DNA from: Spirochaetia bacterium
GTDB taxonomy: Bacteria > Spirochaetota > Spirochaetia > CADAEX01
Assembly: GCA_963662795.1 (NCBI GenBank)
Contig: OY759746.1
Coordinates: 2,016,001-2,080,000 of the forward strand
Length of the DNA: 64,000 nt
Reading direction: 5' to 3'
Both the position numbers and the translations under genes were made by a program. The notes below the pieces were generated by a model, which was given only the letters and a program-made list of their open reading frames with translations, made no database searches and had not been told where the DNA came from. This document shows, one piece after another, positions 1 to 64,000 of this stretch; positions within the stretch are counted from its first letter, which is position 1, and each line of letters starts with the position of its first letter.

Positions 1-918
1 ATGAAAAAAATAAGCAATGAAAAAGAATTGCAATTATTTATTTCGAAGAATCCTTGGTTAATAAACATTAATTATGAAAATGTTCCAGATTTAAAAAATA
101 ATGGAATAGAATATCAAGCTGGTGATCAAAAAAGAATTGACTTAATATTAAAAGATAAAATATCAAGTAGACCAGTAATTGTTGAATTTAAAATATCAAC
201 ATTTTATCGTGAAAATATTGGACAAATACTAGAATATAAAGCCCGGATTATTTCTCTTTTAAATAATGAAGAAAATGAATTAAGCAAATTGTTTAAATCT
301 TATATTTCAGTACCAATATTAGTGCTAATAGTAAAAGAATGTGATGATTTTTCAAGAATAGCTTGCAACATGGCAGGTATTAAAATATATGAATATAAAA
401 ATTTTTCAAAACAAATTAATACTCCAAAAAAGCTTAAAACTATAGAAAACTTGTCAGCATCTTATAGAAAATCAATAATTCCAATTACCTTTAATAGAGG
501 TGATGAAATTGAAAACCTAATCTATCGTAAAATTAAAAAAATATTAGAAAAATATAATTTATTAAATAAATGGATGGAACCAAGAGGAAATCAGTCTTAT
601 TATCTACCTCATTATTGCAATATATTTATTAATAGATGGATGTTTTCAGATGAAATAGTTTCAATAGGTCTATTTGAAGATATAGTTAATGATAATAAAG
701 TTGTTATAAGTTATTTTTGCACAGATAAAAATAAAATGAAAGATTTCGTAGAAAAATATAATTTGTACAATCATAGTAAAATATCTTGGGAATGGAATGA
801 ATCTAATGAAGGGATAATGGATATAAAGTATGATTTAAAATATTTTAAAGAAAATGTGACAACAATATTTGAAAAAGAATTAAAAACTTACTTAAAAATT
901 ATTAGTGAAATCAAATAA
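1..918 (+). CDS. PD-(D/E)XK nuclease-domain protein (NucS/DUF91-like N-terminus)
   Basis: E..LQ.FI..NP, RIDLILKD and VIVEFK motifs followed by GQI.EY. Confidence 0.6.
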   Translation: MKKISNEKELQLFISKNPWLININYENVPDLKNNGIEYQAGDQKRIDLILKDKISSRPVIVEFKISTFYRENIGQILEYKARIISLLNNEENELSKLFKSYISVPILVLIVKECDDFSRIACNMAGIKIYEYKNFSKQINTPKKLKTIENLSASYRKSIIPITFNRGDEIENLIYRKIKKILEKYNLLNKWMEPRGNQSYYLPHYCNIFINRWMFSDEIVSIGLFEDIVNDNKVVISYFCTDKNKMKDFVEKYNLYNHSKISWEWNESNEGIMDIKYDLKYFKENVTTIFEKELKTYLKIISEIK

Positions 919-939
919 TATTAACAATACTATTTTGGA

Positions 940-1232
940 GTCCGGCCTTGGCGTTGCCGTGCGGCCTGGACAAGAAGCGGCTGGTACTGGAGCATAACAG
1001 CGATTATTTCGCTGCGCTCCCGATGGTCGCTTGGGCTCCTGCCAGTTGAGCTGGCAGATCGCCATATTTTGTTTTCATAAAACTGGAAGAACATGTATTT
1101 TATGCTTTTTAAAGTTTAAAAAACTAAATAAAAGTATTTTAGAGTTTAGCCACAAAACATCGAATAATCGCGAGACGTTATCCACAATATCATCGCAAGA
1201 TGCGATCGCCCGGACCTCCGGCCCACGGGCGA
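940..1232 (+). repeat. Composite junction site S1 (arm class 10 | alpha core | arm class 1)
   Basis: Hairpin A, GCGGCTGGTACTGGAGCATAAC ... GTTATCCACAATATCATCG, hairpin B. Confidence 0.9.
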
Positions 1233-1293
1233 AGAGATTATTATTGCAAACAAAACAATTATACTTTTATAATAAAGAATAAAGGAAATAGAA

Positions 1294-2367
1294 ATGAATT
1301 ACAGTCCAAAGATTAAACTGATTTCAGATAAGAATGATTTAAATATAGTATCATTTATTGTTCTCATCCTTTCAGATATTTTTATAAGCATTATTTTATT
1401 TTATGGATTAAGCCAGCAAATTGAGCAGTTTACTGATGAATACAAGTATTTCCCGTATGAATACAGAAACATATTGATTGATAAAAACTGGGTAGAAAAC
1501 AATATAATTGAAAAGACAGCAGAGCATATACTATCAAGAAAAAGAGCTACCTATGAAAAAATAAATATTGAATATAAATTACATCCAAAATGTCAGGAAA
1601 TTGAAGATGTATTTAAAGAAATTGAAAATGACAATAATTTAGTACTTTCTCTAGAAGAATATGAAAGGCTGTCAAATAACTATTATACACTTAATAAAGC
1701 AGAAAAAGAATCTGAAGCAGGAGAAAGACTACAGGAGGAAATAGTTACTGCTGAGAAGCGGTTAAAAGAAGAACAAAAAATTAATAATCTTATTGAAACA
1801 GTTTTTAGGCTTCAGAAGTATGACTTTACGAAAGATATAATCAGATTCAGAAAAGTATTTGCTTTAAAAAGAACAATATTTGATTTTATTTTTCTCTTAC
1901 CTGTATTGGTTGGTTTTATATATTGGAACAGAAGAGCATTTAAAGCAGAATCATATATACAGGTAATTGTCAGCTCGCATTATATAATAGTTGCATTCTT
2001 ACCAATATTTTTTGAAATAATCCGCCTTGTAATTGAGGTTATTCCAAAAATATTATTGAAAACAATTTACGATTTTCTGCTAAAACTAAATTTAATAACA
2101 TTATGGTATTATGTAGTGCTCTTGCTCTCAGTATTTTTCATTATTTTTATTATATGGTTTTTACAGACAAAGATATTTACAAAAGAGAAATATAGTATAA
2201 AACAATATGAAAAGAGTAAATGCATTATTTGCAATACTCGAGTTGATTACTCAAATAATAATTGTCCGGCATGTGGAGCATTATTAAAAGTTAAATGCAA
2301 AAATTGTGGAAAGGAAACTATAAATAATCTTCCATACTGTATTAATTGCGGTAGTAAAAATATTTGA
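1294..2367 (+). CDS. Membrane protein with C-terminal double zinc ribbon (copy 1)
   Basis: About 4 hydrophobic segments; four CxxC motifs at the C-terminus. Confidence 0.75.
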   Translation: MNYSPKIKLISDKNDLNIVSFIVLILSDIFISIILFYGLSQQIEQFTDEYKYFPYEYRNILIDKNWVENNIIEKTAEHILSRKRATYEKINIEYKLHPKCQEIEDVFKEIENDNNLVLSLEEYERLSNNYYTLNKAEKESEAGERLQEEIVTAEKRLKEEQKINNLIETVFRLQKYDFTKDIIRFRKVFALKRTIFDFIFLLPVLVGFIYWNRRAFKAESYIQVIVSSHYIIVAFLPIFFEIIRLVIEVIPKILLKTIYDFLLKLNLITLWYYVVLLLSVFFIIFIIWFLQTKIFTKEKYSIKQYEKSKCIICNTRVDYSNNNCPACGALLKVKCKNCGKETINNLPYCINCGSKNI

Positions 2368-2393
2368 GAGAAACTGGGTGCCTTGAAAAAGAA

Positions 2394-2664
2394 GTCCGGC
2401 CTTGGCGGTGCCGTACGGCCTGGACAAGAAGCGATGATACTGGTGGATAACAGAGGATAATGCGCTTCGCTCCCTTTGGTCGCTTGGGCTTCGCCACACA
2501 TCGTAGGTTTTGAACTACAACATTTATAAACAACAAGTGTTGGGAGAAGAATATTGCAGCTTTGGTATATTCATTCTTGGGTTACGATGCGTCGCTTATC
2601 CTCGGGACGTTATCCACAATATCATCGCAAGATGAGATCGCCCGGACCTCCGGCCCACGGGCGA
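2394..2664 (+). repeat. Composite junction site S2 (1 | beta | 1)
   Basis: CGATGATACTGGTGGATAAC ... GTTATCCACAATATCATCG. Confidence 0.9.
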
Positions 2665-2725
2665 AGAGATTATTATTGCAAACAAAACAATTATACTTTT
2701 ATAATAAAGAATAAAGGAAATAGAA

Positions 2726-3799
2726 ATGAATTACAATCCAAAGATTAAACTGATTTCAGATAAGAATGATTTAAATATAGTATCATTTATTGTTCTCATC
2801 CTTTCAGACATTTTTATAAGCATTATTTTATTTTATGGATTAAGCCAGCAAATTGAGCAGTTTACTGATGAATACAAGTATTTCCCGTATGAATACAGAA
2901 ACATATTGATTGATAAAAACTGGGTAGAAAACAATATAATTGAAAAGACAGCAGAGCATATACTATCAAGAAAAAGAGCTACCTATGAAAAAATAAATAT
3001 TGAATATAAATTACATCCAAAATGTCAGGAAATTGAAGATGTACTTAAAGAAATTGAAAATGACAATAATTTAGTACTTTCTCTAGAAGAATATGAAAGG
3101 CTGTTAAATAACTATTATACACTTAATAAAGCAGAAAAAGAATCTGAAGCAGGAGAAAGACTACAGGAGGAAATAGTTACTGCTGAGAAGCGGTTAAAAG
3201 AAGAACAAAAAATTGATAACCTTATTGAAACAGTTTTTAGGCTTCAGAAGTATGACTTTACGAAAGATATAATCAGATTCAGAAAAGTATTTGCTTTAAA
3301 AAGAACAATATTTGATTTTGTTTTTCTCTTACCTGTATTGGTTGGTTTTATATATTGGAATAGAAGAGCATTTAAGACAGAATCATATATACAGGTAATT
3401 GTCAGCTCGCATTATATAATAGTTGCATTCTTACCAATATTTTTTGAAATAATCCGCCTTGTAATTGAGGTTATTCCAAAAATATTATTGAAAACAATTT
3501 ACGATTTTCTGCTAAAACTAAATTTAATAACATTATGGTATTATGTAGTGCTCTTGCTCTCAGTATTTTTCATTATTTTTATTATATGGTTTTTACAGAC
3601 AAAGATATTTACAAAAGAGAAATATAGTATAAAACAATATGAAAAGAGTAAATGCATTATTTGCAATACTCGAGTTGATTACTCAAATAATAATTGTCCG
3701 GCATGTGGAGCATTATTAAAAGTTAAATGCAAAAATTGTGGAAAGGAAACTATAAATAATCTTCCATACTGTATTAATTGCGGTAGTAAAAATATTTGA
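2726..3799 (+). CDS. Membrane protein with C-terminal double zinc ribbon (copy 2, tandem duplicate cassette)
   Basis: Near-identical to 1294-2367 with a few substitutions. Confidence 0.75.
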   Translation: MNYNPKIKLISDKNDLNIVSFIVLILSDIFISIILFYGLSQQIEQFTDEYKYFPYEYRNILIDKNWVENNIIEKTAEHILSRKRATYEKINIEYKLHPKCQEIEDVLKEIENDNNLVLSLEEYERLLNNYYTLNKAEKESEAGERLQEEIVTAEKRLKEEQKIDNLIETVFRLQKYDFTKDIIRFRKVFALKRTIFDFVFLLPVLVGFIYWNRRAFKTESYIQVIVSSHYIIVAFLPIFFEIIRLVIEVIPKILLKTIYDFLLKLNLITLWYYVVLLLSVFFIIFIIWFLQTKIFTKEKYSIKQYEKSKCIICNTRVDYSNNNCPACGALLKVKCKNCGKETINNLPYCINCGSKNI

Positions 3800-3825
3800 G
3801 AGAAACTGGGTGCCTTGAAAAAGAA

Positions 3826-4096
3826 GTCCGGCCTTGGCGGTGCCGTACGGCCTGGACAAGAAGCGATGATACTGGTGGATAACAGAGGATAATGCGCTTC
3901 GCTCCCTTTGGTCGCTTGGGCTTCGCCACACATCGTAGGTTTTGAACTACATTGTTTAGAAACAACAGGCTTTAAAAGAGACAAATTACAACTTTGGAAT
4001 ATTCATTCTTGGGCTACGATGCGTCGCTTATCCTCGGGACGTTATAAGCAATGTTCCCGCAAGAGGAAATCGCCCGGACCTCCGGCCGACGGGCGA
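3826..4096 (+). repeat. Composite junction site S3 (1 | beta | 2)
   Basis: Right arm GTTATAAGCAATGTTCCCG. Confidence 0.9.
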
Positions 4097-4197
4097 GAGA
4101 TTTAATACAATAAATGATTTTCTCTATTGCCAAAATATGATATAAATAAAAGTTCTGAAAGCTTAAATATTGTGCCATTAAATGCTAAAGGATTTCA

Positions 4198-4827
4198 ATG
4201 AATTATCAGCCTAATAATATTCAGTTTAATTATAATGGAACGGAAGAATTATTATTATCAGATTATAATGAGAATACAAAATATTCGGGCATAGATTTTG
4301 CCGAACAAAATAATTCAAATATTGCTTTTGAAAATTGTAATTTTAAATCTTGTAGATTTGATAGTTTAATGTTAGAAAATATAAAATATTCATCATGCCT
4401 ATTTGAAAAATGTGAAATTATTTTAACTAAATTCAAAAATAATACCCTAAACGGTGTTAAATTTCTGGATTGTAAAATAATAGGGATTAATTTTACGGAA
4501 TGTAATGATTTTGGATTATCGCTTGATTTTGAAGGATCAATTCTTGACAGTGTTGTAATATTTGGAAAAGCATTAAAAAAAACAAATATTATTAAATGCA
4601 AAATAAAGAATTCATATTTTACTGACACTGATTTTAGAGAATCAAATTTCTCTGAAACTTACTTTGAAAAAGTAATCTTTCATAACTGCAATTTAGAAAA
4701 AAGTGATTTTAGAACAGCTTCAGGTTATGAAATTGATCCAAAAGATAACAAAATAAAAAATAGTAAATATAGACTTCCGGAAGCTCAATCGTTCTTAGGA
4801 TTTTTAGGGATAAAAATAGACTTCTAG
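4198..4827 (+). CDS. Pentapeptide repeat protein
   Basis: Five-residue periodicity (FENCN FKSCR F..., FHNCN LEKSD FRTA). Confidence 0.85.
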   Translation: MNYQPNNIQFNYNGTEELLLSDYNENTKYSGIDFAEQNNSNIAFENCNFKSCRFDSLMLENIKYSSCLFEKCEIILTKFKNNTLNGVKFLDCKIIGINFTECNDFGLSLDFEGSILDSVVIFGKALKKTNIIKCKIKNSYFTDTDFRESNFSETYFEKVIFHNCNLEKSDFRTASGYEIDPKDNKIKNSKYRLPEAQSFLGFLGIKIDF

Positions 4828-4850
4828 TTGTGGATAAAAAAGGAGGTTGA

Positions 4851-5444
4851 ATGTTAATATGCAATTCATTTTGTCCTGATGTGGATCAAGTAAAACATTT
4901 TCAAAAAAATAAGATAGATAATGAAAATATCAAAATGATCATAATATCAGAATCAGTACCCAAAAATATAACGGATTATTTTGACGGGAAAGGAGTTCCT
5001 GCATTTATTAAGAATACAAATACTTTATTTAATCAAATCGGATATGATTATAAAACATATGATGACTATTTAAGTAATGGTATTTATTTAACAACGGCAA
5101 TAAAATGTATAAAAAAAGGATATTTAGTATCAATAAAAACAATAGAAGAATGTTCATATATTCTGGAAAAGGAAATAATGTCTTTTATTAATGTAAAAGT
5201 AATAATGCTGATGGGTGATTTTGCTATTAAATCTATAAATTACATATGGAAAAGAAAATATAAGCAAAAAGTATTACCAAACGGTGCGACTTATAAAATT
5301 AGAAATGAAAAATATATATATAATGGAGTAAGGTTTATACCTTCATATACACAAACAGGAGATAGTTTTGGTATTGAAAAAAGTAAAGTATTAATGATGA
5401 AAGAAGATCTAGAACAAGGAATGAAAATAATAAAAGAAAAATGA
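4851..5444 (+). CDS. Uracil-DNA glycosylase-like superfamily protein
   Basis: IIISESVP, YLTTAIKC and VIMLMGD motifs. Confidence 0.65.
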   Translation: MLICNSFCPDVDQVKHFQKNKIDNENIKMIIISESVPKNITDYFDGKGVPAFIKNTNTLFNQIGYDYKTYDDYLSNGIYLTTAIKCIKKGYLVSIKTIEECSYILEKEIMSFINVKVIMLMGDFAIKSINYIWKRKYKQKVLPNGATYKIRNEKYIYNGVRFIPSYTQTGDSFGIEKSKVLMMKEDLEQGMKIIKEK

Positions 5445-5491
5445 ACAGGAAATATATATAGGTATAGTGTAATTACCTAACAGTTTAAGAA

Positions 5492-5744
5492 GTCCAGCCT
5501 TGGCTCCGCCGAGCGGCTTGGACAAGAAGCGGGAACACTGCTTATAACAGCGAATGACCGGTTCCGGCTGTTTCTAAGGAAACAGCCTCCACTCAAATTG
5601 CCGAAATAATACATGTTAAGAATAATGGAATAGAGTATAAACTTTTGGAGTGAAAAACACCATCGGCAACTTCGGTCATTCGCGAGACGTTAGCAGCAAT
5701 ACGTCCCCAAGATGCAATCGCCCGGACCTCCGGCCCACGGGCGA
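5492..5744 (+). repeat. Composite junction site S4 (2 | gamma | 3)
   Basis: CGGGAACACTGCTTATAAC ... GTTAGCAGCAATACGTCCCC. Confidence 0.9.
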
Positions 5745-5844
5745 AAGATTTAAATATTTTTTAAAAAATAGTGAGATATATAATTAATAAACTGAGTGAT
5801 TTGTGAATATAAAATATAATGCATTGGAATAGTTAAAGTTTAGC

Positions 5845-6630
5845 ATGAAAAAGACTAGGAATAACGCAGAAGAATTTGCAAAAGAAATTATTGAGAGAGT
5901 ATTGAATAAAGAAGTTTTTATAAATGATGACAATACTCAACCAGGTATGTACGATTTGCGAATTGGTGAAATTGATGCTCCTGAATATGCAATAGAATGT
6001 ATTAGCTCTGCTGATCCAGTGTTTACAGAAACATGGAATGTTGGTCCTGCTAAAGGATCCTTTTATTGTAAAGTTCAAGGAGATTGGACAATAGAAATAG
6101 AAACTAATGCAATAATAAAAAGTATTAATAAAAAAATTGAGAAATTACTTCAAGAAATGGAAAATGCGAAAATATTCCAAATATCTACTAAAAAGCTTCA
6201 AAACTACTATTATGATGAAATATTAAAACGATTAAAAATATCATTTGTAAATTGTTATAGAAAAAATGGTACAGGGAAAATAATTCTTACAATGTCTGGA
6301 GGTGGTGGGGGAGTTGATTATAGAGGGAATTCAATTTCTCCATGGATTGAAGAATTTATAACAAAAGAAAAAAACAAAGATGTTATTGATAAATTACAAA
6401 AATCTAATGCAAAATATAGGCATATTTTTGTTTTTGTTGCCCTAACACAAAAAAAAGAGGATTGGGGAATAATCTCATATTTAACAGATGATTTTAAATA
6501 TCTTCCATCTGAAGTTCCTAAACTACCAGATTCAATAAATGGAATATGGATAATACCCATTTTGGGTAGTAGTAGTAATCAAGGTATTTATTATAATGGT
6601 CATAATTGGAATATTTTTAATATAAACTAA
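5845..6630 (+). CDS. Hypothetical protein, possible PD-(D/E)XK-like fold
   Basis: 261-aa ORF filling one cassette; AEE...YDL...AIEC pattern. Confidence 0.5.
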   Translation: MKKTRNNAEEFAKEIIERVLNKEVFINDDNTQPGMYDLRIGEIDAPEYAIECISSADPVFTETWNVGPAKGSFYCKVQGDWTIEIETNAIIKSINKKIEKLLQEMENAKIFQISTKKLQNYYYDEILKRLKISFVNCYRKNGTGKIILTMSGGGGGVDYRGNSISPWIEEFITKEKNKDVIDKLQKSNAKYRHIFVFVALTQKKEDWGIISYLTDDFKYLPSEVPKLPDSINGIWIIPILGSSSNQGIYYNGHNWNIFNIN

Positions 6631-6689
6631 ATGTAATACTTTAAATATACAGATTATTAATAAAAATAAATTTACGAGTATTCCAAAAA

Positions 6690-6943
6690 GTCCGGCCTTG
6701 GCGGTGCCGTGCGGCCTGGACAAGAAGGGACGTACTGCTGCTAACAGCGAATGACCGGTTCCGGCTGTTTCTAAGGAAACAGCCTCCACCCAAATTGCCG
6801 AAATAATACATGTCAAGAATAATGGAATAGAGTATAAACTTTTGGAGTTAAAAAAACACCATCGGCAACTTCGGTCATTCGCGAGACGTTATATGCAATA
6901 CGACCCCAAGAGGACGCCGCCCGGACCTCCGGCCCACGGGCGA
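6690..6943 (+). repeat. Composite junction site S5 (3 | gamma | 4)
   Basis: GGGACGTACTGCTGCTAAC ... GTTATATGCAATACGACCCC. Confidence 0.9.
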
Positions 6944-6958
6944 AGAAAATAGTATCTA

Positions 6959-7017
6959 CTGTATAATATACTTTATACACAAGATATATAGTTTTCTAGT
7001 TATTTAATATGTTATGT
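6959..7017 (+). promoter_or_regulatory. attI-like capture segment of carrier cassette 1
   Basis: CTGTATAATATACT...TTTCTAGTTATTTAATAT|GTTATGT; similarity to the other six copies ends at GTT. Confidence 0.7.
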
Positions 7018-7045
7018 CGACAAAAAATCAATAATGGAGTGTTAA

Positions 7046-8605
7046 ATGGTTAAAATCAATAAACTAATAATAGAAAATTTCAAAAAATTCCGTTATAGGC
7101 TTGATGTTGATTTTAACGATGAAATAAACATTTTTATCGGTGATAATGAATCTGGAAAAAGTACTATTTTAAAGGCTCTTGAATATGTTACAAGTGGAAA
7201 TAGATATAAAATAGAATCGGATGGTTTTGATAAGATAATAAATTTAGACTCTGTAAATGAATTTATGAAGTCCGAAAAAAAGTATAATGACTTACCAGTA
7301 GTATTTGTAGAAGTCTACCTAGATTCAAAAGATAATCCAGCCCTAAACGGCAAAAATAATCTTCTTAAAAAAGAATGTGATGGATTAAGACTAAAAATAT
7401 GTCCAGATGATGATTTGTCTAGTGCAATTAAATCTATTCTTGAAGAAAGTGATGGCATATTTCCATATGATTTTTATACTATCAAATTCAATACATTCCA
7501 AGGTGAAGGTTACACAGGTTACAAGAAGTATATTCAATCACTTTTAGTTGATAACAGTTTGATCGGTGATGAGACTGCAATAAAGCAGTATATAAAAGAT
7601 GTTTATTCTGGTTTTGTGTCTGAATCAGAGGATAATAGGAATGAAAGTAACTATAGAAAATTAAAGAAAAAATTCACAGATGACACATTAAGTGCTGTTA
7701 ATTCTAAAATTGAAGACTATTCTTTTGGTTTAAAACATGATCGAAAATCTAATTTGAAAACTGATTTATCAATATATGAAGATGAGATCAGCATAGATAA
7801 TAAAGGAAAAGGTCGCCAATGCTTCATAAAGACAGAATTTGCATTAATGAAAGATACTGGACATATAGATATTGTCCTTCTTGAAGAGCCAGAGAATCAT
7901 CTTAGTCACAATAATATGAATCTACTTATTGAAAAAATACTAATATCAAAATCAAGGCAATTATTTATTGCTACACATAGCAATGAAATCTGTTCTCGGC
8001 TGAACCTTCTGAATAGCCATCTAATAAATAGTAGTTCTGAAAAAACATTGAAGCTTAATAAAATAAATCCTGAAACTGCTGATTTTTTTATGAAAGCTCC
8101 AAATAATGATCTTCTAAGATATGTCACTTCAAATAAGGTAATTTTAGTTGAAGGAAACGCAGAATACATCCTTATGGATGAATTAGTGAAAATTGTTTCA
8201 GGAAAAACATCCAAAGAGAATGGATTCTCAATAATTTCTGTTGGAGGACTTAGTTTTAAAAGATATATGGAAATTGGAAATTATTTAAAAATAAAAACAG
8301 CAGTAATTAGAGATAATGATAGTGATTATAAAAAGCATTGTATAAATAATTATACCGATTCTGTTTCCAAAGAAACAAAAATTTTCTATACAACTGATAA
8401 TGATTTATATACTTTTGAAGTTTGTTTGTATAATGATAATAAAAAATTATGCAATGAGCTATTTAGTGCAGGCCGTAAATCATTATCAGTTAAAGAGTAT
8501 ATGTTACAAAACAAAGCTGAGTCAGCTTATCAATTACTCAAAAATGGTTCTATAATAAATGTCCCAGACTATATTTGCGCAGGAATAAAATGGATAATAG
8601 ACTGA
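7046..8605 (+). CDS. gajA: OLD-family ABC-ATPase/TOPRIM nuclease, Gabija GajA-like
   Basis: Walker A GDNESGKST, LLEEPENHL, TOPRIM ILVEG and RDND; directly upstream of a UvrD-like gene. Confidence 0.8.
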   Translation: MVKINKLIIENFKKFRYRLDVDFNDEINIFIGDNESGKSTILKALEYVTSGNRYKIESDGFDKIINLDSVNEFMKSEKKYNDLPVVFVEVYLDSKDNPALNGKNNLLKKECDGLRLKICPDDDLSSAIKSILEESDGIFPYDFYTIKFNTFQGEGYTGYKKYIQSLLVDNSLIGDETAIKQYIKDVYSGFVSESEDNRNESNYRKLKKKFTDDTLSAVNSKIEDYSFGLKHDRKSNLKTDLSIYEDEISIDNKGKGRQCFIKTEFALMKDTGHIDIVLLEEPENHLSHNNMNLLIEKILISKSRQLFIATHSNEICSRLNLLNSHLINSSSEKTLKLNKINPETADFFMKAPNNDLLRYVTSNKVILVEGNAEYILMDELVKIVSGKTSKENGFSIISVGGLSFKRYMEIGNYLKIKTAVIRDNDSDYKKHCINNYTDSVSKETKIFYTTDNDLYTFEVCLYNDNKKLCNELFSAGRKSLSVKEYMLQNKAESAYQLLKNGSIINVPDYICAGIKWIID

Positions 8606-9615
8606 TTCTTGCTGTCGCTGGAGCTGGAAAAACAACTTACATAATTAGAAAATTAACCCTTGAAAAAAGAGCCTTAATTATCACTTATACAAATAATAAT
8701 TTCGAAAATTTAAGAACATCGGTAATCGATAAATTTGGCTATATTCCACCCAATATTACAATTATGACTTATTTTTCTTTTATTCATTCATTTTGTTATT
8801 TACCTTATTTAAAAGATGAATGTAAAACAAATGGAATTTTCTTTAAGCCAAACATAAATCAATATGCGAAAGGACGATCTCGATACATTACAAATGGAGA
8901 CCGACTTTATTCTAATCGAATTTCTAAATTTATAATGGAAAAGGGAATTTTAAAAAATGTGATAGAAAGAATAGAAAGATATTTTGATTTACTATTTATT
9001 GATGAAATACAAGATTTTGCTGGAAATGATTTTAACTTTTTACTCAGTCTAAATACTTTGAAAATTCCTCAATTATATGTTGGTGACTTTTATCAGCATA
9101 CTTTTGATACGAGCAGAGATGGTATCGTAAATGGAACTCTTCATGATGATTTACAAAAATATAAAGAGTGGTATACAAAAATAGGATTTGATATTGACGA
9201 AGAAACATTATCAAGAAGCTATCGTTGCGGTCCTGTGATATGTGACTATATTTCAAGAAATTTAGGAATTAGCATAAAATCTCATAAACAAGATAAATCT
9301 TACATTAAGTTTACAAAAGATGAAGCAGATGTCAAAGAATTATTCTTAAACAATACTATTATAAAATTATTTTATCAGAAACATTATGCTTATAAAAAAT
9401 ATACAAGAAATTGGGGTGACTCAAAAGGAGAAAACCAGTATTTAGATATTTGTGTTGCATTGAATGATGGTACATATAAAAAATATTGCAGTTCTGAATT
9501 ACATAATTTACCAGAACAAACAAAAAATAAGTTATATGTTGCACTAACACGTGCAAATAGAAACGTATATATGGTTCCTGAGAAGGTTGTTAAAAAAATT
9601 GTGCAATCCAATTAG
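8590..9615 (+). CDS. gajB: Short UvrD-like helicase, Gabija GajB-like
   Basis: AVAGAGKTT, FIDEIQD, VGDFYQ, SYRC, LYVALTRA; overlaps the gajA stop. Confidence 0.8.
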   Translation: MDNRLILAVAGAGKTTYIIRKLTLEKRALIITYTNNNFENLRTSVIDKFGYIPPNITIMTYFSFIHSFCYLPYLKDECKTNGIFFKPNINQYAKGRSRYITNGDRLYSNRISKFIMEKGILKNVIERIERYFDLLFIDEIQDFAGNDFNFLLSLNTLKIPQLYVGDFYQHTFDTSRDGIVNGTLHDDLQKYKEWYTKIGFDIDEETLSRSYRCGPVICDYISRNLGISIKSHKQDKSYIKFTKDEADVKELFLNNTIIKLFYQKHYAYKKYTRNWGDSKGENQYLDICVALNDGTYKKYCSSELHNLPEQTKNKLYVALTRANRNVYMVPEKVVKKIVQSN

Positions 9616-9635
9616 TCTTTATCTTTTTTTGTAAG

Positions 9636-10310
9636 ATGGGGTATGTTCAATTGAGTGAATGGTTAAATAAAGCAAAAGAAAATCTCTTCAATTCCAGTGT
9701 AGAAAAAAATAACCTTCAAAAAGCAATAACTGAATGGAGCGTAACAGAAAATGTAATAGATTATCTTGAAGAGGTAGAATCATTTGAGGATTTTTATGCC
9801 AGTTGTGAACTATGTGAGCATCCAAATCTTAGATGGCATTTTGAAATACTGAATGAGTATACAAATAAATCTTTATGGGTAGGTTCAAAATGTATTTTGA
9901 AGTTTGGAATAAGGCTTCTTGATGAATATGGATCAGAGTACAATCATGAAGAGAAAGAAAAAAAGTTAAACTCCATAATTACTAGAAAAAGAAAGTCAAT
10001 TAAAGATGAAAAGTTACTGTCTATTTTAAGGAAATTATGGAATAGAGATACAGAATTCAGAAGCTATATTGAAAAATCGGTTAAATTTTTTAAAAAAAAT
10101 AACTCATTTACACCCAAACAAATTCTTACGATAGATTGGAGATTAAGTAAACATCACATTAAATTTGCTAAAGAAATATTCAAAGTTAGAATAAGAAATC
10201 AAAAAGAACGAGATGAAATATATAATTTAGAAGATTGGCAGAAGGAGAAATTGATTAAGTACTTAACTCATGATCAGATAGAAAAATATATGAAAGGAAT
10301 GCGGACATAA
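9636..10310 (+). CDS. Hypothetical Zn-binding protein, third gene of the Gabija-like cassette
   Basis: CELCEH...H...VGSKC motif; stop codon lies in the attC inverse core. Confidence 0.6.
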   Translation: MGYVQLSEWLNKAKENLFNSSVEKNNLQKAITEWSVTENVIDYLEEVESFEDFYASCELCEHPNLRWHFEILNEYTNKSLWVGSKCILKFGIRLLDEYGSEYNHEEKEKKLNSIITRKRKSIKDEKLLSILRKLWNRDTEFRSYIEKSVKFFKKNNSFTPKQILTIDWRLSKHHIKFAKEIFKVRIRNQKERDEIYNLEDWQKEKLIKYLTHDQIEKYMKGMRT

Positions 10311-10442
10311 CAAGAGATTTGGAGTAGTCAAAATTTATTGTCACGATTCTGGCTAAAGACGTTCGGCTGATAGCCTCACTCCAGAATCGTGACAATTCCG
10401 CGAAGACACGGAACAATTTTGCTACTCAAATCGTCGTTATAC
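10305..10442 (+). repeat. Canonical-type attC site
   Basis: ACATAAC ... GTTATAC, imperfect inverted repeat; inverse core matches GTTATGT at 7011. Confidence 0.8.
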
Positions 10443-10466
10443 TGGAATATTTAGAAAAGAGGAAAA

Positions 10467-10757
10467 GTCCGGCCTTGGCGGTGCCGTGCGGCCTGGACAA
10501 GAAGGGGTCGTACTGCATATAACAGCGATTATTTCGCTGCGCTCCCTGTGGTCGCTTGGGCTCCTGCCAGTTGAGCTGGCAGATCGCCATATTTTGTTTT
10601 CATAAAACCGGAACAACATGTGTTTTATACTCTTCAAGTTTGTAAAAACCAAATAAAAGTATTTTAGAGGTTAGTCACAAAACATCGAATAATCGCGAGA
10701 CGTTCTCCGAAATACCGCCCCAAGAAGAGATCGCCCGGACCTCCGGCCCACGGGCGG
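10467..10757 (+). repeat. Composite junction site S6 (4 | alpha | 5)
   Basis: GGGGTCGTACTGCATATAAC ... GTTCTCCGAAATACCGCCCC. Confidence 0.9.
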
Positions 10758-10865
10758 AAGATAGGAAAAGAAAATATAATAATCAGAAAGTGTTTAATAT
10801 TGCTAAAATGGATATTGATTATTTGACAACTTGACAAATAAAATAATTCAAAATATATTAATTGT

Positions 10866-11105
10866 ATGAAAACAATGCAAATAGGGGATTTTAAAGCTCA
10901 ATTTTCAAAGGTTCTTGAAGAAGTGAAACAAGGGGAAGAAATAATAATTTCTTATGGCAAGAAGAAAAAAAATGTAGCTGTAATAATTCCATATGAAGAG
11001 TATAAAGAGAAAAATAAGATAAAACTGGGCTTATTAAAGAATAAAGTAAGCTATAAATTTAATACTGATTATGAAATGACAGAAGAGGAGTTAGTAAACC
11101 TTTGA
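10866..11105 (+). CDS. Phd/YefM-family antitoxin
   Basis: DFKAQFSKVLEEVKQGEEIII motif; overlaps the PIN toxin gene. Confidence 0.85.
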   Translation: MKTMQIGDFKAQFSKVLEEVKQGEEIIISYGKKKKNVAVIIPYEEYKEKNKIKLGLLKNKVSYKFNTDYEMTEEELVNL

Positions 11106-11500
11106 AATATCTTCTCGATACGCATTATTTAATCTGGAGTTTGATTGATCCGGAAAAAATAGATAAGAAGAAAAAAAAGATATTATTAGATGAAAATTCG
11201 GAAAAATATATAAGCCAAATAAGCTTTTGGGAAATATCAATCAAATATTCACTTGGTAAGTTAGAATTAAATGGAATTACCCCTGAAGAATTGCTTGAAG
11301 CAGCGATTGAATCAGGATTTCAAATATTGGAATTGGAAACAAAAGTACTAGCAACATCGTATAAACTACCGAAGAAAGACAAGCACAAAGATCCTTTTGA
11401 CCGATTAATGATTTGGGAATGTATTTGCAATGAATATATTTTCTTGACAGAAGATGAAAAGGTAAAGGAATATAAAGAAAACGGCTTAAAAATAGTTTAG
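11102..11500 (+). CDS. vapC: VapC/PIN-domain toxin
   Basis: YLLDTH, SFWEI, HKDPFDR. Confidence 0.9.
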   Translation: MKYLLDTHYLIWSLIDPEKIDKKKKKILLDENSEKYISQISFWEISIKYSLGKLELNGITPEELLEAAIESGFQILELETKVLATSYKLPKKDKHKDPFDRLMIWECICNEYIFLTEDEKVKEYKENGLKIV

Positions 11501-11550
11501 AATAAAATCTATCAAATAAGTAGCAAACATAGACAGTAACAGAAAAACGC

Positions 11551-11833
11551 CCAAGCCTTGGCGGTGCCGTGCGGCTTGGAAGAGAGGGGCGGTACTTCGG
11601 AGAACAGCGATTATTTCGCTGCACTCCCGATGGTCGCTTGGGCTCCTGCCAGTTGAACTGGCAGATCGCCATATTTTGTTTTCATAAAACCAGAACTGCA
11701 TGTATTTTATGTTTTTTATGTTTAAAAAACCAAATAAATGTATTTTTAGAGGTTAGCCACAAAACATCGAATAATCGCGAGACGTTATTTGAAATGCCCC
11801 GTAGGAAAATATATCGCGCCTTCCTGGCGCGAT
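11551..11833 (+). repeat. Composite junction site S7 (5 | alpha | 6)
   Basis: GGGGCGGTACTTCGGAGAAC ... GTTATTTGAAATGCCCCGTA; variant hairpins. Confidence 0.9.
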
Positions 11834-11878
11834 GGGAAATTCTAAAGACTAATGGAAATTAGTTAAAATGAAATGTAA

Positions 11879-12289
11879 TTATAAAGTATTGAGACCAGCT
11901 TTGATACAAGCTGCTGTTAATTCTTTATCTAAAGATCCTATTGAACCCTGTTTTCTAATTCCAAGTTCCAAATAAGCAGCATCATAAGCACTTAAGTTAT
12001 AGATCTGAGTAAGTTCCAGAAGTTTTTCAGTGTATTCACTACCATAATTTGAATCAGTTATAAAATTAAATGAAGAAAGAAGCTTATTTATATTTAGAAC
12101 ATCATTGTGTTTTAAGCGTTTTCTTTTTACAGCAGTTGTTAAAACATTACTCATTTCATACCACCATAGTAGAGGAATATAAACTTCATCATTTTCTTCA
12201 ATATTTAGAAAAGATTTTTTAATAATTTCTGATTTTTCATCAGGAAGAAATAGAGATGCACAAAAAGAGCAATCAAGAATATAAACCAT
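11879..12289 (-). CDS. vapC: VapC/PIN-domain toxin (inverted TA cassette, copy 1)
   Basis: YILDCS, WWYE, LSAYDAAYLEL; start placed at MVYILD. Confidence 0.85.
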   Translation of the reverse strand: MVYILDCSFCASLFLPDEKSEIIKKSFLNIEENDEVYIPLLWWYEMSNVLTTAVKRKRLKHNDVLNINKLLSSFNFITDSNYGSEYTEKLLELTQIYNLSAYDAAYLELGIRKQGSIGSLDKELTAACIKAGLNTL

Positions 12290-12290
12290 T

Positions 12291-12521
12291 TTATTTCCTG
12301 CCAGATTTAATAGCTTCAAGTATGTTAAATTTCTCGTTTAAAGAGCTTTGATATTGAAATAATTGTGCAATTATCTCTTTACGAAGATATGTGTCTTCAG
12401 AAAAAGGAATAATTTTAGCAACAGGTTTTCCTCTTTTTGTTATGGTATAATTCTTGCCTTTTTGAACTTCTTCAATTATTTCTGAAAAATGTGTTTTAGC
12501 ATCAAAAGTACCAATATTCAT
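12291..12521 (-). CDS. Phd/YefM-family antitoxin (copy 1)
   Basis: DAKTHFSEIIEEV...ITKRGKPVA. Confidence 0.85.
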   Translation of the reverse strand: MNIGTFDAKTHFSEIIEEVQKGKNYTITKRGKPVAKIIPFSEDTYLRKEIIAQLFQYQSSLNEKFNILEAIKSGRK

Positions 12522-12637
12522 AAAGACCTCTTATAATCTAGTATAGTAAGCTAGTAGCATAAAGTCAAGAAATATAGTAAAGAATAATTACAAGAGTAAA
12601 AACTTTTAATTTTGTAAGATATAGCGCTAAAGCAAGA

Positions 12638-12902
12638 AAGCCTATAGACGTCCTGTCTATAGGCTTAATACGGGGCACTTCAAATAACAGAGGATAATGC
12701 GCTACACTCGGAGTACCTCGCTTGGCCTGCGGCACACATCGTAGATATTAAGAATACAGCTTCTATAAACAACAAGTTTTTGAAAAAATATATTACAACT
12801 TTTAGGTATTCACACTTATCCTACGATGCGTCGCTTATCCTCGGGACGTTATATGCAATACGACCCCAAGAGAAATCGCCCGGACCTCCGGCCCACGGGC
12901 GA
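12638..12902 (+). repeat. Composite junction site S8 (6 | beta | 4)
   Basis: Hairpin AAGCCTATAGACGTCCTGTCTATAGGCTT; TACGGGGCACTTCAAATAAC. Confidence 0.9.
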
Positions 12903-12917
12903 AGAAAAGGTGATTTG

Positions 12918-12976
12918 CTGTATAATATCCTCTATATTTAAAATATATAGTTTTCTGGTTATTTAATATGTTAACT
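12918..12976 (+). promoter_or_regulatory. attI-like capture segment of carrier cassette 2
   Basis: CTGTATAAT...TTATTTAATAT|GTTAACT. Confidence 0.7.
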
Positions 12977-13039
12977 GTACAAATCGATTGAATAAATTTA
13001 TGTTATACTAATAAATGAATATTATTCTGGAGTAAAAAA

Positions 13040-15055
13040 ATGACTGAACTCCCGAAAGTTGGATATACACATACAAAAGAAAGAAAAAGCATTAAACAAC
13101 TTGCAAATATATTACCAGATGAATTATTTATCCTTAGATCAGAAGATGGTGGAGATTATGGTGTTGATCGCATTATTGAAGTAATTGAAAATTGGGAAGC
13201 AACAAATATTCGATGTCATATTCAAATAAAAAGTACAACAAAAAACTCTAAAAATGAAAAGCTGAATTATTCTGTTCCAATAAAGACAATTAATTATTTA
13301 TTGAATAGCTTGAATTCTATTTTTATTGTTTATTCTGAAAGCGAAAACAAATATTATTGGGAATGGGTCGGTCGTATATCTACAAAAAAGAATCAATCAA
13401 ATAGTAAAGGCAAAAAAACATTTTCCTATTATTTTTCTTCAATATTAGATATCGAGTCATTCAAGAAAATTCACACACGATTAATTAGTGATTCAGAATT
13501 TGTAAAGAAAATTAATTTATCTGCAAGTCCATATAAAAAGGTAATTTTAACTGAAAAAATACATGAAAGTTCATATAGAGAATATCTTATTATGTACGCT
13601 GAAGGAAAATATGAAAAAATCATTGCAATTTCTAAGGAAATAGAAAAGATCACACCCACATTAAATTCTCTAATTTCTCTCTGTTATTATAGTATTTATA
13701 ATTATGATGAAGCTTTAAATCATATATTAAAAGCCGAACAAGAAGAGAAAAATAGTGAATTTCAGAAAATAAAGGCTGCAATTTTATGTGAAAAAGGATT
13801 AGCAGAAAATAATACAGAGATTCTTGAGCAAGCAAAAAAAATATTTTTGGAAATTAAAAGTAATGATTGGGGGTGGATGGATTTATACAATTATGGAAAT
13901 ATTTTATCTGGTTTGGCAGAATTTGAACAAGCTGAAGATTGTTATAAAAATGCGATACAACTTGAAGAAAATGAGGCAATTGTTTGGAAAAATCTTAGTA
14001 GCATATACTATCATAAAAATGATTATGAAAAAGAAATGGATTGTTTAAATAAAGCTCTGGAAATTGATGAAAACTTAATTGAGGCATTAATTTGTAAGGG
14101 GATTTCTCTTGGAAATAACTATTCTGAATATTTAGAAGCTATTACTTGTTTAAGGAAAGCATTAGAGCTCTCAAGGAAGAATCTGTATAAAAATAACTCA
14201 GTTTATTATTGGTTAAGTTATTTCCTAAATCAAAGTAAGCAATATAAAGAATCTCTGATAATGATTGAAGAAGGTTTAAAATATCATCCAGGAGATAGAA
14301 ACTTAGATGGTTTAAGGGTAAAAACCTTAATAATAGCCTCAGAATCCTTAAAAGAATATGAAAATATTGTTATAACTGAACTTGATAGAATTATTGATAA
14401 ATACCCAGATAATATTTGGGCACTAAAAGAGAAAATAAAAATATTAGGTCGTCAAAAATCCTTACACGAAATATTCCCATTAATTAAAAAATGTTTTTTA
14501 CTCTATAATTATGATATTGACATTGAAATAATTATGGATTTAACACTAAATCAAATCATGTATATTCTGGACAATATAAATATCGTTTCTGAATATAGAA
14601 AAAATAACAATATCGGCAGTTATTTTTTTGAAAGCTATAATATTGGAATTTCAATTATGCAGAAAATAGAAATGAAAATGAATCTAAAATTTATTGCTTT
14701 CTTTTACCTATTGAATGATTTAGATGAAAATGCAGTCTTTCCTGTTATGGAAGATCATGCAAAGGCTATATTAGACTTAATCGAAAATATAACAGAGTTC
14801 TTAGTTTATGATCTTATTGATGGATCAATTGATGAAAAATCGGAAAGAATAACACATATAATAACCACACTTCCTGAAATTCTCCTAATTGAACTATCAA
14901 GACAGAATGGATGGAATCTTGTAAAGCATAATTTTAAGATCGAAATAGCAGATTATTTTATTGAAAATTCTTTAATAATACATAATTGGTTGAACAATTG
15001 TTTGGAACCTATTTTAAAAGGAGCAAATAACATTTTTAAATGGGATAAAAAATAG
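13040..15055 (+). CDS. DUF4365-like PD-(D/E)XK nuclease fused to TPR repeats
   Basis: DYGVD..IE...IQIKS at the N-terminus; TPR-like helical repeats in the middle. Confidence 0.75.
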   Translation: MTELPKVGYTHTKERKSIKQLANILPDELFILRSEDGGDYGVDRIIEVIENWEATNIRCHIQIKSTTKNSKNEKLNYSVPIKTINYLLNSLNSIFIVYSESENKYYWEWVGRISTKKNQSNSKGKKTFSYYFSSILDIESFKKIHTRLISDSEFVKKINLSASPYKKVILTEKIHESSYREYLIMYAEGKYEKIIAISKEIEKITPTLNSLISLCYYSIYNYDEALNHILKAEQEEKNSEFQKIKAAILCEKGLAENNTEILEQAKKIFLEIKSNDWGWMDLYNYGNILSGLAEFEQAEDCYKNAIQLEENEAIVWKNLSSIYYHKNDYEKEMDCLNKALEIDENLIEALICKGISLGNNYSEYLEAITCLRKALELSRKNLYKNNSVYYWLSYFLNQSKQYKESLIMIEEGLKYHPGDRNLDGLRVKTLIIASESLKEYENIVITELDRIIDKYPDNIWALKEKIKILGRQKSLHEIFPLIKKCFLLYNYDIDIEIIMDLTLNQIMYILDNINIVSEYRKNNNIGSYFFESYNIGISIMQKIEMKMNLKFIAFFYLLNDLDENAVFPVMEDHAKAILDLIENITEFLVYDLIDGSIDEKSERITHIITTLPEILLIELSRQNGWNLVKHNFKIEIADYFIENSLIIHNWLNNCLEPILKGANNIFKWDKK

Positions 15056-15062
15056 CATAGAC

Positions 15063-15168
15063 AGTTAACAAACGCATGCAACTGATAAAATCTTTGTCAC
15101 ACATTTTGCTTACGCAAAATATGCGCCAACCCTTCGGGACGATTTTGCAACTGATGCGGCCGTTAAAT
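15063..15168 (+). repeat. Canonical-type attC site
   Basis: AGTTAAC ... GTTAAAT; inverse core matches GTTAACT at 12970. Confidence 0.8.
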
Positions 15169-15196
15169 ATACTGGAATATTTAGAAAAGAGGAAAA

Positions 15197-15449
15197 GTCC
15201 GGCCTTGGCGGTGCCGTGCGGCCTGGACAAGAAGGGGTCGTACTGCATATAACAGCGAATGGCCGGTTCCGGCTGTTTCTAAGGAAGCAGCCTCCACCCA
15301 AATTGCCGAAATAATTCATGTTAAGAATAATGGAATAGAGTATAAACTTTTAAAGTGAAAAACACCATCGGCAACTTCGGTCATTCGCGGGACGTTATCC
15401 ACAATACCCCCACAAGAAGCGATCGCCCGGACCTCCGGCCGACGGGCGA
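15197..15449 (+). repeat. Composite junction site S9 (4 | gamma | 7)
   Basis: Same architecture as the other sites. Confidence 0.9.
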
Positions 15450-15509
15450 GAGAATCCAGAATAATGAATATGTTTAAAGAAAGCTGATGATATATAATGT
15501 AAATAGTAA

Positions 15510-16163
15510 ATGGAGAATGATATGGGAATTGTTTATATTTTAACTAATGATGCAATGCCAGGAATAATCAAAATAGGAATAACTGATGGAACTGTTGAAG
15601 ATAGAATAAAAAATCTTGACAATACTTCTTTGCCATTACCATATAGGTTTTATTTTGCTATTAAAAGTAGTAGATACAAGGATATTGAAAAATTAGCGCA
15701 TAATGCTTTTTCTGAATATAGGGTAAGAGAAAATAGGGAATTTTTCCGAATTGATCCGGAACGTGCAGTCTCAGCATTAAGGATATCTGGAGAGAATGAA
15801 ATAAAATTAAAGAATGAAATGATAGATGAAAGTGGAAGTGTTGTAGAGAATAAAATCGAAGAAACAAAGTCATATAAAAAACGATTTTCTTTTGATAATG
15901 TAGGTATTCCTATCGGGGCAGAATTGGCATTTACTCGAGATGAGAGTAAAAAATGTATTGTAATATCAAATAGCGAAGTTGAATATAATAATCAATCTTA
16001 TTCATTATCAAAATTAGCAGATATATTTCTTACTGAAATGGGTTATAATTGGAAATCAGTACAAGGACCTGCATATTTTGAATATAATGGGAAAACACTT
16101 TATGAACTTAAAAAAGAAATGGAAGAAGAAGTCTTAGAGATAGAGGAAGAAGAATCCAAATAG
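15510..16163 (+). CDS. T5orf172/GIY-YIG family nuclease-domain protein
   Basis: GIVYILTN.AMPGIIKIG and REFF motifs. Confidence 0.8.
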   Translation: MENDMGIVYILTNDAMPGIIKIGITDGTVEDRIKNLDNTSLPLPYRFYFAIKSSRYKDIEKLAHNAFSEYRVRENREFFRIDPERAVSALRISGENEIKLKNEMIDESGSVVENKIEETKSYKKRFSFDNVGIPIGAELAFTRDESKKCIVISNSEVEYNNQSYSLSKLADIFLTEMGYNWKSVQGPAYFEYNGKTLYELKKEMEEEVLEIEEEESK

Positions 16164-16205
16164 CAAATGTTCAATTTTTTAATCCATTAATTTTTGAAAA
16201 AGCTA

Positions 16206-16477
16206 GTCCGGCCTTGGCTCCGCCGTACGGCCTGGACAAGAAGTGGGGGCACTGTTGGATAACAGAGGATAATTCGCTGCGCTCGGAATACCTCGCTTGG
16301 CCTGCGGCATATTTTGCTATCAATAAAACAGTTCATATTATATTTTTACTCTCTTTAAATATATTTCCCAAGACTATTATGTTAAAAAAGGTTTTAGCAA
16401 AACATCGCTTATCCTCAGGACGTTATCCACAATGCCCCCACAAGATGCGATCGCCCGGACCTCCGGCCGACGGGCGA
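16206..16477 (+). repeat. Composite junction site S10 (7 | beta variant | 7)
   Basis: Same architecture. Confidence 0.9.
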
Positions 16478-16543
16478 GGATATTCAATATTGAAAATGTA
16501 CAATACCAATCATAAAATGTGTTTGATTATAAAAGGGGAAAAT

Positions 16544-17158
16544 ATGACGTGTTATTACAAATATTGTAAAAAATGTCGTGAAAGAAATGATGAATATGAA
16601 CCAATTGAAAGTTTTCAAAAAAATGACGGGAATATTAAAATTATGTTTATTGGGCAAGATCCAACAATTAGAAAAAGGCAAGAAAGAGTAAGAATGGCAT
16701 TAATGCTTGATGATGAGAATAGTCAAATAAAAAGATGGATAAAAAATATTTTTGGAAATGAATTATTAATTAAAAGTAAAATATTAGGGACAAATCTTGT
16801 AAAGTGCGTATTAAAAGAAGTGCCAACAAATGATGGTGTTGGAGGAATAGATTATTTAATCGCTCCTTTTAATCATTGTAAAGAGCATTTAATAAAAGAA
16901 TTCAATACATTTAAACCCGACTATGTGTTTACATTAGGTGAACCTTGTCATCAATTGTTTTATTCGTTAATAAAAAATATCGATAATCCAAAAAAACAAA
17001 AAATGAGCGAATATTTTAATGGTGAATTGCATGAACTAAAATACAATGAAATAAATTTTAAATATAGTCCATTATTACATATTCAAACATATCGTGTTGC
17101 TCAAAAATATGGTGACATAGTTAAGAAATTTGAAAATGAAATAAAAAAAATAAGATAA
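16544..17158 (+). CDS. Uracil-DNA glycosylase-like superfamily protein
   Basis: IMFIGQDP, TNLVKC, VFTLGE, PLLH; start placed at ATG 16544 after an RBS. Confidence 0.7.
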   Translation: MTCYYKYCKKCRERNDEYEPIESFQKNDGNIKIMFIGQDPTIRKRQERVRMALMLDDENSQIKRWIKNIFGNELLIKSKILGTNLVKCVLKEVPTNDGVGGIDYLIAPFNHCKEHLIKEFNTFKPDYVFTLGEPCHQLFYSLIKNIDNPKKQKMSEYFNGELHELKYNEINFKYSPLLHIQTYRVAQKYGDIVKKFENEIKKIR

Positions 17159-17203
17159 ACCGATAATTTGTACTAGTAGAATAATTACCTGACAATAGAA
17201 GAA

Positions 17204-17475
17204 GTCCAGCCTTGGCTCCGCCGTACGGCCTGGACAAGAAGTGGGGGCACTGGTGGATAACAGAGGATACTGCGCTACGCTCGGAGTACCTCGCTTGGCC
17301 TTCGGCACACATCACAGGTTTTAAATTACTGCTTTTAGAATTAACAAGTTTTCAAAAGAAAGATATATAATATTTGTCTTTTTATTCATTGGCTGTGATT
17401 CGTCGCGTATCCTCAAAACGTTATCCACAATGCCCCCACAAGAGAAAATCGCCCGGGCCTCCGGCCGACGGGCGA
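17204..17475 (+). repeat. Composite junction site S11 (7 | beta | 7)
   Basis: TGGGGGCACTGGTGGATAAC ... GTTATCCACAATGCCCCCA. Confidence 0.9.
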
Positions 17476-17561
17476 GGATTTTATCCAAACAGAATCCATT
17501 GGGAAAAAGCGCAAAGACTATTTTCATAATAAACTATTATTGAAATAAAGGAGAAAACAAT

Positions 17562-17825
17562 ATGATTGAGTCAAGGTGTGGTTTATTGTGTAGTATTTGT
17601 AAATATCGTGAGCAATTTAACTGTGCTGGATGTTTAACAATCGAAAAACCTTTTTGGAGTGATAGTTGTCCTGTGAAAAATTGTTGTGAAAAAAGAAACT
17701 ATGAGCATTGTGGAAAATGTAATGATTTTCCATGTGAGTTATTAAATCAGTTTTCATATGATAAAGAACAGGGTGATAATGGGAAACGTATTGAACAGTG
17801 CAGATACTGGATAAAAGGAAAATAA
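17562..17825 (+). CDS. DUF3795-like Cys-rich small protein
   Basis: CGLLCSIC...CAGC...C.VKNCC...HCGKC.DFPC. Confidence 0.75.
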   Translation: MIESRCGLLCSICKYREQFNCAGCLTIEKPFWSDSCPVKNCCEKRNYEHCGKCNDFPCELLNQFSYDKEQGDNGKRIEQCRYWIKGK

Positions 17826-18149
17826 ATGTCAACAACAGCTGATTTTGTGGAATATATATGTGAACAAGTAAACGGAGTAGGTAATATCCGTTATAAAAAA
17901 ATGTTCGGCGAATATATGGTTTATATAAATGAAAAACCAGTGTTACTGGTGTGTGACAATACTCCATACATAAAAATGCTAGATTGTATTTCTGAATTAA
18001 TGAAAAATGCTGAAACTGGATATCCATACAAAGGGTCAAAAGAACATTATATTTTAGATATTGACAATTCAGATTTCGCAAAAGAGATTGTCACGATTCT
18101 TGAAAAGAATTATGAAGTACCAAAGAAAAAAGCTAAAAAAGCAAAATAA
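17826..18149 (+). CDS. TfoX N-terminal domain protein
   Basis: KKMFGEYMVY motif. Confidence 0.75.
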   Translation: MSTTADFVEYICEQVNGVGNIRYKKMFGEYMVYINEKPVLLVCDNTPYIKMLDCISELMKNAETGYPYKGSKEHYILDIDNSDFAKEIVTILEKNYEVPKKKAKKAK

Positions 18150-18233
18150 TTCATCTTTGGATAAATTGTTGCAGTAATGAGCATTTTTAATAGATGTATG
18201 TACTGGTAGAATAATTACCTGACAATAGTATAA

Positions 18234-18506
18234 GTCCGGCCTTGGCTTCCAGCCGTGCGACCTGGACAAGAAGTGGGGGCCCTGGTGGATAACAGAGGAT
18301 AAAGCGCTTCGCTCGGAGTACCTCGCTTGACCTTCGGCACACATCGTAGGGTTTAAACTACCTCTTTAAGAAATACTTAGTTTTGGAAGAAAAATATTAC
18401 AACTTTGAAATAATAATTCTTGAGCTACGATGCGTCGCTTATCCTCGGGACGTTCTCCGAAATACCGCCCCAAGAGGAGACGCCCGGACCTCCGGCCCAC
18501 GGGCGA
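18234..18506 (+). repeat. Composite junction site S12 (7 | beta | 5)
   Basis: Same architecture. Confidence 0.9.
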
Positions 18507-18779
18507 GGAAATATAGGCAAAGAAATAATATTTGATATTTTCCCTATAGCATATTCTGAACAACCAAAAGATTGTATTTTGAGAATATTTATTTGGATTT
18601 AAATAAAATTAATAAAAAAAGATCGAATTCTGGATATTTTAAGGATTTTGTCGTGTGATATTATTCCGAAAGAAATGTTTAATAAGTGTTTTAAAAAAGT
18701 AATATTACGAATTAAAAAACCTTGTAGATTTGGTATTTAAAGTGTATACTATGAAGTGTATACTAAAAGAGGTAGAATT

Positions 18780-19025
18780 ATGGAAATAAGTACAAAAGAA
18801 CTCAGGATAAAACCTGGTAGAATAATAGAAAAAGTCTCAAATGGACAGGAAGTTGTAGTAACTTTCAGAGGAAAAGCATTGGCTAGAATAGTGCCTATGC
18901 CTAATTTGGGAAAAAATATCGAAGAGAATGAAAAAGAAGAACTCTTTGGATTATGGAAAAATCATAAAAATATTGGTGATGTTGATAATTACGTAAGAAA
19001 AATAAGAAAAGGAAGAGAGTTTTGA
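18780..19025 (+). CDS. Phd/YefM-family antitoxin
   Basis: ISTKELR...VVVTFRGKALARIVP. Confidence 0.8.
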   Translation: MEISTKELRIKPGRIIEKVSNGQEVVVTFRGKALARIVPMPNLGKNIEENEKEELFGLWKNHKNIGDVDNYVRKIRKGREF

Positions 19026-19399
19026 TAATTGATACAGATGTAATAATATGGTTTTTAAGAGGAAATGAAAAAGCCAAGGAAGTAGTTTATAAAAATATCC
19101 CATTTAAAATATCTGTAATAACCTATATGGAAATTGTGCAGGGAATGAAAGATAAAAAAGAATTATTAGTTTTTCAAAAGCAGTTGAGAAAATGGAATGT
19201 AGAGATTTTACAAATAGATACAGAAATATCGTCAAGAGCGATGTTTTTTGTAGAAGATTATTTTTTAAGTCATTCAATGGAATTATCAGATGCTTTAATT
19301 GCAGCGACAGGAATACAAACAAAAGATATAGTATTAACAGCAAATGATAAACATTATAAATTTATTCCCAACATTCAGTTGGAAAAGTTTAAACCTTAG
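19022..19399 (+). CDS. vapC: VapC/PIN-domain toxin
   Basis: IIDTDV, DALIAAT, TANDKHY. Confidence 0.9.
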   Translation: MIIDTDVIIWFLRGNEKAKEVVYKNIPFKISVITYMEIVQGMKDKKELLVFQKQLRKWNVEILQIDTEISSRAMFFVEDYFLSHSMELSDALIAATGIQTKDIVLTANDKHYKFIPNIQLEKFKP

Positions 19400-19405
19400 A
19401 AAGCC

Positions 19406-19666
19406 CCAAGCCTTGGCGGTGCCGTGCGGCTTGGAAGAAGGGGCGGTACTTCCGAGAACAGCGGTTAAAGCGCTACGCTCGCAGTAGCTCGCTTGGGCTC
19501 CTGCCTGTGCGCAGGCAGTTCACCAAAAAAACACGAGTTACTCCAAGCTATAAATTAAAGAAAGTAAACATACAATGCAAATAGATTAATGTGTTTTCTT
19601 CGCTTAACCGCGGGACGTTATTTGAAATGCCCCGTAGGAAAATATATCGCGCCGTCCTGGCGCGAT
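19406..19666 (+). repeat. Composite junction site S13 (5 | delta | 6)
   Basis: Same architecture. Confidence 0.9.
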
Positions 19667-19711
19667 GGGAAATTCTAAAGACTAATGGAAATTAGTTAAA
19701 ATGAAATGTAA

Positions 19712-20122
19712 TTATAAAGTATTGAGACCAGCTTTGATACAAGCTGCTGTTAATTCTTTATCTAAAGATCCTATTGAACCCTGTTTTCTAATTCCAAGTT
19801 CCAAATAAGCAGCATCATAAGCACTTAAGTTATAGATCTGAGTAAGTTCCAGAAGTTTTTCAGTATATTCACTACCATAATTTGAATCAGTTATAAAATT
19901 AAATGAAGAAAGAAGCTTATTAATATTTAGAACATCATTGTGTTTTAAGCGTTTTCTTTTTACAGCAGTTGTTAAAACATTACTCATTTCATACCACCAT
20001 AGTAGAGGAATATAAACTTCATCATTTTCTTCAATATTTAGAAAAGATTTTTTAATAATTTCTGATTTTTCATCAGGAAGAAATAGAGATGCACAAAAAG
20101 AGCAATCAAGAATATAAACCAT
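19712..20122 (-). CDS. vapC: VapC/PIN-domain toxin (inverted TA cassette, copy 2)
   Basis: Protein identical to copy 1. Confidence 0.85.
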   Translation of the reverse strand: MVYILDCSFCASLFLPDEKSEIIKKSFLNIEENDEVYIPLLWWYEMSNVLTTAVKRKRLKHNDVLNINKLLSSFNFITDSNYGSEYTEKLLELTQIYNLSAYDAAYLELGIRKQGSIGSLDKELTAACIKAGLNTL

Positions 20123-20123
20123 T

Positions 20124-20354
20124 TTATTTCCTGCCAGATTTAATAGCTTCAAGTATGTTAAATTTCTCGTTTAAAGAGCTTTGATATTGAAATAATTGTG
20201 CAATTATCTCTTTACGAAGATATGTGTCTTCAGAAAAAGGAATAATTTTAGCAACAGGTTTTCCTCTTTTTGTTATGGTATAATTCTTGCCTTTTTGAAC
20301 TTCTTCAATTATTTCTGAAAAATGTGTTTTAGCATCAAAAGTACCAATGTTCAT
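20124..20354 (-). CDS. Phd/YefM-family antitoxin (copy 2)
   Basis: Protein identical to copy 1. Confidence 0.85.
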   Translation of the reverse strand: MNIGTFDAKTHFSEIIEEVQKGKNYTITKRGKPVAKIIPFSEDTYLRKEIIAQLFQYQSSLNEKFNILEAIKSGRK

Positions 20355-20470
20355 ATCGTCCTCTTATAATCTAGTATAGTAAGCTAGTAGCATAAAGTCA
20401 AGAAATATAGTAAAGAATAATTACAAGAGTAAAAACTTTTAATTTTGTAAGATATAGCGCTAAAGCAAGA

Positions 20471-20733
20471 AAGCCTATAGACGTCCTGTCTATAGGCTTA
20501 ATACGGGGCACTTCAAATAACAGAGGATAAAGCGCTACGCTCCCTTTGGTCGCTTGGGCTTCGCCACACATCGTAGGGTTTTTACTACAACATCTAAAAA
20601 CAACAAGTTTTGGAAGAAAATATTGCAACTTTGAAAATATCATTCTTATCCTACGATGCGTCGCTTATCCTCGGGACGTTATATGCAATACGACCCCAAG
20701 AGAAAATCGCCCGGACCTCCGGCCCACGGGCGA
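20471..20733 (+). repeat. Composite junction site S14 (6 | beta | 4)
   Basis: Same architecture. Confidence 0.9.
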
Positions 20734-20747
20734 GAAAAAATAATTCG

Positions 20748-20805
20748 CTGTATATACACTCTATATATGAAATATATGGTTTTCTAGTTATTTAATATGT
20801 TAAAT
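20748..20805 (+). promoter_or_regulatory. attI-like capture segment of carrier cassette 3
   Basis: CTGTATA...TTTCTAGTTATTTAATAT|GTTAAAT. Confidence 0.7.
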
Positions 20806-20821
20806 ATACAAAGGGGATTAA

Positions 20822-22531
20822 ATGAAGAAAAATTCATTATTTTTAGGTGAAACAAATGATACAGACATTAATCTCATAATTTCAGAAAATGATTATAGAC
20901 CTGCTATCTTAAGCTTAAATAATAAACATTTTCCCAAAATAATTCCACAAGACGATCAAATAATGAAATTATTAAAAGAATCACAGAATAAATATAAGGA
21001 TTCAATACGATTCGTATATAATAATCGTAGATATTCAGCTTTAAATAATCAATTTGATTTTTCTGTAATATACGCAGAAACAATTATTGAAGCAGATATA
21101 AATAATATTGAAGATATACAAATTCAAAGTGTTCGATATTATTTATCTAATTTTAATCGTTATATTTTAGATGGCAATATTAGCAATAAATTTGAGAATA
21201 GTGAATTTACTCGTAAAATATCAATGCCTGAATTTAGTACAAAAATTAATTATAAGAACTTAGAAGTATCTATTTTCAACAAATACTTATTTGATACAGA
21301 AAAGAATGATAGAAAATTTAAGATTGATGAGTATCCAGTAATAGAATATAGAACCAATGATAAATTCGAATTTTATGACATTGTATCATTTTCACATGAT
21401 TTGAGCATGATTTTTACTTATTTGACAGGATATGAATGCTATCCTATGCATATTTGGGTTAGTGATGATAATTCGTATTATAGATCTTTATATAAACCTG
21501 TACCTACAATAAGAGACATTAACATTGTTACTTCTCATGAATTTATTTTCAAATTTAAAGATCTTTGTGAAAAAAATGATTTCTCAAAAATATTTACAAA
21601 TTACTATTCAAATGAGCGATTTATAAAGTTTAAAAAACTTTATTCAAGATTTTATTATTTATACTCTTCTCAAAACGAATGGGAATATGAATTGCTTGGC
21701 TATTTAAGTGTTTTTGAGAAGTCTATTAGTAATATACAAAAGTATAAATATATTGATATAGAAATTAAAAAAAATATAATTGATACGGTAAAAAATAGTT
21801 TATTGACCGAATTTAAAAAAAATAGAAATATTGATTATGAACCCATAGAAAAAAGCGTTTTGAATTATAAAGAAAAATTAACTTACCAAAAGAAGCATTT
21901 TTTAACTTTTAGAGAGAAATATTTAGTTTGGATTGAAAACTTAGATCAAACATTGAATTCTATATTCAGTTTTGATGAAAGAGAGTTTAAAATAATAAAA
22001 AAATTAAGAGATGATATTGCTCATTCAAATTCGATTGATTATTCAGATTATGATATATCTAAAATATTTGAAATAATTGAAAAAATGAAACTAATATTAT
22101 TATATCTAATATACACCGATTTGGGATTCGATCTTAAGAGAATAATTTCGAATTTACATTCAACAATGAATCCTATATTAAGAAAATCCAATATAGATAA
22201 AGTAGCATTAAAACGGGCTAGTGGACGAATTCCATTTATTAAAATAAACAACCATGATTTTAAGTATTTCGCAGAACATAATTTAATGTATCTTGTTGTG
22301 GAAAAGAAAACAGAAAATACAGATATCAATTATTTAATTAATAAATCGTTTACAGAAAACGTTAATAATTCATGGATAAATGATGACGGTAAACAATTTC
22401 ATAATATACGTGACTTTTTGAAGGATTTATATAAACCTAATAATATAGAAATCAACTTTTCTTCTGGTTATGTAGAAACAAAGGATGGTTTGTTAAAAGA
22501 TGTTCATGGATTATGTATTATTGATATTTAA
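20822..22531 (+). CDS. ApeA-like HEPN-domain protein
   Basis: Rx4H motif (RDDIAH) in the helical C-terminal half; size and layout resemble ApeA. Confidence 0.6.
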   Translation: MKKNSLFLGETNDTDINLIISENDYRPAILSLNNKHFPKIIPQDDQIMKLLKESQNKYKDSIRFVYNNRRYSALNNQFDFSVIYAETIIEADINNIEDIQIQSVRYYLSNFNRYILDGNISNKFENSEFTRKISMPEFSTKINYKNLEVSIFNKYLFDTEKNDRKFKIDEYPVIEYRTNDKFEFYDIVSFSHDLSMIFTYLTGYECYPMHIWVSDDNSYYRSLYKPVPTIRDINIVTSHEFIFKFKDLCEKNDFSKIFTNYYSNERFIKFKKLYSRFYYLYSSQNEWEYELLGYLSVFEKSISNIQKYKYIDIEIKKNIIDTVKNSLLTEFKKNRNIDYEPIEKSVLNYKEKLTYQKKHFLTFREKYLVWIENLDQTLNSIFSFDEREFKIIKKLRDDIAHSNSIDYSDYDISKIFEIIEKMKLILLYLIYTDLGFDLKRIISNLHSTMNPILRKSNIDKVALKRASGRIPFIKINNHDFKYFAEHNLMYLVVEKKTENTDINYLINKSFTENVNNSWINDDGKQFHNIRDFLKDLYKPNNIEINFSSGYVETKDGLLKDVHGLCIIDI

Positions 22532-22658
22532 CAAAGCCATGAACAGTGATCGAGTCTTTGGCACAACATCTGCTCACCGCTTCACTCTGAGGTAAATGTA
22601 GCGCCAATTCTTTCGCTTTGCTACAGAAGCGAGTCGGCTCGTTATGGTGACGCTAATT
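22526..22658 (+). repeat. Canonical-type attC site (core GTT changed to GCT)
   Basis: ATTTAAC ... GCTAATT; inverse core matches GTTAAAT at 20799. Confidence 0.7.
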
Positions 22659-22686
22659 ATACTGGAATATTTAGAAAAGAGGAAAA

Positions 22687-22940
22687 GTCCGGCCTTGGCG
22701 GTGCCGTGCGGCCTGGACAAGAAGGGGTCGTACTGCATATAACAGCGAATGACCGGTTCCGGCTGTTTCTAAGGAAACAGCCGGAACCCAAATTGCCGAA
22801 ATAATACATGTTAAGAATAATGGAATAGAGTATAAACTTTTGGAGTGAAAAACACCATCGTCAACTTCGGTCATTCGCGAGACGTTATGTGCAATGAGCC
22901 CGACAAGAGGAAGACGCCCGGACCTCCGGCCGACGGGCGA
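22687..22940 (+). repeat. Composite junction site S15 (4 | gamma | 8)
   Basis: Right arm GTTATGTGCAATGAGCCCGAC. Confidence 0.9.
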
Positions 22941-23009
22941 AGAGATGATATTTTTACTATTATTTCAGTATTAAATGTTATAATCATATAAAAAGAGGTA
23001 ATAAATTAT

Positions 23010-24980
23010 ATGGAAACAATAAATATATCACATGCGAAACTTGCTTCAGGAGCAATAGAAGTTTTTAATTTAAATATCATTCTTAAAAAAGTTAACATCT
23101 TTGTAGGCCCTAATAATTCTGGGAAAAGTAGACTTATTAGAGCTTTGATAGACCCTTTAAAATGTAGTTATGAATATAAATATGATGTTCTTGTTGAAAA
23201 TATATATAGCATTGCAGAAGCTTTTAAATCAATTCCACTTTTAAATGATATAGTAAGTGATGATGCTACAAAAGTCTCTGTTAAAGTATTAACGGAATTG
23301 ATTGATATTTTGAAAAATAATCCAGGAATAATAATAAATCAGAATTTTATAGATGATATAAATAAAATAGGAAATACTTTCAATAATATTACTAGAAACT
23401 GTAAAAGAAATAACCTTAGTATTTATGCTGAAATTAAGAAAGTCAATGTTAAAATAGATAAAAGTAAAAATGAAATATTAGGATTTTGCGAAACAAGAAA
23501 AGATAAAGAAATTAAACGTACTATATATTATGTTCCAACTTTGAGAGGATTACGTACAATAGACTTCTTTGATGTTGCAAAAGACAAAATTGAAGAGTCA
23601 TTTATAAAAGCTCAATTAAATAGAGCCTTATCTTTTAACAAAGATTTTTACAAAGGCCGTACGTTAAAAGATTATTGGTCTAATGATAATAAAGAAATTG
23701 TCTCTTTTAAAGATAACTCTTATAATTACTCTGAATTCGAAAAAAGTATTAAAGTAAATATTTTTACAGGATTAAGTCTATATGATGAATTAATGGCTAT
23801 GATGTTAGGTGATTATTCTGAAAGAGAATCTATACAAGAGTGGTGTCAATTCTTAGGCGATAACTATTTTGAACAAAAGATAAATATAACTCCAAATCTT
23901 AAAGAACAAGTAGTAAAAATAAAGCTTGGAGATGAACCAGAAAGAAGTATTCATGATCTTGGTGATGGCTTACAATCTATTATAATAATAACTTTTCTTA
24001 TGTTTAAATGTAAAAATCAAAATACGCTAATAGCAATTGAAGAACCGGAGCTATATCTCCATCCCGGTATGCAAAGAATTCTAATAGAAAATATGTTAAA
24101 TGTTGAGTTCAATAAGATACAATATCTAATAACTACGCATTCCAATCATTTTTTAGATGTTTTTTATGAAAATAAAGATGTAGTCAATATTTACAATTGT
24201 TATAGAAAAAATAGTAAAATAGAATTAGATAATATTTTGAATACTAAAAAAGGAGAGATTCTAACTAATATAGGTGTAAAACCCTCATCAATATTCTTAA
24301 GTAATGCAATCATAATGGTGGAGGGGATTTCAGATATAATATATTTTCGAAAATTCTTGGATTTATATATGAGTAATGGTGGCCAAAAGAGATTTATAGA
24401 AGATAAACATTATACATTTGTAGAGAGTTCTGGCAACAATATTGTACATTGGGATTTCATTGGTGGAGAGATTAAAGCTGAAACAGTTTTTAAAAATATA
24501 TTTGTAATTGCTGATAGTGACGGTATAAATATAGATGAAATAAGTAAAAAAGATGATGAAACACTTACTCTTAAGGAAAAAAGGATTAAAAAGATAAAAG
24601 AGCTAGAACATAGTTATGTTTTATATTGCAGAGAAATAGAAAATTTATTACCGTGGTCTGCAATAAAAAATTATATTGTTGAAAAAGAATCCTTTTATGG
24701 TGGTATAAAACGTGAAATCAATAAAGACTTAATAGATGATATTGCTAATATGGAAAATGTTCCTCTTGGTGATGCGATACAAACTAGTTTAGAAAAACTA
24801 AAAAGCAATTTAGAAAATAAAAAAGTCTATATTTACAAAACTGATAACGGAACAATTGTAAATAAACTTGAATTTTCTAAAGGTATTATTATGCATTTAG
24901 ATAATTTTGAACAACTAACGGTTGAAGCCCAAAAAGTAACTAAGGAAATTTATAGATTTATAAGTGAAGTTAATAAATAA
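23010..24980 (+). CDS. OLD-like ABC-ATPase plus TOPRIM nuclease
   Basis: GPNNSGKS, LGDG, IEEPELYLHP, TTHS, IMVEGISD, ADSD. Confidence 0.8.
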   Translation: METINISHAKLASGAIEVFNLNIILKKVNIFVGPNNSGKSRLIRALIDPLKCSYEYKYDVLVENIYSIAEAFKSIPLLNDIVSDDATKVSVKVLTELIDILKNNPGIIINQNFIDDINKIGNTFNNITRNCKRNNLSIYAEIKKVNVKIDKSKNEILGFCETRKDKEIKRTIYYVPTLRGLRTIDFFDVAKDKIEESFIKAQLNRALSFNKDFYKGRTLKDYWSNDNKEIVSFKDNSYNYSEFEKSIKVNIFTGLSLYDELMAMMLGDYSERESIQEWCQFLGDNYFEQKINITPNLKEQVVKIKLGDEPERSIHDLGDGLQSIIIITFLMFKCKNQNTLIAIEEPELYLHPGMQRILIENMLNVEFNKIQYLITTHSNHFLDVFYENKDVVNIYNCYRKNSKIELDNILNTKKGEILTNIGVKPSSIFLSNAIIMVEGISDIIYFRKFLDLYMSNGGQKRFIEDKHYTFVESSGNNIVHWDFIGGEIKAETVFKNIFVIADSDGINIDEISKKDDETLTLKEKRIKKIKELEHSYVLYCREIENLLPWSAIKNYIVEKESFYGGIKREINKDLIDDIANMENVPLGDAIQTSLEKLKSNLENKKVYIYKTDNGTIVNKLEFSKGIIMHLDNFEQLTVEAQKVTKEIYRFISEVNK

Positions 24981-24993
24981 ATATAAATGAAGA

Positions 24994-25237
24994 ATCCAGA
25001 CCTAACTCCGTTGAACGGTCTGGATGTCGGGCTCACAGCACATAACAGCGAATGACCGGTTCCGGCTGTTTCTAAGGAAGCAGCCTCCACCCAAATTGCC
25101 GAAATAATACATGTTAAGAATAATGGAATAGAGTATAAACTTTTTAAAGTGAAAGACACCATCGGCAACTTCGGTCATTCGCGGGACGTTATACGAAAGA
25201 CCGCGCCAAGAGAAATGCTCGCCATCCATGGCGAGCA
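24994..25237 (+). repeat. Composite junction site S16 (8 | gamma | 9)
   Basis: GTCGGGCTCACAGCACATAAC ... GTTATACGAAAGACCGCGCC; variant hairpins. Confidence 0.85.
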
Positions 25238-25251
25238 AGAAAGGAGGAGTT

Positions 25252-26259
25252 GTGAACAACCCAATACCAGATAAACTATTAAAAAATATTCAATATTGTA
25301 TTTCACTAAGACCGGTAATTGTATTAGGAAGTGGTTCGTCCTGTCAATATTGCATTCCTGGTATGAAGGAATTGACTGATTACCTTATAAGTGAAATAAA
25401 ACCTAAAAAAGATGATGAAAAAGTATGGCAATCATTTAAAGAATTGATAAGTATTAATAATGATTTAGAAAAAACATTACATAATATTTCATTACCAGAA
25501 GGTTTAGAAAAACAAATTGTTATAAAAACTCATCAATTATTATTAAAAGCAGATAATCAAGTTTTGAATAAAATTATTAATGAAGAAATAAAATTACCTT
25601 TATCAAGATTATTGAAATATTTAAATGCAACCGCAAACCCTGAAATAAAAATTATAACAACAAATTATGATAGAATAGCAGAATATGCAATCGATGCAGC
25701 GTATATAAATGGGTATTATGGCTTTGCTGGCTCATATTTAAAATACTTCAATGGTTTTGAGAATAAGAATTATATTAATTGTATTTTACTCTTAAAAGTT
25801 CACGGATCATTGGATTGGTTTGTAGATAAGAATAGCAATATTCTATCTATTCCAGATTCAATTGTCAAAAATAATGATTACATACCTTTAATTGTTACTC
25901 CAGGTATTAAAAAATATGAACATACACATAATGAACCTTTTAGAACAATTATAACAAAAGCTGATGAAGCATTTAAAAATGCAAATTCTATAATATGCAT
26001 TGGGTACGGATTTAATGATATTCATATACAACCAAAATTATTAGATAAAATTAAAAAAAGTAAAATACCAATATTAATAATAACAAAAGAATTAACAGAG
26101 AACACAATTAAATTTATTAAATCGTCTGAACATGAAAATATAATTGCTATAAGCAAGAGTAAAAATGGCTCAATAATTCATCAATCTAGTATCGAAAAAC
26201 ATATTGAAGTTAAAGAGGAAGTATGGCAATTAGCGGAATTGATAAAATACATAATATAG
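25252..26259 (+). CDS. SIR2-like protein (Sir2-HerA defence system)
   Basis: LGSGSS, ITTNYD, KVHGSL, IGYGFND; GTG start after AGGAGG. Confidence 0.85.
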   Translation: MNNPIPDKLLKNIQYCISLRPVIVLGSGSSCQYCIPGMKELTDYLISEIKPKKDDEKVWQSFKELISINNDLEKTLHNISLPEGLEKQIVIKTHQLLLKADNQVLNKIINEEIKLPLSRLLKYLNATANPEIKIITTNYDRIAEYAIDAAYINGYYGFAGSYLKYFNGFENKNYINCILLLKVHGSLDWFVDKNSNILSIPDSIVKNNDYIPLIVTPGIKKYEHTHNEPFRTIITKADEAFKNANSIICIGYGFNDIHIQPKLLDKIKKSKIPILIITKELTENTIKFIKSSEHENIIAISKSKNGSIIHQSSIEKHIEVKEEVWQLAELIKYII

Positions 26260-26268
26260 GAGAAAAAA

Positions 26269-28014
26269 ATGTCATTATTTAATTACAAAGATGCTGACGC
26301 GCTAGGTAAAGTTATTGCTGTTGATACTGCAAGTGTTACTGTTTCTGTAGAAAATATTGAACTATTGCGGAAAATGCAGGTTAACAGATTAGTTGCATTA
26401 CGAAGTTGTAGAGCTGGACAACATTTAATAGGAATTGTGCAAAAAATTATTCGTAGTATGATTAATATTCCAGAAAATGAAAATGAAGAAGAAGTAAATC
26501 AAATCAATGAGAATAATATTGTTAGAATAACATTAATTGGCACTTTCTTCGATAAGCTTTTATCTAAAGAAAATATATTTCGTAGAACTTTAGAAACAGT
26601 GCCAGAAATCGATTCGCCATGTTTTTCAATAGAAGGAAAATTGTTAACTGAATTTATGAAAGCAATATCCTATCAAACAGGATCTCAAGATCAATCATTG
26701 AGTTTAGGTGTTTATACAATGGATGATGATGCCATAGCGTATCTTGATGCTAATAGATTTTTTCAACGACATGCTGTAATTGTTGGAAGTACTGGTTCTG
26801 GTAAATCCTGGACAACTGCACGATTATTGGAACAAGTCTCAGAATTATCTAATTCTAATGCAATACTATTTGATATCCATGGAGAGTATAAAACAATTAA
26901 AGGTGATGGTATAAAACATTTAGGTATAGCTGGCCCAAATGATGTTATCAAAGGGAAAGGATTAAAGGATGGTGTACTTTATTTTCCTTATTGGTTACTA
27001 GGTTATGAAGATATGACTTGTATGCTTGTAGATAGAAGTGATCAAAATGCTCCTAATCAATCTATGGTTTTATCAAGAACAGTTACACAGTCTAAAAAGA
27101 CTTTTCTAGAAAAAAATAATGAAACTGATATACTAACTAATTTTACAATCGACAGTCCGGTTCCATATCTTCTGGAGGATGTATTAGTAGAATTAAATCG
27201 ATTAGATAAAGAAATGGTTCCTGGAGCAAGAGCAGGAGTAGATAAACAGGGTGATTTTCATGGGAAATTAAGTAGATTTATTGCAAGACTTGAAAATAAA
27301 AAAAGTGATCGTAGATTATCATTTATGATGTCTCCACCTAAAGATGTAAATACAATGAATTGGTTAAATGACTTAGGTAATTCTTTATTAGCAGGAAGAG
27401 ATAATCAACCTGAAAAAAAAGGAGGTGTTAAAATAATAGATTTTTCTGAAGTTCCTTCTGATATATTACCATTGGTTGTTGGTAGAATAGCAAGTTTTAT
27501 TTTTTCAGTTCAGCAGTGGACACAGAAAATAAATAGACATCCAGTAGCACTTATTTGTGATGAAGCACATTTGTATATTCCTGAGAGAGTAGGAGTATCA
27601 GGTCTTGCTGATTCCTCTCTTCGATATTTTGAAAGAATTGCAAAGGAAGGAAGAAAATATGGTGTTGGACTGGTTGTTATAAGTCAGCGACCTTCCGAGG
27701 TTAACAAAACAGTATTAAGCCAATGTAATAATTTTGTTGCACTAAGACTTTCAAACGCTGAAGATCAAAATGTTATAAAAAGGTTACTACCCGATAACTT
27801 AGGAGGATTTGCCGATTTATTACCAATATTAGATACTGGAGAAGCTCTTGTTGTTGGTGATTCTAGTTTGTTACCAAGCAGGATAAGAATTTCTGAGCCA
27901 AAGAATAGGCCGGATAGTGGTACAATTGATTTTTGGGATGAATGGAAAAAAAATAATAAAAAGAATATAATATCAGAAGCAATAAAAGCTTGGAGAAAAC
28001 AAAGTATTTTGTAA
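26269..28014 (+). CDS. herA: HerA/DUF87 ATPase (Sir2-HerA defence system)
   Basis: GSTGSGKS, FDIHGEY, CDEAH, IAKEGRKYG, SQRPSE. Confidence 0.9.
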   Translation: MSLFNYKDADALGKVIAVDTASVTVSVENIELLRKMQVNRLVALRSCRAGQHLIGIVQKIIRSMINIPENENEEEVNQINENNIVRITLIGTFFDKLLSKENIFRRTLETVPEIDSPCFSIEGKLLTEFMKAISYQTGSQDQSLSLGVYTMDDDAIAYLDANRFFQRHAVIVGSTGSGKSWTTARLLEQVSELSNSNAILFDIHGEYKTIKGDGIKHLGIAGPNDVIKGKGLKDGVLYFPYWLLGYEDMTCMLVDRSDQNAPNQSMVLSRTVTQSKKTFLEKNNETDILTNFTIDSPVPYLLEDVLVELNRLDKEMVPGARAGVDKQGDFHGKLSRFIARLENKKSDRRLSFMMSPPKDVNTMNWLNDLGNSLLAGRDNQPEKKGGVKIIDFSEVPSDILPLVVGRIASFIFSVQQWTQKINRHPVALICDEAHLYIPERVGVSGLADSSLRYFERIAKEGRKYGVGLVVISQRPSEVNKTVLSQCNNFVALRLSNAEDQNVIKRLLPDNLGGFADLLPILDTGEALVVGDSSLLPSRIRISEPKNRPDSGTIDFWDEWKKNNKKNIISEAIKAWRKQSIL

Positions 28015-28278
28015 TTAAGCTACGCCATCCATGGCGTAGCTTAAAGGCGCGGTCCTTCGTATAACAGAGGATAATTCGCTGCGCTCGGAGTACCTCGCTT
28101 GGCCTTCGGCATATTTTGCTATCATCAAACTTGAATAGTAAAAGTAAACCCCTTTTCAAAGTATATAAAGTAGACATAAATGTTTTAGAGTTTGAACCGC
28201 AAAACATCGCTTATCCTCGGGACGTTATCCACAATGCCCCCACAAGAGAAATCGCCCGGACCTCCGGCCGACGGGCGA
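28015..28278 (+). repeat. Composite junction site S17 (9 | beta variant | 7)
   Basis: Hairpin TTAAGCTACGCCATCCATGGCGTAGCTTAA; GGCGCGGTCCTTCGTATAAC. Confidence 0.85.
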
Positions 28279-28318
28279 GGATAGTAAAAGTAGAATATTT
28301 TACAATAAAAGAGGTTTA

Positions 28319-29641
28319 TTGATGAAAATATCTGAGGTTCTCAGTGAAACCAAATACATTATGTATTTTTTTGAATGCATTAAACTGACATATAAACCAA
28401 AAAAGTTAATATCTTTTGCGGAAAAACAATCTACATCAAATTTATTATTATTTATAGTTTCAGCATATTATTCATTAATTTTTATTATTTTTAATAATGA
28501 TTATTCATTTGAGAAACAAATTAGGTTATCATTTAATTCATTGTTTTTATCATTAATATTTTTACCAAGTGTAATAGCTTCAATTTCGTTTAGAAAAAAA
28601 ACTTTAAGATCAAGAGTAAAAACTGCATTTTATATATCAATAAATTTTATTGTCTTTTATTTATCAATACCCATTACTTTATATATAATATTTATTAAAA
28701 CCGAAAAATATTTTTATTATTATTCATTTTGGATTGGATATTTTATAATTTGGATTTTTTGTATTGTAATTTTTCCAATACTAATAAATACCAGTTACAA
28801 TAGAATATTTAGTACGTTACTTTCTATATTTCTTATAGTGATAATGAATATTACGATAAACCTGATTATTAGTAATGGTGATAATAATATTTTAGAAGAA
28901 TTTGATCCGATAATTTATGAAAATAATAGTAAAAGAGTAATGGAAAATGCTCATATTGATTTTTTATCTGAAAATGGACAAATTATAGTGAGTAGTTTTA
29001 ATAATTATCTTGATACTATGAAATATTATTATCTTGAAAATATAATGATAGAAGAAAAAACAATGGATTTGATAATTAGTAATTTACAAGATATAGAAAG
29101 TAAAATAACGTTTAAAACAAATCAAGAAATAATAAAAACAAGTAAAGAAAAAGCCTTATTGCTAAAAAAAATTATTGTGCAAACAACTCGAATAAAAAAA
29201 ATATCTGATGAATTACCTGAAGGATTAAAAAGAAGTATAGCTTTTAATGAAGAAGCAAATACGATACTTGTAAAAAATAAAGAACTTATTAAAGAAGAAT
29301 TAAGAAAAATACAAGATATAGAAAATAGGATAAAAAATAATTCGAATGAAATAACAAATAAAGAAGCAATTAAAATAAAAGAAGAAATCAAACGAATGAG
29401 TATAAAATCAAAAGAATTAGATGAAGAAATAGAAAAAATTACTGAACTACTAGAAAAATCACAGACTGAAATGGAAAACACAAAAGCCTATATTGATTAT
29501 CTTCAAAAGGTTAATAGTGTTGGAAAAGAAGTAAATATAATAATAAATGATTATAATATTGTTACTCAGAATAGTATTAAAGCAGTTGAAAGAATTAATG
29601 CAATATATAAGATGAAAATATTTTTATGGATGTTTCCATAA
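28319..29641 (+). CDS. Membrane protein with long C-terminal coiled coil
   Basis: About 5 hydrophobic segments followed by an E/K-rich heptad region. Confidence 0.65.
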   Translation: MMKISEVLSETKYIMYFFECIKLTYKPKKLISFAEKQSTSNLLLFIVSAYYSLIFIIFNNDYSFEKQIRLSFNSLFLSLIFLPSVIASISFRKKTLRSRVKTAFYISINFIVFYLSIPITLYIIFIKTEKYFYYYSFWIGYFIIWIFCIVIFPILINTSYNRIFSTLLSIFLIVIMNITINLIISNGDNNILEEFDPIIYENNSKRVMENAHIDFLSENGQIIVSSFNNYLDTMKYYYLENIMIEEKTMDLIISNLQDIESKITFKTNQEIIKTSKEKALLLKKIIVQTTRIKKISDELPEGLKRSIAFNEEANTILVKNKELIKEELRKIQDIENRIKNNSNEITNKEAIKIKEEIKRMSIKSKELDEEIEKITELLEKSQTEMENTKAYIDYLQKVNSVGKEVNIIINDYNIVTQNSIKAVERINAIYKMKIFLWMFP

Positions 29642-29709
29642 TACTTACTATGAAATATTGTATAAATAGGGCATGTACAGGTAGAGTTATTGCTTGACAC
29701 TTGAAAGAA

Positions 29710-29979
29710 GTCCGGCCTTGGCTCCGCCGTACGGCCTGGACAAGAAGTGGGGGCACTGGTGGATAACAGCGGTTAAAGCGCTGCGCTCGCAAGCTCGCTT
29801 GGGCTCCTGCCAGTTGTGCTGGCAGTTCGCCAAACATCGCAGCTTGAAATAAAAGTAAAAGAACTAAACAGCTTGTGGAATAATGTAATCATAAATTGCG
29901 ATGCTTCGCTTAACCGCGGGACGTTATGCTCAATACCAGCCGCAAGAGGAAATCGCCCGGACCTCCGGCCGACGGGCGA
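29710..29979 (+). repeat. Composite junction site S18 (7 | delta | 10)
   Basis: Right arm GTTATGCTCAATACCAGCCGC. Confidence 0.9.
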
Positions 29980-29994
29980 AGAAAACAGGATCTG

Positions 29995-30054
29995 CTGTAT
30001 AATATACTTTATACATAAAAATATACAGTTTTCTAGTTATTAAATATGTTTGAT
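29995..30054 (+). promoter_or_regulatory. attI-like capture segment of carrier cassette 4
   Basis: CTGTATAATATACT...TTTCTAGTTATTAAATAT|GTTTGAT. Confidence 0.7.
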
Positions 30055-30081
30055 TGACCCTATGGGCCAAAAGGAGAAAAT

Positions 30082-31002
30082 ATGATAAATATCAAAGAGT
30101 TAAACCAACTAAGAAAAGATTTTACGACTATTTATGAAGCGTATAAATCTGATAACTCATTAAAACCAAGACTGAAAGAAATTGTCTTCAACTTAGAAGA
30201 AATGCAAAAACAATTTGACATTGAATCTGGCTTTGCAGAGGCTCAGCAAATTGTTCACGATCTTTTAGTTGCAATACCAACAGAAAATTTAGGTAAACTT
30301 GAAAATCGAAAAGCATTAAATATTGCTGAAAATGTTCAAGCCTTGGCTGATATTATACAACCTAATAATGAAGAAAGTATGGAAATTAGCTTGGCTGGTA
30401 TAAGTCCTGGAAGTGCAATCCTGATGTATGATTTTATACAAAAAGAGAAAAAAGGATTGGCTCCATTCGTCAATGTAGAAGAAACAAAAGAGCGAATTAC
30501 TAAGATTATAAAAACAGCCCCTATGTTAATGGAGAAAAATTTCAATAAAACTAAATTTGAAGAATTTAAAAAAGAAACTGGTATAAAAGATGAAAGTGCT
30601 TATGAAATAGCAAAGACTATATTAAAAATTGTACCAGCAACAAGTGATATAAATGATAATATTATATTTTCAATAAATAACGAAAAAGAAAAAATTGATT
30701 TAAATATTGAGAAGGCAGATAGGCTGAATATAGCAAAAGCAAAAACAAATATATATAATATAGTAAAACCTGAGGAGCGTAAAGAATTAGAAGGTAAATT
30801 GGGAATAATGGAAGAATGGGATGTGAATCATAAAATTGTAATTATTGATGTTGATAGGAATAATTATACTGTAAATTATGAGCCAACACAACAAAACCTA
30901 AAAAAAATTAAAGACAATATTGGCAAAGAAGTAAAAATAAGACGTGAAAAGGATCCTGATGATAATAGGCGTTGGATTTTAACTGAATGGGTAAAAAAAT
31001 AG
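30082..31002 (+). CDS. Hypothetical protein
   Basis: 306-aa ORF with RBS AAGGAG. Confidence 0.7.
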   Translation: MINIKELNQLRKDFTTIYEAYKSDNSLKPRLKEIVFNLEEMQKQFDIESGFAEAQQIVHDLLVAIPTENLGKLENRKALNIAENVQALADIIQPNNEESMEISLAGISPGSAILMYDFIQKEKKGLAPFVNVEETKERITKIIKTAPMLMEKNFNKTKFEEFKKETGIKDESAYEIAKTILKIVPATSDINDNIIFSINNEKEKIDLNIEKADRLNIAKAKTNIYNIVKPEERKELEGKLGIMEEWDVNHKIVIIDVDRNNYTVNYEPTQQNLKKIKDNIGKEVKIRREKDPDDNRRWILTEWVKK

Positions 31003-31011
31003 GAGGTAATT

Positions 31012-31812
31012 ATGAGAAGTCATAGAATTGTCCTATTATTATCAGTTTTCTTAATTAGCATCTTTGGAGTTTATTTTTATTTAAATACAAATAGACACCA
31101 ACCAATAAATCTGGTATTAACTCTTGAAACAAATATAAATGATAAATTAGTTATAAGTGAAAAATCATTATCCGAATTGAATCATATAATTAATGAAAAT
31201 CTTATTGTAAAAGATCAGAACAAATTAATTGAAATATTTCAGGAAGAAAAATCAAATTATATAAATTTAATTACTATAATTTCAATTCTGCTAACTGTTT
31301 TTAGTTTATATACAGTCTTAAGTGCTTTTGTTGAAAAAAATGAAATAAACAGATTAAGTCAAGATATGAAGGCTAAAATTGATGAGTATGAAGGTGAATT
31401 ACAAAATGTGTATTTTAATACACTTATATCACATATTCAAAAAGTGAAGGAATCATATATAAATGGTTCAACAAAATGTCTTGAAGACGGATTAAAAGTA
31501 TCTGATTCGCCATCATTTTTGAAGGCTATAAATCTTGATCTTGGTAGTTTGTTTGAGTTTATTCGCAGGAAAGAATTGACACAAAGAATCAATGATAAAA
31601 GCTTTTTTATTGAATATGCAAATCTAACATTTGCACTAATTAAATATGGATTTGATAAAAAATATCTTCCAAATAGTGATTACAATATGAATGAAAATGA
31701 AGTTTTTAGGTTTAGCATTTCAATGTTGCATAATAATATCGATAAAAAGATTTTCAAGGATTTTAAAGAAACTATTAGTCAATTTAAAACTATTGAATGG
31801 GGTCGTTATTAA
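31012..31812 (+). CDS. Hypothetical membrane protein
   Basis: RBS AGGAGG; two hydrophobic segments. Confidence 0.7.
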   Translation: MRSHRIVLLLSVFLISIFGVYFYLNTNRHQPINLVLTLETNINDKLVISEKSLSELNHIINENLIVKDQNKLIEIFQEEKSNYINLITIISILLTVFSLYTVLSAFVEKNEINRLSQDMKAKIDEYEGELQNVYFNTLISHIQKVKESYINGSTKCLEDGLKVSDSPSFLKAINLDLGSLFEFIRRKELTQRINDKSFFIEYANLTFALIKYGFDKKYLPNSDYNMNENEVFRFSISMLHNNIDKKIFKDFKETISQFKTIEWGRY

Positions 31813-31927
31813 TCTAATTACTGTTTCAATCTGATAATTCCTATTGTCACACTTTTTGCTGTCGTCATTATAGGCTAAAAGTCAACAATCTCTTCTGGCC
31901 AAATTACAAACTAGGCATATGTTCTAA
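31811..31927 (+). repeat. Degenerate canonical-type attC site
   Basis: AATCTAAT (near inverse of GTTTGATT at 30048) ... GTTCTAA. Confidence 0.4.
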
Positions 31928-31946
31928 TAATTAAAAAAGAAAAGAA

Positions 31947-32221
31947 GTCCAGCCTTGGCTCCGCCGTGCGGCTTGGACAAGAAGCGGCTGGTACTGGAGC
32001 ATAACAGCGGTTCAAGCGCTTCGCTCGGAGTACCTCGCTTGGCCTGCGGCAAACATCGTAGGATTTGAACTACAACTTATAGAAACAAAAAGTTTTAAAA
32101 GAAAATAAATAAAAGCTTTGAGTTTTCGATTCATGTTCTACGATGCTTCGCTTAACCGCGGAACGTTATCCACAATGCCCCCCACAAGAGGAAATCGCCC
32201 GGACCTCCGGCCGACGGGCGA
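31947..32221 (+). repeat. Composite junction site S19 (10 | delta | 7)
   Basis: Same architecture. Confidence 0.9.
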
Positions 32222-32277
32222 GGATATGCAGTATAATATTAAATGTTATATACAATACATTATGAAGGTGTATAAGA

Positions 32278-33375
32278 GTGAGAAAATTAATTATTATTGG
32301 AAATGGTTTTGATCTTTCACATGGTTTTGAGACTAGCTATAAGTCATTTTTGCTTTATTATCTTAATAAAGTACAATTAGAATTCTTTAAGATTCGAGAA
32401 AATAACAATGATACAATATATGAGAATCCACTGATTAAGATTAAGACTTCATTAAGTAAAGAAAAAATTATGGAGAGTATAAATAATAAAAAATTATTAG
32501 ACTGGTTCCAATTCTATAATGGGATGTCGTATAGTTATCAAATAAAAAAAGGGATTGTCGATGAACAATCAGTTCTTGGTTCAGATAAATATAAAAAAAT
32601 AGTTATCTCTATAAAATCAAAACTTTTTGATAAAATATTTGATAAAGTGTCTTTGAATTGGGTAGATATTGAAAATGAATATTTTTCTACAATACTAGAA
32701 AATATAGACGATAAAGATAGTTTGAATACAATAAATAATGATTTATCATATTTAAAAGAGCATTTAATTACGTATCTAAAAGAAATAACCCAAAATAATG
32801 ATAATATAATCGAAAAAGAATATATACGCAAATTCACAGAAAATAATCCGGATGAAATTATGTTTCTAAACTTTAATTATACTAATACTATTGAAAGATA
32901 TAAAAACGCAATAGTATTGAATGAAGGTAATAAATTAAATGAAGATAGTATTAAAATAAATTATATACATGGAAGTTTAGATAATTTACATGGAAAACCA
33001 ATTTTTGGTATTGGTGATGAACATCATAAAAGATATGAAGAATTAAAAAATCATGAGAACTGTTTAGCAGCTTTTAGAAATAGTAAATCAATATGTTATT
33101 TAAAGAATGGTAATTATAAAGATTTACAATATTTTTTAGGGAAATATTATGATGTTGAAATATATGGCCATTCTTGTGGATTGTCAGATCGAACACTATT
33201 GAAATATATATTTCAAAATAAAAATTGTATAAAAATTAGAATATTTCATTACAGGGGAGAAGAAGATTATTCAAATAAAACTATAGAAATATTACGTCAT
33301 TTTGATGATCCACAAATATTTAGAGATAAGGTAGAAACATATAATCCTGGTTACTCTATGAATCTAAAGAATTGA
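32278..33375 (+). CDS. abiH: AbiH-family abortive infection protein
   Basis: IIGNGFDLSHG, FNYT, YIHG, IYGHS motifs. Confidence 0.8.
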   Translation: MRKLIIIGNGFDLSHGFETSYKSFLLYYLNKVQLEFFKIRENNNDTIYENPLIKIKTSLSKEKIMESINNKKLLDWFQFYNGMSYSYQIKKGIVDEQSVLGSDKYKKIVISIKSKLFDKIFDKVSLNWVDIENEYFSTILENIDDKDSLNTINNDLSYLKEHLITYLKEITQNNDNIIEKEYIRKFTENNPDEIMFLNFNYTNTIERYKNAIVLNEGNKLNEDSIKINYIHGSLDNLHGKPIFGIGDEHHKRYEELKNHENCLAAFRNSKSICYLKNGNYKDLQYFLGKYYDVEIYGHSCGLSDRTLLKYIFQNKNCIKIRIFHYRGEEDYSNKTIEILRHFDDPQIFRDKVETYNPGYSMNLKN

Positions 33376-33415
33376 AATAGTGTACAGGTAGAATAATTAC
33401 CTGACAGGTTAATGC

Positions 33416-33688
33416 GTCTGGCCTTGGCTCCGCCGTTCGGCCTGGACAAGAAGTGGGGGCACTGGTGGATAACAGCGGTTAAAGCGCTTCGCTCGGATTA
33501 CCTCGCTTGGCCTTCGGCAAACATCGCAGGATTTGAACCACAACTGTATATAGCAACAAGTTTTCAAAAGATAGAAAATACAACTATGTGTTTGTTATTC
33601 TTAATCTACGATGCTTCGCTTAACCGCAGGACGTTATCCACAATGCCCCCACAAGATGCAATCGCCCGGACCTCCGGCCGACGGGCGA
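33416..33688 (+). repeat. Composite junction site S20 (7 | delta | 7)
   Basis: Same architecture. Confidence 0.9.
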
Positions 33689-33814
33689 GGAATAAGAGAG
33701 TAAATATTTTAATATAGAAAAGCCATGTAATTTAAAATTATTTCCCAAAAAAAAGAAAAAGAAATATTTGACATAATATATATCATGGTATATATTATCT
33801 ATAGAGGTAATATT

Positions 33815-34045
33815 ATGAATACAGCTAAATTATTTCAGAATGGTCGATCTCAGGCTGTTCGTCTGCCTAAAGAATTTCAATTTAGTGGAGAAGAGGTTTT
33901 TATACAAAAACATGGAGACGCTGTACTTTTAATTCCTCATGAAAAAGCCTGGGAAGTATTTATGGAAGGTCTTTTAGGTTTCTCAGATGATTTTATGAAA
34001 GATGGTAGGGATCAAGGTGTAAACCAAGAAAGAGAAAGCTTCTAA
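33815..34045 (+). CDS. vapB: VapB antitoxin (AbrB/MazE fold)
   Basis: [18 protein letters not shown]. Confidence 0.9.
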
Positions 34046-34446
34046 TGTACCTTCTTGACACTAATATTTGCATTTATGCAATTAATAGAAAGCCAGAGAA
34101 TGTTCTGGAGGCAATAAAAGAAAAATCTAAAAATGGAATATATATTTCAGCACTTACTGTTGCAGAATTAGAGTATGGAGTGGAAAATAGTAAACAAATA
34201 GAAAAAAACCGAATAGCTTTGTTGAAATTTATTTCAATTTTTAATATTTTAAATTTTGATGATTCAGATGCTATTCCTTATGGGAAATTAAAATCAAAAC
34301 TCAAGAAAGATGGAAAAATAATTGGACCAATAGATATGCTACTTGCAGCACAAGCGATAAGTAAAGATATGATATTTGTTACAAATAATGTTGGTGAATT
34401 TGCAAGAATTGAAGGTTTGAAAATTGAAGACTGGACAAAATATTAA
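34045..34446 (+). CDS. vapC: VapC toxin
   Basis: YLLDTNICIY, IGPIDMLLAAQA, VTNN..EF. Confidence 0.9.
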   Translation: MYLLDTNICIYAINRKPENVLEAIKEKSKNGIYISALTVAELEYGVENSKQIEKNRIALLKFISIFNILNFDDSDAIPYGKLKSKLKKDGKIIGPIDMLLAAQAISKDMIFVTNNVGEFARIEGLKIEDWTKY

Positions 34447-34502
34447 GAATTATATTAAAAATATTTTATCAAATTAATTAAAATAGAAGAAAAAGAATCT
34501 AA

Positions 34503-34696
34503 GTCCGACCTTGGCTTCTCCATACGGCCTGAACAAGAAGGGGACGTACAACTGCAAACAGCAATTAATTCGCTACGTTCCCTTCGGTCGCTTGAACTTA
34601 ACTAAAATTCGCAGTTGAAAAGAATAAAAGAATTAAGCAAATTTTAAAAAATACAACAATTATCTGCGATGTTTAGTTTACCAACTATCGTTAAGT
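34503..34696 (+). repeat. Degenerate junction site S21 (class 3-like arm, decayed core, no right arm or hairpin B)
   Basis: GTCCGACCTTGG...GAACAAGAAGGGGACGTACAACTGCAAAC ... CGTTAAGT. Confidence 0.7.
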
Positions 34697-34712
34697 GGCA
34701 TTGCACTATGCT

Positions 34713-35597
34713 TTATGATGCAAGTGGTAATTCTAATTGCTTTATGACAGTTATTTTGGGAATATCAACGTCGATTGTATCAATTGGACTTTTAATATCT
34801 AAAAGATCAAACCTTTGGGCATGTAAGTATATCATTGTAGAGTTTATTGAAGAGTGCCCTAATAGCCGCATAATATAAAATATATTTACATTATGCTCTA
34901 ATAGATGTGTTGCAAAACTATGTCTTAATGTGTGAACATGTGCTGATTTATTTATATTTGTTTTTCTAAAATATTTTTGAAAAACCTCCTGAATACGCCT
35001 TGATCTCATAGGTATAGCTTTATTTTTAAAATTAAAAAATAAATAATTAATAGGGGCATAATTTAGTATATATTCTTTTAATAATTTAATTGTATTGTCA
35101 CCAATTATTGCATATCTTTCCTTTCTATTTTTTGATTCTGATACAAATATAAGTTTTCTGTTAAAATCTATATCAGTTATTTTAAGATTTAAGCCTTCTG
35201 ATATTCGAAGTCCTGAAGAATATAGTAATGTGAATAAAGTCTTATATCTAAAATCAGAACAGTTATTTAAAAATAGTTTTATTTCTTCCTTTGTCAGAAT
35301 CGTTGGAACTTTAAATACTTTTTTAGGTCTTGGAATGGAAACAATATATTCTTTCATATTGTGAAGAGAAAAGAAAAATAAAAGAGCATTATAATAGCAA
35401 TGAATTGTGGAGAGACTATTCCCCGAATCATATAAATAAAAGAAAAATCGTCTTAACTCCTGTTTTGTTATATCTGTGGGTTTTTTATTGAAAAATAAAG
35501 CAAGTTTATGAACATAAAAGACATATATATTTATTGTTCTTTGGCTATATCCTTGTAAAGTCATTTCTTCTATCATGTGCTCACGTAAATATCCCAT
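34713..35597 (-). CDS. Tyrosine recombinase, integron-integrase-like but lacking the IntI-specific insertion
   Basis: SGLRISE, K, HTLRHSFATHLLE, LLGH, TMIY and C-terminal SPID; N-terminal SAM-like domain. Confidence 0.92.
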   Translation of the reverse strand: MGYLREHMIEEMTLQGYSQRTINIYVFYVHKLALFFNKKPTDITKQELRRFFFYLYDSGNSLSTIHCYYNALLFFFSLHNMKEYIVSIPRPKKVFKVPTILTKEEIKLFLNNCSDFRYKTLFTLLYSSGLRISEGLNLKITDIDFNRKLIFVSESKNRKERYAIIGDNTIKLLKEYILNYAPINYLFFNFKNKAIPMRSRRIQEVFQKYFRKTNINKSAHVHTLRHSFATHLLEHNVNIFYIMRLLGHSSINSTMIYLHAQRFDLLDIKSPIDTIDVDIPKITVIKQLELPLAS

Positions 35598-35775
35598 AAT
35601 TATCTCCTATAAAAAAAAAGTAATTAAGTATGGAGAATATTTGAAAATATTTAAAGGTATTATGTTATACTTTTAAAATTACACAATAAAATGTGTTAAA
35701 TATTACGAGAAAATAACTGGCAGCAAAATTAACTATAGATTGTACAGGTAGAGTAATTACATGACAATGAATGGA

Positions 35776-36048
35776 GTCCGGCCTTGGCTTCCAGCCGTGC
35801 GGCCTGGACAAGAAGTGGGGGCACTGGTGGATAACAGAGGATAAAGCGCTACGCTCGGAGTACCTCGCTTGGCCTGCGGCACACATCGTAGGATTTGAAC
35901 TTCAACATCTAGAAACAACCAGTTTTGAAAGAATAATAAAACAGCTTTGAATATCAATGCTTATCTTACGATGCGTCGCTTATCCTCGGGACGTTATCCA
36001 CAATGCCCCCACAAGAGAACACCGCCCGGACCTCCGGCCGACGGGCGA
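35776..36048 (+). repeat. Composite junction site S22 (7 | beta | 7)
   Basis: Same architecture. Confidence 0.9.
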
Positions 36049-36124
36049 GGAGAAGAAGCAGATAAATGATTGATGAATATTCGGAAAAGGATTATTTTGA
36101 AAATATACATAGTAGGAGAAAAAT

Positions 36125-36796
36125 GTGAATAAAAAAGAAAATGAATTATTTGAAGGATGTAAATCAGGGAATATCGAAATAGTAAAAAAAGCTTTAACAA
36201 GTGGAATTTTATCACCAAAAGCAAATGTAAATGTAAAAAATGAAAATGGAGTTACTCCTTTGATGATCGCAGCGCAGAATGGATTTTTAGAAATTGTAAA
36301 TATATTAATTACAAACGAAGCAAGTATTAATGAAAGTAGCAAGGGTGAAATGACAGCGCTCAAAATGGCTGCTTACAATGGAAATGTTGATGTTACCAAA
36401 TTATTGATAGAAAAAGGAGCCACTGGATTTAATAAAATATTGAAAACGGAATTTAAGAATTTTACAGCAAATGCAAAGCATGAATTACTGCAAGTTATAA
36501 ATATAATAAACCAAAAAATATCATCGAAAGATGCTATGCAACATATATTTAATATTGGTTTTAGATTTGATTCACAAATGAAAGGATTATTTGCTGATAA
36601 AAAATGTTATGAAGATGGAATATTTTATATGAGTGAAAATGGACTTTTAGCTCTTAAAAGAGGAGCACAAGGTGAAATAATAGCTATTGATTATATTCAA
36701 ATAAGTAATAACTTTAAAAATAGAATAACATTAATAAAACCAGTTGATGACGAACATGGAGAGATTTTATTCAATGATATAATGGAAAGCTTATAA
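36125..36796 (+). CDS. Ankyrin repeat protein
   Basis: GVTPLMIAAQNGFLEIVNILI; TALKMAAYNGNVDVTKLLI. Confidence 0.85.
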   Translation: MNKKENELFEGCKSGNIEIVKKALTSGILSPKANVNVKNENGVTPLMIAAQNGFLEIVNILITNEASINESSKGEMTALKMAAYNGNVDVTKLLIEKGATGFNKILKTEFKNFTANAKHELLQVINIINQKISSKDAMQHIFNIGFRFDSQMKGLFADKKCYEDGIFYMSENGLLALKRGAQGEIIAIDYIQISNNFKNRITLIKPVDDEHGEILFNDIMESL

Positions 36797-36847
36797 AATA
36801 GTTAAAAAAATTAAAATTAAACTTTTAAGTTTTAAATTGGAAAGTAA

Positions 36848-37120
36848 GTCCGGCCTTGGCTTCCAGCCGTACGGCCTGGACAAGAAGTGGGGGCACTGGT
36901 GGATAACAGCGGTTAAAGCGCTACGCTCGGAGTACCTCGCTTGGCCTGCAGCATATTTTGCTGTCATTTAAAAAGAGCGATTAATATATAATTCTTCTCT
37001 GGTTTCGAGAAAAAGTCAGAAGTGTTTTAAATGTTAACTGCAAAACATCGCTTAACCGCGGGACGTTATCCACAATGCCCCCACAAGATGCGATCGCCCG
37101 GACCTCCGGCCGACGGGCGA
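36848..37120 (+). repeat. Composite junction site S23 (7 | delta | 7)
   Basis: Same architecture. Confidence 0.9.
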
Positions 37121-37192
37121 GGAAATATGCATAATCAAATATTAGAGATAAATCATTTTTAACTGTACTCAATAGGAATAAATATTTAAAAT

Positions 37193-38467
37193 CATAGGTG
37201 TCCAAAACAAGGACTATTAATTGCCTGAAATCCCAACTATAATGAATTAAGCTTGGACGGCTAATTCTTTACAGGAAAAGGAAATCAGGCAATGAGTTAC
37301 AATAATACCATTTTAAAACAAATTCTACAAATAATTCCGAGACATGAATTTGAAAAATCTGTAAAAAAACATAAAGGGGACTTTGCTTCCAAAGGTTTTA
37401 CCTGTTGGCAGCATTTTGTCTCCATGCTCTTTGCACAACTTTCAGGACAGACCGGGTTAAGAGGCATTGAAAACTCTTTTGAATCAATCAGTAACCACCT
37501 TTATCATATGGGTGTAAAAAAGGTAAAACGCTCTACATTATCTTACGCAAATAATAATAGAAGCTGTGAAGTTTATGAAAATGTTTTCACTGATCTTCTT
37601 GATAAGATATTATCCATGAAGAGAGCGCATAAACATAAATTTAAAAATCCTCTTTACAGTGTTGATGCATCAACTATTGACTTGTGTTTAAATCTCTTTC
37701 CATGGGCAAATTTCAGAAAATATAAAGGCGGAATAAAACTTAATGTAAAACTTGACCATAGTGGATATATTCCAGCTTTTGTATCAGTTACAACTGCAAA
37801 AACACATGAAGTCAATTCCTTGAAAAAAATGGCTTTCAACAAAGGCGATGTCATCACGTTTGATCGTGGTTATACTGACTTTAAATTATTCGCAAATTAT
37901 TGTAATACCGGTATTTATTTTGTTACCAGGTTAAAAAAGAATGCTGATTATAAAATTGTCCAGAGAAAAGATACCTCCTCCTTTAAAAATATTACATCTG
38001 ATCAGATCATAGAAATGAAAGGATTTTACACCAGTAAAAAATGCCCGTTAAAATTAAGACGAATCAGAAGCAGAGATCCTGAAACCGGTAAATATATTGT
38101 AATTCTTACCAATAATTTCCTTTGGTCTCCAACAACAATTGCTGCTGTTTACAAAGACAGATGGCAGATTGAAATATTTTTTAAAACTATCAAACAGAAC
38201 CTCAAGATCAAGAAATTCTTTGGTACTTCCAGAAATGCTGTAATGACACAAATCTGGATTGCCCTAATTGCTTTTCTGTTACTTCAGTTCCTTAAAATGT
38301 TTTCATGTAGAAAATGGACTCATTTTTCACTGATGAAATTGATTCCTGTAATACTGACATCAAGAAAAGATATCTGGACTGTTCTCAATAAACCGCCTTC
38401 AGAACAGACTAAAAAAACTAGTTTCAATCTTCAACTGGAGCTGTTATGATTGTTTTGGACACCTATG
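37193..38467 (+). mobile_element. IS4-family insertion sequence, copy 1 (1275 bp)
   Basis: 18-bp TIR CATAGGTGTCCAAAACAA; 9-bp target duplication ATTTAAAAT. Confidence 0.92.
37292..38449 (+). CDS. IS4-family DDE transposase
   Basis: VDASTI, FDRGY, Y..RWQIE.FFK (YREK) motifs. Confidence 0.92.
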   Translation: MSYNNTILKQILQIIPRHEFEKSVKKHKGDFASKGFTCWQHFVSMLFAQLSGQTGLRGIENSFESISNHLYHMGVKKVKRSTLSYANNNRSCEVYENVFTDLLDKILSMKRAHKHKFKNPLYSVDASTIDLCLNLFPWANFRKYKGGIKLNVKLDHSGYIPAFVSVTTAKTHEVNSLKKMAFNKGDVITFDRGYTDFKLFANYCNTGIYFVTRLKKNADYKIVQRKDTSSFKNITSDQIIEMKGFYTSKKCPLKLRRIRSRDPETGKYIVILTNNFLWSPTTIAAVYKDRWQIEIFFKTIKQNLKIKKFFGTSRNAVMTQIWIALIAFLLLQFLKMFSCRKWTHFSLMKLIPVILTSRKDIWTVLNKPPSEQTKKTSFNLQLELL

Positions 38468-38577
38468 ATTTAAAATAATTATTAAAATACTTAAATATTA
38501 TAGAAAGAGAGATTGATTAATGACTTTTAAACAGAAAGATTTTTTAAAAACCTATGAAATATCTAGTAAAGTAATTG

Positions 38578-39852
38578 CATAGGTGTCCAAAACAAGGACT
38601 ATTAATTGCCTGAAATCCCAACTATAATGAATTAAGCTTGGACGGCTAATTCTTTACAGGAAAAGGAAATCAGGCAATGAGTTACAATAATACCATTTTA
38701 AAACAAATTCTACAAATAATTCCGAGACATGAATTTGAAAAATCTGTAAAAAAACATAAAGGGGACTTTGCTTCCAAAGGTTTTACCTGTTGGCAGCATT
38801 TTGTCTCCATGCTCTTTGCACAACTTTCAGGACAGACCGGGTTAAGAGGCATTGAAAACTCTTTTGAATCAATCAGTAACCACCTTTATCATATGGGTGT
38901 AAAAAAGGTAAAACGCTCTACATTATCTTACGCAAATAATAATAGAAGCTGTGAAGTTTATGAAAATGTTTTCACTGATCTTCTTGATAAGATATTATCC
39001 ATGAAGAGAGCGCATAAACATAAATTTAAAAATCCTCTTTACAGTGTTGATGCATCAACTATTGACTTGTGTTTAAATCTCTTTCCATGGGCAAATTTCA
39101 GAAAATATAAAGGCGGAATAAAACTTAATGTAAAACTTGACCATAGTGGATATATTCCAGCTTTTGTATCAGTTACAACTGCAAAAACACATGAAGTCAA
39201 TTCCTTGAAAAAAATGGCTTTCAACAAAGGCGATGTCATCACGTTTGATCGTGGTTATACTGACTTTAAATTATTCGCAAATTATTGTAATACCGGTATT
39301 TATTTTGTTACCAGGTTAAAAAAGAATGCTGATTATAAAATTGTCCAGAGAAAAGATACCTCCTCCTTTAAAAATATTACATCTGATCAGATCATAGAAA
39401 TGAAAGGATTTTACACCAGTAAAAAATGCCCGTTAAAATTAAGACGAATCAGAAGCAGAGATCCTGAAACCGGTAAATATATTGTAATTCTTACCAATAA
39501 TTTCCTTTGGTCTCCAACAACAATTGCTGCTGTTTACAAAGACAGATGGCAGATTGAAATATTTTTTAAAACTATCAAACAGAACCTCAAGATCAAGAAA
39601 TTCTTTGGTACTTCCAGAAATGCTGTAATGACACAAATCTGGATTGCCCTAATTGCTTTTCTGTTACTTCAGTTCCTTAAAATGTTTTCATGTAGAAAAT
39701 GGACTCATTTTTCACTGATGAAATTGATTCCTGTAATACTGACATCAAGAAAAGATATCTGGACTGTTCTCAATAAACCGCCTTCAGAACAGACTAAAAA
39801 AACTAGTTTCAATCTTCAACTGGAGCTGTTATGATTGTTTTGGACACCTATG
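38578..39852 (+). mobile_element. IS4-family insertion sequence, copy 2
   Basis: Same TIRs; 9-bp target duplication AAGTAATTG. Confidence 0.92.
38677..39834 (+). CDS. IS4-family DDE transposase
   Basis: Protein identical to copy 1. Confidence 0.92.
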   Translation: MSYNNTILKQILQIIPRHEFEKSVKKHKGDFASKGFTCWQHFVSMLFAQLSGQTGLRGIENSFESISNHLYHMGVKKVKRSTLSYANNNRSCEVYENVFTDLLDKILSMKRAHKHKFKNPLYSVDASTIDLCLNLFPWANFRKYKGGIKLNVKLDHSGYIPAFVSVTTAKTHEVNSLKKMAFNKGDVITFDRGYTDFKLFANYCNTGIYFVTRLKKNADYKIVQRKDTSSFKNITSDQIIEMKGFYTSKKCPLKLRRIRSRDPETGKYIVILTNNFLWSPTTIAAVYKDRWQIEIFFKTIKQNLKIKKFFGTSRNAVMTQIWIALIAFLLLQFLKMFSCRKWTHFSLMKLIPVILTSRKDIWTVLNKPPSEQTKKTSFNLQLELL

Positions 39853-40610
39853 AAGTAATTGAATTAATAAATTCAAGTGAAAGTAATATTTATATTATTA
39901 CTCCTTATTTGAAACCGTGGATTCAACTTGAAAGAACTCTTGAAATAGCTGCTAATAAGAAAAAAAAAGTAACCTTTATTTTAAGATCTGGTGAAGAAAA
40001 AAAAGACTTTGTTAAAAAATTGTATCAAAATTATGGTTTTGAAGTTTATATATATGAATATTTACATTTAAAATTATATACTGCAGATAATAAAGCAATT
40101 TTCTCATCTATGAATCTTTATGATAGTTCAAATGAAAAAAATATAGAAATGGGGTTAATAATTAATTTTTCACCAAAAGATTATATAACTTTTAAAAAAG
40201 AATATATTTATGAAAACATTTTTATGAGCAATCCACAATTTTACTTTAAAGGAAATTTTGAAAATGAGTATTTTAAATATCAAAACAATGAAAAACAAGC
40301 GTTAAATGAATTTGGTAAAATTGGATATTGTATAGTTTGTGGTAAGAAAATTGATCATCTCAAAAATTCAAATAAATATGAACCTTACTATACCAGATGT
40401 GAAGAGTGTTATTTCAAAAATCCAAATCTAAATAATTATTATGATAAAAAAGTAAATTATTGTTATATTTGTGGAGAAAAAGGTAATTATATAATTGGGA
40501 AGCCATTTCATGAAAACTGTATTAAAACATTGAAAAGTTTAAGACCTTATTAAATCTATTCATAATAAATATAGGTGTACAGGTAGAGTAATTACCTGAC
40601 AACGCAAGTA

Positions 40611-40886
40611 GTCCGGCCTTGGCTTCCAGCCGTACGGCCTGGACAAGAAGTGGGGGCACTGGTGGATAACAGCGGTTAAAGCGCTACGCTCGGAGTACCT
40701 CGCTTGGCCTACGGCAAACATCGTAGGATTTTATCTACAGCTATTGGGAACATCAAGTTTTAAAAGAAAGAAATATTTAGATTTTTATTTATTATTCTTG
40801 GTCTACGATGCTTCGCTTAACCGCGGGACGTTATCGGCAATGGCTGGGCGAAGAGGACACCGCCCGGACCTCCGGCCCACGGGCGA
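40611..40886 (+). repeat. Composite junction site S24 (7 | delta | 11)
   Basis: Right arm GTTATCGGCAATGGCTGGGC. Confidence 0.9.
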
Positions 40887-40934
40887 AGAAAATATTCAAA
40901 CCAAAACGATTATAAAAATAAAGGAAGTTGAATA

Positions 40935-41333
40935 ATGATTAAAAACTATTATTATTTTGTAGTAGGATTACTTTCAATACTTTTTGCGATTACACATGCA
41001 CTAAATGGACAAGCTGTAATTTTACCTTCTCTTGAAATTGAATTAATAAGCATAGAAATTAAAACTATATTCTTTTATGTGTGGCATATTATATCAGCCG
41101 AGAACATGGTGTTTGGAATATCTTTTTTAATTATGGCATTTTATAAGAAACTGGAAAAAGTCAGATTTACAGCTTTTATTATAGCTGGTTTAATGGTTAT
41201 AAGATGGATTGTAATATTTTATGGAACTTTTCTGTATAACCGTCAAGGACTGGGAAGTATAACAATCGATACTGTTGCAATTATAATATTTACTGCGCTC
41301 ATTATTTTGGGAACAAGAGTTAAAGATAAGTAA
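40935..41333 (+). CDS. Small integral membrane protein
   Basis: Four hydrophobic segments. Confidence 0.7.
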   Translation: MIKNYYYFVVGLLSILFAITHALNGQAVILPSLEIELISIEIKTIFFYVWHIISAENMVFGISFLIMAFYKKLEKVRFTAFIIAGLMVIRWIVIFYGTFLYNRQGLGSITIDTVAIIIFTALIILGTRVKDK

Positions 41334-41410
41334 AATATTAGAAATTGAAAACAACATGAGTTGAAAGGAAATAGAACAGTATTTATGATTATGGCAGAGA
41401 AGAGGATAAA

Positions 41411-41962
41411 ATGAATACAGCATTGATAATTATTGATGTTCAAAATGATTATTTTACTGGCGGAAGAAAAGAACTAAAAGGAAGTCTTGAAGCTTTAGGA
41501 AATATTCAAAAAGTTATTAAAAATTGCAGAGAAAAAGATTATAAAATCATCTTTATCAAACATATAGCAATTAAACCAACAGCAACATTTTTTATAAATG
41601 GAACAAGTGGAGTTGAAATTCATAAAGGAATAGAGCCCGAAGAAAATGATGAGATCATAATAAAAAATTATCCTAATAGTTTTCGAGAGACAGTTTTAAA
41701 AGAAGTGTTAAGTAGAAATCAGATTACGGATTTAGTTTTTACTGGAATGATGACTCAAATGTGCGTAGATACAACAGTCAGGGCAGCTTTTGATTTAGGA
41801 TATAGCAGTATTTTAATTTCAGATTGTTGTGCAACATTGGATTTAACCTACGAAAATGAAATGATTAAAGCCAAAGAAGTTCAAAATGCATATCTTGCAG
41901 CTTTGAATGGAACATTTTGTAAAATAAAGACAACAGAAGATTTTATAGAACAAAATAAATAA
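41411..41962 (+). CDS. Cysteine hydrolase / isochorismatase family protein
   Basis: ALIIIDVQNDYF, K.YPNSF, GMMTQMCVDTT. Confidence 0.9.
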   Translation: MNTALIIIDVQNDYFTGGRKELKGSLEALGNIQKVIKNCREKDYKIIFIKHIAIKPTATFFINGTSGVEIHKGIEPEENDEIIIKNYPNSFRETVLKEVLSRNQITDLVFTGMMTQMCVDTTVRAAFDLGYSSILISDCCATLDLTYENEMIKAKEVQNAYLAALNGTFCKIKTTEDFIEQNK

Positions 41963-41996
41963 ATTCTGGTTTGAAGAAGAATTTACGAAAGAAGAA

Positions 41997-42287
41997 GTCC
42001 GGCCTTGGCGGTGCCGTGCGGCCTGGACAAGAAGCCCAGCCACAGCCGATAACAGCGATTATTTCGCTGCGCTCCTTGTGGTCGCTTGGGCTCCTGCCAG
42101 TTGAGCTGGCAGATCGCCATATTTTGTTTTCATAAAACCGGAACAACATGTGTTTTATGCTTTTCAAGTTTGTAAAACCCAAATAAAAGTATTTTAGAGT
42201 TTAGTCACAAAACATCGAATAATCGCGAGACGTTATCCACAATATCATCGCAAGATGACACCGCCCGGACCTCCGGCCAACGGGCGA
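41997..42287 (+). repeat. Composite junction site S25 (11 | alpha | 1)
   Basis: GCCCAGCCACAGCCGATAAC. Confidence 0.9.
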
Positions 42288-42352
42288 AGAGTAGAAAAAG
42301 ACATAATGGTTAACCAATTAAACCGATACATTCAAAGAAAGCAGAGGAATAT

Positions 42353-42700
42353 ATGAAAAAAGAAATTGTTAAAACACAAAAAGGAGAAATAACAGTTTAC
42401 AGCGATATTGAAGTACCAATATCAGATGCATCAGATTTTCTTGATCTGCTTGCAAATACAAATACTAAAACAATATCACTGGATAAAGAATATTTAGATA
42501 ATAGATTTTATGAATTAAGCTCTGGTCTAGCAGGAGAAATACTTCAGAAAGTATCAAATTATAGAAGAAGCGTGATAATTATAGGAGATTTTATCAATAT
42601 CAATAAAAAGAGTTTAAAAGACTTTATATATGAAAGCAATAAAACAGGGCAGGTTGTATTTGCCAAAGACTTGGAAGAAGGAATCATTTTGCTGAAGTAA
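42353..42700 (+). CDS. DUF4180-like protein
   Basis: FYELSSGLAGEILQKVSNY...SLKDFIYESN. Confidence 0.8.
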   Translation: MKKEIVKTQKGEITVYSDIEVPISDASDFLDLLANTNTKTISLDKEYLDNRFYELSSGLAGEILQKVSNYRRSVIIIGDFININKKSLKDFIYESNKTGQVVFAKDLEEGIILLK

Positions 42701-43132
42701 TTGGAAAAAAGAGGAAAGATTTTGAAGAAAGATTTAATAGCTGCATGTGGAATTAATTGCTCATTATGTACAGGCTATCAAAGAGAAAAGAATAAATGCG
42801 AAGGTTGCAGGAGTGTTGGCAATAAACCAAAGAATTGCTTGAATTGCATAGTAGTAAATTGTAACAAGAGAGAAGGGAAGGAAGATTTTTGCTTTTCATG
42901 CGATACTTATCCATGCCAGAAAATTAAAAAGCTTGCAAAGCGTTATAGTATGCGGTATGGAGTAGATATTTATAAAAATCTTGAAAGAATTAAAGCCAAA
43001 GGAATAAAGGTATTTGTTGAAGAAGAAAATGAAAAATGGAAATGTATAAAGTGCAAAGCTTTATTATGTATGCATAGCAAAAATTGTTTAAAATGTGGTG
43101 AAGTAAATCCATATTATATTGGAACTTTATAA
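42701..43132 (+). CDS. DUF3795-like Cys-rich protein
   Basis: ACGINCSLC...CEGC...CFSC..YPC; start uncertain. Confidence 0.7.
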   Translation: MEKRGKILKKDLIAACGINCSLCTGYQREKNKCEGCRSVGNKPKNCLNCIVVNCNKREGKEDFCFSCDTYPCQKIKKLAKRYSMRYGVDIYKNLERIKAKGIKVFVEEENEKWKCIKCKALLCMHSKNCLKCGEVNPYYIGTL

Positions 43133-43156
43133 TAGGTCTTTAAAAAGGATAAAGTA

Positions 43157-43567
43157 ATGATTTACCATATAGTACCGGAAAAAGAGTATTTGAAATTAGC
43201 TGCAAAAGAGAAATATATCCCAAATAATTTCAATGATTTCGGATTTGTACATTGTGCTTTTAAAGTTTCGGTTTTATCAGTTGCAGATGACTATTATTCA
43301 AAAGTAAAGGATAAGCTTATTCTTTTGAAAATAAACCCTGAGAAATTAAAGTCAGATGTAAAATATGAGGAAGCAACTCCGGAAGAAGGTTTAGGTAAAG
43401 AGCATTTAAATACTTCAAATGTTTTTCCACACGTATATGGGCCAGTAGATAATGATGCAGTTGAAGGAGTAGGCGAATTGGGGAAGAAAGAGGGAAAATA
43501 TAGCTGGCCAGTTAAATTCATTCCTTTTGCAGAATATTTGGAAACAAATAAGAAGATAAAAGATTAG
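43157..43567 (+). CDS. DUF952-like protein
   Basis: MIYHI, GFVHC, FPHVYGP. Confidence 0.8.
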   Translation: MIYHIVPEKEYLKLAAKEKYIPNNFNDFGFVHCAFKVSVLSVADDYYSKVKDKLILLKINPEKLKSDVKYEEATPEEGLGKEHLNTSNVFPHVYGPVDNDAVEGVGELGKKEGKYSWPVKFIPFAEYLETNKKIKD

Positions 43568-43858
43568 TCCGGCCTTGGCATTGCCGTGCGGCCTGGACAA
43601 GAAGCGATGATACTGGTGGATAACAGCGATTATTTCGCTGCGCTCCCTGTGGTCGCTTGGGCTCCTGCCAGTTGAGCTGGCAGATCGCCATATTTTGTTT
43701 TCATAAAATCGGAATGACATGTGTTTTATGCTCTTCAAGTTTGTAAAAACCAAATAAAAGTATTTTAGAGTTTAGTCACAAAACATCGAATAATCGCGAG
43801 ACGTTCTCCGAAATACCGCCCCAAGAGAACATCGCCCGGACCTCCGGCCAACGGGCGA
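43567..43858 (+). repeat. Composite junction site S26 (1 | alpha | 5)
   Basis: Same architecture. Confidence 0.9.
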
Positions 43859-43939
43859 GGAAATTGAGTATAAAGTCGTCTTTTACATTGCTATTGAATA
43901 TTATAAGTTCAATCTCTTTTTTTAGGTAAATAAAAGGTT

Positions 43940-44263
43940 TTGCAAATGATAAATGAAAAAATCGAAACAATGGGATGCTGCGGTGCATACTGTGGAAAGT
44001 GCAAAGAGTTTGAAAAAAAATTATGTGCGGGGTGTAAAATTGGTTATAAGAATATCGAAAGAGATATCAAAAAAGCAAAATGTAAAATTAAAAAATGTTG
44101 CCTTTTGAAAAAGATAAATTCATGTGCTGATTGCTATGAATATGACAATTGCGTAATAATAAATGAATTTTATAGTAAAAATGGTTATAAATATAAAAAA
44201 TACAAAGAAGCATTGGATTTTATAAAAAAGAATGGCTATCCAACATTCTTTAAAAATAATTGA
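43940..44263 (+). CDS. DUF3795-like Cys-rich protein
   Basis: CCGAYCGKC...CAGC...CKIKKCC...SCADC. Confidence 0.7.
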   Translation: MQMINEKIETMGCCGAYCGKCKEFEKKLCAGCKIGYKNIERDIKKAKCKIKKCCLLKKINSCADCYEYDNCVIINEFYSKNGYKYKKYKEALDFIKKNGYPTFFKNN

Positions 44264-45075
44264 AAAATGGAATATGCAATATGGAAAGTATTAAGAAAAA
44301 TCAAATGAAAGTAACAGCTTTTATTGGAAGTGCCCGTAAGAAACATACTTACAATACATGTCAAATGTTATTAGAAAAATTAGAATCTTTTAAAAACATA
44401 GAAACAGAAATTATATGTCTGAATAATTACAATTTGCAGGTTTGTAAAGGGTGTAAGGCTTGTCTTGACAGGGGAGAAGAAAATTGTCCTTTAAAAGATG
44501 ATAGAGATATTTTAATAAAAAAGATGAAAGAATCAGATGGAGTAATATTTGCTACACCAAATTATAGTTTTAATGTATCAGCATTAATGAAATTATTTCT
44601 TGATCGGCTTGCATATTTTGGACATAGACCAGCTTTTTTTGGAAAAACTTTTACCAGTGTTGTTGTGCAGGGAATATTTGGGGGAGAAAAAATTGTTAAA
44701 TATTTAGATTTTTTAGGGAATGCCATTGGATATAATGTAGTAAATGGGTCTCTTATAAATTCCCTTGAACCTATGACAGAAACAAATCAAAAGAAGAATG
44801 AAATAGCTATAGAGAAACAGGCTAATAAGTTTTATAAGCAATTAATCAAAAATGAATTTAAAAACCCTACATTACTTGAATTATTTATTTTCAGAATGTC
44901 TAGAAGCAGTATTAAGACAATGCTTGATGAAAATTATAGGGATTATGAATATTATAAGAAAAATGGATGGTTTGATTCAGCTTTCTATTATCCAGTAAAA
45001 ATAAACATATTAGAAAAAAAACTTGGAAATATTTTTGATAAAATATCGGTGAAAATATCTAAAAATCGTAAATGA
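44260..45075 (+). CDS. Flavodoxin-like NADPH-dependent FMN reductase (iron-sulfur flavoprotein type)
   Basis: GSARK, CKGCKAC...C, ATPNY, MKLFLDR; true start may be 44281 or 44305. Confidence 0.85.
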   Translation: MKNGICNMESIKKNQMKVTAFIGSARKKHTYNTCQMLLEKLESFKNIETEIICLNNYNLQVCKGCKACLDRGEENCPLKDDRDILIKKMKESDGVIFATPNYSFNVSALMKLFLDRLAYFGHRPAFFGKTFTSVVVQGIFGGEKIVKYLDFLGNAIGYNVVNGSLINSLEPMTETNQKKNEIAIEKQANKFYKQLIKNEFKNPTLLELFIFRMSRSSIKTMLDENYRDYEYYKKNGWFDSAFYYPVKINILEKKLGNIFDKISVKISKNRK

Positions 45076-45099
45076 GTTTTATAGAAAGAAATATTTTTA

Positions 45100-45370
45100 G
45101 TCCGGCCTTGGCGTTGCCGTGCGGCCTGGACAAGAAGCGATGATACTGGTGGATAACAGAGGATAAAGCGCTACGCTCGGAGTACCTCGCTTGGCCTGCG
45201 GCACACATCGTAGATTTTGAACACAACTTCTATAAGCAGCCAGTTTTAGAAGATAAATACTGCAACTTTGTAATATTCAATCTTAGACTACGATGCGTCG
45301 CTTATCCTCGGGACGTTATCCACAATATCATCGCAAGAGAACGCCGCCCGGACCTCCGGCCAACGGGCGA
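45100..45370 (+). repeat. Composite junction site S27 (1 | beta | 1)
   Basis: Left arm does not match the S26 right arm. Confidence 0.9.
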
Positions 45371-45385
45371 AGAAAATAGAATCTT

Positions 45386-45443
45386 CTGTATAATATACTT
45401 TATTCATAACATATATTGTTTCTAGTTATTTAATATGTTAGAT
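45386..45443 (+). promoter_or_regulatory. attI-like capture segment of carrier cassette 5
   Basis: CTGTATAATATACT...TTCTAGTTATTTAATAT|GTTAGAT. Confidence 0.7.
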
Positions 45444-45468
45444 CGACGCTTTTGGCGCGAGGAGTGAA

Positions 45469-46617
45469 ATGAAAAAATCAATTTCAATAATGCTTGATAC
45501 CTCCATCTATAAACAGACGCCCAAACTAAACTCCGAACTATTTAAACGCTTCATAAAATACTCTCAAATAGGTTTTTTTAAACTGTATATATCTGAAATT
45601 ATTGAGAATGAATATATAACTTGGATTAAGAAAGAATCACAAGACGCACATGAAAACGTCGTTAAAAGCACAGAAGCCTTGAACAAGTTCTATGAGAAAC
45701 CTGATTTCTTTGGTTTGAATTTAAGGTACAACATTACAGCAGAAATAGCACAGACTCAAATCAATGAAATACTTAAGAAAGTACTCGAGAATTGGAATAC
45801 CTATAAGAAAGAAACAAAGGCTATTGTGATTCCGATTCATGACACTGATGGTAAACAAGTTATGAATGCATACTTTAACGGGAGCAAACCATTCAAAGCC
45901 GTTAAAAACAGATTGGATATTCCAGATGCCTTTATTTATTTCGCAATTATTCGAATATTAAAAACCGTCGATAAGATGGTATTCATTACACGTGATAAAG
46001 ACTTTTCAAATAGGATTAATAATGAAAGGATCAAAGTTTTTGAGAATCTAACAGAATTATTCTCAAAAGAAGAATATTCATTACAAAATGACTATTTCAA
46101 AGAATTAAACACAAATGACAAGGCATACTTCGTATTACAATACTTCAAGAAAGAAATAACAAGGAAGCTAGAACGACAAATCGAGATTACAGCATTATTC
46201 CCTGATTCGGAGCAAGAGCTAATCGATCACATTATTGGTGAGTATAAAGATTTAACTATAAAAACTAAGAATAGTGTACTGAATCTTAAGACTGTAAGAA
46301 TAATATCTGCCCTTTCGTTTCTCATTGAATTCACATCAGAAGTAGAATACTTGATCTCTTCAAAGGCAACAAAGGCTGACTTAGAATATGCAGGATCAGA
46401 AAGAATAAAAAAACTCAAAGGAAAGGAAATAAACGATGAAGACCTTTTTGATATCATCGAAGAAACTGTGATATCAATCGGTGGTAATATAAGTATTTCG
46501 TTCAAGGATTCCGATCCATTGATGTGGTCAGAGAAAGTAGTTAGTAACAATATTTTTCCAATAACTGAATTAGAGGAAATTAATATTGTTATAGAAGATT
46601 TTAAAAGATTGACCTAA
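45469..46617 (+). CDS. PIN-domain protein (DUF4935-like)
   Basis: IMLDTSIY, KPF, DIPDAFIY, FITRDKDF. Confidence 0.75.
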   Translation: MKKSISIMLDTSIYKQTPKLNSELFKRFIKYSQIGFFKLYISEIIENEYITWIKKESQDAHENVVKSTEALNKFYEKPDFFGLNLRYNITAEIAQTQINEILKKVLENWNTYKKETKAIVIPIHDTDGKQVMNAYFNGSKPFKAVKNRLDIPDAFIYFAIIRILKTVDKMVFITRDKDFSNRINNERIKVFENLTELFSKEEYSLQNDYFKELNTNDKAYFVLQYFKKEITRKLERQIEITALFPDSEQELIDHIIGEYKDLTIKTKNSVLNLKTVRIISALSFLIEFTSEVEYLISSKATKADLEYAGSERIKKLKGKEINDEDLFDIIEETVISIGGNISISFKDSDPLMWSEKVVSNNIFPITELEEINIVIEDFKRLT

Positions 46618-46670
46618 CAATCGGTTCAACTTGATTCAGCTACGCCTCACAAGTTAAGCTAATGTTATAA
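46612..46670 (+). repeat. Canonical attC site (59 bp)
   Basis: ACCTAAC-AATCGGTTCAACTTG...CAAGTTAAGCTAAT-GTTATAA with an extrahelical base. Confidence 0.85.
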
Positions 46671-46694
46671 AAATCAAAGATAGAAACGGGGGAA

Positions 46695-46949
46695 GTCCGG
46701 CCTTGGCGTTGCCGTGCGGCCCTGGACAAGAAGCGATGATACTGGTGGATAACAGCGAATGACCGGTTCCGGCTGTTTCTAAGGAAACAGCCTCCACCTA
46801 AATTGCCGAAATAATACATGTTAAGAATAATGGAAAAGAGTATAAACTTTTGGAGTGAAAACACCATCGGCAACTTCGGTCATTCGCGGGACGTTAGCAG
46901 CAATACGTCCCCAAGAAGACAATCGCCCGGACCTCCGGCCGACGGGCGA
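46695..46949 (+). repeat. Composite junction site S28 (1 | gamma | 3)
   Basis: Same architecture. Confidence 0.9.
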
Positions 46950-47036
46950 AGATAGTAATATATAAAAAATCAAATACTAAATATACCATCTCGAAGCTCT
47001 TTGAGAATAAACACAATGCAAATATGAGGATAAAAT

Positions 47037-47777
47037 ATGAGATATAAAATGAAATATTCAGAATATTCAAAATATTATTCATCAATTATTAATAAAAGTC
47101 GTTATGGTTTTGATAAACGTTCAAAGTATTTTCTGAAATATTTAGAAAAAACAAGTAATGAAAAAATATTAAAATTACCTTATGATTTTGAATTATTCCG
47201 AACTCAAAGAGGACATGTTGAAATTGAAGACAACTTTCAAATAACAATATCGCCATATAATAAAGAAAGAATGCTACCTAAAGCTGAAAAAATAAAAAAT
47301 GGACGTGTAAATCCAACTGGGATTCCAGTTTTATATCTATCTGATGATTATTTAACAGCAATAGCAGAAATTAGGCCATGGTTACAAGAAACAATTAGTA
47401 TTGCAAACTTTAGAACTACAAGAGAACTTTCATTGATTGATGTTTCAAAATATCGGAAAATATCAAGAATATTTATTAAAGAACCTAAAGATCCAATGAT
47501 TATTAAAGATAAAATATGGTCAGATGTTGGGCATGCTTTTTCACAACCAGTAACTATTGATGATCAGGAAATTGCTTATATTCCTACTCAAGTAATTAGT
47601 GAATACTTTAAAATGCTTGGATTTGATGGAATTTGTTATAAGAGTTTTCTAGGAAAAGGTAAAAATTATGCCTTATTTGATCTTGAATCAGTAGAAATAA
47701 AATATGGATTTGTTGTGGAAGTAAATGAAATTACAATAAATACGGAAAAGATTTGCAATCCCATACGCATACTATAA
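47037..47777 (+). CDS. RES-domain protein
   Basis: GRVNPTGIPVLYL, AIAEIRP, YIPTQVISE, DGICYKS. Confidence 0.85.
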   Translation: MRYKMKYSEYSKYYSSIINKSRYGFDKRSKYFLKYLEKTSNEKILKLPYDFELFRTQRGHVEIEDNFQITISPYNKERMLPKAEKIKNGRVNPTGIPVLYLSDDYLTAIAEIRPWLQETISIANFRTTRELSLIDVSKYRKISRIFIKEPKDPMIIKDKIWSDVGHAFSQPVTIDDQEIAYIPTQVISEYFKMLGFDGICYKSFLGKGKNYALFDLESVEIKYGFVVEVNEITINTEKICNPIRIL

Positions 47778-47856
47778 AAAAGATTAAAAAGTTAAGATGC
47801 AATAGAAAACATAAAAACGGTTTGTTAATAATACTTAATTCTAAATAAGGTGAATT

Positions 47857-48441
47857 ATGTCTTGGAAAAAATTTGGATCTTTTATTGAAGGAATTACGGC
47901 TGCACAATTTTTAAAAAATAGGGCTGGAGAAAAAGGTTGTTTTATTGAATATCTATGTCTAAGCGCAACAATAACTGATGCAATACTACGAACTGCAATT
48001 ATATTAACAAATCAAATTAATAATTCTAATAAAGAAATTGATAGTAAATTATGTTATCAGGATAAACTTAAAAATAAAATCACAGAAAGAGAAATATATA
48101 GAATATCATATAAAATGAATATTATAGATAAAAAGCTATTTGATAAACTTAATAATATTTATGATAACAGAAATGAATCAATACATAGATATGCGATTAC
48201 TGAGATTAAATATAATGATATATTATCTTATTGTGAAATATATGACACAATCATTAAAGAATTAAATAGTATATTATATGGTATTGAAAAATTACAAATA
48301 GAAAAAGAAATTGGAATAACAGTATTAGGCCCAGAATGTACAGCTGCGGAATTATTTGATACATATGCAAAGGAAAAAATAAATAATGATTCAATTATAA
48401 AAGAAATTAAGGAAAATAAATACTTTAAGTCCAAAGACTGA
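47857..48441 (+). CDS. Hypothetical protein with HEPN-like Rx4H motif
   Basis: RNESIH in a helical protein. Confidence 0.55.
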   Translation: MSWKKFGSFIEGITAAQFLKNRAGEKGCFIEYLCLSATITDAILRTAIILTNQINNSNKEIDSKLCYQDKLKNKITEREIYRISYKMNIIDKKLFDKLNNIYDNRNESIHRYAITEIKYNDILSYCEIYDTIIKELNSILYGIEKLQIEKEIGITVLGPECTAAELFDTYAKEKINNDSIIKEIKENKYFKSKD

Positions 48442-48480
48442 AAAACATTGTAATTTAATTATTTCCTATTAATATAAAAA

Positions 48481-48752
48481 GTCCAGCCTTGGCTCCGCCG
48501 TGCGGCCTGGACAAGAAGGGGACGTACAGCTGCTAACAGAGGATAATTCGCTTCGCTCGGAGTACCTCGCTTGGCCTGCGGCACACATCGCAGGTTTCGA
48601 ACTACAACTTATATAAGCAACAAGTTTTTGAAAAATAAATACTGCAATTTTGAAATATTTATACTTTGGATGCGATGCGTCGCTTATCCTCGGGACGTTA
48701 TAAGCAATGTTCCCGCAAGAGAACATCGCCCGGACCTCCGGCCGACGGGCGA
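48481..48752 (+). repeat. Composite junction site S29 (3 | beta | 2)
   Basis: Same architecture. Confidence 0.9.
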
Positions 48753-48767
48753 GGAAAAGTTGATCTG

Positions 48768-48826
48768 CTGAATAATAACCTATATTCATAAAATATATAG
48801 TTTTCTGATTATTTAATATATTATGC
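48768..48826 (+). promoter_or_regulatory. attI-like capture segment of carrier cassette 6 (GTT changed to ATT)
   Basis: CTGAATAATA...TTTCTGATTATTTAATAT|ATTATGC. Confidence 0.6.
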
Positions 48827-48853
48827 TGCCCTTTGGGCAGAGGAGGTAAAATA

Positions 48854-49723
48854 GTGTATAAAGCAACAGTAATTGAAACATTCATTGCCACGCCTAGTGA
48901 TATTGTTCAAGAAAGAGCATTCATTAGAGAAATTATTAATGAATGGAATATTGTAAATTCTAAAACTAGAAATGTAATTTTGAAGGATCTGGGCTGGGAA
49001 AATGATATTTATTCATCTTTTTCAGATGGGCGACCTCAAGAAAGCATAAACAAACAAATCTTAGAAGACGCTGACTTATTAATCGGTGTTTTTTGGACAC
49101 GAGTTGGAACCCCTACAGGTGATTATATCAGTGGTAGTGTTGAAGAAATTACAAAACATATTAATGCTCATAAACCAGTATTACTTTTCTTTTCAGATAT
49201 GCCAGTTAGACTTGATAGTGTTGATCAAAATCAATATCAAAAATTATTGGATTTTAAGAAATGGTGTCAAGAAATTGGAATTTATAATTCATATGACAAC
49301 CCAGAAGATTTTGTAAAAATATTTACAAGACAATTAGGTTTAGTTATGAATTCAGAAAAAAAAATACTTGATTTAATAGGATCTCCAGATCGTGTAGAAT
49401 ACTATGAAAATGAGTACAGAAATACAATCAAATTATCTGATAATGCAAAACAACTATTAAAAGAAATATCATTAGATCGTAGTGGCCAATTAATCGCAAT
49501 TATGACTTTAGGAGGTTATAATGTACAAACAAATGGCAAGAGCTTCGGATCTAAAAGAAATGATGCAAGAGCGAAAGCAGAGATAGATTCTGCGATTGAA
49601 GAACTTGAATCATTAAATTTGATTCGATCAAATCCCAAAAGAGAAATATTTACTATAAATGCAAAGGGGTATGAAATTGCAGATGAAATAACCCTCAAAA
49701 ATTATTTTGAAATCAATGAATAG
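48854..49723 (+). CDS. DUF4062-like protein
   Basis: FIATPSDI..ER, GVFWTRVGTPT, SGSVEEI; GTG start after AGGAGG. Confidence 0.75.
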   Translation: MYKATVIETFIATPSDIVQERAFIREIINEWNIVNSKTRNVILKDLGWENDIYSSFSDGRPQESINKQILEDADLLIGVFWTRVGTPTGDYISGSVEEITKHINAHKPVLLFFSDMPVRLDSVDQNQYQKLLDFKKWCQEIGIYNSYDNPEDFVKIFTRQLGLVMNSEKKILDLIGSPDRVEYYENEYRNTIKLSDNAKQLLKEISLDRSGQLIAIMTLGGYNVQTNGKSFGSKRNDARAKAEIDSAIEELESLNLIRSNPKREIFTINAKGYEIADEITLKNYFEINE

Positions 49724-49907
49724 ATATATGCAATTAATATTCTTTATATTTTTAAAGAGGCAATTAACCAGGCAGCTTGAGGCGATGTTAAATGCACGGA
49801 AATATTCAGTTTTAGAATAACGATGGTTGTGTTAGAATGTATGAGAATAATAAAAATGTCTTATATTCTCGGGACGTTAAACGTAAGATAAAAAATATGG
49901 AACAAAA

Positions 49908-50765
49908 ATGGTTTATGAAGAAATAATAAACAATTTAAATGATATTATTGAAACTAATAAAAAGTGTGAAGATGTCTATAATACGTTCAAATTTTCTCAG
50001 GGTGTTATTAACGACAAACAAGTTTTATTGAAAAAAGATCCTGAAAGAAAAAATATGCTAGATGGATCTACATTTGTAAAGCCTAAAAAGTCAAATAGTA
50101 TTTATATTTATTTTGGATCAAAGTATTTAGATACATATTTAAAAAACAGTACATTACATAACACTATTCTAATACATGAATTAAAGCACTTATATGATTA
50201 TTGCCAAAATAAAGAATCTTTTTTTGAAAGCTCTGTAAAAGAGAAATATTTTTATGAATTTGAGGCAAGAAAAATTGAAGCAAAATTTATAAAATATTAT
50301 CTTGAAGGGAAATATAATTTAACAAAATTAGAACAATTAATGTTGAATAGCTATAATAATGATGGGTTAAATAATTTTATAATTTTATTTCAAAGAGTTG
50401 ATATGAATATCTACTGTATTTTTAAAGAATTGGAAGATGATTTCAATAAAAATATGATTTCTAAAGAAGAAATCATAAAGACATTAATTAATGGAGGGTA
50501 CAAAGTAATTGAAAGCTTTAAAATAGCTAATGAACAAAATAGAAAGTTTGCAAACTATGTTAGTATAATATCTTTTAGAAATTGTCTTGAAGATATTATA
50601 CTAGAAAATGAAAATAGTCATATTGTTTTTGAAGATTTAATTTTAAATGAAGAAATATTAAAAAGCATCTATATTAACTTGTATGAAATAATCGATAATT
50701 TTGAAACTTTTTTTAAAAGATATGCTTATTCAGTGGATATAGATCTTGAAAAAAATTATATGTAA
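49908..50765 (+). CDS. Hypothetical protein with HExxH motif
   Basis: LIHELKHLYD...YEFEA. Confidence 0.6.
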   Translation: MVYEEIINNLNDIIETNKKCEDVYNTFKFSQGVINDKQVLLKKDPERKNMLDGSTFVKPKKSNSIYIYFGSKYLDTYLKNSTLHNTILIHELKHLYDYCQNKESFFESSVKEKYFYEFEARKIEAKFIKYYLEGKYNLTKLEQLMLNSYNNDGLNNFIILFQRVDMNIYCIFKELEDDFNKNMISKEEIIKTLINGGYKVIESFKIANEQNRKFANYVSIISFRNCLEDIILENENSHIVFEDLILNEEILKSIYINLYEIIDNFETFFKRYAYSVDIDLEKNYM

Positions 50766-50827
50766 TAACTCTGTATTCTTCGTTAAACAAAGTGTACAGT
50801 TAGAATAAATATCTGACAGTTTAGGAA

Positions 50828-51083
50828 GTCCGGCCTTGGCTTCCAGCCGTGCGGCCTGGACAAGAAACGGGAACACAGCTTATAACAGCGAATGACCGGT
50901 TCCGGCTGTTTCTAAGGAAACAGCCTCCACCCAAATTGCCGAAATAATACATGTTAAGAATAATGGAATAGAGTATAAACTTTTGGAGTGAAAAACACCA
51001 TCGGCAACTTCGGTCATTCGCGAGACGTTATGCTCAATACCAGCCGCAAGAGAAAGCCGCCCGGACCTCCGGCCCACGGGCGA
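50828..51083 (+). repeat. Composite junction site S30 (2 | gamma | 10)
   Basis: Same architecture. Confidence 0.9.
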
Positions 51084-51112
51084 AGATATGAACAAAAACA
51101 GGGAGTGAAATA

Positions 51113-51628
51113 GTGGATGTGAGAATTGAGAAATGCAATTCTGGTGATTTAGATGAAATAATAGAAATAGGAATAAAAACATACTACGATACTTTTCATA
51201 CAAACTGTTCAAAAGAAGTAATGGATAGTTATCTAAAAGAAGCATTTACAAAGAAGAAAATATCTTCAGAAGTAAATAATAAAAACAGCCATTTTTATTT
51301 TGCATATGTAGATAATAAATTAGCAGGTTATATAAAAATAAATACCGACGATGCACAATGTGATTTAAAAGATCAGAATGGACTTGAAATTGAAAGAATA
51401 TATGTGAAGAAAGAGTTTAAGGGAAAGGGTGTAGGCCAAAAACTAATGAATCTTGGAATTGAGAAAGCAAAGGAATTTAACAAGGACTTTGTGTGGCTTG
51501 GGGTATGGGAGATAAATCAGGCAGCAATAGAATTTTATAAGAAAAATGGTTTTACAAAAGCAGGAGAACATAGTTTTAGAATGGGAGATGAAATACAAAA
51601 CGATTATATAATGAAAAAAGCATTGTAA
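51113..51628 (+). CDS. GNAT N-acetyltransferase (PaiA-like)
   Basis: EIERIYV, KGKGVG, WLGVWE.N..AI.FY. Confidence 0.9.
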   Translation: MDVRIEKCNSGDLDEIIEIGIKTYYDTFHTNCSKEVMDSYLKEAFTKKKISSEVNNKNSHFYFAYVDNKLAGYIKINTDDAQCDLKDQNGLEIERIYVKKEFKGKGVGQKLMNLGIEKAKEFNKDFVWLGVWEINQAAIEFYKKNGFTKAGEHSFRMGDEIQNDYIMKKAL

Positions 51629-51638
51629 ATTAAAAATA

Positions 51639-51998
51639 ATGGATGAATATTATATTCCGAATAATTTCAATGATTTTGGATTTGTACATTGTGCATTTGA
51701 TGTTTCAGTAGTTGCTATTGCAGATGATTATTATTCGAAAGTAAAGGATAAACTCCTTCTTTTGAAAATAAATCCTGAGAGATTAAAGTCAGATGTAAGG
51801 TATGAGGAAGCAGTGCCTGAAGAAGGAACTGGAACAGGACATTTAAATACTTCAAGTATTTTCCCTCACGTATATGGGCCAGTAGATAATGCAGCTGTTG
51901 AAGGAATAGGGGAATTAGGAAGAGAAAGAGGAAAATACAGCTGGCCTGTTAATTTTATATCATTAAGAGAGTATTTAGAAGTAAAAAAAAGAAGATGA
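51639..51998 (+). CDS. DUF952-like protein, N-terminally shortened paralogue of 43157-43567
   Basis: High similarity from YIPNNFNDFGFVHC onward. Confidence 0.7.
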   Translation: MDEYYIPNNFNDFGFVHCAFDVSVVAIADDYYSKVKDKLLLLKINPERLKSDVRYEEAVPEEGTGTGHLNTSSIFPHVYGPVDNAAVEGIGELGRERGKYSWPVNFISLREYLEVKKRR

Positions 51999-52003
51999 GA
52001 GAA

Positions 52004-52259
52004 GTCCGGCCTTGGCTGTGCCGTGCGGCCTGGACAAGAAGCGGCTGGTACTGGAGCATAACAGCGAATGACCGGTTCTGGCTGTTTCTAAGGAAACAGC
52101 CTCCACCCAAATTGCCGAAATAATACATGTTAAGAATAATGGAATAGAGTATAAACTTTTGAAATGAAAAACGCCATCGGCAACTTCGGTCATTCGCGGG
52201 ACGTTATCGGCAATGGCTGGGCGAAGAAAACACCGCCCGGACCTCCGGCCAACGGGCGA
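52004..52259 (+). repeat. Composite junction site S31 (10 | gamma | 11)
   Basis: Same architecture. Confidence 0.9.
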
Positions 52260-52294
52260 AGAAAATAATATTATAAAAAAATGGGGGAGTTAAA

Positions 52295-52825
52295 ATGAAT
52301 ATTGTTGTTGTTTCTTATTCTTTAACTGGAAATAATGAAAAACTGGCAGAAAGTATTGCAAAAGTATTATCAGTTAAACACATAAAGATAGAAGAAATAA
52401 AAAAGAGATCATTCGGGACTATTGCATTCGATATGCTTTTTAACAGAAAACCAAAGATTATTATGCAGTATGATGAAAATGAAAAATATGATTTAGCAGT
52501 ATTTGTTGGACCGGTTTGGATGGGATGTGTGGCTTCTCCTTTACGTAATTGCATCAAAAGATTAAAAGAGATAATTGATAAATACGCTTTTATTTCTATA
52601 AGCGGAGGAGCAGATGGACCTAATCCAAAACTGGAAAGTGAGTTGGAGAAAAGAATTGGGAAAAAAGCAATTGCAGTAATTGATTTACATATCGCAGATC
52701 TTTTACCAAAAGAGCCAAAGCCGGAAAGAAAAGATACATCAGTTTATAAGATAACTGATAAAGATTTAAAACAATTAACTGATACTGTTGTAAAGCGCTT
52801 TAATGAGATGAACATTTTAAAATAA
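52295..52825 (+). CDS. Flavodoxin-like protein
   Basis: YSLTGNN..LA; GPVW. Confidence 0.75.
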   Translation: MNIVVVSYSLTGNNEKLAESIAKVLSVKHIKIEEIKKRSFGTIAFDMLFNRKPKIIMQYDENEKYDLAVFVGPVWMGCVASPLRNCIKRLKEIIDKYAFISISGGADGPNPKLESELEKRIGKKAIAVIDLHIADLLPKEPKPERKDTSVYKITDKDLKQLTDTVVKRFNEMNILK

Positions 52826-52837
52826 TGGAATAAGATT

Positions 52838-53317
52838 ATGAATAAACAACAGTTTGAAGTTACAAGTACCAATTTTAAAGATGGCGATTGGATACCTTTA
52901 AAGAATACTGCCAGAGGAGATGATCAATCTCCTCAATTTGAATTAAATAATATTACTGAGAAAGCTGTTACTTTATCTATTATCATGGATGATGCATCGC
53001 ATCCACTTTTTCCTGATTATAATCACTGGTTAATTTGGAATATTCCAATAATGAAAAATATTCCTTCTGCAATACCTAGGGGAAAGACCGTTGAATCCTT
53101 AAATGGAGCAAAACAGGGAATAGCCTATGGACGACATAGATATAAAGGTCCTAAACCACCATTTAAATGTATTCATACTTATACATTTAAATTTTATGTT
53201 TTAGATTGCATAATAGATTTATCAGCTAAAAGTAGGAAAAAAGATTTGCTTAGAGTAATGAATGGTCATATATTACAGCAAGCAACTATATCAGGGAAAT
53301 ATCAAAGTAAAAGATAA
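52838..53317 (+). CDS. YbhB/YbcL (PEBP) family protein
   Basis: HWLIWNIP, YKGPKPP, H.Y.F..Y.LD. Confidence 0.85.
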   Translation: MNKQQFEVTSTNFKDGDWIPLKNTARGDDQSPQFELNNITEKAVTLSIIMDDASHPLFPDYNHWLIWNIPIMKNIPSAIPRGKTVESLNGAKQGIAYGRHRYKGPKPPFKCIHTYTFKFYVLDCIIDLSAKSRKKDLLRVMNGHILQQATISGKYQSKR

Positions 53318-53343
53318 CTTAAAATAAAAAAGAATTGAGGACA

Positions 53344-53590
53344 GTCCGGCCTTGGCGTTGCCGTGCGGCCTGGACAAGACGCCCAGCCACAGCCGATAAC
53401 AGCGAATGGCCGGTTCCGGCTGTTTCTAAGGAAGCAGCCTCCACCCAAATTGCCGAAATAATAAATGTTAAGAATAATGGAATAGAGTATAAACTTTTGA
53501 AGTGAAAGACACCATCGGCAACTTCGGTCATTCGCGGGACGTTATTTGAAATGCCCCGTAGGAAAATATATCGCGCCGTCCTGGCGCGAT
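53344..53590 (+). repeat. Composite junction site S32 (11 | gamma | 6)
   Basis: Same architecture. Confidence 0.9.
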
Positions 53591-53635
53591 GGGAAATATT
53601 TAAGAATAATGTTAATTGGGAAAAGGAAAAGGCAT

Positions 53636-54046
53636 TTAAAGAGTATTAAGACCAGCTTTAATACAAGCTACTGTTAGTTCTTTATCTAAAGTTCCTATGG
53701 AACCCTGTTTTCTAATTCCAAGTTCCAGATAAGCAGCATCATAAGCACTTAAGTTATAGATCTGAGTGAGTTCCAGAAGTTTTTCAGTATATTCACTACC
53801 ATAATTTAAATCAGTTACAAAATTAAATGAAGAAAGAAGCTTATTAATATTTAGAACATCATTGTGTTTTAAGCGTTTTCTTTTTATGGCAGTTGTTAAA
53901 ACATTACTCATTTCATACCACCAAAGTAGTGGAATATAAACTTCATCATTTTCTTCAATATTTAAGAAAGATTTTTTAATACTTTCTGATTTTTCATCAG
54001 GAAGAAATAGAGATGCACAAAAAGAGCAATCAAGAATATATATCAT
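53636..54046 (-). CDS. vapC: VapC/PIN-domain toxin (inverted TA cassette, copy 3, diverged)
   Basis: Close paralogue of copies 1 and 2; start placed at MIYILD. Confidence 0.85.
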   Translation of the reverse strand: MIYILDCSFCASLFLPDEKSESIKKSFLNIEENDEVYIPLLWWYEMSNVLTTAIKRKRLKHNDVLNINKLLSSFNFVTDLNYGSEYTEKLLELTQIYNLSAYDAAYLELGIRKQGSIGTLDKELTVACIKAGLNTL

Positions 54047-54047
54047 T

Positions 54048-54278
54048 TCATTTCCTGCCAGATTTAATAGCTTCGAGTATATTAAATTTCTCGTTTGAAG
54101 AGTTTTGATATTGAAATAATTGTGCAATAATATCTTTTCGTAGATGATTATCATCCGAAAAAGGAATTATTTTAGCAACAGGTTTACCTCTTTTTGTTAT
54201 GGTATAGTTTTTACCTTTTTGAACCTCTTCAATTATTTCGGAAAAATGTGTTTTAGCATCGAAAGTGCCAATATTCAT
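54048..54278 (-). CDS. Phd/YefM-family antitoxin (copy 3)
   Basis: Close paralogue of copies 1 and 2. Confidence 0.85.
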   Translation of the reverse strand: MNIGTFDAKTHFSEIIEEVQKGKNYTITKRGKPVAKIIPFSDDNHLRKDIIAQLFQYQNSSNEKFNILEAIKSGRK

Positions 54279-54400
54279 AAAGACCTCTTATAGACTAGTA
54301 TAGTAAACCAGTATTAAGAAGTCAATGAATATGTTGAAGAAAATTAGTAATTAAAGAAGTAGAAATATTTAATTTTGTAAGATATAGCGCTAAAGCAAGA

Positions 54401-54663
54401 AAGCCTATAGACGTCCTGTCTATAGGCTTAATACGGGGCACTTCAAATAACAGAGGATAATTCGCTGCGCTCGGTTTCCCTCGCTTGGCCTGCGGCACAC
54501 ATCGTAGGGTTTGAACCACAACTTCAATGAACAACCATTTTTGGGGAAAATAATACAACTTTTAGATTTTCATGGTTATTCTACGATGCGTCGCTTATCC
54601 TCAGGACGTTCTCCGAAATACCGCCCCAAGAAGAGATCGCCCGGACCTCCGGCCAACGGGCGA
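54401..54663 (+). repeat. Composite junction site S33 (6 | beta | 5)
   Basis: Same architecture. Confidence 0.9.
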
Positions 54664-54769
54664 AGATAGGGTGAGATATTAAAGAATACACTATATAATA
54701 TAATAAAAAGTATTGTAAAAACTTGAATAATAGTGCTGTATATCGTATTATATAAAACAGGATGAAACT

Positions 54770-55027
54770 ATGAAGAATATAATAACTGCAAATGATCTAA
54801 AAGTAAGAGGAATCTCAATAATAGATGAGGTAAGCTCTTCTAACCAGGAAGTTGTAATTACTGTTCATGGAAAGGATAAATATGTTGTTTTGCCCATAGA
54901 TGAATACAACCAATTAAGAGAATATGAACTTGATGCGGCGATAAAAGAATCCCAGGAAGATCTTAAAAATGGGAGAATTATTGAAGAATCTGTTGAAAAG
55001 CATATCAAGAGAATAAGAAGTGTATAA
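54770..55027 (+). CDS. Phd/YefM-like antitoxin
   Basis: ITANDLKVRG...VVITVHGKDKYVVL; overlaps the toxin gene. Confidence 0.75.
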   Translation: MKNIITANDLKVRGISIIDEVSSSNQEVVITVHGKDKYVVLPIDEYNQLREYELDAAIKESQEDLKNGRIIEESVEKHIKRIRSV

Positions 55028-55292
55028 AATTATATATACAGAAAGCTATGTAAAAAGGGCAAAAAAATTTGCCCAGAAACATCCGGAATTATTAAATCAG
55101 TATAAAAAAACACTCCAATTACTTGAACTAAATCCTTCACATCCATCATTAAGGCTTCATAAGCTGGAAGGAATATTTTCGGAATATTATAGTGTATCAA
55201 TAAATATGACTTACAGAATAACAATAGATTTTCTGATAAAAGAAAAGGAGATTATTCCAATAAATGTTGGAAAACACGAAGAAGTCTATTAA
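55020..55292 (+). CDS. RelE/ParE (YafQ-like) toxin
   Basis: HPSLRLHKL.G...SVSINMTYRI...VG.H. Confidence 0.85.
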   Translation: MYKIIYTESYVKRAKKFAQKHPELLNQYKKTLQLLELNPSHPSLRLHKLEGIFSEYYSVSINMTYRITIDFLIKEKEIIPINVGKHEEVY

Positions 55293-55316
55293 ATACTCTT
55301 AGCTTTTTTTAACAAA

Positions 55317-55874
55317 ATGAAAATACATATATTAGGTCCGTCAGGATCAGGAACATCGACACTTGGAGAAACAATATCTACAAAATATAATTCTCCATGG
55401 TTTGACTCAGATAATTTCTTTTGGGAGAAAACAGACCCACCATTTTTGAAGAAGCGAACAAAAGAAGATCGCGTAAAATTATTGGAAAAAGAACTTAATA
55501 AAACTGATAGTTGGGTATTGAGTGGTTCAGTAATTGGATGGGGTGATTTTATAAAAGAAAAATTGGATCTGGTAATATATTTGTATATTGAACCCGAGAC
55601 AAGAATAAAACGTTTAATAAATAGGGAGCGGGTTATTTATGGAAATAGAATTGATCCAGGAAATGATATGTATCAAATTCATATTGATTTTATAGAATGG
55701 GCTCTAAGTTATGAAACTGACAACATGAATACGAGAAGTAGAAAAAGTGAAAAAGAATGGATGAAAGATTTGAAATGTAAAATTATAAAAATTGAAGAAG
55801 AAATATCATTGCAGAAAGAAATGGAAATTGTTTCAAAAGAAATTGACTTGTTGTTTATAAATATCGATAAATAA
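55317..55874 (+). CDS. P-loop kinase (adenylate-kinase-like)
   Basis: ILGPSGSGTSTLG, DSDNFFW, WVLSGS. Confidence 0.8.
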   Translation: MKIHILGPSGSGTSTLGETISTKYNSPWFDSDNFFWEKTDPPFLKKRTKEDRVKLLEKELNKTDSWVLSGSVIGWGDFIKEKLDLVIYLYIEPETRIKRLINRERVIYGNRIDPGNDMYQIHIDFIEWALSYETDNMNTRSRKSEKEWMKDLKCKIIKIEEEISLQKEMEIVSKEIDLLFINIDK

Positions 55875-55915
55875 TTATCAGAAAGTTATTTTAATAAAAA
55901 TATTAAATAATTAAT

Positions 55916-56205
55916 CCAAGCCTTGGCGTTGCCGTGCGGCTTGGAAGAGAGGGGCGGTACTTCGGAGAACAGCGATTATTTCGCTGCGCTCCCTATGGTA
56001 GCTTGGGCTCCTGCCAGTCGAACCGGCAGATCGCCATATTTTGTTTTCATAAAACCAGAACTGCATGTATTTTATGCTTTTTAATTTTAAAAAAATTAAA
56101 AAAATGTATTTTTAAAGTTTAGCCGCAAAACATCGAATAATCGCGAGACGTTATCCACAATATCATCGCAAGAAAGCGCCGCCCGGACCTCCGGCCAACG
56201 GGCGA
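55916..56205 (+). repeat. Composite junction site S34 (5 | alpha | 1)
   Basis: Same architecture. Confidence 0.9.
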
Positions 56206-56220
56206 AGAAAGTAGAATCTG

Positions 56221-56279
56221 CTGTATAATATACTTTATACATAACATATATAGTATACTAGTTATTTAATATGTTATGC
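56221..56279 (+). promoter_or_regulatory. attI-like capture segment of carrier cassette 7
   Basis: CTGTATAATATACT...CTAGTTATTTAATAT|GTTATGC. Confidence 0.7.
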
Positions 56280-56708
56280 TGCACATAAGAAAAATATACA
56301 ATAATTTAATTTGGAGGAAATTATGAATGTTCATAAACTAAGAATTCTATTGCTAAATGTAATTATTATTTTGATCAGTTGCCAAACAATGAATGGTGGT
56401 GATAAACCTTTCTTATTGCAAGGGCCAAAAGAGACAGTTGTTAAAAAGCAGAATTATATTGCTAACGAACTAAAACGAATATTCTTAACAAATGAGAGAA
56501 TTGCAAATGGTGATTCATCAATTGATGAAATTTATAAAAACTATATTGAATCTGTAAATTCTGTAAAAATAGAAGTTGAGAAAGCTTTAAATGAATTTAC
56601 TTCTAAACCTGGTAACATGAAAAATAACAAAAAAATATATACTTACTTTACAAAATTATCATCTTTGGCTGAACTTCAAAATATATTCAGTGATAGTTTA
56701 AATAAACT

Positions 56709-57983
56709 CATAGGTGTCCAAAACAATCATAACAGCTCCAGTTGAAGATTGAAACTAGTTTTTTTAGTCTGTTCTGAAGGCGGTTTATTGAGAACAGTCC
56801 AGATATCTTTTCTTGATGTCAGTATTACAGGAATCAATTTCATCAGTGAAAAATGAGTCCATTTTCTACATGAAAACATTTTAAGGAACTGAAGTAACAG
56901 AAAAGCAATTAGGGCAATCCAGATTTGTGTCATTACAGCATTTCTGGAAGTACCAAAGAATTTCTTGATCTTGAGGTTCTGTTTGATAGTTTTAAAAAAT
57001 ATTTCAATCTGCCATCTGTCTTTGTAAACAGCAGCAATTGTTGTTGGAGACCAAAGGAAATTATTGGTAAGAATTACAATATATTTACCGGTTTCAGGAT
57101 CTCTGCTTCTGATTCGTCTTAATTTTAACGGGCATTTTTTACTGGTGTAAAATCCTTTCATTTCTATGATCTGATCAGATGTAATATTTTTAAAGGAGGA
57201 GGTATCTTTTCTCTGGACAATTTTATAATCAGCATTCTTTTTTAACCTGGTAACAAAATAAATACCGGTATTACAATAATTTGCGAATAATTTAAAGTCA
57301 GTATAACCACGATCAAACGTGATGACATCGCCTTTGTTGAAAGCCATTTTTTTCAAGGAATTGACTTCATGTGTTTTTGCAGTTGTAACTGATACAAAAG
57401 CTGGAATATATCCACTATGGTCAAGTTTTACATTAAGTTTTATTCCGCCTTTATATTTTCTGAAATTTGCCCATGGAAAGAGATTTAAACACAAGTCAAT
57501 AGTTGATGCATCAACACTGTAAAGAGGATTTTTAAATTTATGTTTATGCGCTCTCTTCATGGATAATATCTTATCAAGAAGATCAGTGAAAACATTTTCA
57601 TAAACTTCACAGCTTCTATTATTATTTGCGTAAGATAATGTAGAGCGTTTTACCTTTTTTACACCCATATGATAAAGGTGGTTACTGATTGATTCAAAAG
57701 AGTTTTCAATGCCTCTTAACCCGGTCTGTCCTGAAAGTTGTGCAAAGAGCATGGAGACAAAATGCTGCCAACAGGTAAAACCTTTGGAAGCAAAGTCCCC
57801 TTTATGTTTTTTTACAGATTTTTCAAATTCATGTCTCGGAATTATTTGTAGAATTTGTTTTAAAATGGTATTATTGTAACTCATTGCCTGATTTCCTTTT
57901 CCTGTAAAGAATTAGCCGTCCAAGCTTAATTCATTATAGTTGGGATTTCAGGCAATTAATAGTCCTTGTTTTGGACACCTATG
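56709..57983 (-). mobile_element. IS4-family insertion sequence, copy 3
   Basis: Same TIRs; 9-bp target duplication AAATAAACT. Confidence 0.92.
56727..57884 (-). CDS. IS4-family DDE transposase
   Basis: Protein identical to copies 1 and 2. Confidence 0.92.
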   Translation of the reverse strand: MSYNNTILKQILQIIPRHEFEKSVKKHKGDFASKGFTCWQHFVSMLFAQLSGQTGLRGIENSFESISNHLYHMGVKKVKRSTLSYANNNRSCEVYENVFTDLLDKILSMKRAHKHKFKNPLYSVDASTIDLCLNLFPWANFRKYKGGIKLNVKLDHSGYIPAFVSVTTAKTHEVNSLKKMAFNKGDVITFDRGYTDFKLFANYCNTGIYFVTRLKKNADYKIVQRKDTSSFKNITSDQIIEMKGFYTSKKCPLKLRRIRSRDPETGKYIVILTNNFLWSPTTIAAVYKDRWQIEIFFKTIKQNLKIKKFFGTSRNAVMTQIWIALIAFLLLQFLKMFSCRKWTHFSLMKLIPVILTSRKDIWTVLNKPPSEQTKKTSFNLQLELL

Positions 57984-58604
57984 AAATAAACTATATAATG
58001 AAAATGGTGGAAAATATAATGTCCTTGGTTCAGATAAGTATGCACAAAATAAACATTATTTTGAAAATGAAGAGCAGTTATTACTATTTTTCAATAATAA
58101 ATATCCTGAAATTGAAAAATCATTTACTATTGTAAATGATGTTTTAGCAACAGTTGATATTGAGAAAGAGAATATTCTTAAGTATTCAAAAGAGCATGAA
58201 TACAGTGAATTGCTAAAATTTGTTGAAGAAAAATATAACAAACAATTAACAATGTCTCTTAGTAAAATAGTTGGTGAAAATACTTTGTTATCTGCAGCGA
58301 TATTTAATAATTACAGCAATGATCGATTGTATTATCTTGGTAATGCATTTGAACAATTACAATTATTAGAAGACGGGATTTTGATTATTGCAACATCAAA
58401 TTTAAATTCATATAGTTTCTTCTTAAAAACAGAAGAAAAGAATCCAGATGGATATAGATTCACTGATAAAGATTTTGTGTTCATTGATGGATTGTATGAA
58501 TATGAAAGCTTAACAGGAAGAAAAACAGTTTATAAATTAATTCATGTAAAAGCACTAAAAGAATACTATTTCATCTAGATAAAAATTAAAAATTGAAGAG
58601 TTCA

Positions 58605-58701
58605 GCATAATATTCAATTGGATCAGACAAACCTACCTGTCATGGTTTTTGCATTCGCAAAAACACACGCCAGTTTACGGTTTGCAGGTCAATTGGGCGT
58701 T
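58605..58701 (+). repeat. Canonical-type attC site split at its GTT by an IS1182-family element
   Basis: GCATAAT-ATTCAATTGGA...GTCAATTGGGC-GTT; near inverse of GTTATGC at 56273. Confidence 0.7.
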
Positions 58702-60457
58702 GAGGCTGTAGATAAAGTGTAAATTTTCAACAATTGCTTTATATCCAGATATTCCCATGATAAAATTCTATCAGACTGGGAGATTACAAAATGGGTAAAT
58801 ACAAAGAGTATTCTTATGAACAAAAAGTGCTGCTGCCGATAGATTTTTCCGAGCAGGTTCTTCCCGGAACCTTTGAACACACACTCAATTTTCTCATTGA
58901 CCGGGAAATTGATTTAACCATGTTTTATGAAAAACATAAAAATGATGAAAATGGAGCTCCCGCCTACGATCCGGCGATCTTACTGAAGATAATTCTTTTT
59001 GCTTATTCACGGGGAATTATTTCCAGCAGAAGAATTGCCCGATTATGTCGGGAAAATGTCGTTTGCATGTCCCTCTCCGCAGATACCCGGCCGCACTTTA
59101 GCACCATAGCTGATTTTATTTCTACGATGGATAAAGAAATCGCTCCCCTGTTTACCCGGATTCTCTCGGTCTGTTACGCCAATAACGTCATCGATAAAAA
59201 CATGTTTGCCATCGACGGCTGCAAGATTTCTTCCAATTGCTCAAAGGAATGGAGCGGAACGAAAAAAGAACTGCTAAAAAAAGCGGGAAAGATAGAGGAA
59301 TCTATCAAATACCTGTTGGAAAAACATAAACAGGAAGATAAAAGCCGGTATAGTCAAAGTCAGGAAGAGAAAGAAAAGGCTTCGATAGAGAAACTGAAAG
59401 CTAAATCCCAAAAGATCCATGACTGACTGAACTCAAATGACGATAGAATGGGAAGCCAGGGGAAACCAATAAAAAGCAATATTACCGACAATGAAAGCGC
59501 GAAGATGTCCACCTCCCATGGAGTTATCCAGGGTTATAACGGAATTGCGGCGGTTGATGAAAAGAACCAATTAATCGTTTGGGCGGAAGCATTTGGCGAC
59601 AGCAATGAATCCAAACATTTCCCCGAGATTCTGGATGGAATAAAAAACAATTTTAAATCGATTCAGGCATCGGAAGATATCTTGAAAGAAACAGTGATTA
59701 CCGCCGACAGCGGTTTTCATAATGATAATAATATGAAGCTGATTGTGGAAAATAACCTGACAGCCTTTGTCGCGGACAACCAGTTTCGAAAGAGGGATGT
59801 GAGATTTGCATCAGCCCAGAAACATAAACAAAAACCTGTCACGAATTGGGAACCTGCCAAAGGGAAAAAATATTACTCAGTAGATGATTTTATCTATGAT
59901 GAAAATACAAAGAAATTAATGTGCCCAGCTGGTTTCGAAATGAAACTGAAGTGCAGGAACTTTCAAAGCTCTGGCTATAGTGGAACATCCTACATAGGGA
60001 GAAAGGAAAACTGCTTAACCTGTCCGCTAAGAAAGAAGTGTATACGTAAAGAGAGCACGGAAGTCAGACAGGTGACCAGGTTTGATAGTAGTCGGGGAAA
60101 AGAAAAGGTCTCATTTACAGAACGAATGAGGAGAGTCTTTGACGCGCCTGAAGGTCGGAGTATCTACAGTAAAAGAATGGGTACTGTAGAACCGGTGTTT
60201 GGAAATATCCGATCGACACTGGGGTTAAATTATTTTACACTGCGAAGTAAGAATAAGGTAAATGTTCAATGGTTGCTTTTCTGTATTGTGCATAACATTG
60301 GAAAAATACAGAGGTATGCGGAAGCATAGGGGAAAATAGAGGATGAAATGAATCAGGGATTACATTTTGACCTCACAAGACAATCTTATGGACTTTATGA
60401 TCTTGTAGAATGGGAGAAGTAAATGAAGATTGAAAATCGGGGTTTTTCTACAGCCTC
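58702..60457 (+). mobile_element. IS1182-family insertion sequence
   Basis: TIR GAGGCTGTAGA / TCTACAGCCTC, flanked by GTT on both sides. Confidence 0.85.
58791..60329 (+). pseudogene. IS1182-family transposase with in-frame TGA at 59424-59426
   Basis: PAYDP..LLKI..FAY, AIDG.K, TD.ES, ADSGF, Y.KR...VEPVFG; the two ORFs share one frame. Confidence 0.85.
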
Positions 60458-60481
60458 GTTATATCGAAAAAGGTATTAAAA

Positions 60482-61876
60482 ATGATTAGACAGAAAGAAA
60501 TTGAGAGAATAAGACAAAATAGAGTTAAGTGGTTTTGCCATCATGTGAAAATATTCCAGGAAAACATTAAAGATGGAATTTCACTTGAAGGCCATGGAAC
60601 TTTGGAAGTGAATGATAGGGGTAGTCTGTACATCGATTTCATTTGCACAAGGTCAAATATCCGGCCTGATTTTAGGGAATCTATACCAAATGATACACTA
60701 GATACAAATGCTTTACTGATACTTAATGCCGAAACAATAACTGGAATCAAAATTACATCAAAAAATATTATTATAAAGCCTCAATTATTCAATTCAATGC
60801 AACCAGAACCAACATATTATAGAATACCTCTAGACGAAATAATATCAACAACTGAAGATAAGTCATCATATCAAAATCAGTCTATGATTATTGAATGCCA
60901 TGAAAATTTATTAATTCCTTCAAATAAATCGAATAGCATTGTATCAACATTAGGGAATGAATCACATAGTTGGAATGAAACAGAATTAAATATTGCTGAA
61001 AATAAAATCAATATAATAAAGCACGATAATTATTCAGAAATAATTATACGAGGAGAAAGTTTTGAAGAACAAGAATACCTTGAATCAATACTCTTGTATT
61101 TAAAAATAACAAGCGGAAATAATTTACAACCATATTACATATCAGTTCATAAAGAAAATATTATTAATGAAAAAGTTATTAGCATAGACTTAAATAATCT
61201 AAATAAAAGTATACCTTCACCTATTCCAGAAAATGCTGCTGATGTAAAAGGATATAGGTTGGATAACTACCATTATGATTTATTAGAAAATATTATAAAG
61301 ATAAAACAATCTTCGGAACATTATTTTACTACAATAGCATCTCACTGGCATAATATATGGTCAGCATTTCATGTGAAGAATCTATATATACCTAATTTAG
61401 TCTTATCTTTATCAATAGAAGGTATATTAAACGATATATTTATTCCTGTTTTAGAAAAAGTAACAATGGATTCTGAATTTGAAAAAATAAAAAAAGAAAT
61501 AAATTGTAAAATATCAAAAATTGATGGAATAGAAGAAAAGTATATAAAAAATATTAATGATTATGTAAATAGATGGGGAAATATTCATCCTAAAAAAGCA
61601 TTAGAAATTCTACAAGAGAAAGACCTCATTGAGAAAAAGCAAAAAGAGATATGGGAAATTTTAAGAAATAAATCAGCACATCCAAGAAATTCTGATAATC
61701 TTAAAACAATCAGAAAAAAGGATTATGAAAGATTAGTAGTATGCCTTGGATTGTTTTATGTTTTAATTCTAAATGTTTTTAAATTTGAGGGTGCACAATT
61801 TTCTTTTGCAAAAATTAAAGATGAGAAAATAGTGCTAAATCCTTATATAAACATATTGTACAATAATTCGATATAA
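60482..61876 (+). CDS. Hypothetical protein with C-terminal HEPN-like motif (ApeA-like layout)
   Basis: LRNKSAH (Rx4H); stop codon lies in the attC inverse core. Confidence 0.55.
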   Translation: MIRQKEIERIRQNRVKWFCHHVKIFQENIKDGISLEGHGTLEVNDRGSLYIDFICTRSNIRPDFRESIPNDTLDTNALLILNAETITGIKITSKNIIIKPQLFNSMQPEPTYYRIPLDEIISTTEDKSSYQNQSMIIECHENLLIPSNKSNSIVSTLGNESHSWNETELNIAENKINIIKHDNYSEIIIRGESFEEQEYLESILLYLKITSGNNLQPYYISVHKENIINEKVISIDLNNLNKSIPSPIPENAADVKGYRLDNYHYDLLENIIKIKQSSEHYFTTIASHWHNIWSAFHVKNLYIPNLVLSLSIEGILNDIFIPVLEKVTMDSEFEKIKKEINCKISKIDGIEEKYIKNINDYVNRWGNIHPKKALEILQEKDLIEKKQKEIWEILRNKSAHPRNSDNLKTIRKKDYERLVVCLGLFYVLILNVFKFEGAQFSFAKIKDEKIVLNPYINILYNNSI

Positions 61877-61934
61877 CAATCGCATGAACCAGATTTTCGC
61901 CATGTACGGAAAACAGGTTATGGGGGCGTTATAA
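61871..61934 (+). repeat. Canonical attC site (64 bp)
   Basis: ATATAAC ... GTTATAA; inverse core matches GTTATAT at 60458. Confidence 0.8.
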
Positions 61935-61954
61935 AAAAAATAGAAACGGGGGAA

Positions 61955-62200
61955 GTCCGGCCTTGGCGTTGCCGTGCGGCCCTGGACAAGAAGCGATGAT
62001 ACTGGTGGATAACAGCGGTTAAAGCGCTGCACTCGGAGTACCTCGCTTGGGCTTCGCCATAAAGGCGCGAACAAATACAGGTTAGGTCTAGAGTAATCAA
62101 TAAAACTTGTTTATTTTAAAGCAAGTGCGCCTTCATCGCTTAACCGCGGGACGTTAGTAGCAATACCCCGCCAAGAGAGAAGCGTGCCGTCCTGGCACGC
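61955..62200 (+). repeat. Composite junction site S35 (1 | delta | 12)
   Basis: Right arm GTTAGTAGCAATACCCCGCC; variant hairpin B. Confidence 0.9.
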
Positions 62201-62246
62201 AAGAATACAAATATAATTATTTTTAACTAATAAGAGAGAAAGAAAA

Positions 62247-62747
62247 ATGAAAACATTAAATGATTATGTATCAGAGTACAAAAAGCAAATGGAGAAGAGT
62301 GATATTCAAAAAGCCTATAGAGGAATCATTGATTACATGATGAGCCTTAGAACATATTTTGAAAAAAATTATAGTGATTATTTTGTTTCCGGAAGCCTTT
62401 ACAATGGTTATATGGATATGACTTATTTCTCTCTTACACCAGCATTTTTAAAAGAAAAAAAATTAAAAATAGCTATAGTTTTTATACATGAGAATATAAG
62501 TTTTGAAGTTTGGCTTTCAGGATACAATAAAAGCATACAGAAAAAGTATTGGAAGTATTTTAAAGAAAGGAAATGGAATAAATATCTTATACCAGATGAT
62601 ATAAATGGAAAAGATTCAATAATTGAATACATTATTGAAGATAAACCTAATTTCGATAATTTAAACTTTTTAACACGAAAAATAGAGAAAGAAGTCCTCA
62701 TATTTATTAAGGATATAATAAAATTGTTAGAAAAAGAAACTGAATAG
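62247..62747 (+). CDS. Conserved-looking hypothetical protein
   Basis: 166-aa ORF, GYMDMTYF...FEVWL.G.N. Confidence 0.7.
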   Translation: MKTLNDYVSEYKKQMEKSDIQKAYRGIIDYMMSLRTYFEKNYSDYFVSGSLYNGYMDMTYFSLTPAFLKEKKLKIAIVFIHENISFEVWLSGYNKSIQKKYWKYFKERKWNKYLIPDDINGKDSIIEYIIEDKPNFDNLNFLTRKIEKEVLIFIKDIIKLLEKETE

Positions 62748-62802
62748 AAAACTTGATTAATAGTATAAACATAGTATATACTATTAATCAAGGATGATTT
62801 AT

Positions 62803-63039
62803 ATGGAAACTGTAATTAAGAAATGGGGTAATAGCCTGGGAGTAAGAATACCAAGTCTTATGGCTAAAGATTTATCTTTAAAAGACGGCTCATTTGTAGA
62901 AATTGAAGAAGAAGGGGATAAAATAGTCATAAAACAAAAGAAAAAGACTAATTTAAATGAAATGCTAAGGAGCATTGATATTAATAATCTTCATGGCGAA
63001 ATAGATACAAATAGTCCGGTAGGAAATGAAATATGGTAA
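62803..63039 (+). CDS. mazE: MazE/AbrB antitoxin
   Basis: IKKWGNSLGVRIP. Confidence 0.9.
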   Translation: METVIKKWGNSLGVRIPSLMAKDLSLKDGSFVEIEEEGDKIVIKQKKKTNLNEMLRSIDINNLHGEIDTNSPVGNEIW

Positions 63040-63374
63040 AGAAGGTCTATATTCCTGAAAGGGGAGATATAATCTGGTTAGATTTTACACCGCAATCAGG
63101 CCATGAACAGATGGGGAAAAGACCTGCAATTGTAGTTTCCCCAAAAGAATATAATGAAAAAGTAGGACTAGGACTATTTTGTCCCATAACAAGTAAAGAA
63201 AAAGGTTATCCATTTGAAGTGAAGATAGAAAATAAGAAAATAGATGGAGTTATATTATCAGATCAGCTTAAAAGTCTTGATTGGAAGAGCCGAAATGCAG
63301 AGTTTATAGTAAAAGCAAAAAAAGAAGAAATAAATGAAGTTATAGAAAAAATCAGTGTATTGATATTTGTATAA
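63033..63374 (+). CDS. mazF: MazF/PemK endoribonuclease toxin
   Basis: PERGDIIWLDF.PQSGHEQ...RPA. Confidence 0.92.
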   Translation: MVKKVYIPERGDIIWLDFTPQSGHEQMGKRPAIVVSPKEYNEKVGLGLFCPITSKEKGYPFEVKIENKKIDGVILSDQLKSLDWKSRNAEFIVKAKKEEINEVIEKISVLIFV

Positions 63375-63390
63375 AAACCCCAGAAAAAGA

Positions 63391-63676
63391 AACCAAGCTG
63401 CCGTCCATGGCATCTTGGTTAAGGCGGGGTACTGCTACTAACAGCGATTATTTCGCTGCGCGCCCGATGGTCGCTTGGGCTCCTGCCAGTTGAGCTGGCA
63501 GATCGCCATATTTTGTTTTCATAAAACCTGAACGATATATGTTTTATGCTTTTTATGTTTGAAAAACCAAATAAATGTATTTTTAGAGTTTAGCCACAAA
63601 ACATCGAATAATCGCGAAACGTTATCCACAATGCCCCCACAAGAGAAAATCGCCCGGACCTCCGGCCGACGGGCGA
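63391..63676 (+). repeat. Composite junction site S36 (12 | alpha | 7)
   Basis: GGCGGGGTACTGCTACTAAC ... GTTATCCACAATGCCCCCA. Confidence 0.9.
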
Positions 63677-63717
63677 AGAAAATAGCTGTACAATATATTT
63701 TATAGAAGGAGTTATAA

Positions 63718-64000
63718 ATGAAACTTTTAAAAAATATTCTAATAATCATACTTTCTATAGTAGTTATATTAATTATTGGATTTGCAGTTTTTAAAGGTGT
63801 TTTCTTTCTGTTTAAATATTTAGATTCATTACAAAAAGAAGTTGCTGCATCAATTATTGCTGGATCTACAACAATAATTGTTTCAGTAATATCAATTACA
63901 TTAGCAAAATATAAAGAAAATAAACGTAGCATTGAATTTGAGATACGAGGTAAAAAAATACCAGTTTATGTTGAATTTATTAATTTTATAATGAAAATAC
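63718..64000 (+). CDS. Membrane protein, truncated by the window edge
   Basis: RBS AAGGAG, ATG at 63718, open to the end, two hydrophobic segments. Confidence 0.65.
   Translation, partial: MKLLKNILIIILSIVVILIIGFAVFKGVFFLFKYLDSLQKEVAASIIAGSTTIIVSVISITLAKYKENKRSIEFEIRGKKIPVYVEFINFIMKI

Follow-up and report, generated by a model that had tools for sequence, protein, structure and literature searches.

What moves the gene blocks of this spirochaete locus, and is the system behind them an integron? In the window, which is the whole 64,000-nt stretch of DNA analysed here, composite hairpin sites separate blocks of one to three genes. An earlier note had read these sites as an integron-related but distinct system. 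That reading agrees with the AAC/GTT-bounded cassettes, the covarying folded palindrome, the attI-like junction, the toxin-antitoxin (TA) and defence cargo and the failure of the recombinases to match the IntI model. The window is probably the middle part of a sedentary integron-like platform of gene cassettes on the chromosome, and a recombinase related to Xer and IntI that lacks the IntI insertion is the likely enzyme of this system.

In the genome of the window (G000), where cassette order was read from one single-contig assembly, the array extends over 333 kb, from 1,847,948 to 2,180,706. It makes up 8% of the 3.93-Mb genome and contains 184–187 co-oriented sites. All right ends (n = 187) and all paired sites (n = 184) lie on the plus strand between 1,849,044 and 2,180,706. 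A structure-only detector finds 172 sites inside the array versus 4 (plus strand) and 6 (minus strand) in the rest of the 3.9-Mb genome. The hairpin B motif occurs 151 times on the plus strand and 0 times on the minus strand. The cassettes are promoter-poor, and their cargo includes TA and anti-phage genes.

Right ends in the window were located with the expression C[GA][GA][GA]ACGTT, and left mates as an AACAG motif 142–182 nt upstream. There are 36 matches, 35 of which have a left mate. The remaining match (49,876) consists only of a 12-nt right-end relic. The 36 co-oriented junctions counted previously, 35 of them complete, correspond to the 35 composite sites plus one truncated site, which is probably the 36th junction of that count (Table 1). 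The order of elements is hairpin A, AAGAAG, arm, AAC, core, GTT, arm, CAAGA and hairpin B, and the repeat families occur at the places claimed for them. The cores are 145–185 nt long, counting AAC and GTT, and fall into three classes with approximately 143, 160 or 181 nt between triplet starts. Two hairpins flank the core as proposed, but at about 8 of the 35 sites alternative hairpins replace the standard ones. Some alternative hairpins resemble terminators serving reverse-oriented genes. Hairpins A and B are possibly cassette-borne insulators or terminators, or sites for accessory proteins.

Table 1. Composite sites and associated features in the window; AAC and GTT columns give triplet positions.
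Feature	Position	Strand	AAC	GTT	Class	Remarks
Composite site	940..1232	+	996	1177	181	
Composite site	2393..2664	+	2449	2609	160	
Composite site	3825..4096	+	3881	4041	160	
Composite site	5490..5744	+	5546	5689	143	
Composite site	6687..6943	+	6743	6888	143	
Composite site	10465..10757	+	10521	10702	181	
Composite site	11547..11839	+	11603	11784	181	Variant hairpin A, alternative hairpin B (TCC loop)
Composite site	12630..12903	+	12686	12848	160	Alternative hairpin A (GTCCT loop)
Composite site	15195..15449	+	15251	15394	143	
Composite site	16205..16477	+	16261	16422	160	
Composite site	17203..17475	+	17259	17420	160	
Composite site	18235..18507	+	18291	18452	160	
Composite site	19401..19672	+	19457	19617	160	Alternative hairpin B
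Composite site	20463..20733	+	20519	20678	160	Alternative hairpin A
Composite site	22685..22939	+	22741	22884	143	
Composite site	24988..25243	+	25044	25188	143	Alternative hairpins, B loop ATCCAT
Composite site	28007..28279	+	28063	28224	160	Alternative hairpin A (ATCCAT loop)
Composite site	29709..29978	+	29765	29923	160	
Composite site	31947..32220	+	32003	32165	160	
Composite site	33415..33688	+	33471	33633	160	
Truncated junction	~34497..34700	+				Degenerate hairpin A, AAGAAG, arm, degenerate AAAC, left half of 181-type core; no right half; abuts recombinase gene
294-aa tyrosine recombinase paralogue	34713..35597	-				No IntI insertion; catalytic residues present; reverse-oriented within array
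Composite site	35777..36048	+	35833	35993	160	
Composite site	36849..37120	+	36905	37065	160	
Composite site	40612..40885	+	40668	40830	160	
Composite site	41995..42287	+	42051	42232	181	
Composite site	43566..43858	+	43622	43803	181	
Composite site	45099..45370	+	45155	45315	160	
Composite site	46695..46948	+	46751	46893	143	
Composite site	48479..48752	+	48535	48697	160	
Possible right-end relic (TCTCGGGACGTTA)	49866..49880	+				Between two ORFs; no core, arms or hairpins
Composite site	50828..51082	+	50884	51027	143	
Composite site	52004..52258	+	52060	52203	143	
Composite site	53342..53596	+	53398	53541	143	Alternative hairpin B
Composite site	54393..54663	+	54449	54608	160	Alternative hairpin A
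Composite site	55912..56205	+	55968	56150	181	Variant hairpin A
Composite site	61955..62208	+	62011	62153		143-length, core sequence different; alternative hairpin B
Composite site	63384..63676	+	63440	63621	181	Alternative hairpin A

The spacer is 1 nt opposite 5 nt, as the earlier note had it, in all 172 array sites that the structure-only detector finds. The inner stems of the 160 class have compensatory changes on both sides in 12 of 24 predicted pairs. The same motif occurs on opposite strands at both junctions, as ACT-N6/7-AAC and GTT-N6-AAT, and AAT occupies positions 7–9 in 175 of 187 right ends.

The arms pair across a cassette and not within a site. When pairing is counted at 15 or more of 18 positions, the right arm of one site is complementary to the left arm of the next in 168 of 183 cassettes. 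Arms of the same site pair in 50 of 184 cases, and random arm combinations in 10%. The outward stem of about 12 bp claimed earlier thus exists between the two arms of one cassette, but generally not between the arms flanking one core. There are 71 distinct arm combinations, so the pairing survives complete sequence change. Since the pairing is at the level of the cassette, the arms and flanking hairpins travel with the genes. Such behaviour would follow from circularisation of the cassettes and crossover at the AAC and GTT triplets. In arrays of Bacteroidota, proximal arm pairing is complete at cassette level in 29 of 41 cassettes versus 3 of 50 for arms of the same site. With DNA energy parameters, the circle form of a site is predicted to be more stable than the array form by a mean of 8.7 kcal/mol, and by more than 3 kcal/mol in 131 of 183 sites. 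The proximal arm is paired in the predicted minimum free energy (MFE) structure of 173 of 183 circle-form sites. Owing to the 5-nt bulge, however, AAC is predicted to pair with GTT in no more than 37 of these 183 structures, a point against the proposed mechanism.

Dispersed paralogous cassettes (64 pairs) retain their arms, with means of 16.7 and 17.2 of 18 positions. In the 25 pairs whose identity reaches 95% or more, the upstream end of identity lies 2–12 nt before GTT in 24 pairs and 25 nt before it in one. Downstream, 16 pairs share the core and identity ends at GTT. In the other 9 pairs identity stops 2–9 nt past AAC, and 7–8 of these change core class. AAC is a second crossover point besides GTT. 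One arm of the swapped pair c47/c102 is absent from all other cassettes, so homologous recombination in a common flank cannot account for this pair.

These copies also bear on whether the sites are non-mobile intergenic repeats (REP/BIME- or MITE-like, or terminator or insulator modules) that spread in a region of tandem duplication without cassette recombination. The sites are GC-rich hairpins within AT-rich intergenic DNA, as such repeats would be, and the terminator-like alternative hairpins also fit. Metagenome contigs, which break at every site and have short-sided joints, yield no excision product. However, near-identical cassettes have unrelated surroundings and breakpoints that coincide exactly with the triplets, all sites occupy a single locus and a single strand, and complementary arms span each gene block. 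Terminator-like sites are not enriched (12 found versus 8.0 +/- 2.5 in shuffles), the array head carries a recombinase and an attI-like junction, and cores and arms of this array are also found in another genus. Immobile repeats are therefore a very improbable explanation. The array may be active at present.

The gene at the array head lies outside the window, immediately before the first junction (G000 1,846,782–1,847,801), and encodes a 339-aa tyrosine recombinase. The array begins at an attI-like GTT 147 bp past its stop codon. This junction consists of GGA|GTT and an arm complementary to the left arm of the first site, and the first cassette is VapB/VapC. A relative (L009, 79% identical) has the same layout at its attI-like junction, and the junction hairpin there has compensatory stem changes and a conserved GTCCT loop.

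The 339-aa protein matches Pfam Phage_integrase (138.5 bits), and its best PDB matches are VchIntIA (2a3v, 132.5 bits) and XerA (4a8e, 131.3 bits). In the recombinase alignment the catalytic residues (R, K, H, R, H and Y) occupy invariant columns, and only canonical IntIs have an insertion of about 45 residues. The region of the IntI-specific insertion is 24 residues long in the 339-aa protein versus 66 in IntI4, about 42 fewer than in VchIntIA. The missing insertion, previously claimed for the in-window 294-aa paralogue only, is confirmed by the alignment and the structure match. Against the IntI model TIGR02249, the two array recombinases score 200.1 and 158.4 bits, below the cut-off of 265, and each matches in two stretches that skip the insertion. 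In a tree of 38 proteins, the array recombinases and the canonical IntIs group together, apart from the two housekeeping Xer proteins of the genome (100/99 support). The backbone inside the recombinase/IntI group is weak.

In other spirochaetes, and in Flavobacterium genomes without a canonical IntI, similar arrays have a relative of the recombinase at their head. The co-occurrence of sites and recombinase group recurs across genera and in two phyla, and arrays adjoin recombinase homologues in G005, G007 (= L010), G008, G011, G020 and G028. At 80 loci with recombinase relatives, 74 sites lie downstream on the recombinase strand, and the remaining three sectors have 2, 5 and 3. Among the 42 loci with at least 3 kb downstream, 12 have two or more sites and 19 have at least one. 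The other 23 have none by the strict detector, a point against the proposed system.

A canonical intI elsewhere in the genome, named in the earlier note as a competing explanation of the sites, does exist, but it is a decayed pseudogene 1.43 Mb from the array. It is the only one in the genome, contains a frameshift and three in-frame stops, scores 175.8 and 195.7 bits in two frames with the insertion present, is flanked by IS genes and adjoins no array. In an alternative reading, the array would be an ordinary sedentary chromosomal integron (or CALIN), a canonical IntI would act, or once have acted, in trans on its long attC sites, and the Xer-like head gene would be a bystander or serve another purpose. 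The sites do resemble attC in the AAC and GTT triplets, inner stem, unpaired spacer and variable loop. Of 41 relatives, 9 have intact canonical IntIs above the cut-off. Among these are the array-bearing G005, G008, G011 and G028, which leave room for action in trans in this lineage, and this counts against the proposed role of the head enzyme. Within 20 kb either side of the IntIs of G011 and G005 there is no array, so these two have no obvious substrate of their own. On the other side, none of the five array-bearing Flavobacterium genomes tested has an IntI match above the cut-off, and G002 and G007 (95% and 92% complete) have no TIGR02249 match at E <= 1e-40. A Xer-like gene stands at the array head beside an attI-like junction in several genera and two phyla. 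Recombination in trans by a canonical IntI thus seems unlikely.

Among known systems, the array is most readily compared with sedentary chromosomal integrons such as the Vibrio cholerae superintegron. The V. cholerae array is about 126 kb long and has about 180 cassettes. Both have a single co-oriented array of promoter-poor cassettes of one to three genes, folded sites that are imperfect palindromes and combine AAC...GTT with a paired inner box, a spacer that stays unpaired and a variable loop, chimeric array sites, crossover at G|TT, a tyrosine recombinase beside an attI-like junction, and TA and anti-phage cargo. GC skew places the leading-strand template on the strand complementary to the cassettes, and this orientation matches that described for natural sedentary integrons (PMC13108822). 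In contrast to these integrons, the recombinase has no IntI-specific insertion and falls below the TIGR02249 cut-off, the spacer is 1 nt versus 5 nt, the cores are 145–185 nt long, and pairing runs about 15–17 bp past the triplets with a conserved A.C mismatch. Two extra hairpins move with each cassette, a second breakpoint at AAC allows cores to be exchanged, and the array is about 333 kb long.

The 'inverted-integrase' integrons of Treponema, as described by Wu, Doak and Ye (2013, PMC3607928), share a spirochaete host and some long attC sites (up to 132 bp). They have a canonical IntI and attC sites of 63–132 bp with typical R and L boxes, whereas the present array is headed by a recombinase without the insertion and the only canonical intI is a distant pseudogene. 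Recombinases of this kind beside fewer than three attC sites were judged not to be IntI in the account of Cury et al. (2016, PMC4889954). The present array has about 184 of them, and the association is seen again in other genera and in two phyla. By the rules given there, IntegronFinder would call the array CALIN at best, because the neighbouring recombinase has no intI_Cterm match. We found no published description of such a system.

Each cassette consists of TT, right arm, CAAGA linker, hairpin B, one to three genes, hairpin A, AAGAAG linker, left arm, AAC, core and G. Excision as a circle would bring its two arms together. The fold-back of the core would then gain 6 bp, followed by a conserved A.C mismatch (AAT faces ACT, sometimes with one more G) and about 8 GC-rich bp. 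The product would be one long imperfect hairpin with hairpins A and B on its flanks. We infer that the acting enzyme is the 339-aa head recombinase; the 294-aa paralogue in the window may represent a second copy. The enzyme would recognise the shape of a folded single strand, with its pair of AAC and GTT triplets, its bulge of 1 nt versus 5 nt, its inner 11-bp stem and its A.C mismatch.

Single-strand recombination has been attributed to the I2 helix (in the account of PMC7790495), which counts against this proposal. If the Xer-like enzyme instead acted on duplex DNA or an extruded cruciform, with inverted AYT-N6-AAC half-sites at the core ends and two conventional strand exchanges, the missing I2 region, the motif shared by the two junctions and its AAT in most right ends would be accommodated, as would cleavage at each core end, given the AAC and GTT breakpoints. 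Yet arm and inner-stem sequences vary while their complementarity stays, which duplex recognition would not select, the invariant 1/5 bulge exists only in a folded strand, and the half-sites are 143–181 bp apart in duplex DNA. Action on duplex or cruciform DNA is accordingly judged quite improbable. In CTX-phi and other IMEX, a folded hairpin of phage single-stranded DNA undergoes exchange of one strand pair by Xer recombinases, which have no I2 helix, and replication resolves the product (PMC3442271). The chemistry of the single-strand proposal is therefore possible without the IntI insertion, although integration as described in that source uses host XerC/XerD and dif and a phage genome, with neither arrays nor a dedicated recombinase. 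In the single-strand proposal, one strand would be exchanged at a triplet and the junction resolved by replication, a route known from integrons and from the XerCD-dependent integration of CTX phage. Crossovers lie mainly at GTT, the usual place in integrons, and also at AAC. This would be explained if cleavage can occur on either of the two strands, or on either side of the stem, and it turns the core into a module that can be exchanged on its own.

The source genome (G000) is a single contig of 3.93 Mb with 39.7% G+C, and the window corresponds to G000:C1:2,016,001-2,080,000. The cassette array covers approximately 333 kb, or about 8% of the chromosome, and has 31% G+C. It starts at a GTT at position 1,847,948 and ends at a GTT at position 2,180,706. 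An IS-type transposase gene cuts into the arm beyond this final GTT, which leaves the array truncated at its distal end. The last cassette gene (G000:C1:2,180,116-2,180,725) runs straight into a core fragment without an AAC and a left arm. Across the whole genome, there are 151 copies of the hairpin B motif, all of them on the forward strand and within 1,850,165-2,180,021. The regular expression for the right end has 187 matches (1,849,044-2,180,706), 184 of which have one left motif at the correct distance.

Within the window, there are 35 two-ended sites and one junction with a left half only. All are co-oriented and composite, as the earlier note described, and have the order hairpin A, AAGAAG, arm, AAC, core, GTT, arm, CAAGA, hairpin B. 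The AAC-to-GTT length is 142-182 nt and falls into three classes. A repeat search of the window returns many interleaved repeat families at the positions at which the junctions had been placed. A structure-only detector (AAC, 0-2 nt, a 9-nt half-stem, its complement with at most one mismatch, 4-6 nt ending in AC, GTT) yields 172 array sites; the remaining genome has four on the forward strand and six on the reverse strand. The claimed spacer of 1 nt opposite 5 nt is present in all 172 array sites. The coordinates of individual features are listed in the table.

Coordinates of features in the window and elsewhere in the source genome (G000)
Feature	Position	Strand	Remark
Tyrosine recombinase, 339 aa	G000 1,846,782-1,847,801	+	array head
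Tyrosine recombinase, 294 aa	window 34,713-35,597	-	in-window gene
Canonical intI pseudogene	G000:C1:412,089-413,302		outside window; loci L002, L111
Left-half-only junction	window ~34.5-34.7 kb		
Right-end relic	window 49.87 kb		12 nt
Alternative hairpins	window 11,813-11,833; 12,638-12,666; 25,215-25,235; 28,090-28,112; G000 1,848,010-1,848,030		
Defence-type cassette	window 7,046-9,615		Gabija-like pair (AAA_15/OLD-TOPRIM + UvrD-like helicase)
Defence-type cassette	window 20,822-22,531		ApeA N-terminal domain + HEPN
Defence-type cassette	window 25,228-28,014		SIR2_2 + HerA
Defence-type cassette	window 32,278-33,375		AbiH
Segments with CTGTATAAT	window 6,943-6,980; 12,902-12,939; 29,979-30,016; 45,370-45,407; 48,752-48,789; 56,205-56,242		
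DDE transposase copies	window 37,292-38,449; 38,677-39,834; 56,727-57,884	+; +; -	
DDE_Tnp_1_6 transposase gene	window 59,448-60,329		

Like integron attC sites, the array sites are imperfect palindromes bounded by AAC and GTT. They contain an inner paired box, a variable loop and an unpaired spacer, which here is strongly asymmetric. In general, attC sites are 57-141 bp long. The sites of the source genome are 145-185 nt, triplets included, with approximately 17 nt of arm on each side, and are outside the usual attC range; the sites of relatives include short forms of 71-84 nt. For Treponema, the cited text gives attC lengths of 63-132 bp (PMC3607928). No Rfam family has a gathering-score match in the window. 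REP/BIME or MITE elements are defined by copies across the chromosome in both orientations, whereas all copies here share one strand of a single 333-kb locus.

The earlier note had the stem of each site extending outward through its arms. The arms do pair, but across a cassette rather than within a site: the left arm of each site is complementary to the right arm of the preceding site and not to its own right arm. With a 1-nt bulge allowed, at least 15 of 18 positions are paired in 168 of 183 cases for the end arms of the same cassette and in 50 of 184 for the two arms of one site; random arm combinations reach this level in 10%. There are 71 distinct arm combinations, so the pairing survives complete sequence turnover. 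The arms belong to the cassettes and not to the sites. Each arm consists of six variable pairs beside the triplet, then AAT (right) or ACT with or without an extra G (left), then approximately eight GC-rich pairs. AAT opposite ACT gives A-T, an A.C mismatch and T-A, and AAT occupies positions 7-9 in 175 of 187 right ends. Folding with DNA energy parameters gives the circle form of the site an average stability advantage of 8.7 kcal/mol over the array form. The inner stems covary (of the 24 pairs predicted for the 160 class, 12 have changes on both sides), and their sequences differ among the three core classes (143, 160 and 181).

There are 64 pairs of paralogous cassette bodies dispersed across the array, and nearly all have kept both arms. 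Breakpoints were read from the 25 pairs with 95% or higher identity. Upstream, identity ends 2-12 nt before GTT in 24 of these pairs; in the remaining pair, the distance is 25 nt. Downstream, identity spans the entire core to GTT in the 16 pairs that share a core. In the other nine, it ends 2-9 nt past AAC, and the core class changes in seven to eight of them. As in integrons, crossover is at G|TT and leaves chimeric sites; an extra breakpoint is present at AAC in seven to nine pairs. Because identity ends at both GTT and AAC, there are two site-specific breakpoints and the core itself is exchangeable. Homologous recombination in a shared flank is ruled out as the sole cause of the core swaps for at least one swapped pair, cassettes c47 and c102. 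Their arm is present in no other cassette and a shared-flank crossover therefore cannot explain the swap; for the other pairs, this is a possible cause. On a simple reading of the two breakpoints, both strands of the site, or both sides of its stem, would be usable. In classical integrons, efficient recombination is restricted to the bottom strand (PMC13108822).

Both recombinases in the table have NF040815 as their top family, at 214.5 bits (head) and 217.2 bits (in-window), just below the cut-off of 220. This family is an archaeal-type XerA model with the NCBIfam name 'site-specific tyrosine recombinase/integron integrase'. On the IntI model, TIGR02249, the head enzyme has 200.1 bits and the in-window enzyme 158.4 bits against a cut-off of 265, in two stretches each with the middle of the model skipped. 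The head enzyme is also well short of XerC and XerD (175.4 and 173.2 bits on TIGR02224 and TIGR02225; cut-offs 335 and 330). Among solved structures, it matches VchIntIA (132.5 bits) and Pyrococcus abyssi XerA (131.3 bits) about equally. Near patch III, where IntI has its specific domain (I2 helix), the head recombinase has 24 residues and VchIntIA (IntI4) has 66. In the alignment, an insertion of approximately 45 residues is restricted to the two intact canonical spirochaete IntIs and is absent from all four array-linked proteins. The catalytic columns are invariant in all eight aligned proteins. These results bear out the description of a recombinase that lacks the IntI insertion.

In a tree of 38 proteins, in which longer proteins were trimmed to their last 300 residues, the array-linked enzymes and the canonical IntIs together are separated from the two housekeeping Xer proteins of the source genome (support 100/99). 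The IntI clade (100/100) is placed among the array-linked enzymes on a weak backbone (80/81 or open). A third, shortened copy of the in-window recombinase, with an open frame of 228-233 aa, is present at G000:C1:1,881,700-1,882,580 (locus L114). It shares the context of the in-window gene, after a decayed left half-core, and the two copies are sisters in the tree (100/100).

The head recombinase has an N-terminal extension of approximately 45-70 residues with the motif G-DGK-I-V/I-K-x-PY ... W-x(4)-K-V-W (L004:1294-1500, L116:1252-1400). A canonical IntI of the relative G022 also has this extension, whereas the short array-head enzymes do not. The Bacteroidota homologues are mostly 575-608 aa long (L026:9083-10825 and approximately 50 other loci), and their N-terminal extension of approximately 300 residues has no Pfam family match.

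Spirochaetia MAGs encode relatives of the head recombinase at 79% and 54% identity, and many Bacteroidota do so at 38-47%. Sites at 80 relative loci are concentrated downstream of the recombinase on its own strand (74 sites in 379 kb), with two downstream on the other strand; upstream (552 kb in total), five are on the recombinase strand and three on the other. Of the 42 loci with at least 3 kb of downstream sequence, the strict detector finds two or more sites in 12, at least one in 19 and none in 23. The co-oriented array of the relative G011 (46% identity) contains 14 or more sites, 71-183 nt long, with some cores and arms close to identical to those of the window. In G005, G008 and G028 (36-39% identity, 267-289 aa), the arrays are divergently oriented. 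All six proximal positions pair at cassette level in 29 of 41 Bacteroidota cassettes and 14 of 30 cassettes from other spirochaete genera; within a site, all six pair in 3 of 50 and 2 of 37, respectively. At least 47 of 50 Bacteroidota sites and all 37 other-spirochaete sites have the middle A of the right-arm triplet. A pattern search over 40 relatives finds site clusters only in G011, G005, G008 and G002, with a pattern too specific to sites of the source-genome type to gauge array presence.

On a less likely reading, a canonical IntI would act on the arrays in trans, as in an ordinary sedentary integron, with the head gene a bystander or in another role. The earlier note had allowed for a canonical intI elsewhere in the genome. 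One is present, but it is frameshifted, with three in-frame stops. Its halves are in different frames, the first at 175.8 bits and the second at 195.7 bits with two TGA stops and one TAG. It is the only canonical intI found in the genome and lies between IS3-like and IS30-like genes; neither a relaxed detector nor a search for direct repeats finds an array in the 20 kb covered. Among the source genome and 40 relatives, an IntI match over the cut-off is present in 9 of 41, including the array-bearing G005, G008, G011 and G028. G011 (C1:2,825,426-2,826,364) and G005 (C1:1,046,544-1,047,479; loci for both L117, L118, L121-L124) have intact canonical IntIs with open frames of 413-424 aa. By the same two methods, neither has an array within 20 kb on either side, as action in trans would allow. 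The arrays of these two genomes adjoin insertion-less recombinases elsewhere. However, G002 and G007 contain arrays or sites and have no IntI-model match at E <= 1e-40. None of five array-bearing Flavobacterium genomes reaches the cut-off of the IntI model; the top-scoring proteins in them are the array-head recombinases themselves, which again match in two stretches.

Beside the head recombinase, a GGA|GTT junction lies 147 bp past the stop codon, and the arm after this GTT can pair with the left arm of the first full site. The arm is followed by a GTCCT-loop hairpin, vapB-vapC, a second GTCCT-loop hairpin and the first AAC. In the 79%-identical relative (L009), the head layout is retained and the distal arm is different; the hairpin stem has compensatory changes and the loop is unchanged. 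From its sequence and position, the junction is a putative attI-like site.

Hairpins A and B are limited to the genera labelled g1 and g4. One reading considered was that the 70-residue N-terminal extension of the head recombinase uses them as arm-type sites. This was rejected: the G005 and G008 arrays, with short enzymes of 267-289 aa, have the hairpins, and the G007 array locus (L010), whose enzyme has the extension, has none. They are also not ordinary intrinsic terminators, as 12 terminator-like sites compared with 8.0 +/- 2.5 in shuffles is no enrichment. The standard hairpins have no T tract, and a terminator-like appearance is confined to the alternative hairpins of reverse-oriented cassettes. 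These alternative cassette-end hairpins have unrelated stems and N-TCC-N-T loops (GTCCT, ATCCAT, GTCCAT). Such loops also occur in genus g4 arrays and in L009. Their recurrence suggests a putative sequence-specific loop reader.

Cassette products include PIN/VapC, Phd, MazE, RES, a Shedu-like nuclease, T5orf172, UDG-like and PLD proteins and others, in addition to the defence-type cassettes in the table. This cargo agrees with that of sedentary integrons as described in the preprint by Darracq et al. At least six unrelated cassettes have a common segment just past hairpin B with CTGTATAAT, an extended -10-like box; because of this box, some cassettes may have their own promoter. A 385-aa DDE transposase (DDE_Tnp_1 + DUF4372) has three copies inside the array with equal Pfam scores, two of them in tandem. 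Cumulative GC skew places the origin at about 1.38 Mb and the terminus at about 3.42 Mb, so the strand complementary to the cassettes is the leading-strand template. This is the orientation relative to replication reported for natural sedentary integrons (PMC13108822).

Contigs from sequencing runs span single cassette bodies and end at the sites; their joints have sides of 21-30 letters in repeats and are hence uninformative. Run X5 has no cover of the window. Run X4, from another study and under another organism label, contains a 440-aa cassette gene (window 28,319-29,641) as short pieces with one to three differences each. These pieces are compatible with cassette sharing but not decisive.

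Together, the array and integrons have their logic in common, and the array differs in enzyme subgroup, site design, the second crossover point and exceptional size. This supports the earlier reading of an integron-related but distinct system. A broader proposal is put forward tentatively, as slightly short of an even call. In it, insertion-less relatives of IntI would be genuine hairpin recombinases in charge of integron-like platforms in both Spirochaetota and Bacteroidota, and the I2 domain would be unneeded for cassette capture. Either strand or side of the site would be cut in this lineage, so that cassette bodies and the 145-185-nt cores would be shuffled independently. The pair of TCC-loop hairpins of each cassette would be accessory or insulator sites. 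The array of approximately 333 kb would rank with the largest known cassette banks and would mostly store toxin-antitoxin and anti-phage genes. The stem covariation, the invariant bulge and the orientation relative to replication point indirectly to a possible exchange of one folded (bottom) strand that replication would resolve. The proposed chemistry has a precedent, since Xer recombinases exchange one strand pair on folded phage ssDNA (PMC3442271).

Searches of full-text papers found no account of cassette arrays run by insertion-less recombinases. Cury et al. 2016 (PMC4889954) report a few insertion-less recombinases near attC, each with fewer than three sites, and judge them not to be IntI. 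Both the definition of integrons and the search for them rest on the IntI-specific domain and one attC model. On these criteria, the IntegronFinder 2.0 and Darracq et al. preprints report Bacteroidota as almost integron-free; apart from In0 elements, the former lists a single complete integron for Bacteroidetes, that of Salinibacter. If the proposal is true, there would be a second widespread branch of cassette platforms, and current surveys would undercount gene-capture systems. The role of the I2 helix as the creator of single-strand recombination, as presented in PMC7790495, would have to be revised or would acquire an ancestor-like state open to testing. With their many arm types, the 183 cassettes would be a natural mutational data set for the cues of the enzyme (triplets, 1/5 bulge and A.C mismatch), and large stores of defence and toxin-antitoxin genes would exist outside the Proteobacteria.

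Follow-up and report, generated by a model that had tools for sequence, protein, structure and literature searches.

Complementary cassette ends as probable halves of an extended attC-like outer stem in a very large integron-like array of a Spirochaetia bacterium

Introduction

A stretch of 64,000 nt from a Spirochaetia bacterium (CADAEX01; assembly GCA_963662795.1, contig OY759746.1, positions 2,016,001-2,080,000 of the forward strand), hereafter called the window, contains a series of cassettes separated by sites that begin with AAC and end with GTT. A preliminary description, made from the sequence, had claimed that the arm following GTT is the reverse complement of the arm preceding the next AAC and not of the arm in its own site. 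This raises the question of why the two distant ends of one cassette should match each other. We therefore analyzed the arms, the stretch between AAC and GTT (here called the core) and the neighboring recombinase throughout the array, together with related arrays in other genomes.

Results

Sites were searched with two nhmmer profiles, R' and R'', which gave 198 and 199 matches, respectively, 196 of each being on the + strand. AAC and GTT alternated along the array with three exceptions. The window is part of an array of about 333 kb and about 194 cassettes (8.5% of the genome), and the orientation of all 194 units is identical. The array originates at an attI-like G|TT located 150 nt 3' of the stop of a gene encoding a 339-aa tyrosine recombinase, and the sequence 3' of the attI-like G is complementary to the 3' arm of the first cassette. 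This recombinase has no IntI-specific insertion but carries an N-terminal extension of 70 aa. It scored 214.5 bits with NCBIfam XerA_Arch (cut-off, 220) and could be aligned over its full length with archaeal XerA (4a8e; 131 bits, compared to 132.5 bits for IntI4). We classify it as Xer/IntI-like, and its linkage to the array is conserved. The GC skew reached its minimum at 1.40 Mb and its maximum at 3.43 Mb, which makes the bottom strand of the array the leading-strand template. Outside the arrays, only IS-associated fragments of units were seen, and contigs assembled from public runs were broken at the array repeats.

The junctions in the window all lie on the + strand. Junction 1 (979..1196) consists of a 20-nt 3' arm whose last bases are AAC (C at 998), a 179-nt-spaced core and G|TT (G at 1177) with the 5' arm of the cassette 1177-2451, which it opens. 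Junction 2 (2432..2628; AAC 2451, G 2609) closes this cassette and opens 2609-3883, with an arm of class ATCCAC..TATCATCGC. Junction 3 (3864..4060; AAC 3883, G 4041) opens 4041-5548, of class ATAAGC..TGTTCCCGC, and is followed by junction 4 (5529..5708; AAC 5548, G 5689). Junctions 5 to 12 are found at 6726..6907 (AAC 6745, G 6888), 10504..10721 (AAC 10523, G 10702), 11586..11803 (AAC 11605, G 11784), 12669..12867 (AAC 12688, G 12848), 15234..15413 (AAC 15253, G 15394), 16244..16441 (AAC 16263, G 16422), 17242..17439 (AAC 17261, G 17420) and 18274..18471 (AAC 18293, G 18452). Junctions 13 to 19 occupy 19440..19636 (AAC 19459, G 19617), 20502..20697 (AAC 20521, G 20678), 22724..22903 (AAC 22743, G 22884), 25027..25207 (AAC 25046, G 25188), 28046..28243 (AAC 28065, G 28224), 29748..29942 (AAC 29767, G 29923) and 31986..32184 (AAC 32005, G 32165).

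Junction 20 (33454..33652; AAC 33473, G 33633) opens 33633-35835, which is a fused cassette with a decayed inner R'' at 34559. Indeed, the decayed inner end (34500..34600, +) retains a U hairpin in degenerate form, a 3' arm with GCAAAC at its end (34559) and a partial core without R'. The same cassette carries on the - strand (34713..35597) a 294-aa tyrosine recombinase paralogue, 37% identical to the array recombinase and devoid of the N-terminal extension. The 3' arm of junction 21 (35816..36012; AAC 35835, G 35993) matches the 5' arm at 33633. Junctions 22 to 24 are located at 36888..37084 (AAC 36907, G 37065), 40651..40849 (AAC 40670, G 40830) and 42034..42251 (AAC 42053, G 42232). Junction 25 (43605..43822; AAC 43624, G 43803) opens 43803-45157, closed by junction 26 (45138..45334; AAC 45157, G 45315). 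This cassette has two ORFs and is the sole true arm mismatch in the window; its arms are of two different classes, and it may have arisen by fusion of two cassettes. Junctions 27 to 34 follow at 46734..46912 (AAC 46753, G 46893), 48518..48716 (AAC 48537, G 48697), 50867..51046 (AAC 50886, G 51027), 52043..52222 (AAC 52062, G 52203), 53381..53560 (AAC 53400, G 53541), 54432..54627 (AAC 54451, G 54608), 55951..56169 (AAC 55970, G 56150) and 61994..62172 (AAC 62013, G 62153). Junction 35 (63423..63640; AAC 63442) closes 62153-63442, its G at 63621 being set from the 179-nt spacing.

We then compared the arms. Read as its reverse complement, the 3' end of a cassette (17 nt plus AAC) reproduces the 5' end of the same cassette (G|TT plus 17 nt). 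With a match defined as a score of at least 10 of 20, this held for 189 of the 194 cassettes in the genome and 33 of 34 in the window (187/194 and 32/34 before two corrections, one of an AAC position and one for the fused cassette 33633-35835), while the two arms flanking one site matched in 56/194 sites and random arm pairs in 10.9% of the cases (n = 5000). Pairing within the cassette is thus real, as first described. The earlier figure of 32 of 35 intervals agrees with this once the decayed site at 34559 is included among the sites. The pair given there as an example, 4041 with about 5530, is exact: GTTATAAGCAATGTTCCCG at 4041 (+) has its reverse complement at 5530-5548, within junction 4, with one mismatch, and a search of the window with GTTATAAGCAATGTTCCCG returned 4 matches, compared to 0.01 expected. 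Classes of arms do exist, although exact 17-mers give 14 of them in the window (42 in the genome) instead of the 12 first listed. Many unrelated cassettes share a class, the commonest 17-mer being common to 40 cassettes, and only GTTAT and AA are constant across the 42 arm 17-mers.

We consider it probable (about 0.7) that the two arms together make up an extended outer stem (R-box) of attC-like hairpins, in a very large array of integron-like type. On the top strand, a site would read [3' arm, 17 nt]-AAC-A-[L''...core of about 135-180 nt...L']-G(A/G)GAC-G|TT-[5' arm, 17 nt], and strand exchange would take place at or adjoining G|TT, as in integrons. With exchange at this point, the bases 3' of the crossover G would go with the next cassette, and each cassette would own both halves of the outer stem, which would pair only in the excised circle. 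A site within the array would be closed by AAC/GTT and the shared AT alone, unless the arms of the two neighboring cassettes are of one class. Once the circle is excised, the core would be bordered directly by both halves, which would form a closing stem of 20 bp. Because 56/194 array sites have arms of the same class on both sides, the long stem is not strictly confined to circles.

Alternatively, the arms might pair across the cassette on single-stranded DNA within the array, bringing the flanking hairpins together so that exactly one cassette is excised. The presence of both arms in the same cassette (189/194), the inclusion of the GTT and AAC triplets in the stem and the arrest of identity between duplicate cassettes at both triplets would all be in agreement with such end matching, which we nevertheless find unlikely. 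It would require pairing over the 0.5 to 5.9 kb that separate the two arm halves in the array, on a bottom strand that, as leading-strand template, is expected to offer little single-stranded DNA (PMC5371416). The AAC/GTT end would also face away from the L boxes, without the R-box/L-box hairpin layout. Finally, a 17-mer common to 40 unrelated cassettes and same-class neighbors at 56/194 sites would make the proposed end-matching code often ambiguous, and none of our data favor this part of the original interpretation.

The cores measure 140-180 nt, fall into several families and are exchangeable. The distance from AAC to G was 135-182 nt in 144 sites. Among 50 pairs of duplicate cassettes, 49 had kept the same arms, and identity between the copies stopped at both triplets, GTT and AAC. 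The downstream core was at least 97% identical in 15/50 pairs and replaced in the other 35, the identity breaking off sharply at AAC in 22 of these 35; the upstream core was kept in 1/50. In addition, the core family was associated with the arm of the upstream cassette (p = 0.0005) and not with that of the downstream one (p = 0.35). Core replacement with a sharp break at AAC is not predicted by a single crossover at G|TT. Almost every site has GACGTTAT and ATAACAG, and this conservation prevents the crossover from being mapped to a single nucleotide.

These duplicates are what one would look to if the arms were terminal inverted repeats of transposon-like units cut at GTT and AAC, the cores serving as linkers or targets: both arms are kept in 49/50 pairs, the downstream core is replaced in 35/50 with the sharp AAC break in 22 of them, and each end has a subterminal hairpin. 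We regard this as quite improbable. The downstream core is retained in 15/50 pairs and the upstream one in 1/50, indicating that the unit is polar, as in integrons, and all 194 units have a single orientation. In four lineages, a tyrosine recombinase adjoins the attI-like site from which the array starts. Moreover, a transposase reading the ends would not be expected to tolerate 42 arm 17-mers in which only GTTAT and AA are constant, and the core lies directly beyond the triplets, with no target duplication.

Under the outer-stem reading, the details of the stem become informative. It is continuous over 20 bp (GTT plus 17) and includes the GTT and AAC triplets themselves, with a median of 19/20 identical positions per arm pair. 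This differs from the geometry first proposed (9 bp, an AA bulge and 8 bp), which has to be replaced by a 20-bp stem with a single fixed wobble. At position 11, the 5' arm has A where the reverse-complemented 3' arm has G in 61/63 distinct arm pairs, giving an A.C mismatch on the top strand and a G.T wobble on the bottom strand. Position 10 is an A-T pair in 46/63 arm pairs, and some arm classes have a 1-nt bulge near position 8-9. The compensatory covariation reported earlier was recovered: among 63 distinct pairs of arms, every position from 4 to 9 and from 12 to 20 displays 2-4 Watson-Crick pair types, and pairing is kept in at least 93% of the arm pairs scored there (56-63 of 60-63). Near-identical arm variants, 1-2 positions apart, showed 30 mirrored and 49 unmirrored single-step changes.

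Cassettes were also joined in silico at G|TT and folded, as had been suggested. The joined junction extended the hairpin on the bottom strand, and its fold was more stable than that of the site in its array context, with an average advantage of 9.6 kcal/mol over 193 junctions and a median gain of -12.5 kcal/mol. The bottom-strand fold was better than the top-strand fold by 3.8 kcal/mol. In the spacer, 5 nt face a single nt, giving a one-sided bulge, and additional GC-rich hairpins, U and D, lie just inside both arms. The fixed G.T wobble suggests folding of one strand on its own, namely the bottom one: the wobble on the bottom strand and the mismatch on the top would mark the bottom strand as the one selected to fold.

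To determine how far the pairing rule extends, we turned to loci in which a recombinase gene is followed by an array: L003 (79% recombinase identity), L004/G007 (54-59%), G011 (46%) and Flavobacterium L020 (44%). The arms of L004 pair over 16-17 bp with one A/G difference. In G011, own-cassette arms matched in 10/17 intervals and own-site arms in 0/18 comparisons. In Flavobacterium L020, 7/9 intervals matched, with A/G at position 11 in 7/7, and Bacteroidota-type loci had A/G at position 11 in 26/26 matched pairs. The own-cassette pairing rule is thus common to related Spirochaetia and Flavobacterium arrays, and it still holds in arrays from which the U and D hairpins are absent. As a control, we analyzed a spirochaete array adjoining a canonical IntI (504 bits; cut-off, 265); its own-cassette complementary run from GTT had a median of 7 bp (range, 4-11; n = 23).

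A role in RNA, with the arms pairing in a long array transcript and bracketing each message, for example, as a processing or stabilizing stem, has very little probability in our opinion. Arms and cassette genes do lie on the same strand, and each coding unit is flanked by a 20-bp stem with hairpins just inside both arms, but it is the sense strand that carries the A.C mismatch at position 11 (61/63), the wobble being present on the antisense (bottom) strand only; the recombination triplets are exactly where the stem begins, the rule persists in arrays without U and D hairpins, and no Rfam matches were found within the window. Equally hard to credit is a passive relic, in which integration divided a long palindromic site and selection no longer acts on the pairing: arm classes shared by unrelated cassettes indicate that much of the pattern is descent, and 49 single-arm differences between close variants are unmirrored, but 30 single-step changes are mirrored, each variable position pairs in 56-63 of 60-63 arm pairs, and one fixed non-Watson-Crick position has been kept in arrays of Spirochaetia and Flavobacterium with recombinase identities of 44-54%.

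Discussion

The outer-stem reading allows a model of cassette movement to be proposed. The adjacent recombinase would be the mover of the cassettes, and the long stem may stabilize or flag the folded site of a free circle for integration, array sites remaining poorer substrates than the free circle. Lying one helical turn away from the AA|C cut, the wobble could act together with the one-sided 5-nt bulge as the strand-choice signal and stand in for the extrahelical bases that the IntI insertion reads in classical integrons. Since the recombinase is devoid of the IntI-specific region, recombination of a single strand is an assumption here. Arm complementarity could also be due to repair within the hairpin instead of selection on integration. 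Of the preliminary description as a whole, the covariation and the extension of the hairpin on joining stand, the end-matching code is not supported and the geometry is revised. It had also overlooked the rule of integron cassettes by which a G|TT crossover puts the distal half of R' in the next cassette, seen at about 7 bp in the canonical array.

The array resembles classical integrons in having a tyrosine recombinase gene, an attI-like site and a one-way array of cassettes that end in an imperfect AAC...GTT palindrome. As there, a cassette starts with bases that are complementary to the inverse core at its own end (median, 7 bp in the canonical spirochaete array). G:T pairs in attC favor the bottom strand (PMC5027507), and G:T pairing favors the bottom strand here as well. 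According to PMC5371416, most sedentary chromosomal integrons have their bottom strand on the leading-strand template, which is also the case for this array. However, the stem between the ends of one cassette spans 20 bp instead of about 7 bp and has its fixed wobble at position 11, and the recombinase lacks the IntI-specific region that is used in folded-single-strand chemistry and is the criterion defining IntI for the authors of IntegronFinder (PMC4889954). Unlike in attC, the spacer is a one-sided 5-nt bulge, and the 135-182 nt from AAC to G exceed most of the quoted attC length of 57-141 bp (PMC3053210). Further differences are the frequent swapping of the core between copies of one cassette, the extra hairpins inside both arms and the size of the array (about 333 kb, 8.5% of the genome).

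The full-length alignment with archaeal XerA 4a8e recalls XerA/XerCD-dif systems, and Xer is reported to act on the folded single strand of a phage. Nevertheless, the array has no 28-bp dif-like site; its structured sites number in the hundreds, an attI-like site is present, and the stems are specific to each cassette. Asymmetric ends, subterminal hairpins and a presumed single-strand circular intermediate are also features of the IS200/IS605 family, but the present array has no linked HUH transposase, its units lie head to tail at recombination hairpins and their ends are mutually complementary. Overall, this would be an integron-like system whose recombinase is missing the region regarded as diagnostic of integron enzymes.

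Results

A one-way array starts beside a tyrosine recombinase gene

The host genome (3.93 Mb in a single contig, C1; 39.7% G+C) carries an array that extends from C1:1847951 to about C1:2180706, i.e., over ~333 kb or ~8.5% of the genome, and contains ~194 cassettes of 482 to 5863 bp (median over the whole array, 1299 bp). Its G+C content is ~30%, ~10 points below that of the genome, and lies between 27 and 36% across the window, which spans C1:2016001-2080000. Profiles of the two junction halves gave 196 + 196 matches on the + strand of the genome. All ~194 sites lie on this strand, and AAC and GTT alternate with three exceptions, which defines a one-way array. The array starts with a G|TT at C1:1847951, located 150 nt 3' of the stop codon of a recombinase gene that is co-oriented with the cassettes, and the 20 nt downstream of this G are complementary to the 3' arm (the 17 nt before AAC) of the first cassette, a VapBC pair. 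The same attI-like layout, a recombinase gene followed by a G|TT start, was found in the related loci L003 and L004 and in the related genome G011. According to the GC skew (minimum at 1.40 Mb, maximum at 3.43 Mb), the bottom strand of the array is the leading-strand template, and the sites lie 0.45 to 0.78 Mb away from the skew minimum. Of 30 sedentary chromosomal integrons, 25 have the bottom strand placed in this way according to PMC5371416, which links this placement to larger arrays.

The recombinase lacks the IntI-specific region

The array recombinase is a tyrosine recombinase of 339 amino acids. It scored just below the cut-off of the NCBIfam XerA model (214.5 bits versus 220) and below that of the integron integrase model TIGR02249 (200.1 bits versus 265), the latter being matched in two stretches; the genome-wide search returned the same two pieces. 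When aligned to VchIntIA (2a3v), residues 72 to 234 corresponded to IntI residues 9 to 172 and residues 259 to 337 to IntI residues 239 to 317, so that just 24 residues stood opposite IntI residues 173 to 238. This two-piece alignment indicates a recombinase without the IntI-specific region. Archaeal XerA aligned with the array recombinase from end to end, and an AlphaFold model (pLDDT 84) was nearest to IntI4 and XerA.

Additionally, the recombinase carries an N-terminal extension of ~70 residues with a beta-beta-alpha-beta-beta-alpha fold (residues 1 to 68, L001:6782-6985 in the recombinase locus). The Spirochaetia homologues share this domain, whereas those of Bacteroidota do not have it; the Flavobacterium homologues have arms even though they lack it. 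The 68 residues matched the HARP-like Pfam family PF07443 (E = 0.16) and, in Foldseek, 4o66 (E = 0.19; probability, 0.75), two concordant matches that make a HARP-like identity a weak lead. HARP domains recognize branched DNA.

Other recombinase genes are present in the genome. Two tyrosine recombinase paralogues lie inside cassettes, at 34713-35597 (-) in the window and at C1:1881758-1882309 (-). They are 37 to 43% identical to the array recombinase, lack the N-terminal extension, and are encoded on the strand opposite to the cassettes. Further Xer-like genes are located at 3.077 and 3.082 Mb. An intI of canonical type lies outside the window, at C1:412371-413302 (+). It covers positions 4 to 314 of TIGR02249, including the IntI-specific region, but is split over two frames with two TGA and one TAG stops. 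A search of the 14 kb flanking it on each side yielded only chance hairpins and no cassette array.

The two ends of a cassette pair over 20 bp

The window is dense with sites of a common design. Read along the + strand, a site consists of a GC-rich hairpin (U), AAGAAG, a 17-nt arm, AAC, a single A, a long imperfect palindrome, G(A/G)GAC, GTT, a second 17-nt arm, CAAGAG, and a second hairpin (D). The palindromes between the AAC inverse core and the GTT core are imperfect at the ~194 sites, with single-base bulges in the L''/L' stems. At the 144 sites that follow the strict pattern, AAC and the G of GTT are spaced by 135 to 182 nt, with modes at 179, 141, and 158 to 159 nt.

The preliminary description had claimed that the arm opening a cassette after GTT pairs with the arm before the next AAC rather than with the arm of its own site. 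This pairing rule holds across the genome: the two arms of a cassette are complementary in 189 of 194 cases (33/34 in the window), versus 56/194 for the arms of one site and 10.9% for random pairs. Before two corrections, one of which was to treat 33633-35835 as a single cassette, the count was 187/194. That cassette has a decayed inner end at 34559 and holds the minus-strand recombinase paralogue; the 32 of 35 matching intervals reported initially are the same count as our 33/34, with the decayed 34559 site taken as a site. The arm pair presented as an example was exact. The window holds 14 distinct 5'-arm 17-mers, versus the 12 arm classes described initially; the genome holds 42. The two arms of a cassette agree at a median of 19 of 20 positions. 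Cassette 43803-45157, the sole one in the window with two arm classes (CTCCGA at its 5' end and ATCCAC..TATCATCG at its 3' end), holds two open reading frames and probably arose by fusion, with loss of the intervening junction.

The stem had been described as 9 bp, a two-base bulge, and 8 bp. Instead, we found a continuous stem of 20 bp that includes GTT and AAC. At position 11, counted from GTT into the 5' arm, 61 of 63 distinct arm pairs have an A in the 5' arm versus a G in the reverse-complemented 3' arm. On the top strand this places an A opposite a C, and on the bottom strand it gives a G.T wobble. An A-T pair occupies position 10 in 46/63 arm pairs, and some arm classes have a one-base bulge near position 8 or 9. 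Positions 4 to 9 and 12 to 20 each show two to four types of Watson-Crick pairs, and each is paired in 56 to 63 of the 60 to 63 arm pairs scored (at least 93%). Furthermore, a comparison of arm-pair variants with only one or two differing positions gave 30 differences mirrored in the other arm and 49 confined to a single arm. The cassette ends thus show compensatory covariation, as initially proposed, and the mirrored changes together with the kept pairing indicate that pairing is maintained, either by selection or by correction within a hairpin. A scan of the whole window against Rfam returned no family at the gathering thresholds.

As the preliminary description had suggested, we joined the ends of each cassette at G|TT in silico and computed the fold of the junction under DNA parameters (n = 193). 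The circle junction was indeed more stable: bottom-strand folds averaged -42.7 kcal/mol, compared to -33.1 kcal/mol in the array context, a difference of -9.6 kcal/mol on average (median, -12.5 kcal/mol) that was below -5 kcal/mol in 69% of the cases. The two strands are asymmetric in these folds, with an advantage of 3.8 kcal/mol for the bottom strand over the top strand. In the fold printed as an example, the bottom-strand outer stem runs unbroken through the position-11 wobble. The spacer beside the triplets is also one-sided, with 1 nt opposite 5 nt, and on the bottom strand this gives a 5-nt bulge, GTC(C/T)C, immediately after AAC.

GC-rich hairpins flank the arms

GC-rich hairpins lie just inside each arm, e.g., at 5480-5528 (U) and 5709-5745 (D) in the window. 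The D hairpin (CGCCCG, 13 nt, CGGGCG) was found in 158/194 cassettes and the U hairpin (GTCCGGCC..GGCCTGGAC) in 139/194. Minority variants form clean hairpins with (G)TCCT loops, and a GTCC/GGAC motif recurs in the U and D hairpins and in the 5-nt bulge. The L004 and Flavobacterium arrays have no U or D hairpins. We considered whether U and D would pair with each other and lengthen the stem; folding gave two separate local hairpins, which argues against this.

Within cassette 45315-46753, a canonical-looking attC of ~56 nt (46613-46668; CCTAAC...GTTAT, L boxes GTTCAAC/GTTAAGC) directly precedes the U hairpin and 3' arm of the cassette, which fits a canonical cassette nested inside a carrier cassette. 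Far from the array, at C1:450400-451750, lies a displaced fragment with one U hairpin, two genes, one 3' arm, and one core (the stretch between AAC and G|TT). This fragment is truncated within its R' spacer, at an end resembling TATGTCAACATAG, and an end of a similar kind disrupts a D hairpin within the array at C1:2133150. These ends suggest insertion sequence-mediated damage and relocation.

The mobile unit is probably polar, and its core is often replaced

Twenty-four clusters of duplicated cassettes, with two to four copies each, provided 50 pairs, and the arms were identical in 49 of them. The core family was the same in 22/50 pairs downstream and in 9/50 upstream (chance, 0.19). A downstream core at least 97% identical was shared by 15/50 pairs although the next cassette was not duplicated, while this was the case for the upstream core in 1/50. 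In 2000 permutations, the core family was associated with the arm class of the upstream cassette (P = 0.0005) and not with that of the downstream one (P = 0.35). The better retention of the downstream core suggests that the unit is polar and consists of a cassette with its downstream core, as in integrons.

The downstream core was nevertheless different in 35/50 pairs. In 22 of these 35, the break was sharp, the copies being at least 95% identical up to AAC and at most 70% identical just after it; the other 13 showed either a mosaic core or a flank of lower identity. Core replacement of this kind is not expected from a single crossover at G|TT. Three processes are candidate explanations: exchange of top strands at AA|C between two array sites, in which the downstream neighbor would be lost but its core retained; duplex recombination mediated by a Xer-like enzyme at the left-hand half-site; and conversion over short homologies.

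Long wobble-marked stems follow the recombinase family

The nearest relatives of the recombinase are encoded in Spirochaetia metagenome-assembled genomes. L003, with a recombinase 79% identical, shows the same attI-arm-hairpin start. In L004/G007 (54 to 59%), the cassette ends pair over 16 to 17 bp with one A/G difference. In G011, which belongs to another genus (46%), 10/17 intervals match versus 0/18 own-site matches. Outside the Spirochaetia, 7/9 intervals of Flavobacterium silvisoli locus L020 (44%, no N-terminal extension) pair over 15 to 19 bp, all seven with A/G at position 11. The same A/G was found in 26/26 matched pairs from Bacteroidota-type loci with a crude finder. Sites at related loci were located by crude structure-based scripts, and both false and missed sites dilute the match fractions (e.g., 24/131 intervals), which should be read as minimum values; we relied solely on the contrasts and the position-11 count. 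Profiles of the junctions of the host genome gave no nhmmer matches in 80 related loci.

As a control, we analyzed the 23 cassettes of a spirochaete whose genome encodes a canonical IntI (504 bits). There, the complementary run between the ends of a cassette, starting at GTT, had a median length of 7 bp (range, 4 to 11), with nothing beyond. This short stem argues that the long wobble-marked stem tracks the insertion-less recombinase and not the phylum.

The arm classes of G011 comprise new ones and some in common with the host genome, identical examples being ATGCTC..TACCAGCCG and ATCCAC..TATCATCGC; judged from sequence identity, these would suggest a common cassette pool. The L083/L086 array of G011 (C1:3201200-3241199 of that genome) is much shorter, with cores of 61 to 181 nt. 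Contigs from a second organism label in run X9, aligned to 10650-30600 of the window, carry cassettes ~92 to 93% identical to those at 10732-11578 and 18481-19433, but in other neighborhoods. The Logan contigs of the four public runs break at conserved modules, and their joints mostly reflect repeats or a related strain.

Discussion

We propose that the bottom strand would fold and that the recombinase would act on it, exchanging strands at G|TT. The 20-bp stem would form only in the excised circle, save at the 56/194 array sites with same-class neighbors, and could stabilize or flag the site of the circle for integration. The position-11 wobble, located a helical turn away from the cut, may together with the one-sided bulge supply the asymmetry, as a counterpart of the extrahelical bases in classical sites. 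A role of extrahelical bases in strand choice at classical sites is described in PMC5027507. Long-range end matching of the arms fits fewer of the observations than does this scheme, and the same holds for transposon-like inverted repeats and for stems formed in RNA. A passive relic also fits fewer.

A more far-reaching reading would be an integron-like branch without the IntI insertion, in Spirochaetia and Bacteroidota, whose hairpin is closed by a long cassette-specific stem. The single G.T wobble at position 11 would replace extrahelical bases as the mark of the strand and arm cleaved, and the core would be a module exchangeable via the AAC side, by top-strand or duplex exchange. We hold this reading tentatively, at roughly three chances in ten. 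If AAC-side exchange were true, the two arms, and not the attC, would define a cassette. Exchangeable cores call into question the rule that equates a cassette with a gene and its attC.

Recombination on folded single-stranded DNA has its textbook example in integrons. Their IntI insertion, which reads the extrahelical bases, is treated as the defining feature, and the standard detection tool demands it. Here, an array tied to an insertion-less recombinase shows a different and very regular solution, a 20-bp stem owned by the cassette with one wobble. Arm matching, the wobble, and the one-sided bulge are three testable variables that bear on strand choice by a tyrosine recombinase and on free versus integrated cassettes. 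The data also suggest a large reservoir of cassette arrays missed by surveys, in phyla said to be integron poor. For Bacteroidetes, the IntegronFinder 2.0 preprint (10.1101/2022.02.28.482270) lists a single complete integron. The 21 integrases without the IntI region that are shown near attC sites in Supplementary Figures S1 and S5 of PMC4889954 may include relatives. The literature compared, consisting mostly of titles and the beginnings of abstracts, describes neither cassette-specific extended stems nor a fixed position-11 wobble, nor large arrays beside recombinases without the IntI region.

The array differs from Xer/dif systems. There, a single dif-type site consists of two 11-bp arms around a center of 6 to 8 bp, lies near the terminus, and has a housekeeping role; in contrast, this array has ~194 repeats of 140- to 180-nt hairpins. 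As in integrons, the recombinase gene adjoins the G|TT insertion site, the array is one way with AAC...GTT imperfect palindromes, and bottom-strand folding is favored (G.T in 61/63; 3.8 kcal/mol). That the first bases of a cassette complement its own inverse core is also classical integron knowledge. However, the IntI-specific region near patch III (intI_Cterm of IntegronFinder; TIGR02249) is missing from the recombinase. Unlike the canonical 7-bp R boxes RYYYAAC/GTTRRRY and the attC length of 57 to 141 bp given in PMC3053210, only the triplets are kept here, R' is mostly GTTAT.., the stem reaches 20 bp, and AAC and G are 135 to 182 nt apart (144 sites). At ~333 kb, the array exceeds the figures quoted in the passages compared, which reach up to 203 cassettes (PMC5371416). 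Overall, what sets the array apart from classical integrons is a stem that extends over 20 bp and a wobble at a fixed position, together with a different enzyme, cores that can be exchanged, additional hairpins, and its own size.

Follow-up and report, generated by a model that had tools for sequence, protein, structure and literature searches.

A stretch of 64,000 nt from the genome of a spirochaete (the window) contains seven units, out of 28 in the whole genome (3.93 Mb, about 30% G+C), that, to judge from their sequences, probably are docking cassettes: members of an outer array with giant recombination sites which themselves hold classical integron cassettes. The outer array is about 330 kb long and consists of swappable gene cassettes with sites of about 265 nt. 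It is adjoined by the gene for an intact tyrosine recombinase of 339 amino acids (aa) that lacks the IntI-specific insertion. The sole IntI of the genome is a pseudogene, with a frameshift and an in-frame stop, 1.6 Mb from the docking units, hereinafter carriers (1.4–1.7 Mb from the 28 full copies of their landing site, the head); no head is found near it. Directly visible in the sequences are the nested anatomy of the carriers, their precise junctions, the family of their attC sites, the matched outer arms and the presence of such units in other genomes.

A conserved head with a single junction point

The head is an AT-rich segment of about 70 nt that is located just after an outer-array junction in each of its 28 full copies, with the 3′ end 58–76 nt past the 3′ hairpin of that junction. 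A search of the 3.93-Mb genome with a hidden Markov model (HMM) of the head yielded 30 matches (28 full, one degenerate and one cut by an insertion sequence, IS), all on the + strand and between genome positions 1,878,297 and 2,170,092. In the window, a 21-mer from the 3′ end of the segment has seven matches, all on the + strand and with 0–3 mismatches, compared with 0.07 expected; these lie where the original prediction had placed a start segment shared by seven outer cassettes. Similarity was also predicted to stop at GTT, and does so: the mean pairwise identity of the 28 heads is 0.91 over positions −20 to 0, 0.45 over +1 to +7 and 0.31 over +7 to +40, the random value being 0.295. The junction falls on the identical base in 28 of 28 heads, 3 of which end with ATT rather than GTT. 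By eye, the last 30 nt contain the GTT-containing words GTTTTCT, GTTATTT and GTT, spaced 9 and 11 nt, which might be candidates for the integrase-binding repeats expected upstream of an attI crossover, and the head has no hairpin potential (z −0.87 to +0.28 for four heads, both strands, eight folds). The sequences support the view that the cargo units adjoin a single exact G|TT of a conserved site that does not fold, their junctions being of the attI × attC kind. The features of the window carriers are as follows; R1 denotes the covariance model of the inner attC sites described below, fold z refers to the bottom strand, and 'core' to the match between the inverse core and the start of the same cassette.

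6944–7013, +, carrier 1 head, ends ATATGTT (21-mer 6993–7013)
7011–10442, +, carrier 1 inner cassette: GajA-like, GajB-like and 224-aa ORFs, then attC; core 5/6
10305–10442, +, carrier 1 attC: R'' ACATAAC, R' GTTATAC, left-arm extra bases; R1 88.6 bits, z −8.70
10438–10466, +, carrier 1 tail TATACTGGAATATTTAGAAAAGAGGAAAA, running into outer hairpin A; seven copies in the genome
12903–12972, +, carrier 2 head (21-mer 12952–12972)
12970–15168, +, carrier 2 inner cassette: 671-aa protein with DUF4365 plus TPR; core 6/6
15063–15168, +, carrier 2 attC: R1 95.3 bits, z −3.75
15168–15196, +, carrier 2 tail, as in carrier 1
20734–20801, +, carrier 3 head (21-mer 20781–20801)
20799–22658, +, carrier 3 inner cassette: ApeA-like HEPN protein; core 6/6
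22526–22658, +, carrier 3 attC, decayed: R' is GCT; R1 41.9 bits, z −0.37
22658–22686, +, carrier 3 tail, as in carrier 1
29980–30050, +, carrier 4 head (21-mer 30030–30050)
30048–31927, +, carrier 4 cargo: two ORFs without a family match; core 4/6, no match
31812–31927, +, carrier 4 attC, weak: R1 33.0 bits, z −0.48
45371–45439, +, carrier 5 head (21-mer 45419–45439)
45437–46670, +, carrier 5 inner cassette: PIN_12 protein; core 7/9; followed by a tail ending TAGAAACGGGGGAA
46612–46670, +, carrier 5 attC, short: R1 28.4 bits, z +0.05
48753–48822, +, carrier 6 head, ends ATT, not GTT (21-mer 48802–48822)
To about 50825, carrier 6 cargo: no attC (R1, filters off); first ORF matches candidate system PDC-S60
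56206–56275, +, carrier 7 head (21-mer 56255–56275)
56273–58705, +, carrier 7 first inner cassette: core 6/6, with AAT replacing AAC
56709–57984, −, IS4-like insertion inside carrier 7 first cassette: 385-aa DDE_Tnp_1 plus DUF4372 transposase
58605–58705, +, carrier 7 first attC: R'' CAGCATAAT; R1 48.9 bits, z −4.73
58702–60457, +, IS5-like element: DUF772 and DDE_Tnp_1_6 ORFs, inverted ends GAGGCTGTAGA / TCTACAGCCTC
60458–61934, +, carrier 7 second inner cassette: 464-aa ORF; core 6/6; followed by a tail ending TAGAAACGGGGGAA
61871–61934, +, carrier 7 second attC: R1 43.6 bits, z −1.38

Among the genes carried as cargo in the window are Gabija, ApeA-HEPN, the DUF4365-TPR protein, PIN_12 and the candidate system PDC-S60. 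The tails recur as claimed (one type in carriers 1–3, another in carriers 5 and 7), including the extra C in hairpin A of the two class-1 carriers. Carrier 7 does contain the two canonical cassettes attributed to it and, additionally, the IS4-like and IS5-like elements, the latter sitting exactly in the GTT of the attC R' between the two cassettes, with GTT on both sides.

The inner attC sites

R1 comprises 23 consensus pairs and was built from 16 of the 30 sites of this genome (10305 and 15063 among the seven window attCs), so that those 16 match by construction. The whole-genome search, in which the best 150 of 704 first-look candidates were scored, yielded at least 30 + strand sites, every one in the array, between positions 1,852,043 and 2,173,459; 27 of the 30 belong to 23 of the 28 long-head carriers and two lie behind a short variant of the head. 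Among the same scored candidates, there is no match in the other 5 of the 28 long-head carriers, and no classical array beside the IntI pseudogene. In the window, searched with filters off, all seven + strand matches are within carriers 1–5 and 7, as expected from the earlier observation that canonical attCs occur there only inside carriers.

The sites have the makings of attC: an inverse core and a core, an imperfect palindrome and complementarity to their own cassette. In alignment A1, AAC and GTT are invariant across all 16 sequences; among the 30 sites, AAC is retained in 28 (AAT in two) and the GTT of R' in 24. When folded, the sites leave one or two bases of the left arm unpaired. The fold is strong in the three intact window attCs (z −8.70 to −3.75) and ranges from −1.38 to +0.05 in the four decayed or short ones; among these, the attCs of carriers 3, 4 and 5 do not surpass shuffled sequences. 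The six bases before AAC match the six bases after GTT at the start of the same cassette completely in 15 of the 30 sites and in at least five positions in 21; for the start of the next cassette, these counts are 0 and 1 of 30. Over 2000 permutations, the mean number of full matches was 0.76 and the maximum 5, against the 15 observed. Cargo ending in an attC that matches its own start, as originally predicted, is thus found in carriers 2, 3 and 7 (6/6), 1 (5/6) and 5 (7/9), but not in carrier 4 (only 4/6) or carrier 6 (no attC), and the attCs of carriers 3–5 are decayed.

The same attC family adjoins an integrase in five other spirochaete genomes, where R1 matches fill the arrays next to intact IntI genes (38 in G431, 18 in G384, 55 in G011, 52 in G008 and 19 in G005) and the first cassette after attI follows the same core rule as the inner cassettes; in the genome at hand, the IntI pseudogene stands without an array. 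The nearest intact IntI genes are 55–59% identical to this pseudogene. Sequence comparison therefore supports the assignment of the cargo units to canonical integron cassettes with the spirochaete family's own type of attC.

Carriers as cassettes of the outer array

In 26 of the 28 carriers, the two outer arms of about 20 nt are complementary, so that the head and the tail belong to one outer cassette; this supports the view, again from sequence, that the carriers are themselves outer-array cassettes. One class of arms is found only with heads (7 of 7 cassettes), and the cargo differs among these seven. Loaded carriers with other cargo, which the original prediction called for, are present in two genomes of a sister genus and in two metagenome contigs. 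One of these genomes, G008, has one carrier, in which the head core is identical at 29 of 29 positions and the start of the cassette is matched by its inverse core; the other, G011, has one carrier with a degraded junction. The metagenome contig L093 shares with this genome only the head, the attC and the tail. Empty carriers, the other expectation, did not turn up in the genome itself (at least 1101 nt separate each head from the outer site that follows), in 60 relatives or the species collection, or in the metagenome scan, where both matches are loaded. The cargo is no closer to the classical arrays of the relatives (matches for 5 of 48 ORFs) than are the other outer cassettes (30 of 217).

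The head and known attI sites

Like an attI, the head has cassettes directly behind G|TT and does not fold, which shows only that hairpin potential is missing; it is not beside intI, not single-copy and not detectably related to the attI sites of the relatives. The head HMM (nhmmer) gave E values above 70 at the attI of G005, G008 and G011, and local alignments of the head with the attI beside the closest intact IntI revealed no detectable relation (p 0.068–0.725); nor is the head similar to the own entry site of the outer array. Because attI sites diverge fast, this dissimilarity is weak evidence against an attI function. G008 and G011 carry a different attI beside their own IntI, so that IntI would be acting there on a second, unrelated site. 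The earlier interpretation of the carrier as an attI-like adaptor is supported in part, by the precise G|TT junctions and the canonical cassettes but not by any detectable kinship to the attI sites tested.

Proposed mechanism and alternatives

An empty docking unit is envisaged as gene-less and consisting, in this order, of a 5′ arm, a GC hairpin, the AT-rich head of about 70 bp, a tail of about 25 nt and the next outer site. The head would be a double-stranded landing site ending with ATATG|TT, where classical cassettes bearing the attC family of the IntI-linked chromosomal integrons of this spirochaete family would have been inserted repeatedly and independently, through a reaction of the attI × attC type that was most likely catalyzed by IntI. 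Newer cassettes would stack ahead of older ones; carriers with two attCs do exist. The outer arms stay matched when a carrier is loaded, so that it should remain an ordinary outer cassette and move as such, presumably being moved or copied by the recombinase at the start of the array; the head might also have a promoter role. With IntI a pseudogene and no classical array left, canonical cassettes would survive only inside the carriers, where several attCs are decaying. Tentatively, this could amount to two-tier capture, whereby the giant-site system circulates small adaptors, each with a functional landing site and possibly a promoter, and so turns the single attI of an integron into about 30 mobile docking sites; the classical pool could then be stored, expressed and moved within the 330-kb array even with the IntI platform lost.

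An unlikely alternative is that a single enzyme handles two kinds of sites, i.e. that the outer recombinase joins the inner attCs to the head, without involvement of IntI. This enzyme is intact and beside the array, IntI is broken, the heads stay 91% alike, the outer and inner sites have a common core (CGTTAT on the right, ATAAC on the left), and a crude scan for AAC...GTT arms picks up the outer sites as attC-like. However, R1, run on the window with filters off, scores no outer site, and the inner attC family fills the IntI-linked arrays of the five other genomes. The left-arm extra bases of attC are read by the IntI-specific insertion; the inner attCs have such bases and the outer enzyme has no such insertion. 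The decay of several inner attCs, too, fits the loss of their own enzyme.

That the head serves primarily as a promoter or leader of outer cassettes is decidedly unlikely; the terminal GTT would then be a secondary landing site and the cassettes would be kept through expression. Such a role would fit the TATAAT in the head, the lack of similarity to classical attI, the related leader GGATATGCAGTATAAT that opens many headless outer cassettes, and a short head variant ending with TATATGTT that hosts cassettes with a matching inverse core elsewhere in the array. Conservation, however, peaks in the 30 nt adjoining GTT (0.88–0.91), not in the TATAAT region (0.48–0.68), and the junction base is one and the same in all 28 heads. 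In a simple sigma-70 scan of window positions 5000–24000, none of the three heads covered has a site among the 60 listed of 113 promoter-like sites, and this total is not in excess of expectation (105.4, sd 10.2).

The reverse nesting, in which units made of a tail, one or more outer sites and a head invaded a classical array at G|TT, the outer sites being the guests, is very improbable. Topologically, the stretch from the tail through the outer site to the head, with G|TT at both ends, does resemble an insert, and the inner cassette of L093 contains diverged copies of both outer hairpins. Against this stand the complementary outer arms, the location of most carriers between outer cassettes without any attC, the occurrence of heads in only 28 of the 165 outer intervals, and the separate loci of the classical and outer arrays in relatives. 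Chance resemblance between AT-rich sequences, or an error of assembly, which the low G+C content and 57 single chance matches of exact head 21-mers in unrelated genomes might bring to mind, is rejected, given that none of 100 shuffles reaches seven matches, that the core-match permutations fall far short of the observed value, that two further genomes and two metagenome contigs have the same structure, and that contigs of the source sample span the cargoes and show no differences.

Comparison with known systems

An integron is described as having a single integrase, a single attI and a single array. No description of one gene-capture system nested inside another was found in the literature. 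Here, classical cassettes lie behind a multi-copy landing site that rides in a non-classical array, an arrangement found in two genera or more. Provided that the head does work as such a site, the attI function is detachable from the integrase gene and can be made mobile, an adaptor can couple two recombination systems, and a pool of cassettes, which here includes Gabija and further genes for defence, can persist beyond the loss of its integrase. Annotation software that searches for IntI together with attC clusters would presumably list nothing here but stray attCs, and overlook the 330-kb array.

In class 1 and Vibrio chromosomal integrons, IntI inserts cassettes at attI (attI × attC). The head resembles such an attI in being a double-stranded site that ends with G|TT, with cassettes directly behind it and, presumably, the newest nearest to the site; the pairing of each inverse core with the beginning of the cassette to which it belongs and the single orientation of cassettes are likewise shared with classical integrons. 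Unlike a classical attI, the head is not beside an integrase gene, is present in about 30 copies per genome, rides in mobile cassettes of a second array with sites of about 265 nt, and is not similar in sequence to the attI of related IntI genes. CALINs are clusters of attC without an integrase. The carriers are like them in having attC sites without a functional IntI nearby, and differ in that each unit contains only one or two attCs, opens with a conserved head common to all units, and has outer sites on both sides.

Vibrionaceae superintegrons include gene-less, promoter-bearing cassettes (bioRxiv 10.1101/2023.11.21.568050), which an empty carrier would resemble and, like them, may carry a promoter; in contrast to the carriers, no landing site or nested cassettes are described in the sections of that preprint concerned. 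Spirochaete chromosomal integrons have taxon-specific attC sites (Ghaly et al. 2021, PMC8352920). As far as that account goes, the inner attCs are of this kind, with R1 matching the IntI-linked arrays of five other spirochaete genomes; the difference is that the cassettes here are scattered, one to two per carrier, with no IntI-linked array. An attI-derived sequence inside a cassette array is recombined by IntI1 (2026, PMC12901181), so that attI-like sites remote from the platform have a precedent. The sites in the relevant part of that report are remnants of the integron's own attI that provide single resistance cassettes with their 3′ site, whereas the head is an unrelated, conserved 5′ landing pad inside the cassettes of another system.

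Carriers are units of the outer array

The whole window lies inside the outer array, a roughly 330-kb cassette array of a 3.93-Mb, single-contig genome with about 30% G+C (G000). Its junctions are GC-rich and about 265 nt long; their 3' hairpin motif has 166 copies on the + strand at C1:1,850,187-2,180,043 and none on the - strand. Two tyrosine recombinase genes belong to this locus:

Just upstream of the outer array, in the array orientation: tyrosine recombinase gene, 339 aa, Phage_int_SAM_4 and Phage_integrase domains
Window 34713-35597, - strand: second tyrosine recombinase gene, 294 aa, Phage_int_SAM_4 and Phage_integrase domains, within the array on the opposite strand

The 339-aa array recombinase is free of the insertion typical of IntI, the classical integron integrase. 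The outer cassettes have complementary arms of about 20 nt at both ends, adjoining GTT and AAC. The ~265-nt outer sites follow an attC-like logic, i.e. AAC, left arm, long middle, right arm and GTT framed by two GC hairpins (for example, window 6739-6894 and 29761-29929), and the CGTTAT/ATAAC core is common to outer and inner sites. A crude scan for AAC/GTT arms mostly picks outer sites, more strongly on the - strand, and is too insensitive for the inner ones.

Carriers, the outer cassettes with a conserved head and, typically, one or more inner cassettes with canonical attC sites and a shared tail, fit this scheme closely. The outer arms match across 26 of the 28 carriers: the one that follows the outer GTT on the upstream side is complementary to the one that precedes the outer AAC on the downstream side. 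The heads are confined to five arm classes, one of which occurs only with heads (7 of 7 members, all sharing a 29-nt tail, one with three differences), and in another, 10 of the 18 members have heads and the tail ends in TAGAAACGGGGGAA. From first to last, the carriers extend over 290 kb, scattered among 165 outer intervals. The reverse nesting, with outer sites inserted into a classical array, is therefore disfavored: the matched arms, the arm classes and the spread all argue against it. The carriers are, as judged from their sequences, outer cassettes. The adaptor interpretation of the original prediction is supported with respect to the nested anatomy (matched outer arms around inner classical attCs); its mechanism is hypothetical.

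Where the last attC meets the class-4 tail (window 10436-10445, 15162-15175 and 22652-22665; C1:1952239), the junction has two forms, GTTATACTGG in four of the seven cases and a form longer by 4-5 nt (GTTAAATATACTGG, GCTAATTATACTGG, GTTAAATGCACTGG) in the other three. The word GTTAAATGCAC is also found at cassette starts or ends in the metagenome contig L093 and in the genome G057.

The head ends at a shared GTT

The 21-mer at the 3' end of the head has seven matches in the window, against 0.07 expected, precisely where seven shared segments had been noted; with up to four mismatches, there are 28 copies in the outer array. A hidden Markov model of the head has 30 matches genome-wide, none of them outside the array or on the - strand; 28 are full heads, one is degenerate and one is split by an insertion sequence (IS). 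The head starts directly after the outer 3' hairpin and its ATATGTT end lies 58-76 nt further on, with terminal variants in a few of the 28 copies (ATT in three, TTT in one and GGT in one). The mean pairwise identity of the heads rises from 0.48 (positions -60 to -40) through 0.68 (-40 to -20) to 0.91 (-20 to 0), so that conservation peaks in the 30 nt adjoining GTT. Past GTT, it drops to 0.45 (+1 to +7) and then to a near-random 0.31 (+7 to +40; random expectation, 0.295); similarity therefore stops at GTT, as predicted.

An attI-like nature of the head, another part of the original prediction, finds no support in sequence homology: comparisons of the head with five classical attI sites and the outer entry site are negative, and among 337 kb of loci from relatives, the head model has no match at a classical attI. 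Four heads show no hairpin potential on either strand (z from -0.87 to +0.28 relative to shuffles). With regard to the putative promoter role of the head, no head is among the 60 of 113 promoter-like sites listed in a sigma-70 scan, and such sites are not in excess in the scanned region.

Inner sites and cassette boundaries

The covariance model of the inner sites, R1 (110 positions, 23 pairs), was built from an alignment of 16 well-aligned sites, A1, which keeps AAC and GTT in every sequence and has TTGTCAC and GCGCCAA as common central motifs. Across the genome, R1 finds at least 30 + strand sites, all at 1,852,043-2,173,459 (with 150 of the 704 first-look candidates scored); 16 of the 30 are the seeds of the model. 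Among the 30 sites listed, 27 lie inside 23 of the 28 long-head carriers, two follow a short head of 42 nt that ends in TATATGTT and have a matching inverse core, and one is unassigned. In the window, with the filters off, the seven + strand R1 matches are all in carriers 1-5 and 7, and none of the outer junctions scores, which bears out the observation that canonical attCs occur only within carriers. Folding of the bottom strand is pronounced in three of these sites (z of -8.70, -3.75 and -4.73) and weak in the other four (-1.38, -0.37, -0.48 and +0.05); the end of carrier 6 has no attC-like fold (z of -0.46). No Rfam family matches the window. A scan that allowed ATT as the right core also produced an inverse-core match inside an IS4-like element, which was rejected as a false site.

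The inverse core had been predicted to match the bases that follow the head GTT, and the comparison upholds this. Full complementarity between the six bases that precede AAC and the six that follow the cassette's own opening GTT is seen in 15 of the 30 sites listed, and at least five of the six pair in 21; two sites, 1948658 (start not identified) and 1895027 (in second place in its carrier, the first site there being missed by R1), are counted as misses. With the bases after each site's own right core as the control, the respective counts are 0 and 1 of 30, and 2000 permutations give a mean of 0.76 full matches and a maximum of 5. Such own-start pairing marks integron cassettes that are cut at G|TT. 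With at least 20 different cassettes adjoining one and the same head position, the head GTT appears to have been used as a crossover point many times.

Classical arrays in relatives and a broken integrase

Sites of the R1 type also occur in other spirochaetes. Within the same class, there are 38 matches in G431 and 18 in G384, in arrays diverging from an intact IntI gene; within the same family, 55 in G011, 52 in G008 and 19 in G005, beside intact IntI genes of 413-424 aa; and G057 has 32. The cassette next to attI shows the same own-start pairing in every relative array read. By these sites and their pairing, the inner cassettes of the carriers are identified as classical integron cassettes; taxon-specific attCs of spirochaete integrons are already described in PMC8352920. 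By eye, many classical cassettes of this attC family open with a short GC hairpin, after which comes a purine-rich ribosome-binding stretch; hairpins of this kind, in the first 10-35 nt, are seen at window 45440-45470, 30051-30085 and 48823-48850 and at L168:2467-2480, and echo the GC hairpin with which every outer cassette begins.

G000 itself has a single, damaged integrase gene:

C1:412089-413300: sole IntI gene, with the IntI-type insertion, a frameshift and an in-frame stop

The neighbors of this gene are IS genes and an rRNA operon, and none of the R1 sites scored lies close to it. Judging by its decayed attCs and broken IntI, the inner tier of G000 seems to be mostly a fossil.

Six relatives possess small outer-type arrays, with 4-17 junction hairpins each compared with 165 in G000 (C1:1850000-2180000), at loci other than their classical arrays. 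In these relatives, a large classical array goes with a small outer array; in G000, the relationship is reversed. In G057, a member of another family, an inner-type attC (G057:C9:478766-478904, 83.6 bits) lies within the outer array; neither a recognizable head nor a matching cassette start was found within 13 kb of it.

Cargo and insertion sequences

The cargo of the window carriers includes GajA-like and GajB-like proteins (PADLOC E-values of 1e-107 and 2e-50), a DUF4365-TPR protein, an ApeA-like HEPN protein, a PIN_12 protein, a protein matching the candidate defense system PDC-S60 and several ORFs without a family match. Import from the ordinary cassette pool, as proposed originally, is not reflected in the cargo: 5 of the 48 carrier ORFs (two of them transposases) match the relatives' classical arrays compared with 30 of the 217 ORFs in other outer cassettes, i.e. 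there is no enrichment. One cargo gene, in the carrier at C1:2141177, encodes a protein 78.6% identical to the product of a gene in the G008 classical array, with different cassette limits.

A 1785-nt stretch that is 99.9% identical (blastn) between carrier 7 and the carrier at C1:2145137 was considered as one inner cassette in two carriers and rejected: it is an IS5-like element (Pfam DUF772 and DDE_Tnp_1_6; 11-nt inverted ends) and is therefore no evidence for cassette mobility.

Window 58702-60457 and C1:2146925-2148680: IS5-like element, two copies in separate carriers, each inserted precisely within the GTT of an inner attC
Window 56709-57984 (- strand) and 37292-39834, C1:2123353 and C1:2159540: copies of an IS4-like element (385-aa DDE_Tnp_1 and DUF4372 transposase)

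Both IS5-like copies have GTT on either side and identical 15 nt upstream; by its position, the element may target attC right ends. Carrier 7 does contain two canonical cassettes, as predicted, and its IS5-like copy occupies the GTT between them. The IS4-like copies are scattered over the array: one lies within an inner cassette, one starts 8 nt past the G of a head GTT, one splits a head, and two ORF copies stand in tandem in the window.

Carriers beyond this genome

Carriers with other cargo, which the original prediction led one to expect, do exist. A metagenome scan with the head recovered two contigs. L093 starts with a head followed by 2.6 kb of unrelated cargo opening with GTTAAATGC, an attC with the inverse core GTATTTAAC, a class-1 tail and hairpin A; L092 contains an inner attC, a tail, an outer site at most 87% identical to those of G000, a short head and different cargo. 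The sister genus has one carrier in each of two genomes. In G008, it resides in the outer array, with a head core identical at 29 of 29 positions, the cassette start GTTCTAAAGA and the inverse core TCTTTAGAAC, the downstream part being interrupted by an IS3-type element; in G011, a loss of about 8 nt at the junction is followed by peptide-deformylase-like cargo (by eye), an attC and then an outer site. In L093, diverged copies of both outer hairpins (120-165 and 2585-2625) flank the three cargo ORFs of the inner cassette, an arrangement suggestive of the repackaging of an outer-type cassette into a classical one.

Other head matches were dismissed as chance, namely 57 single ones in a species collection, 10 among viral contigs and one, in a coding region, in 60 relatives searched with at most two mismatches, a limit that leaves out the true G008 head (three mismatches in the searched part). 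Neither empty carriers nor excised cassettes were seen in sequencing-run contigs, which break at repeats; run X4, labeled as a landfill metagenome, has nothing more than segments of other cassettes.

Neither nested arrays nor cassettes with an internal landing site are described in the full-text literature searched, supplements aside. The nearest published case found there is that of the delta-attI cassettes (PMC12901181).
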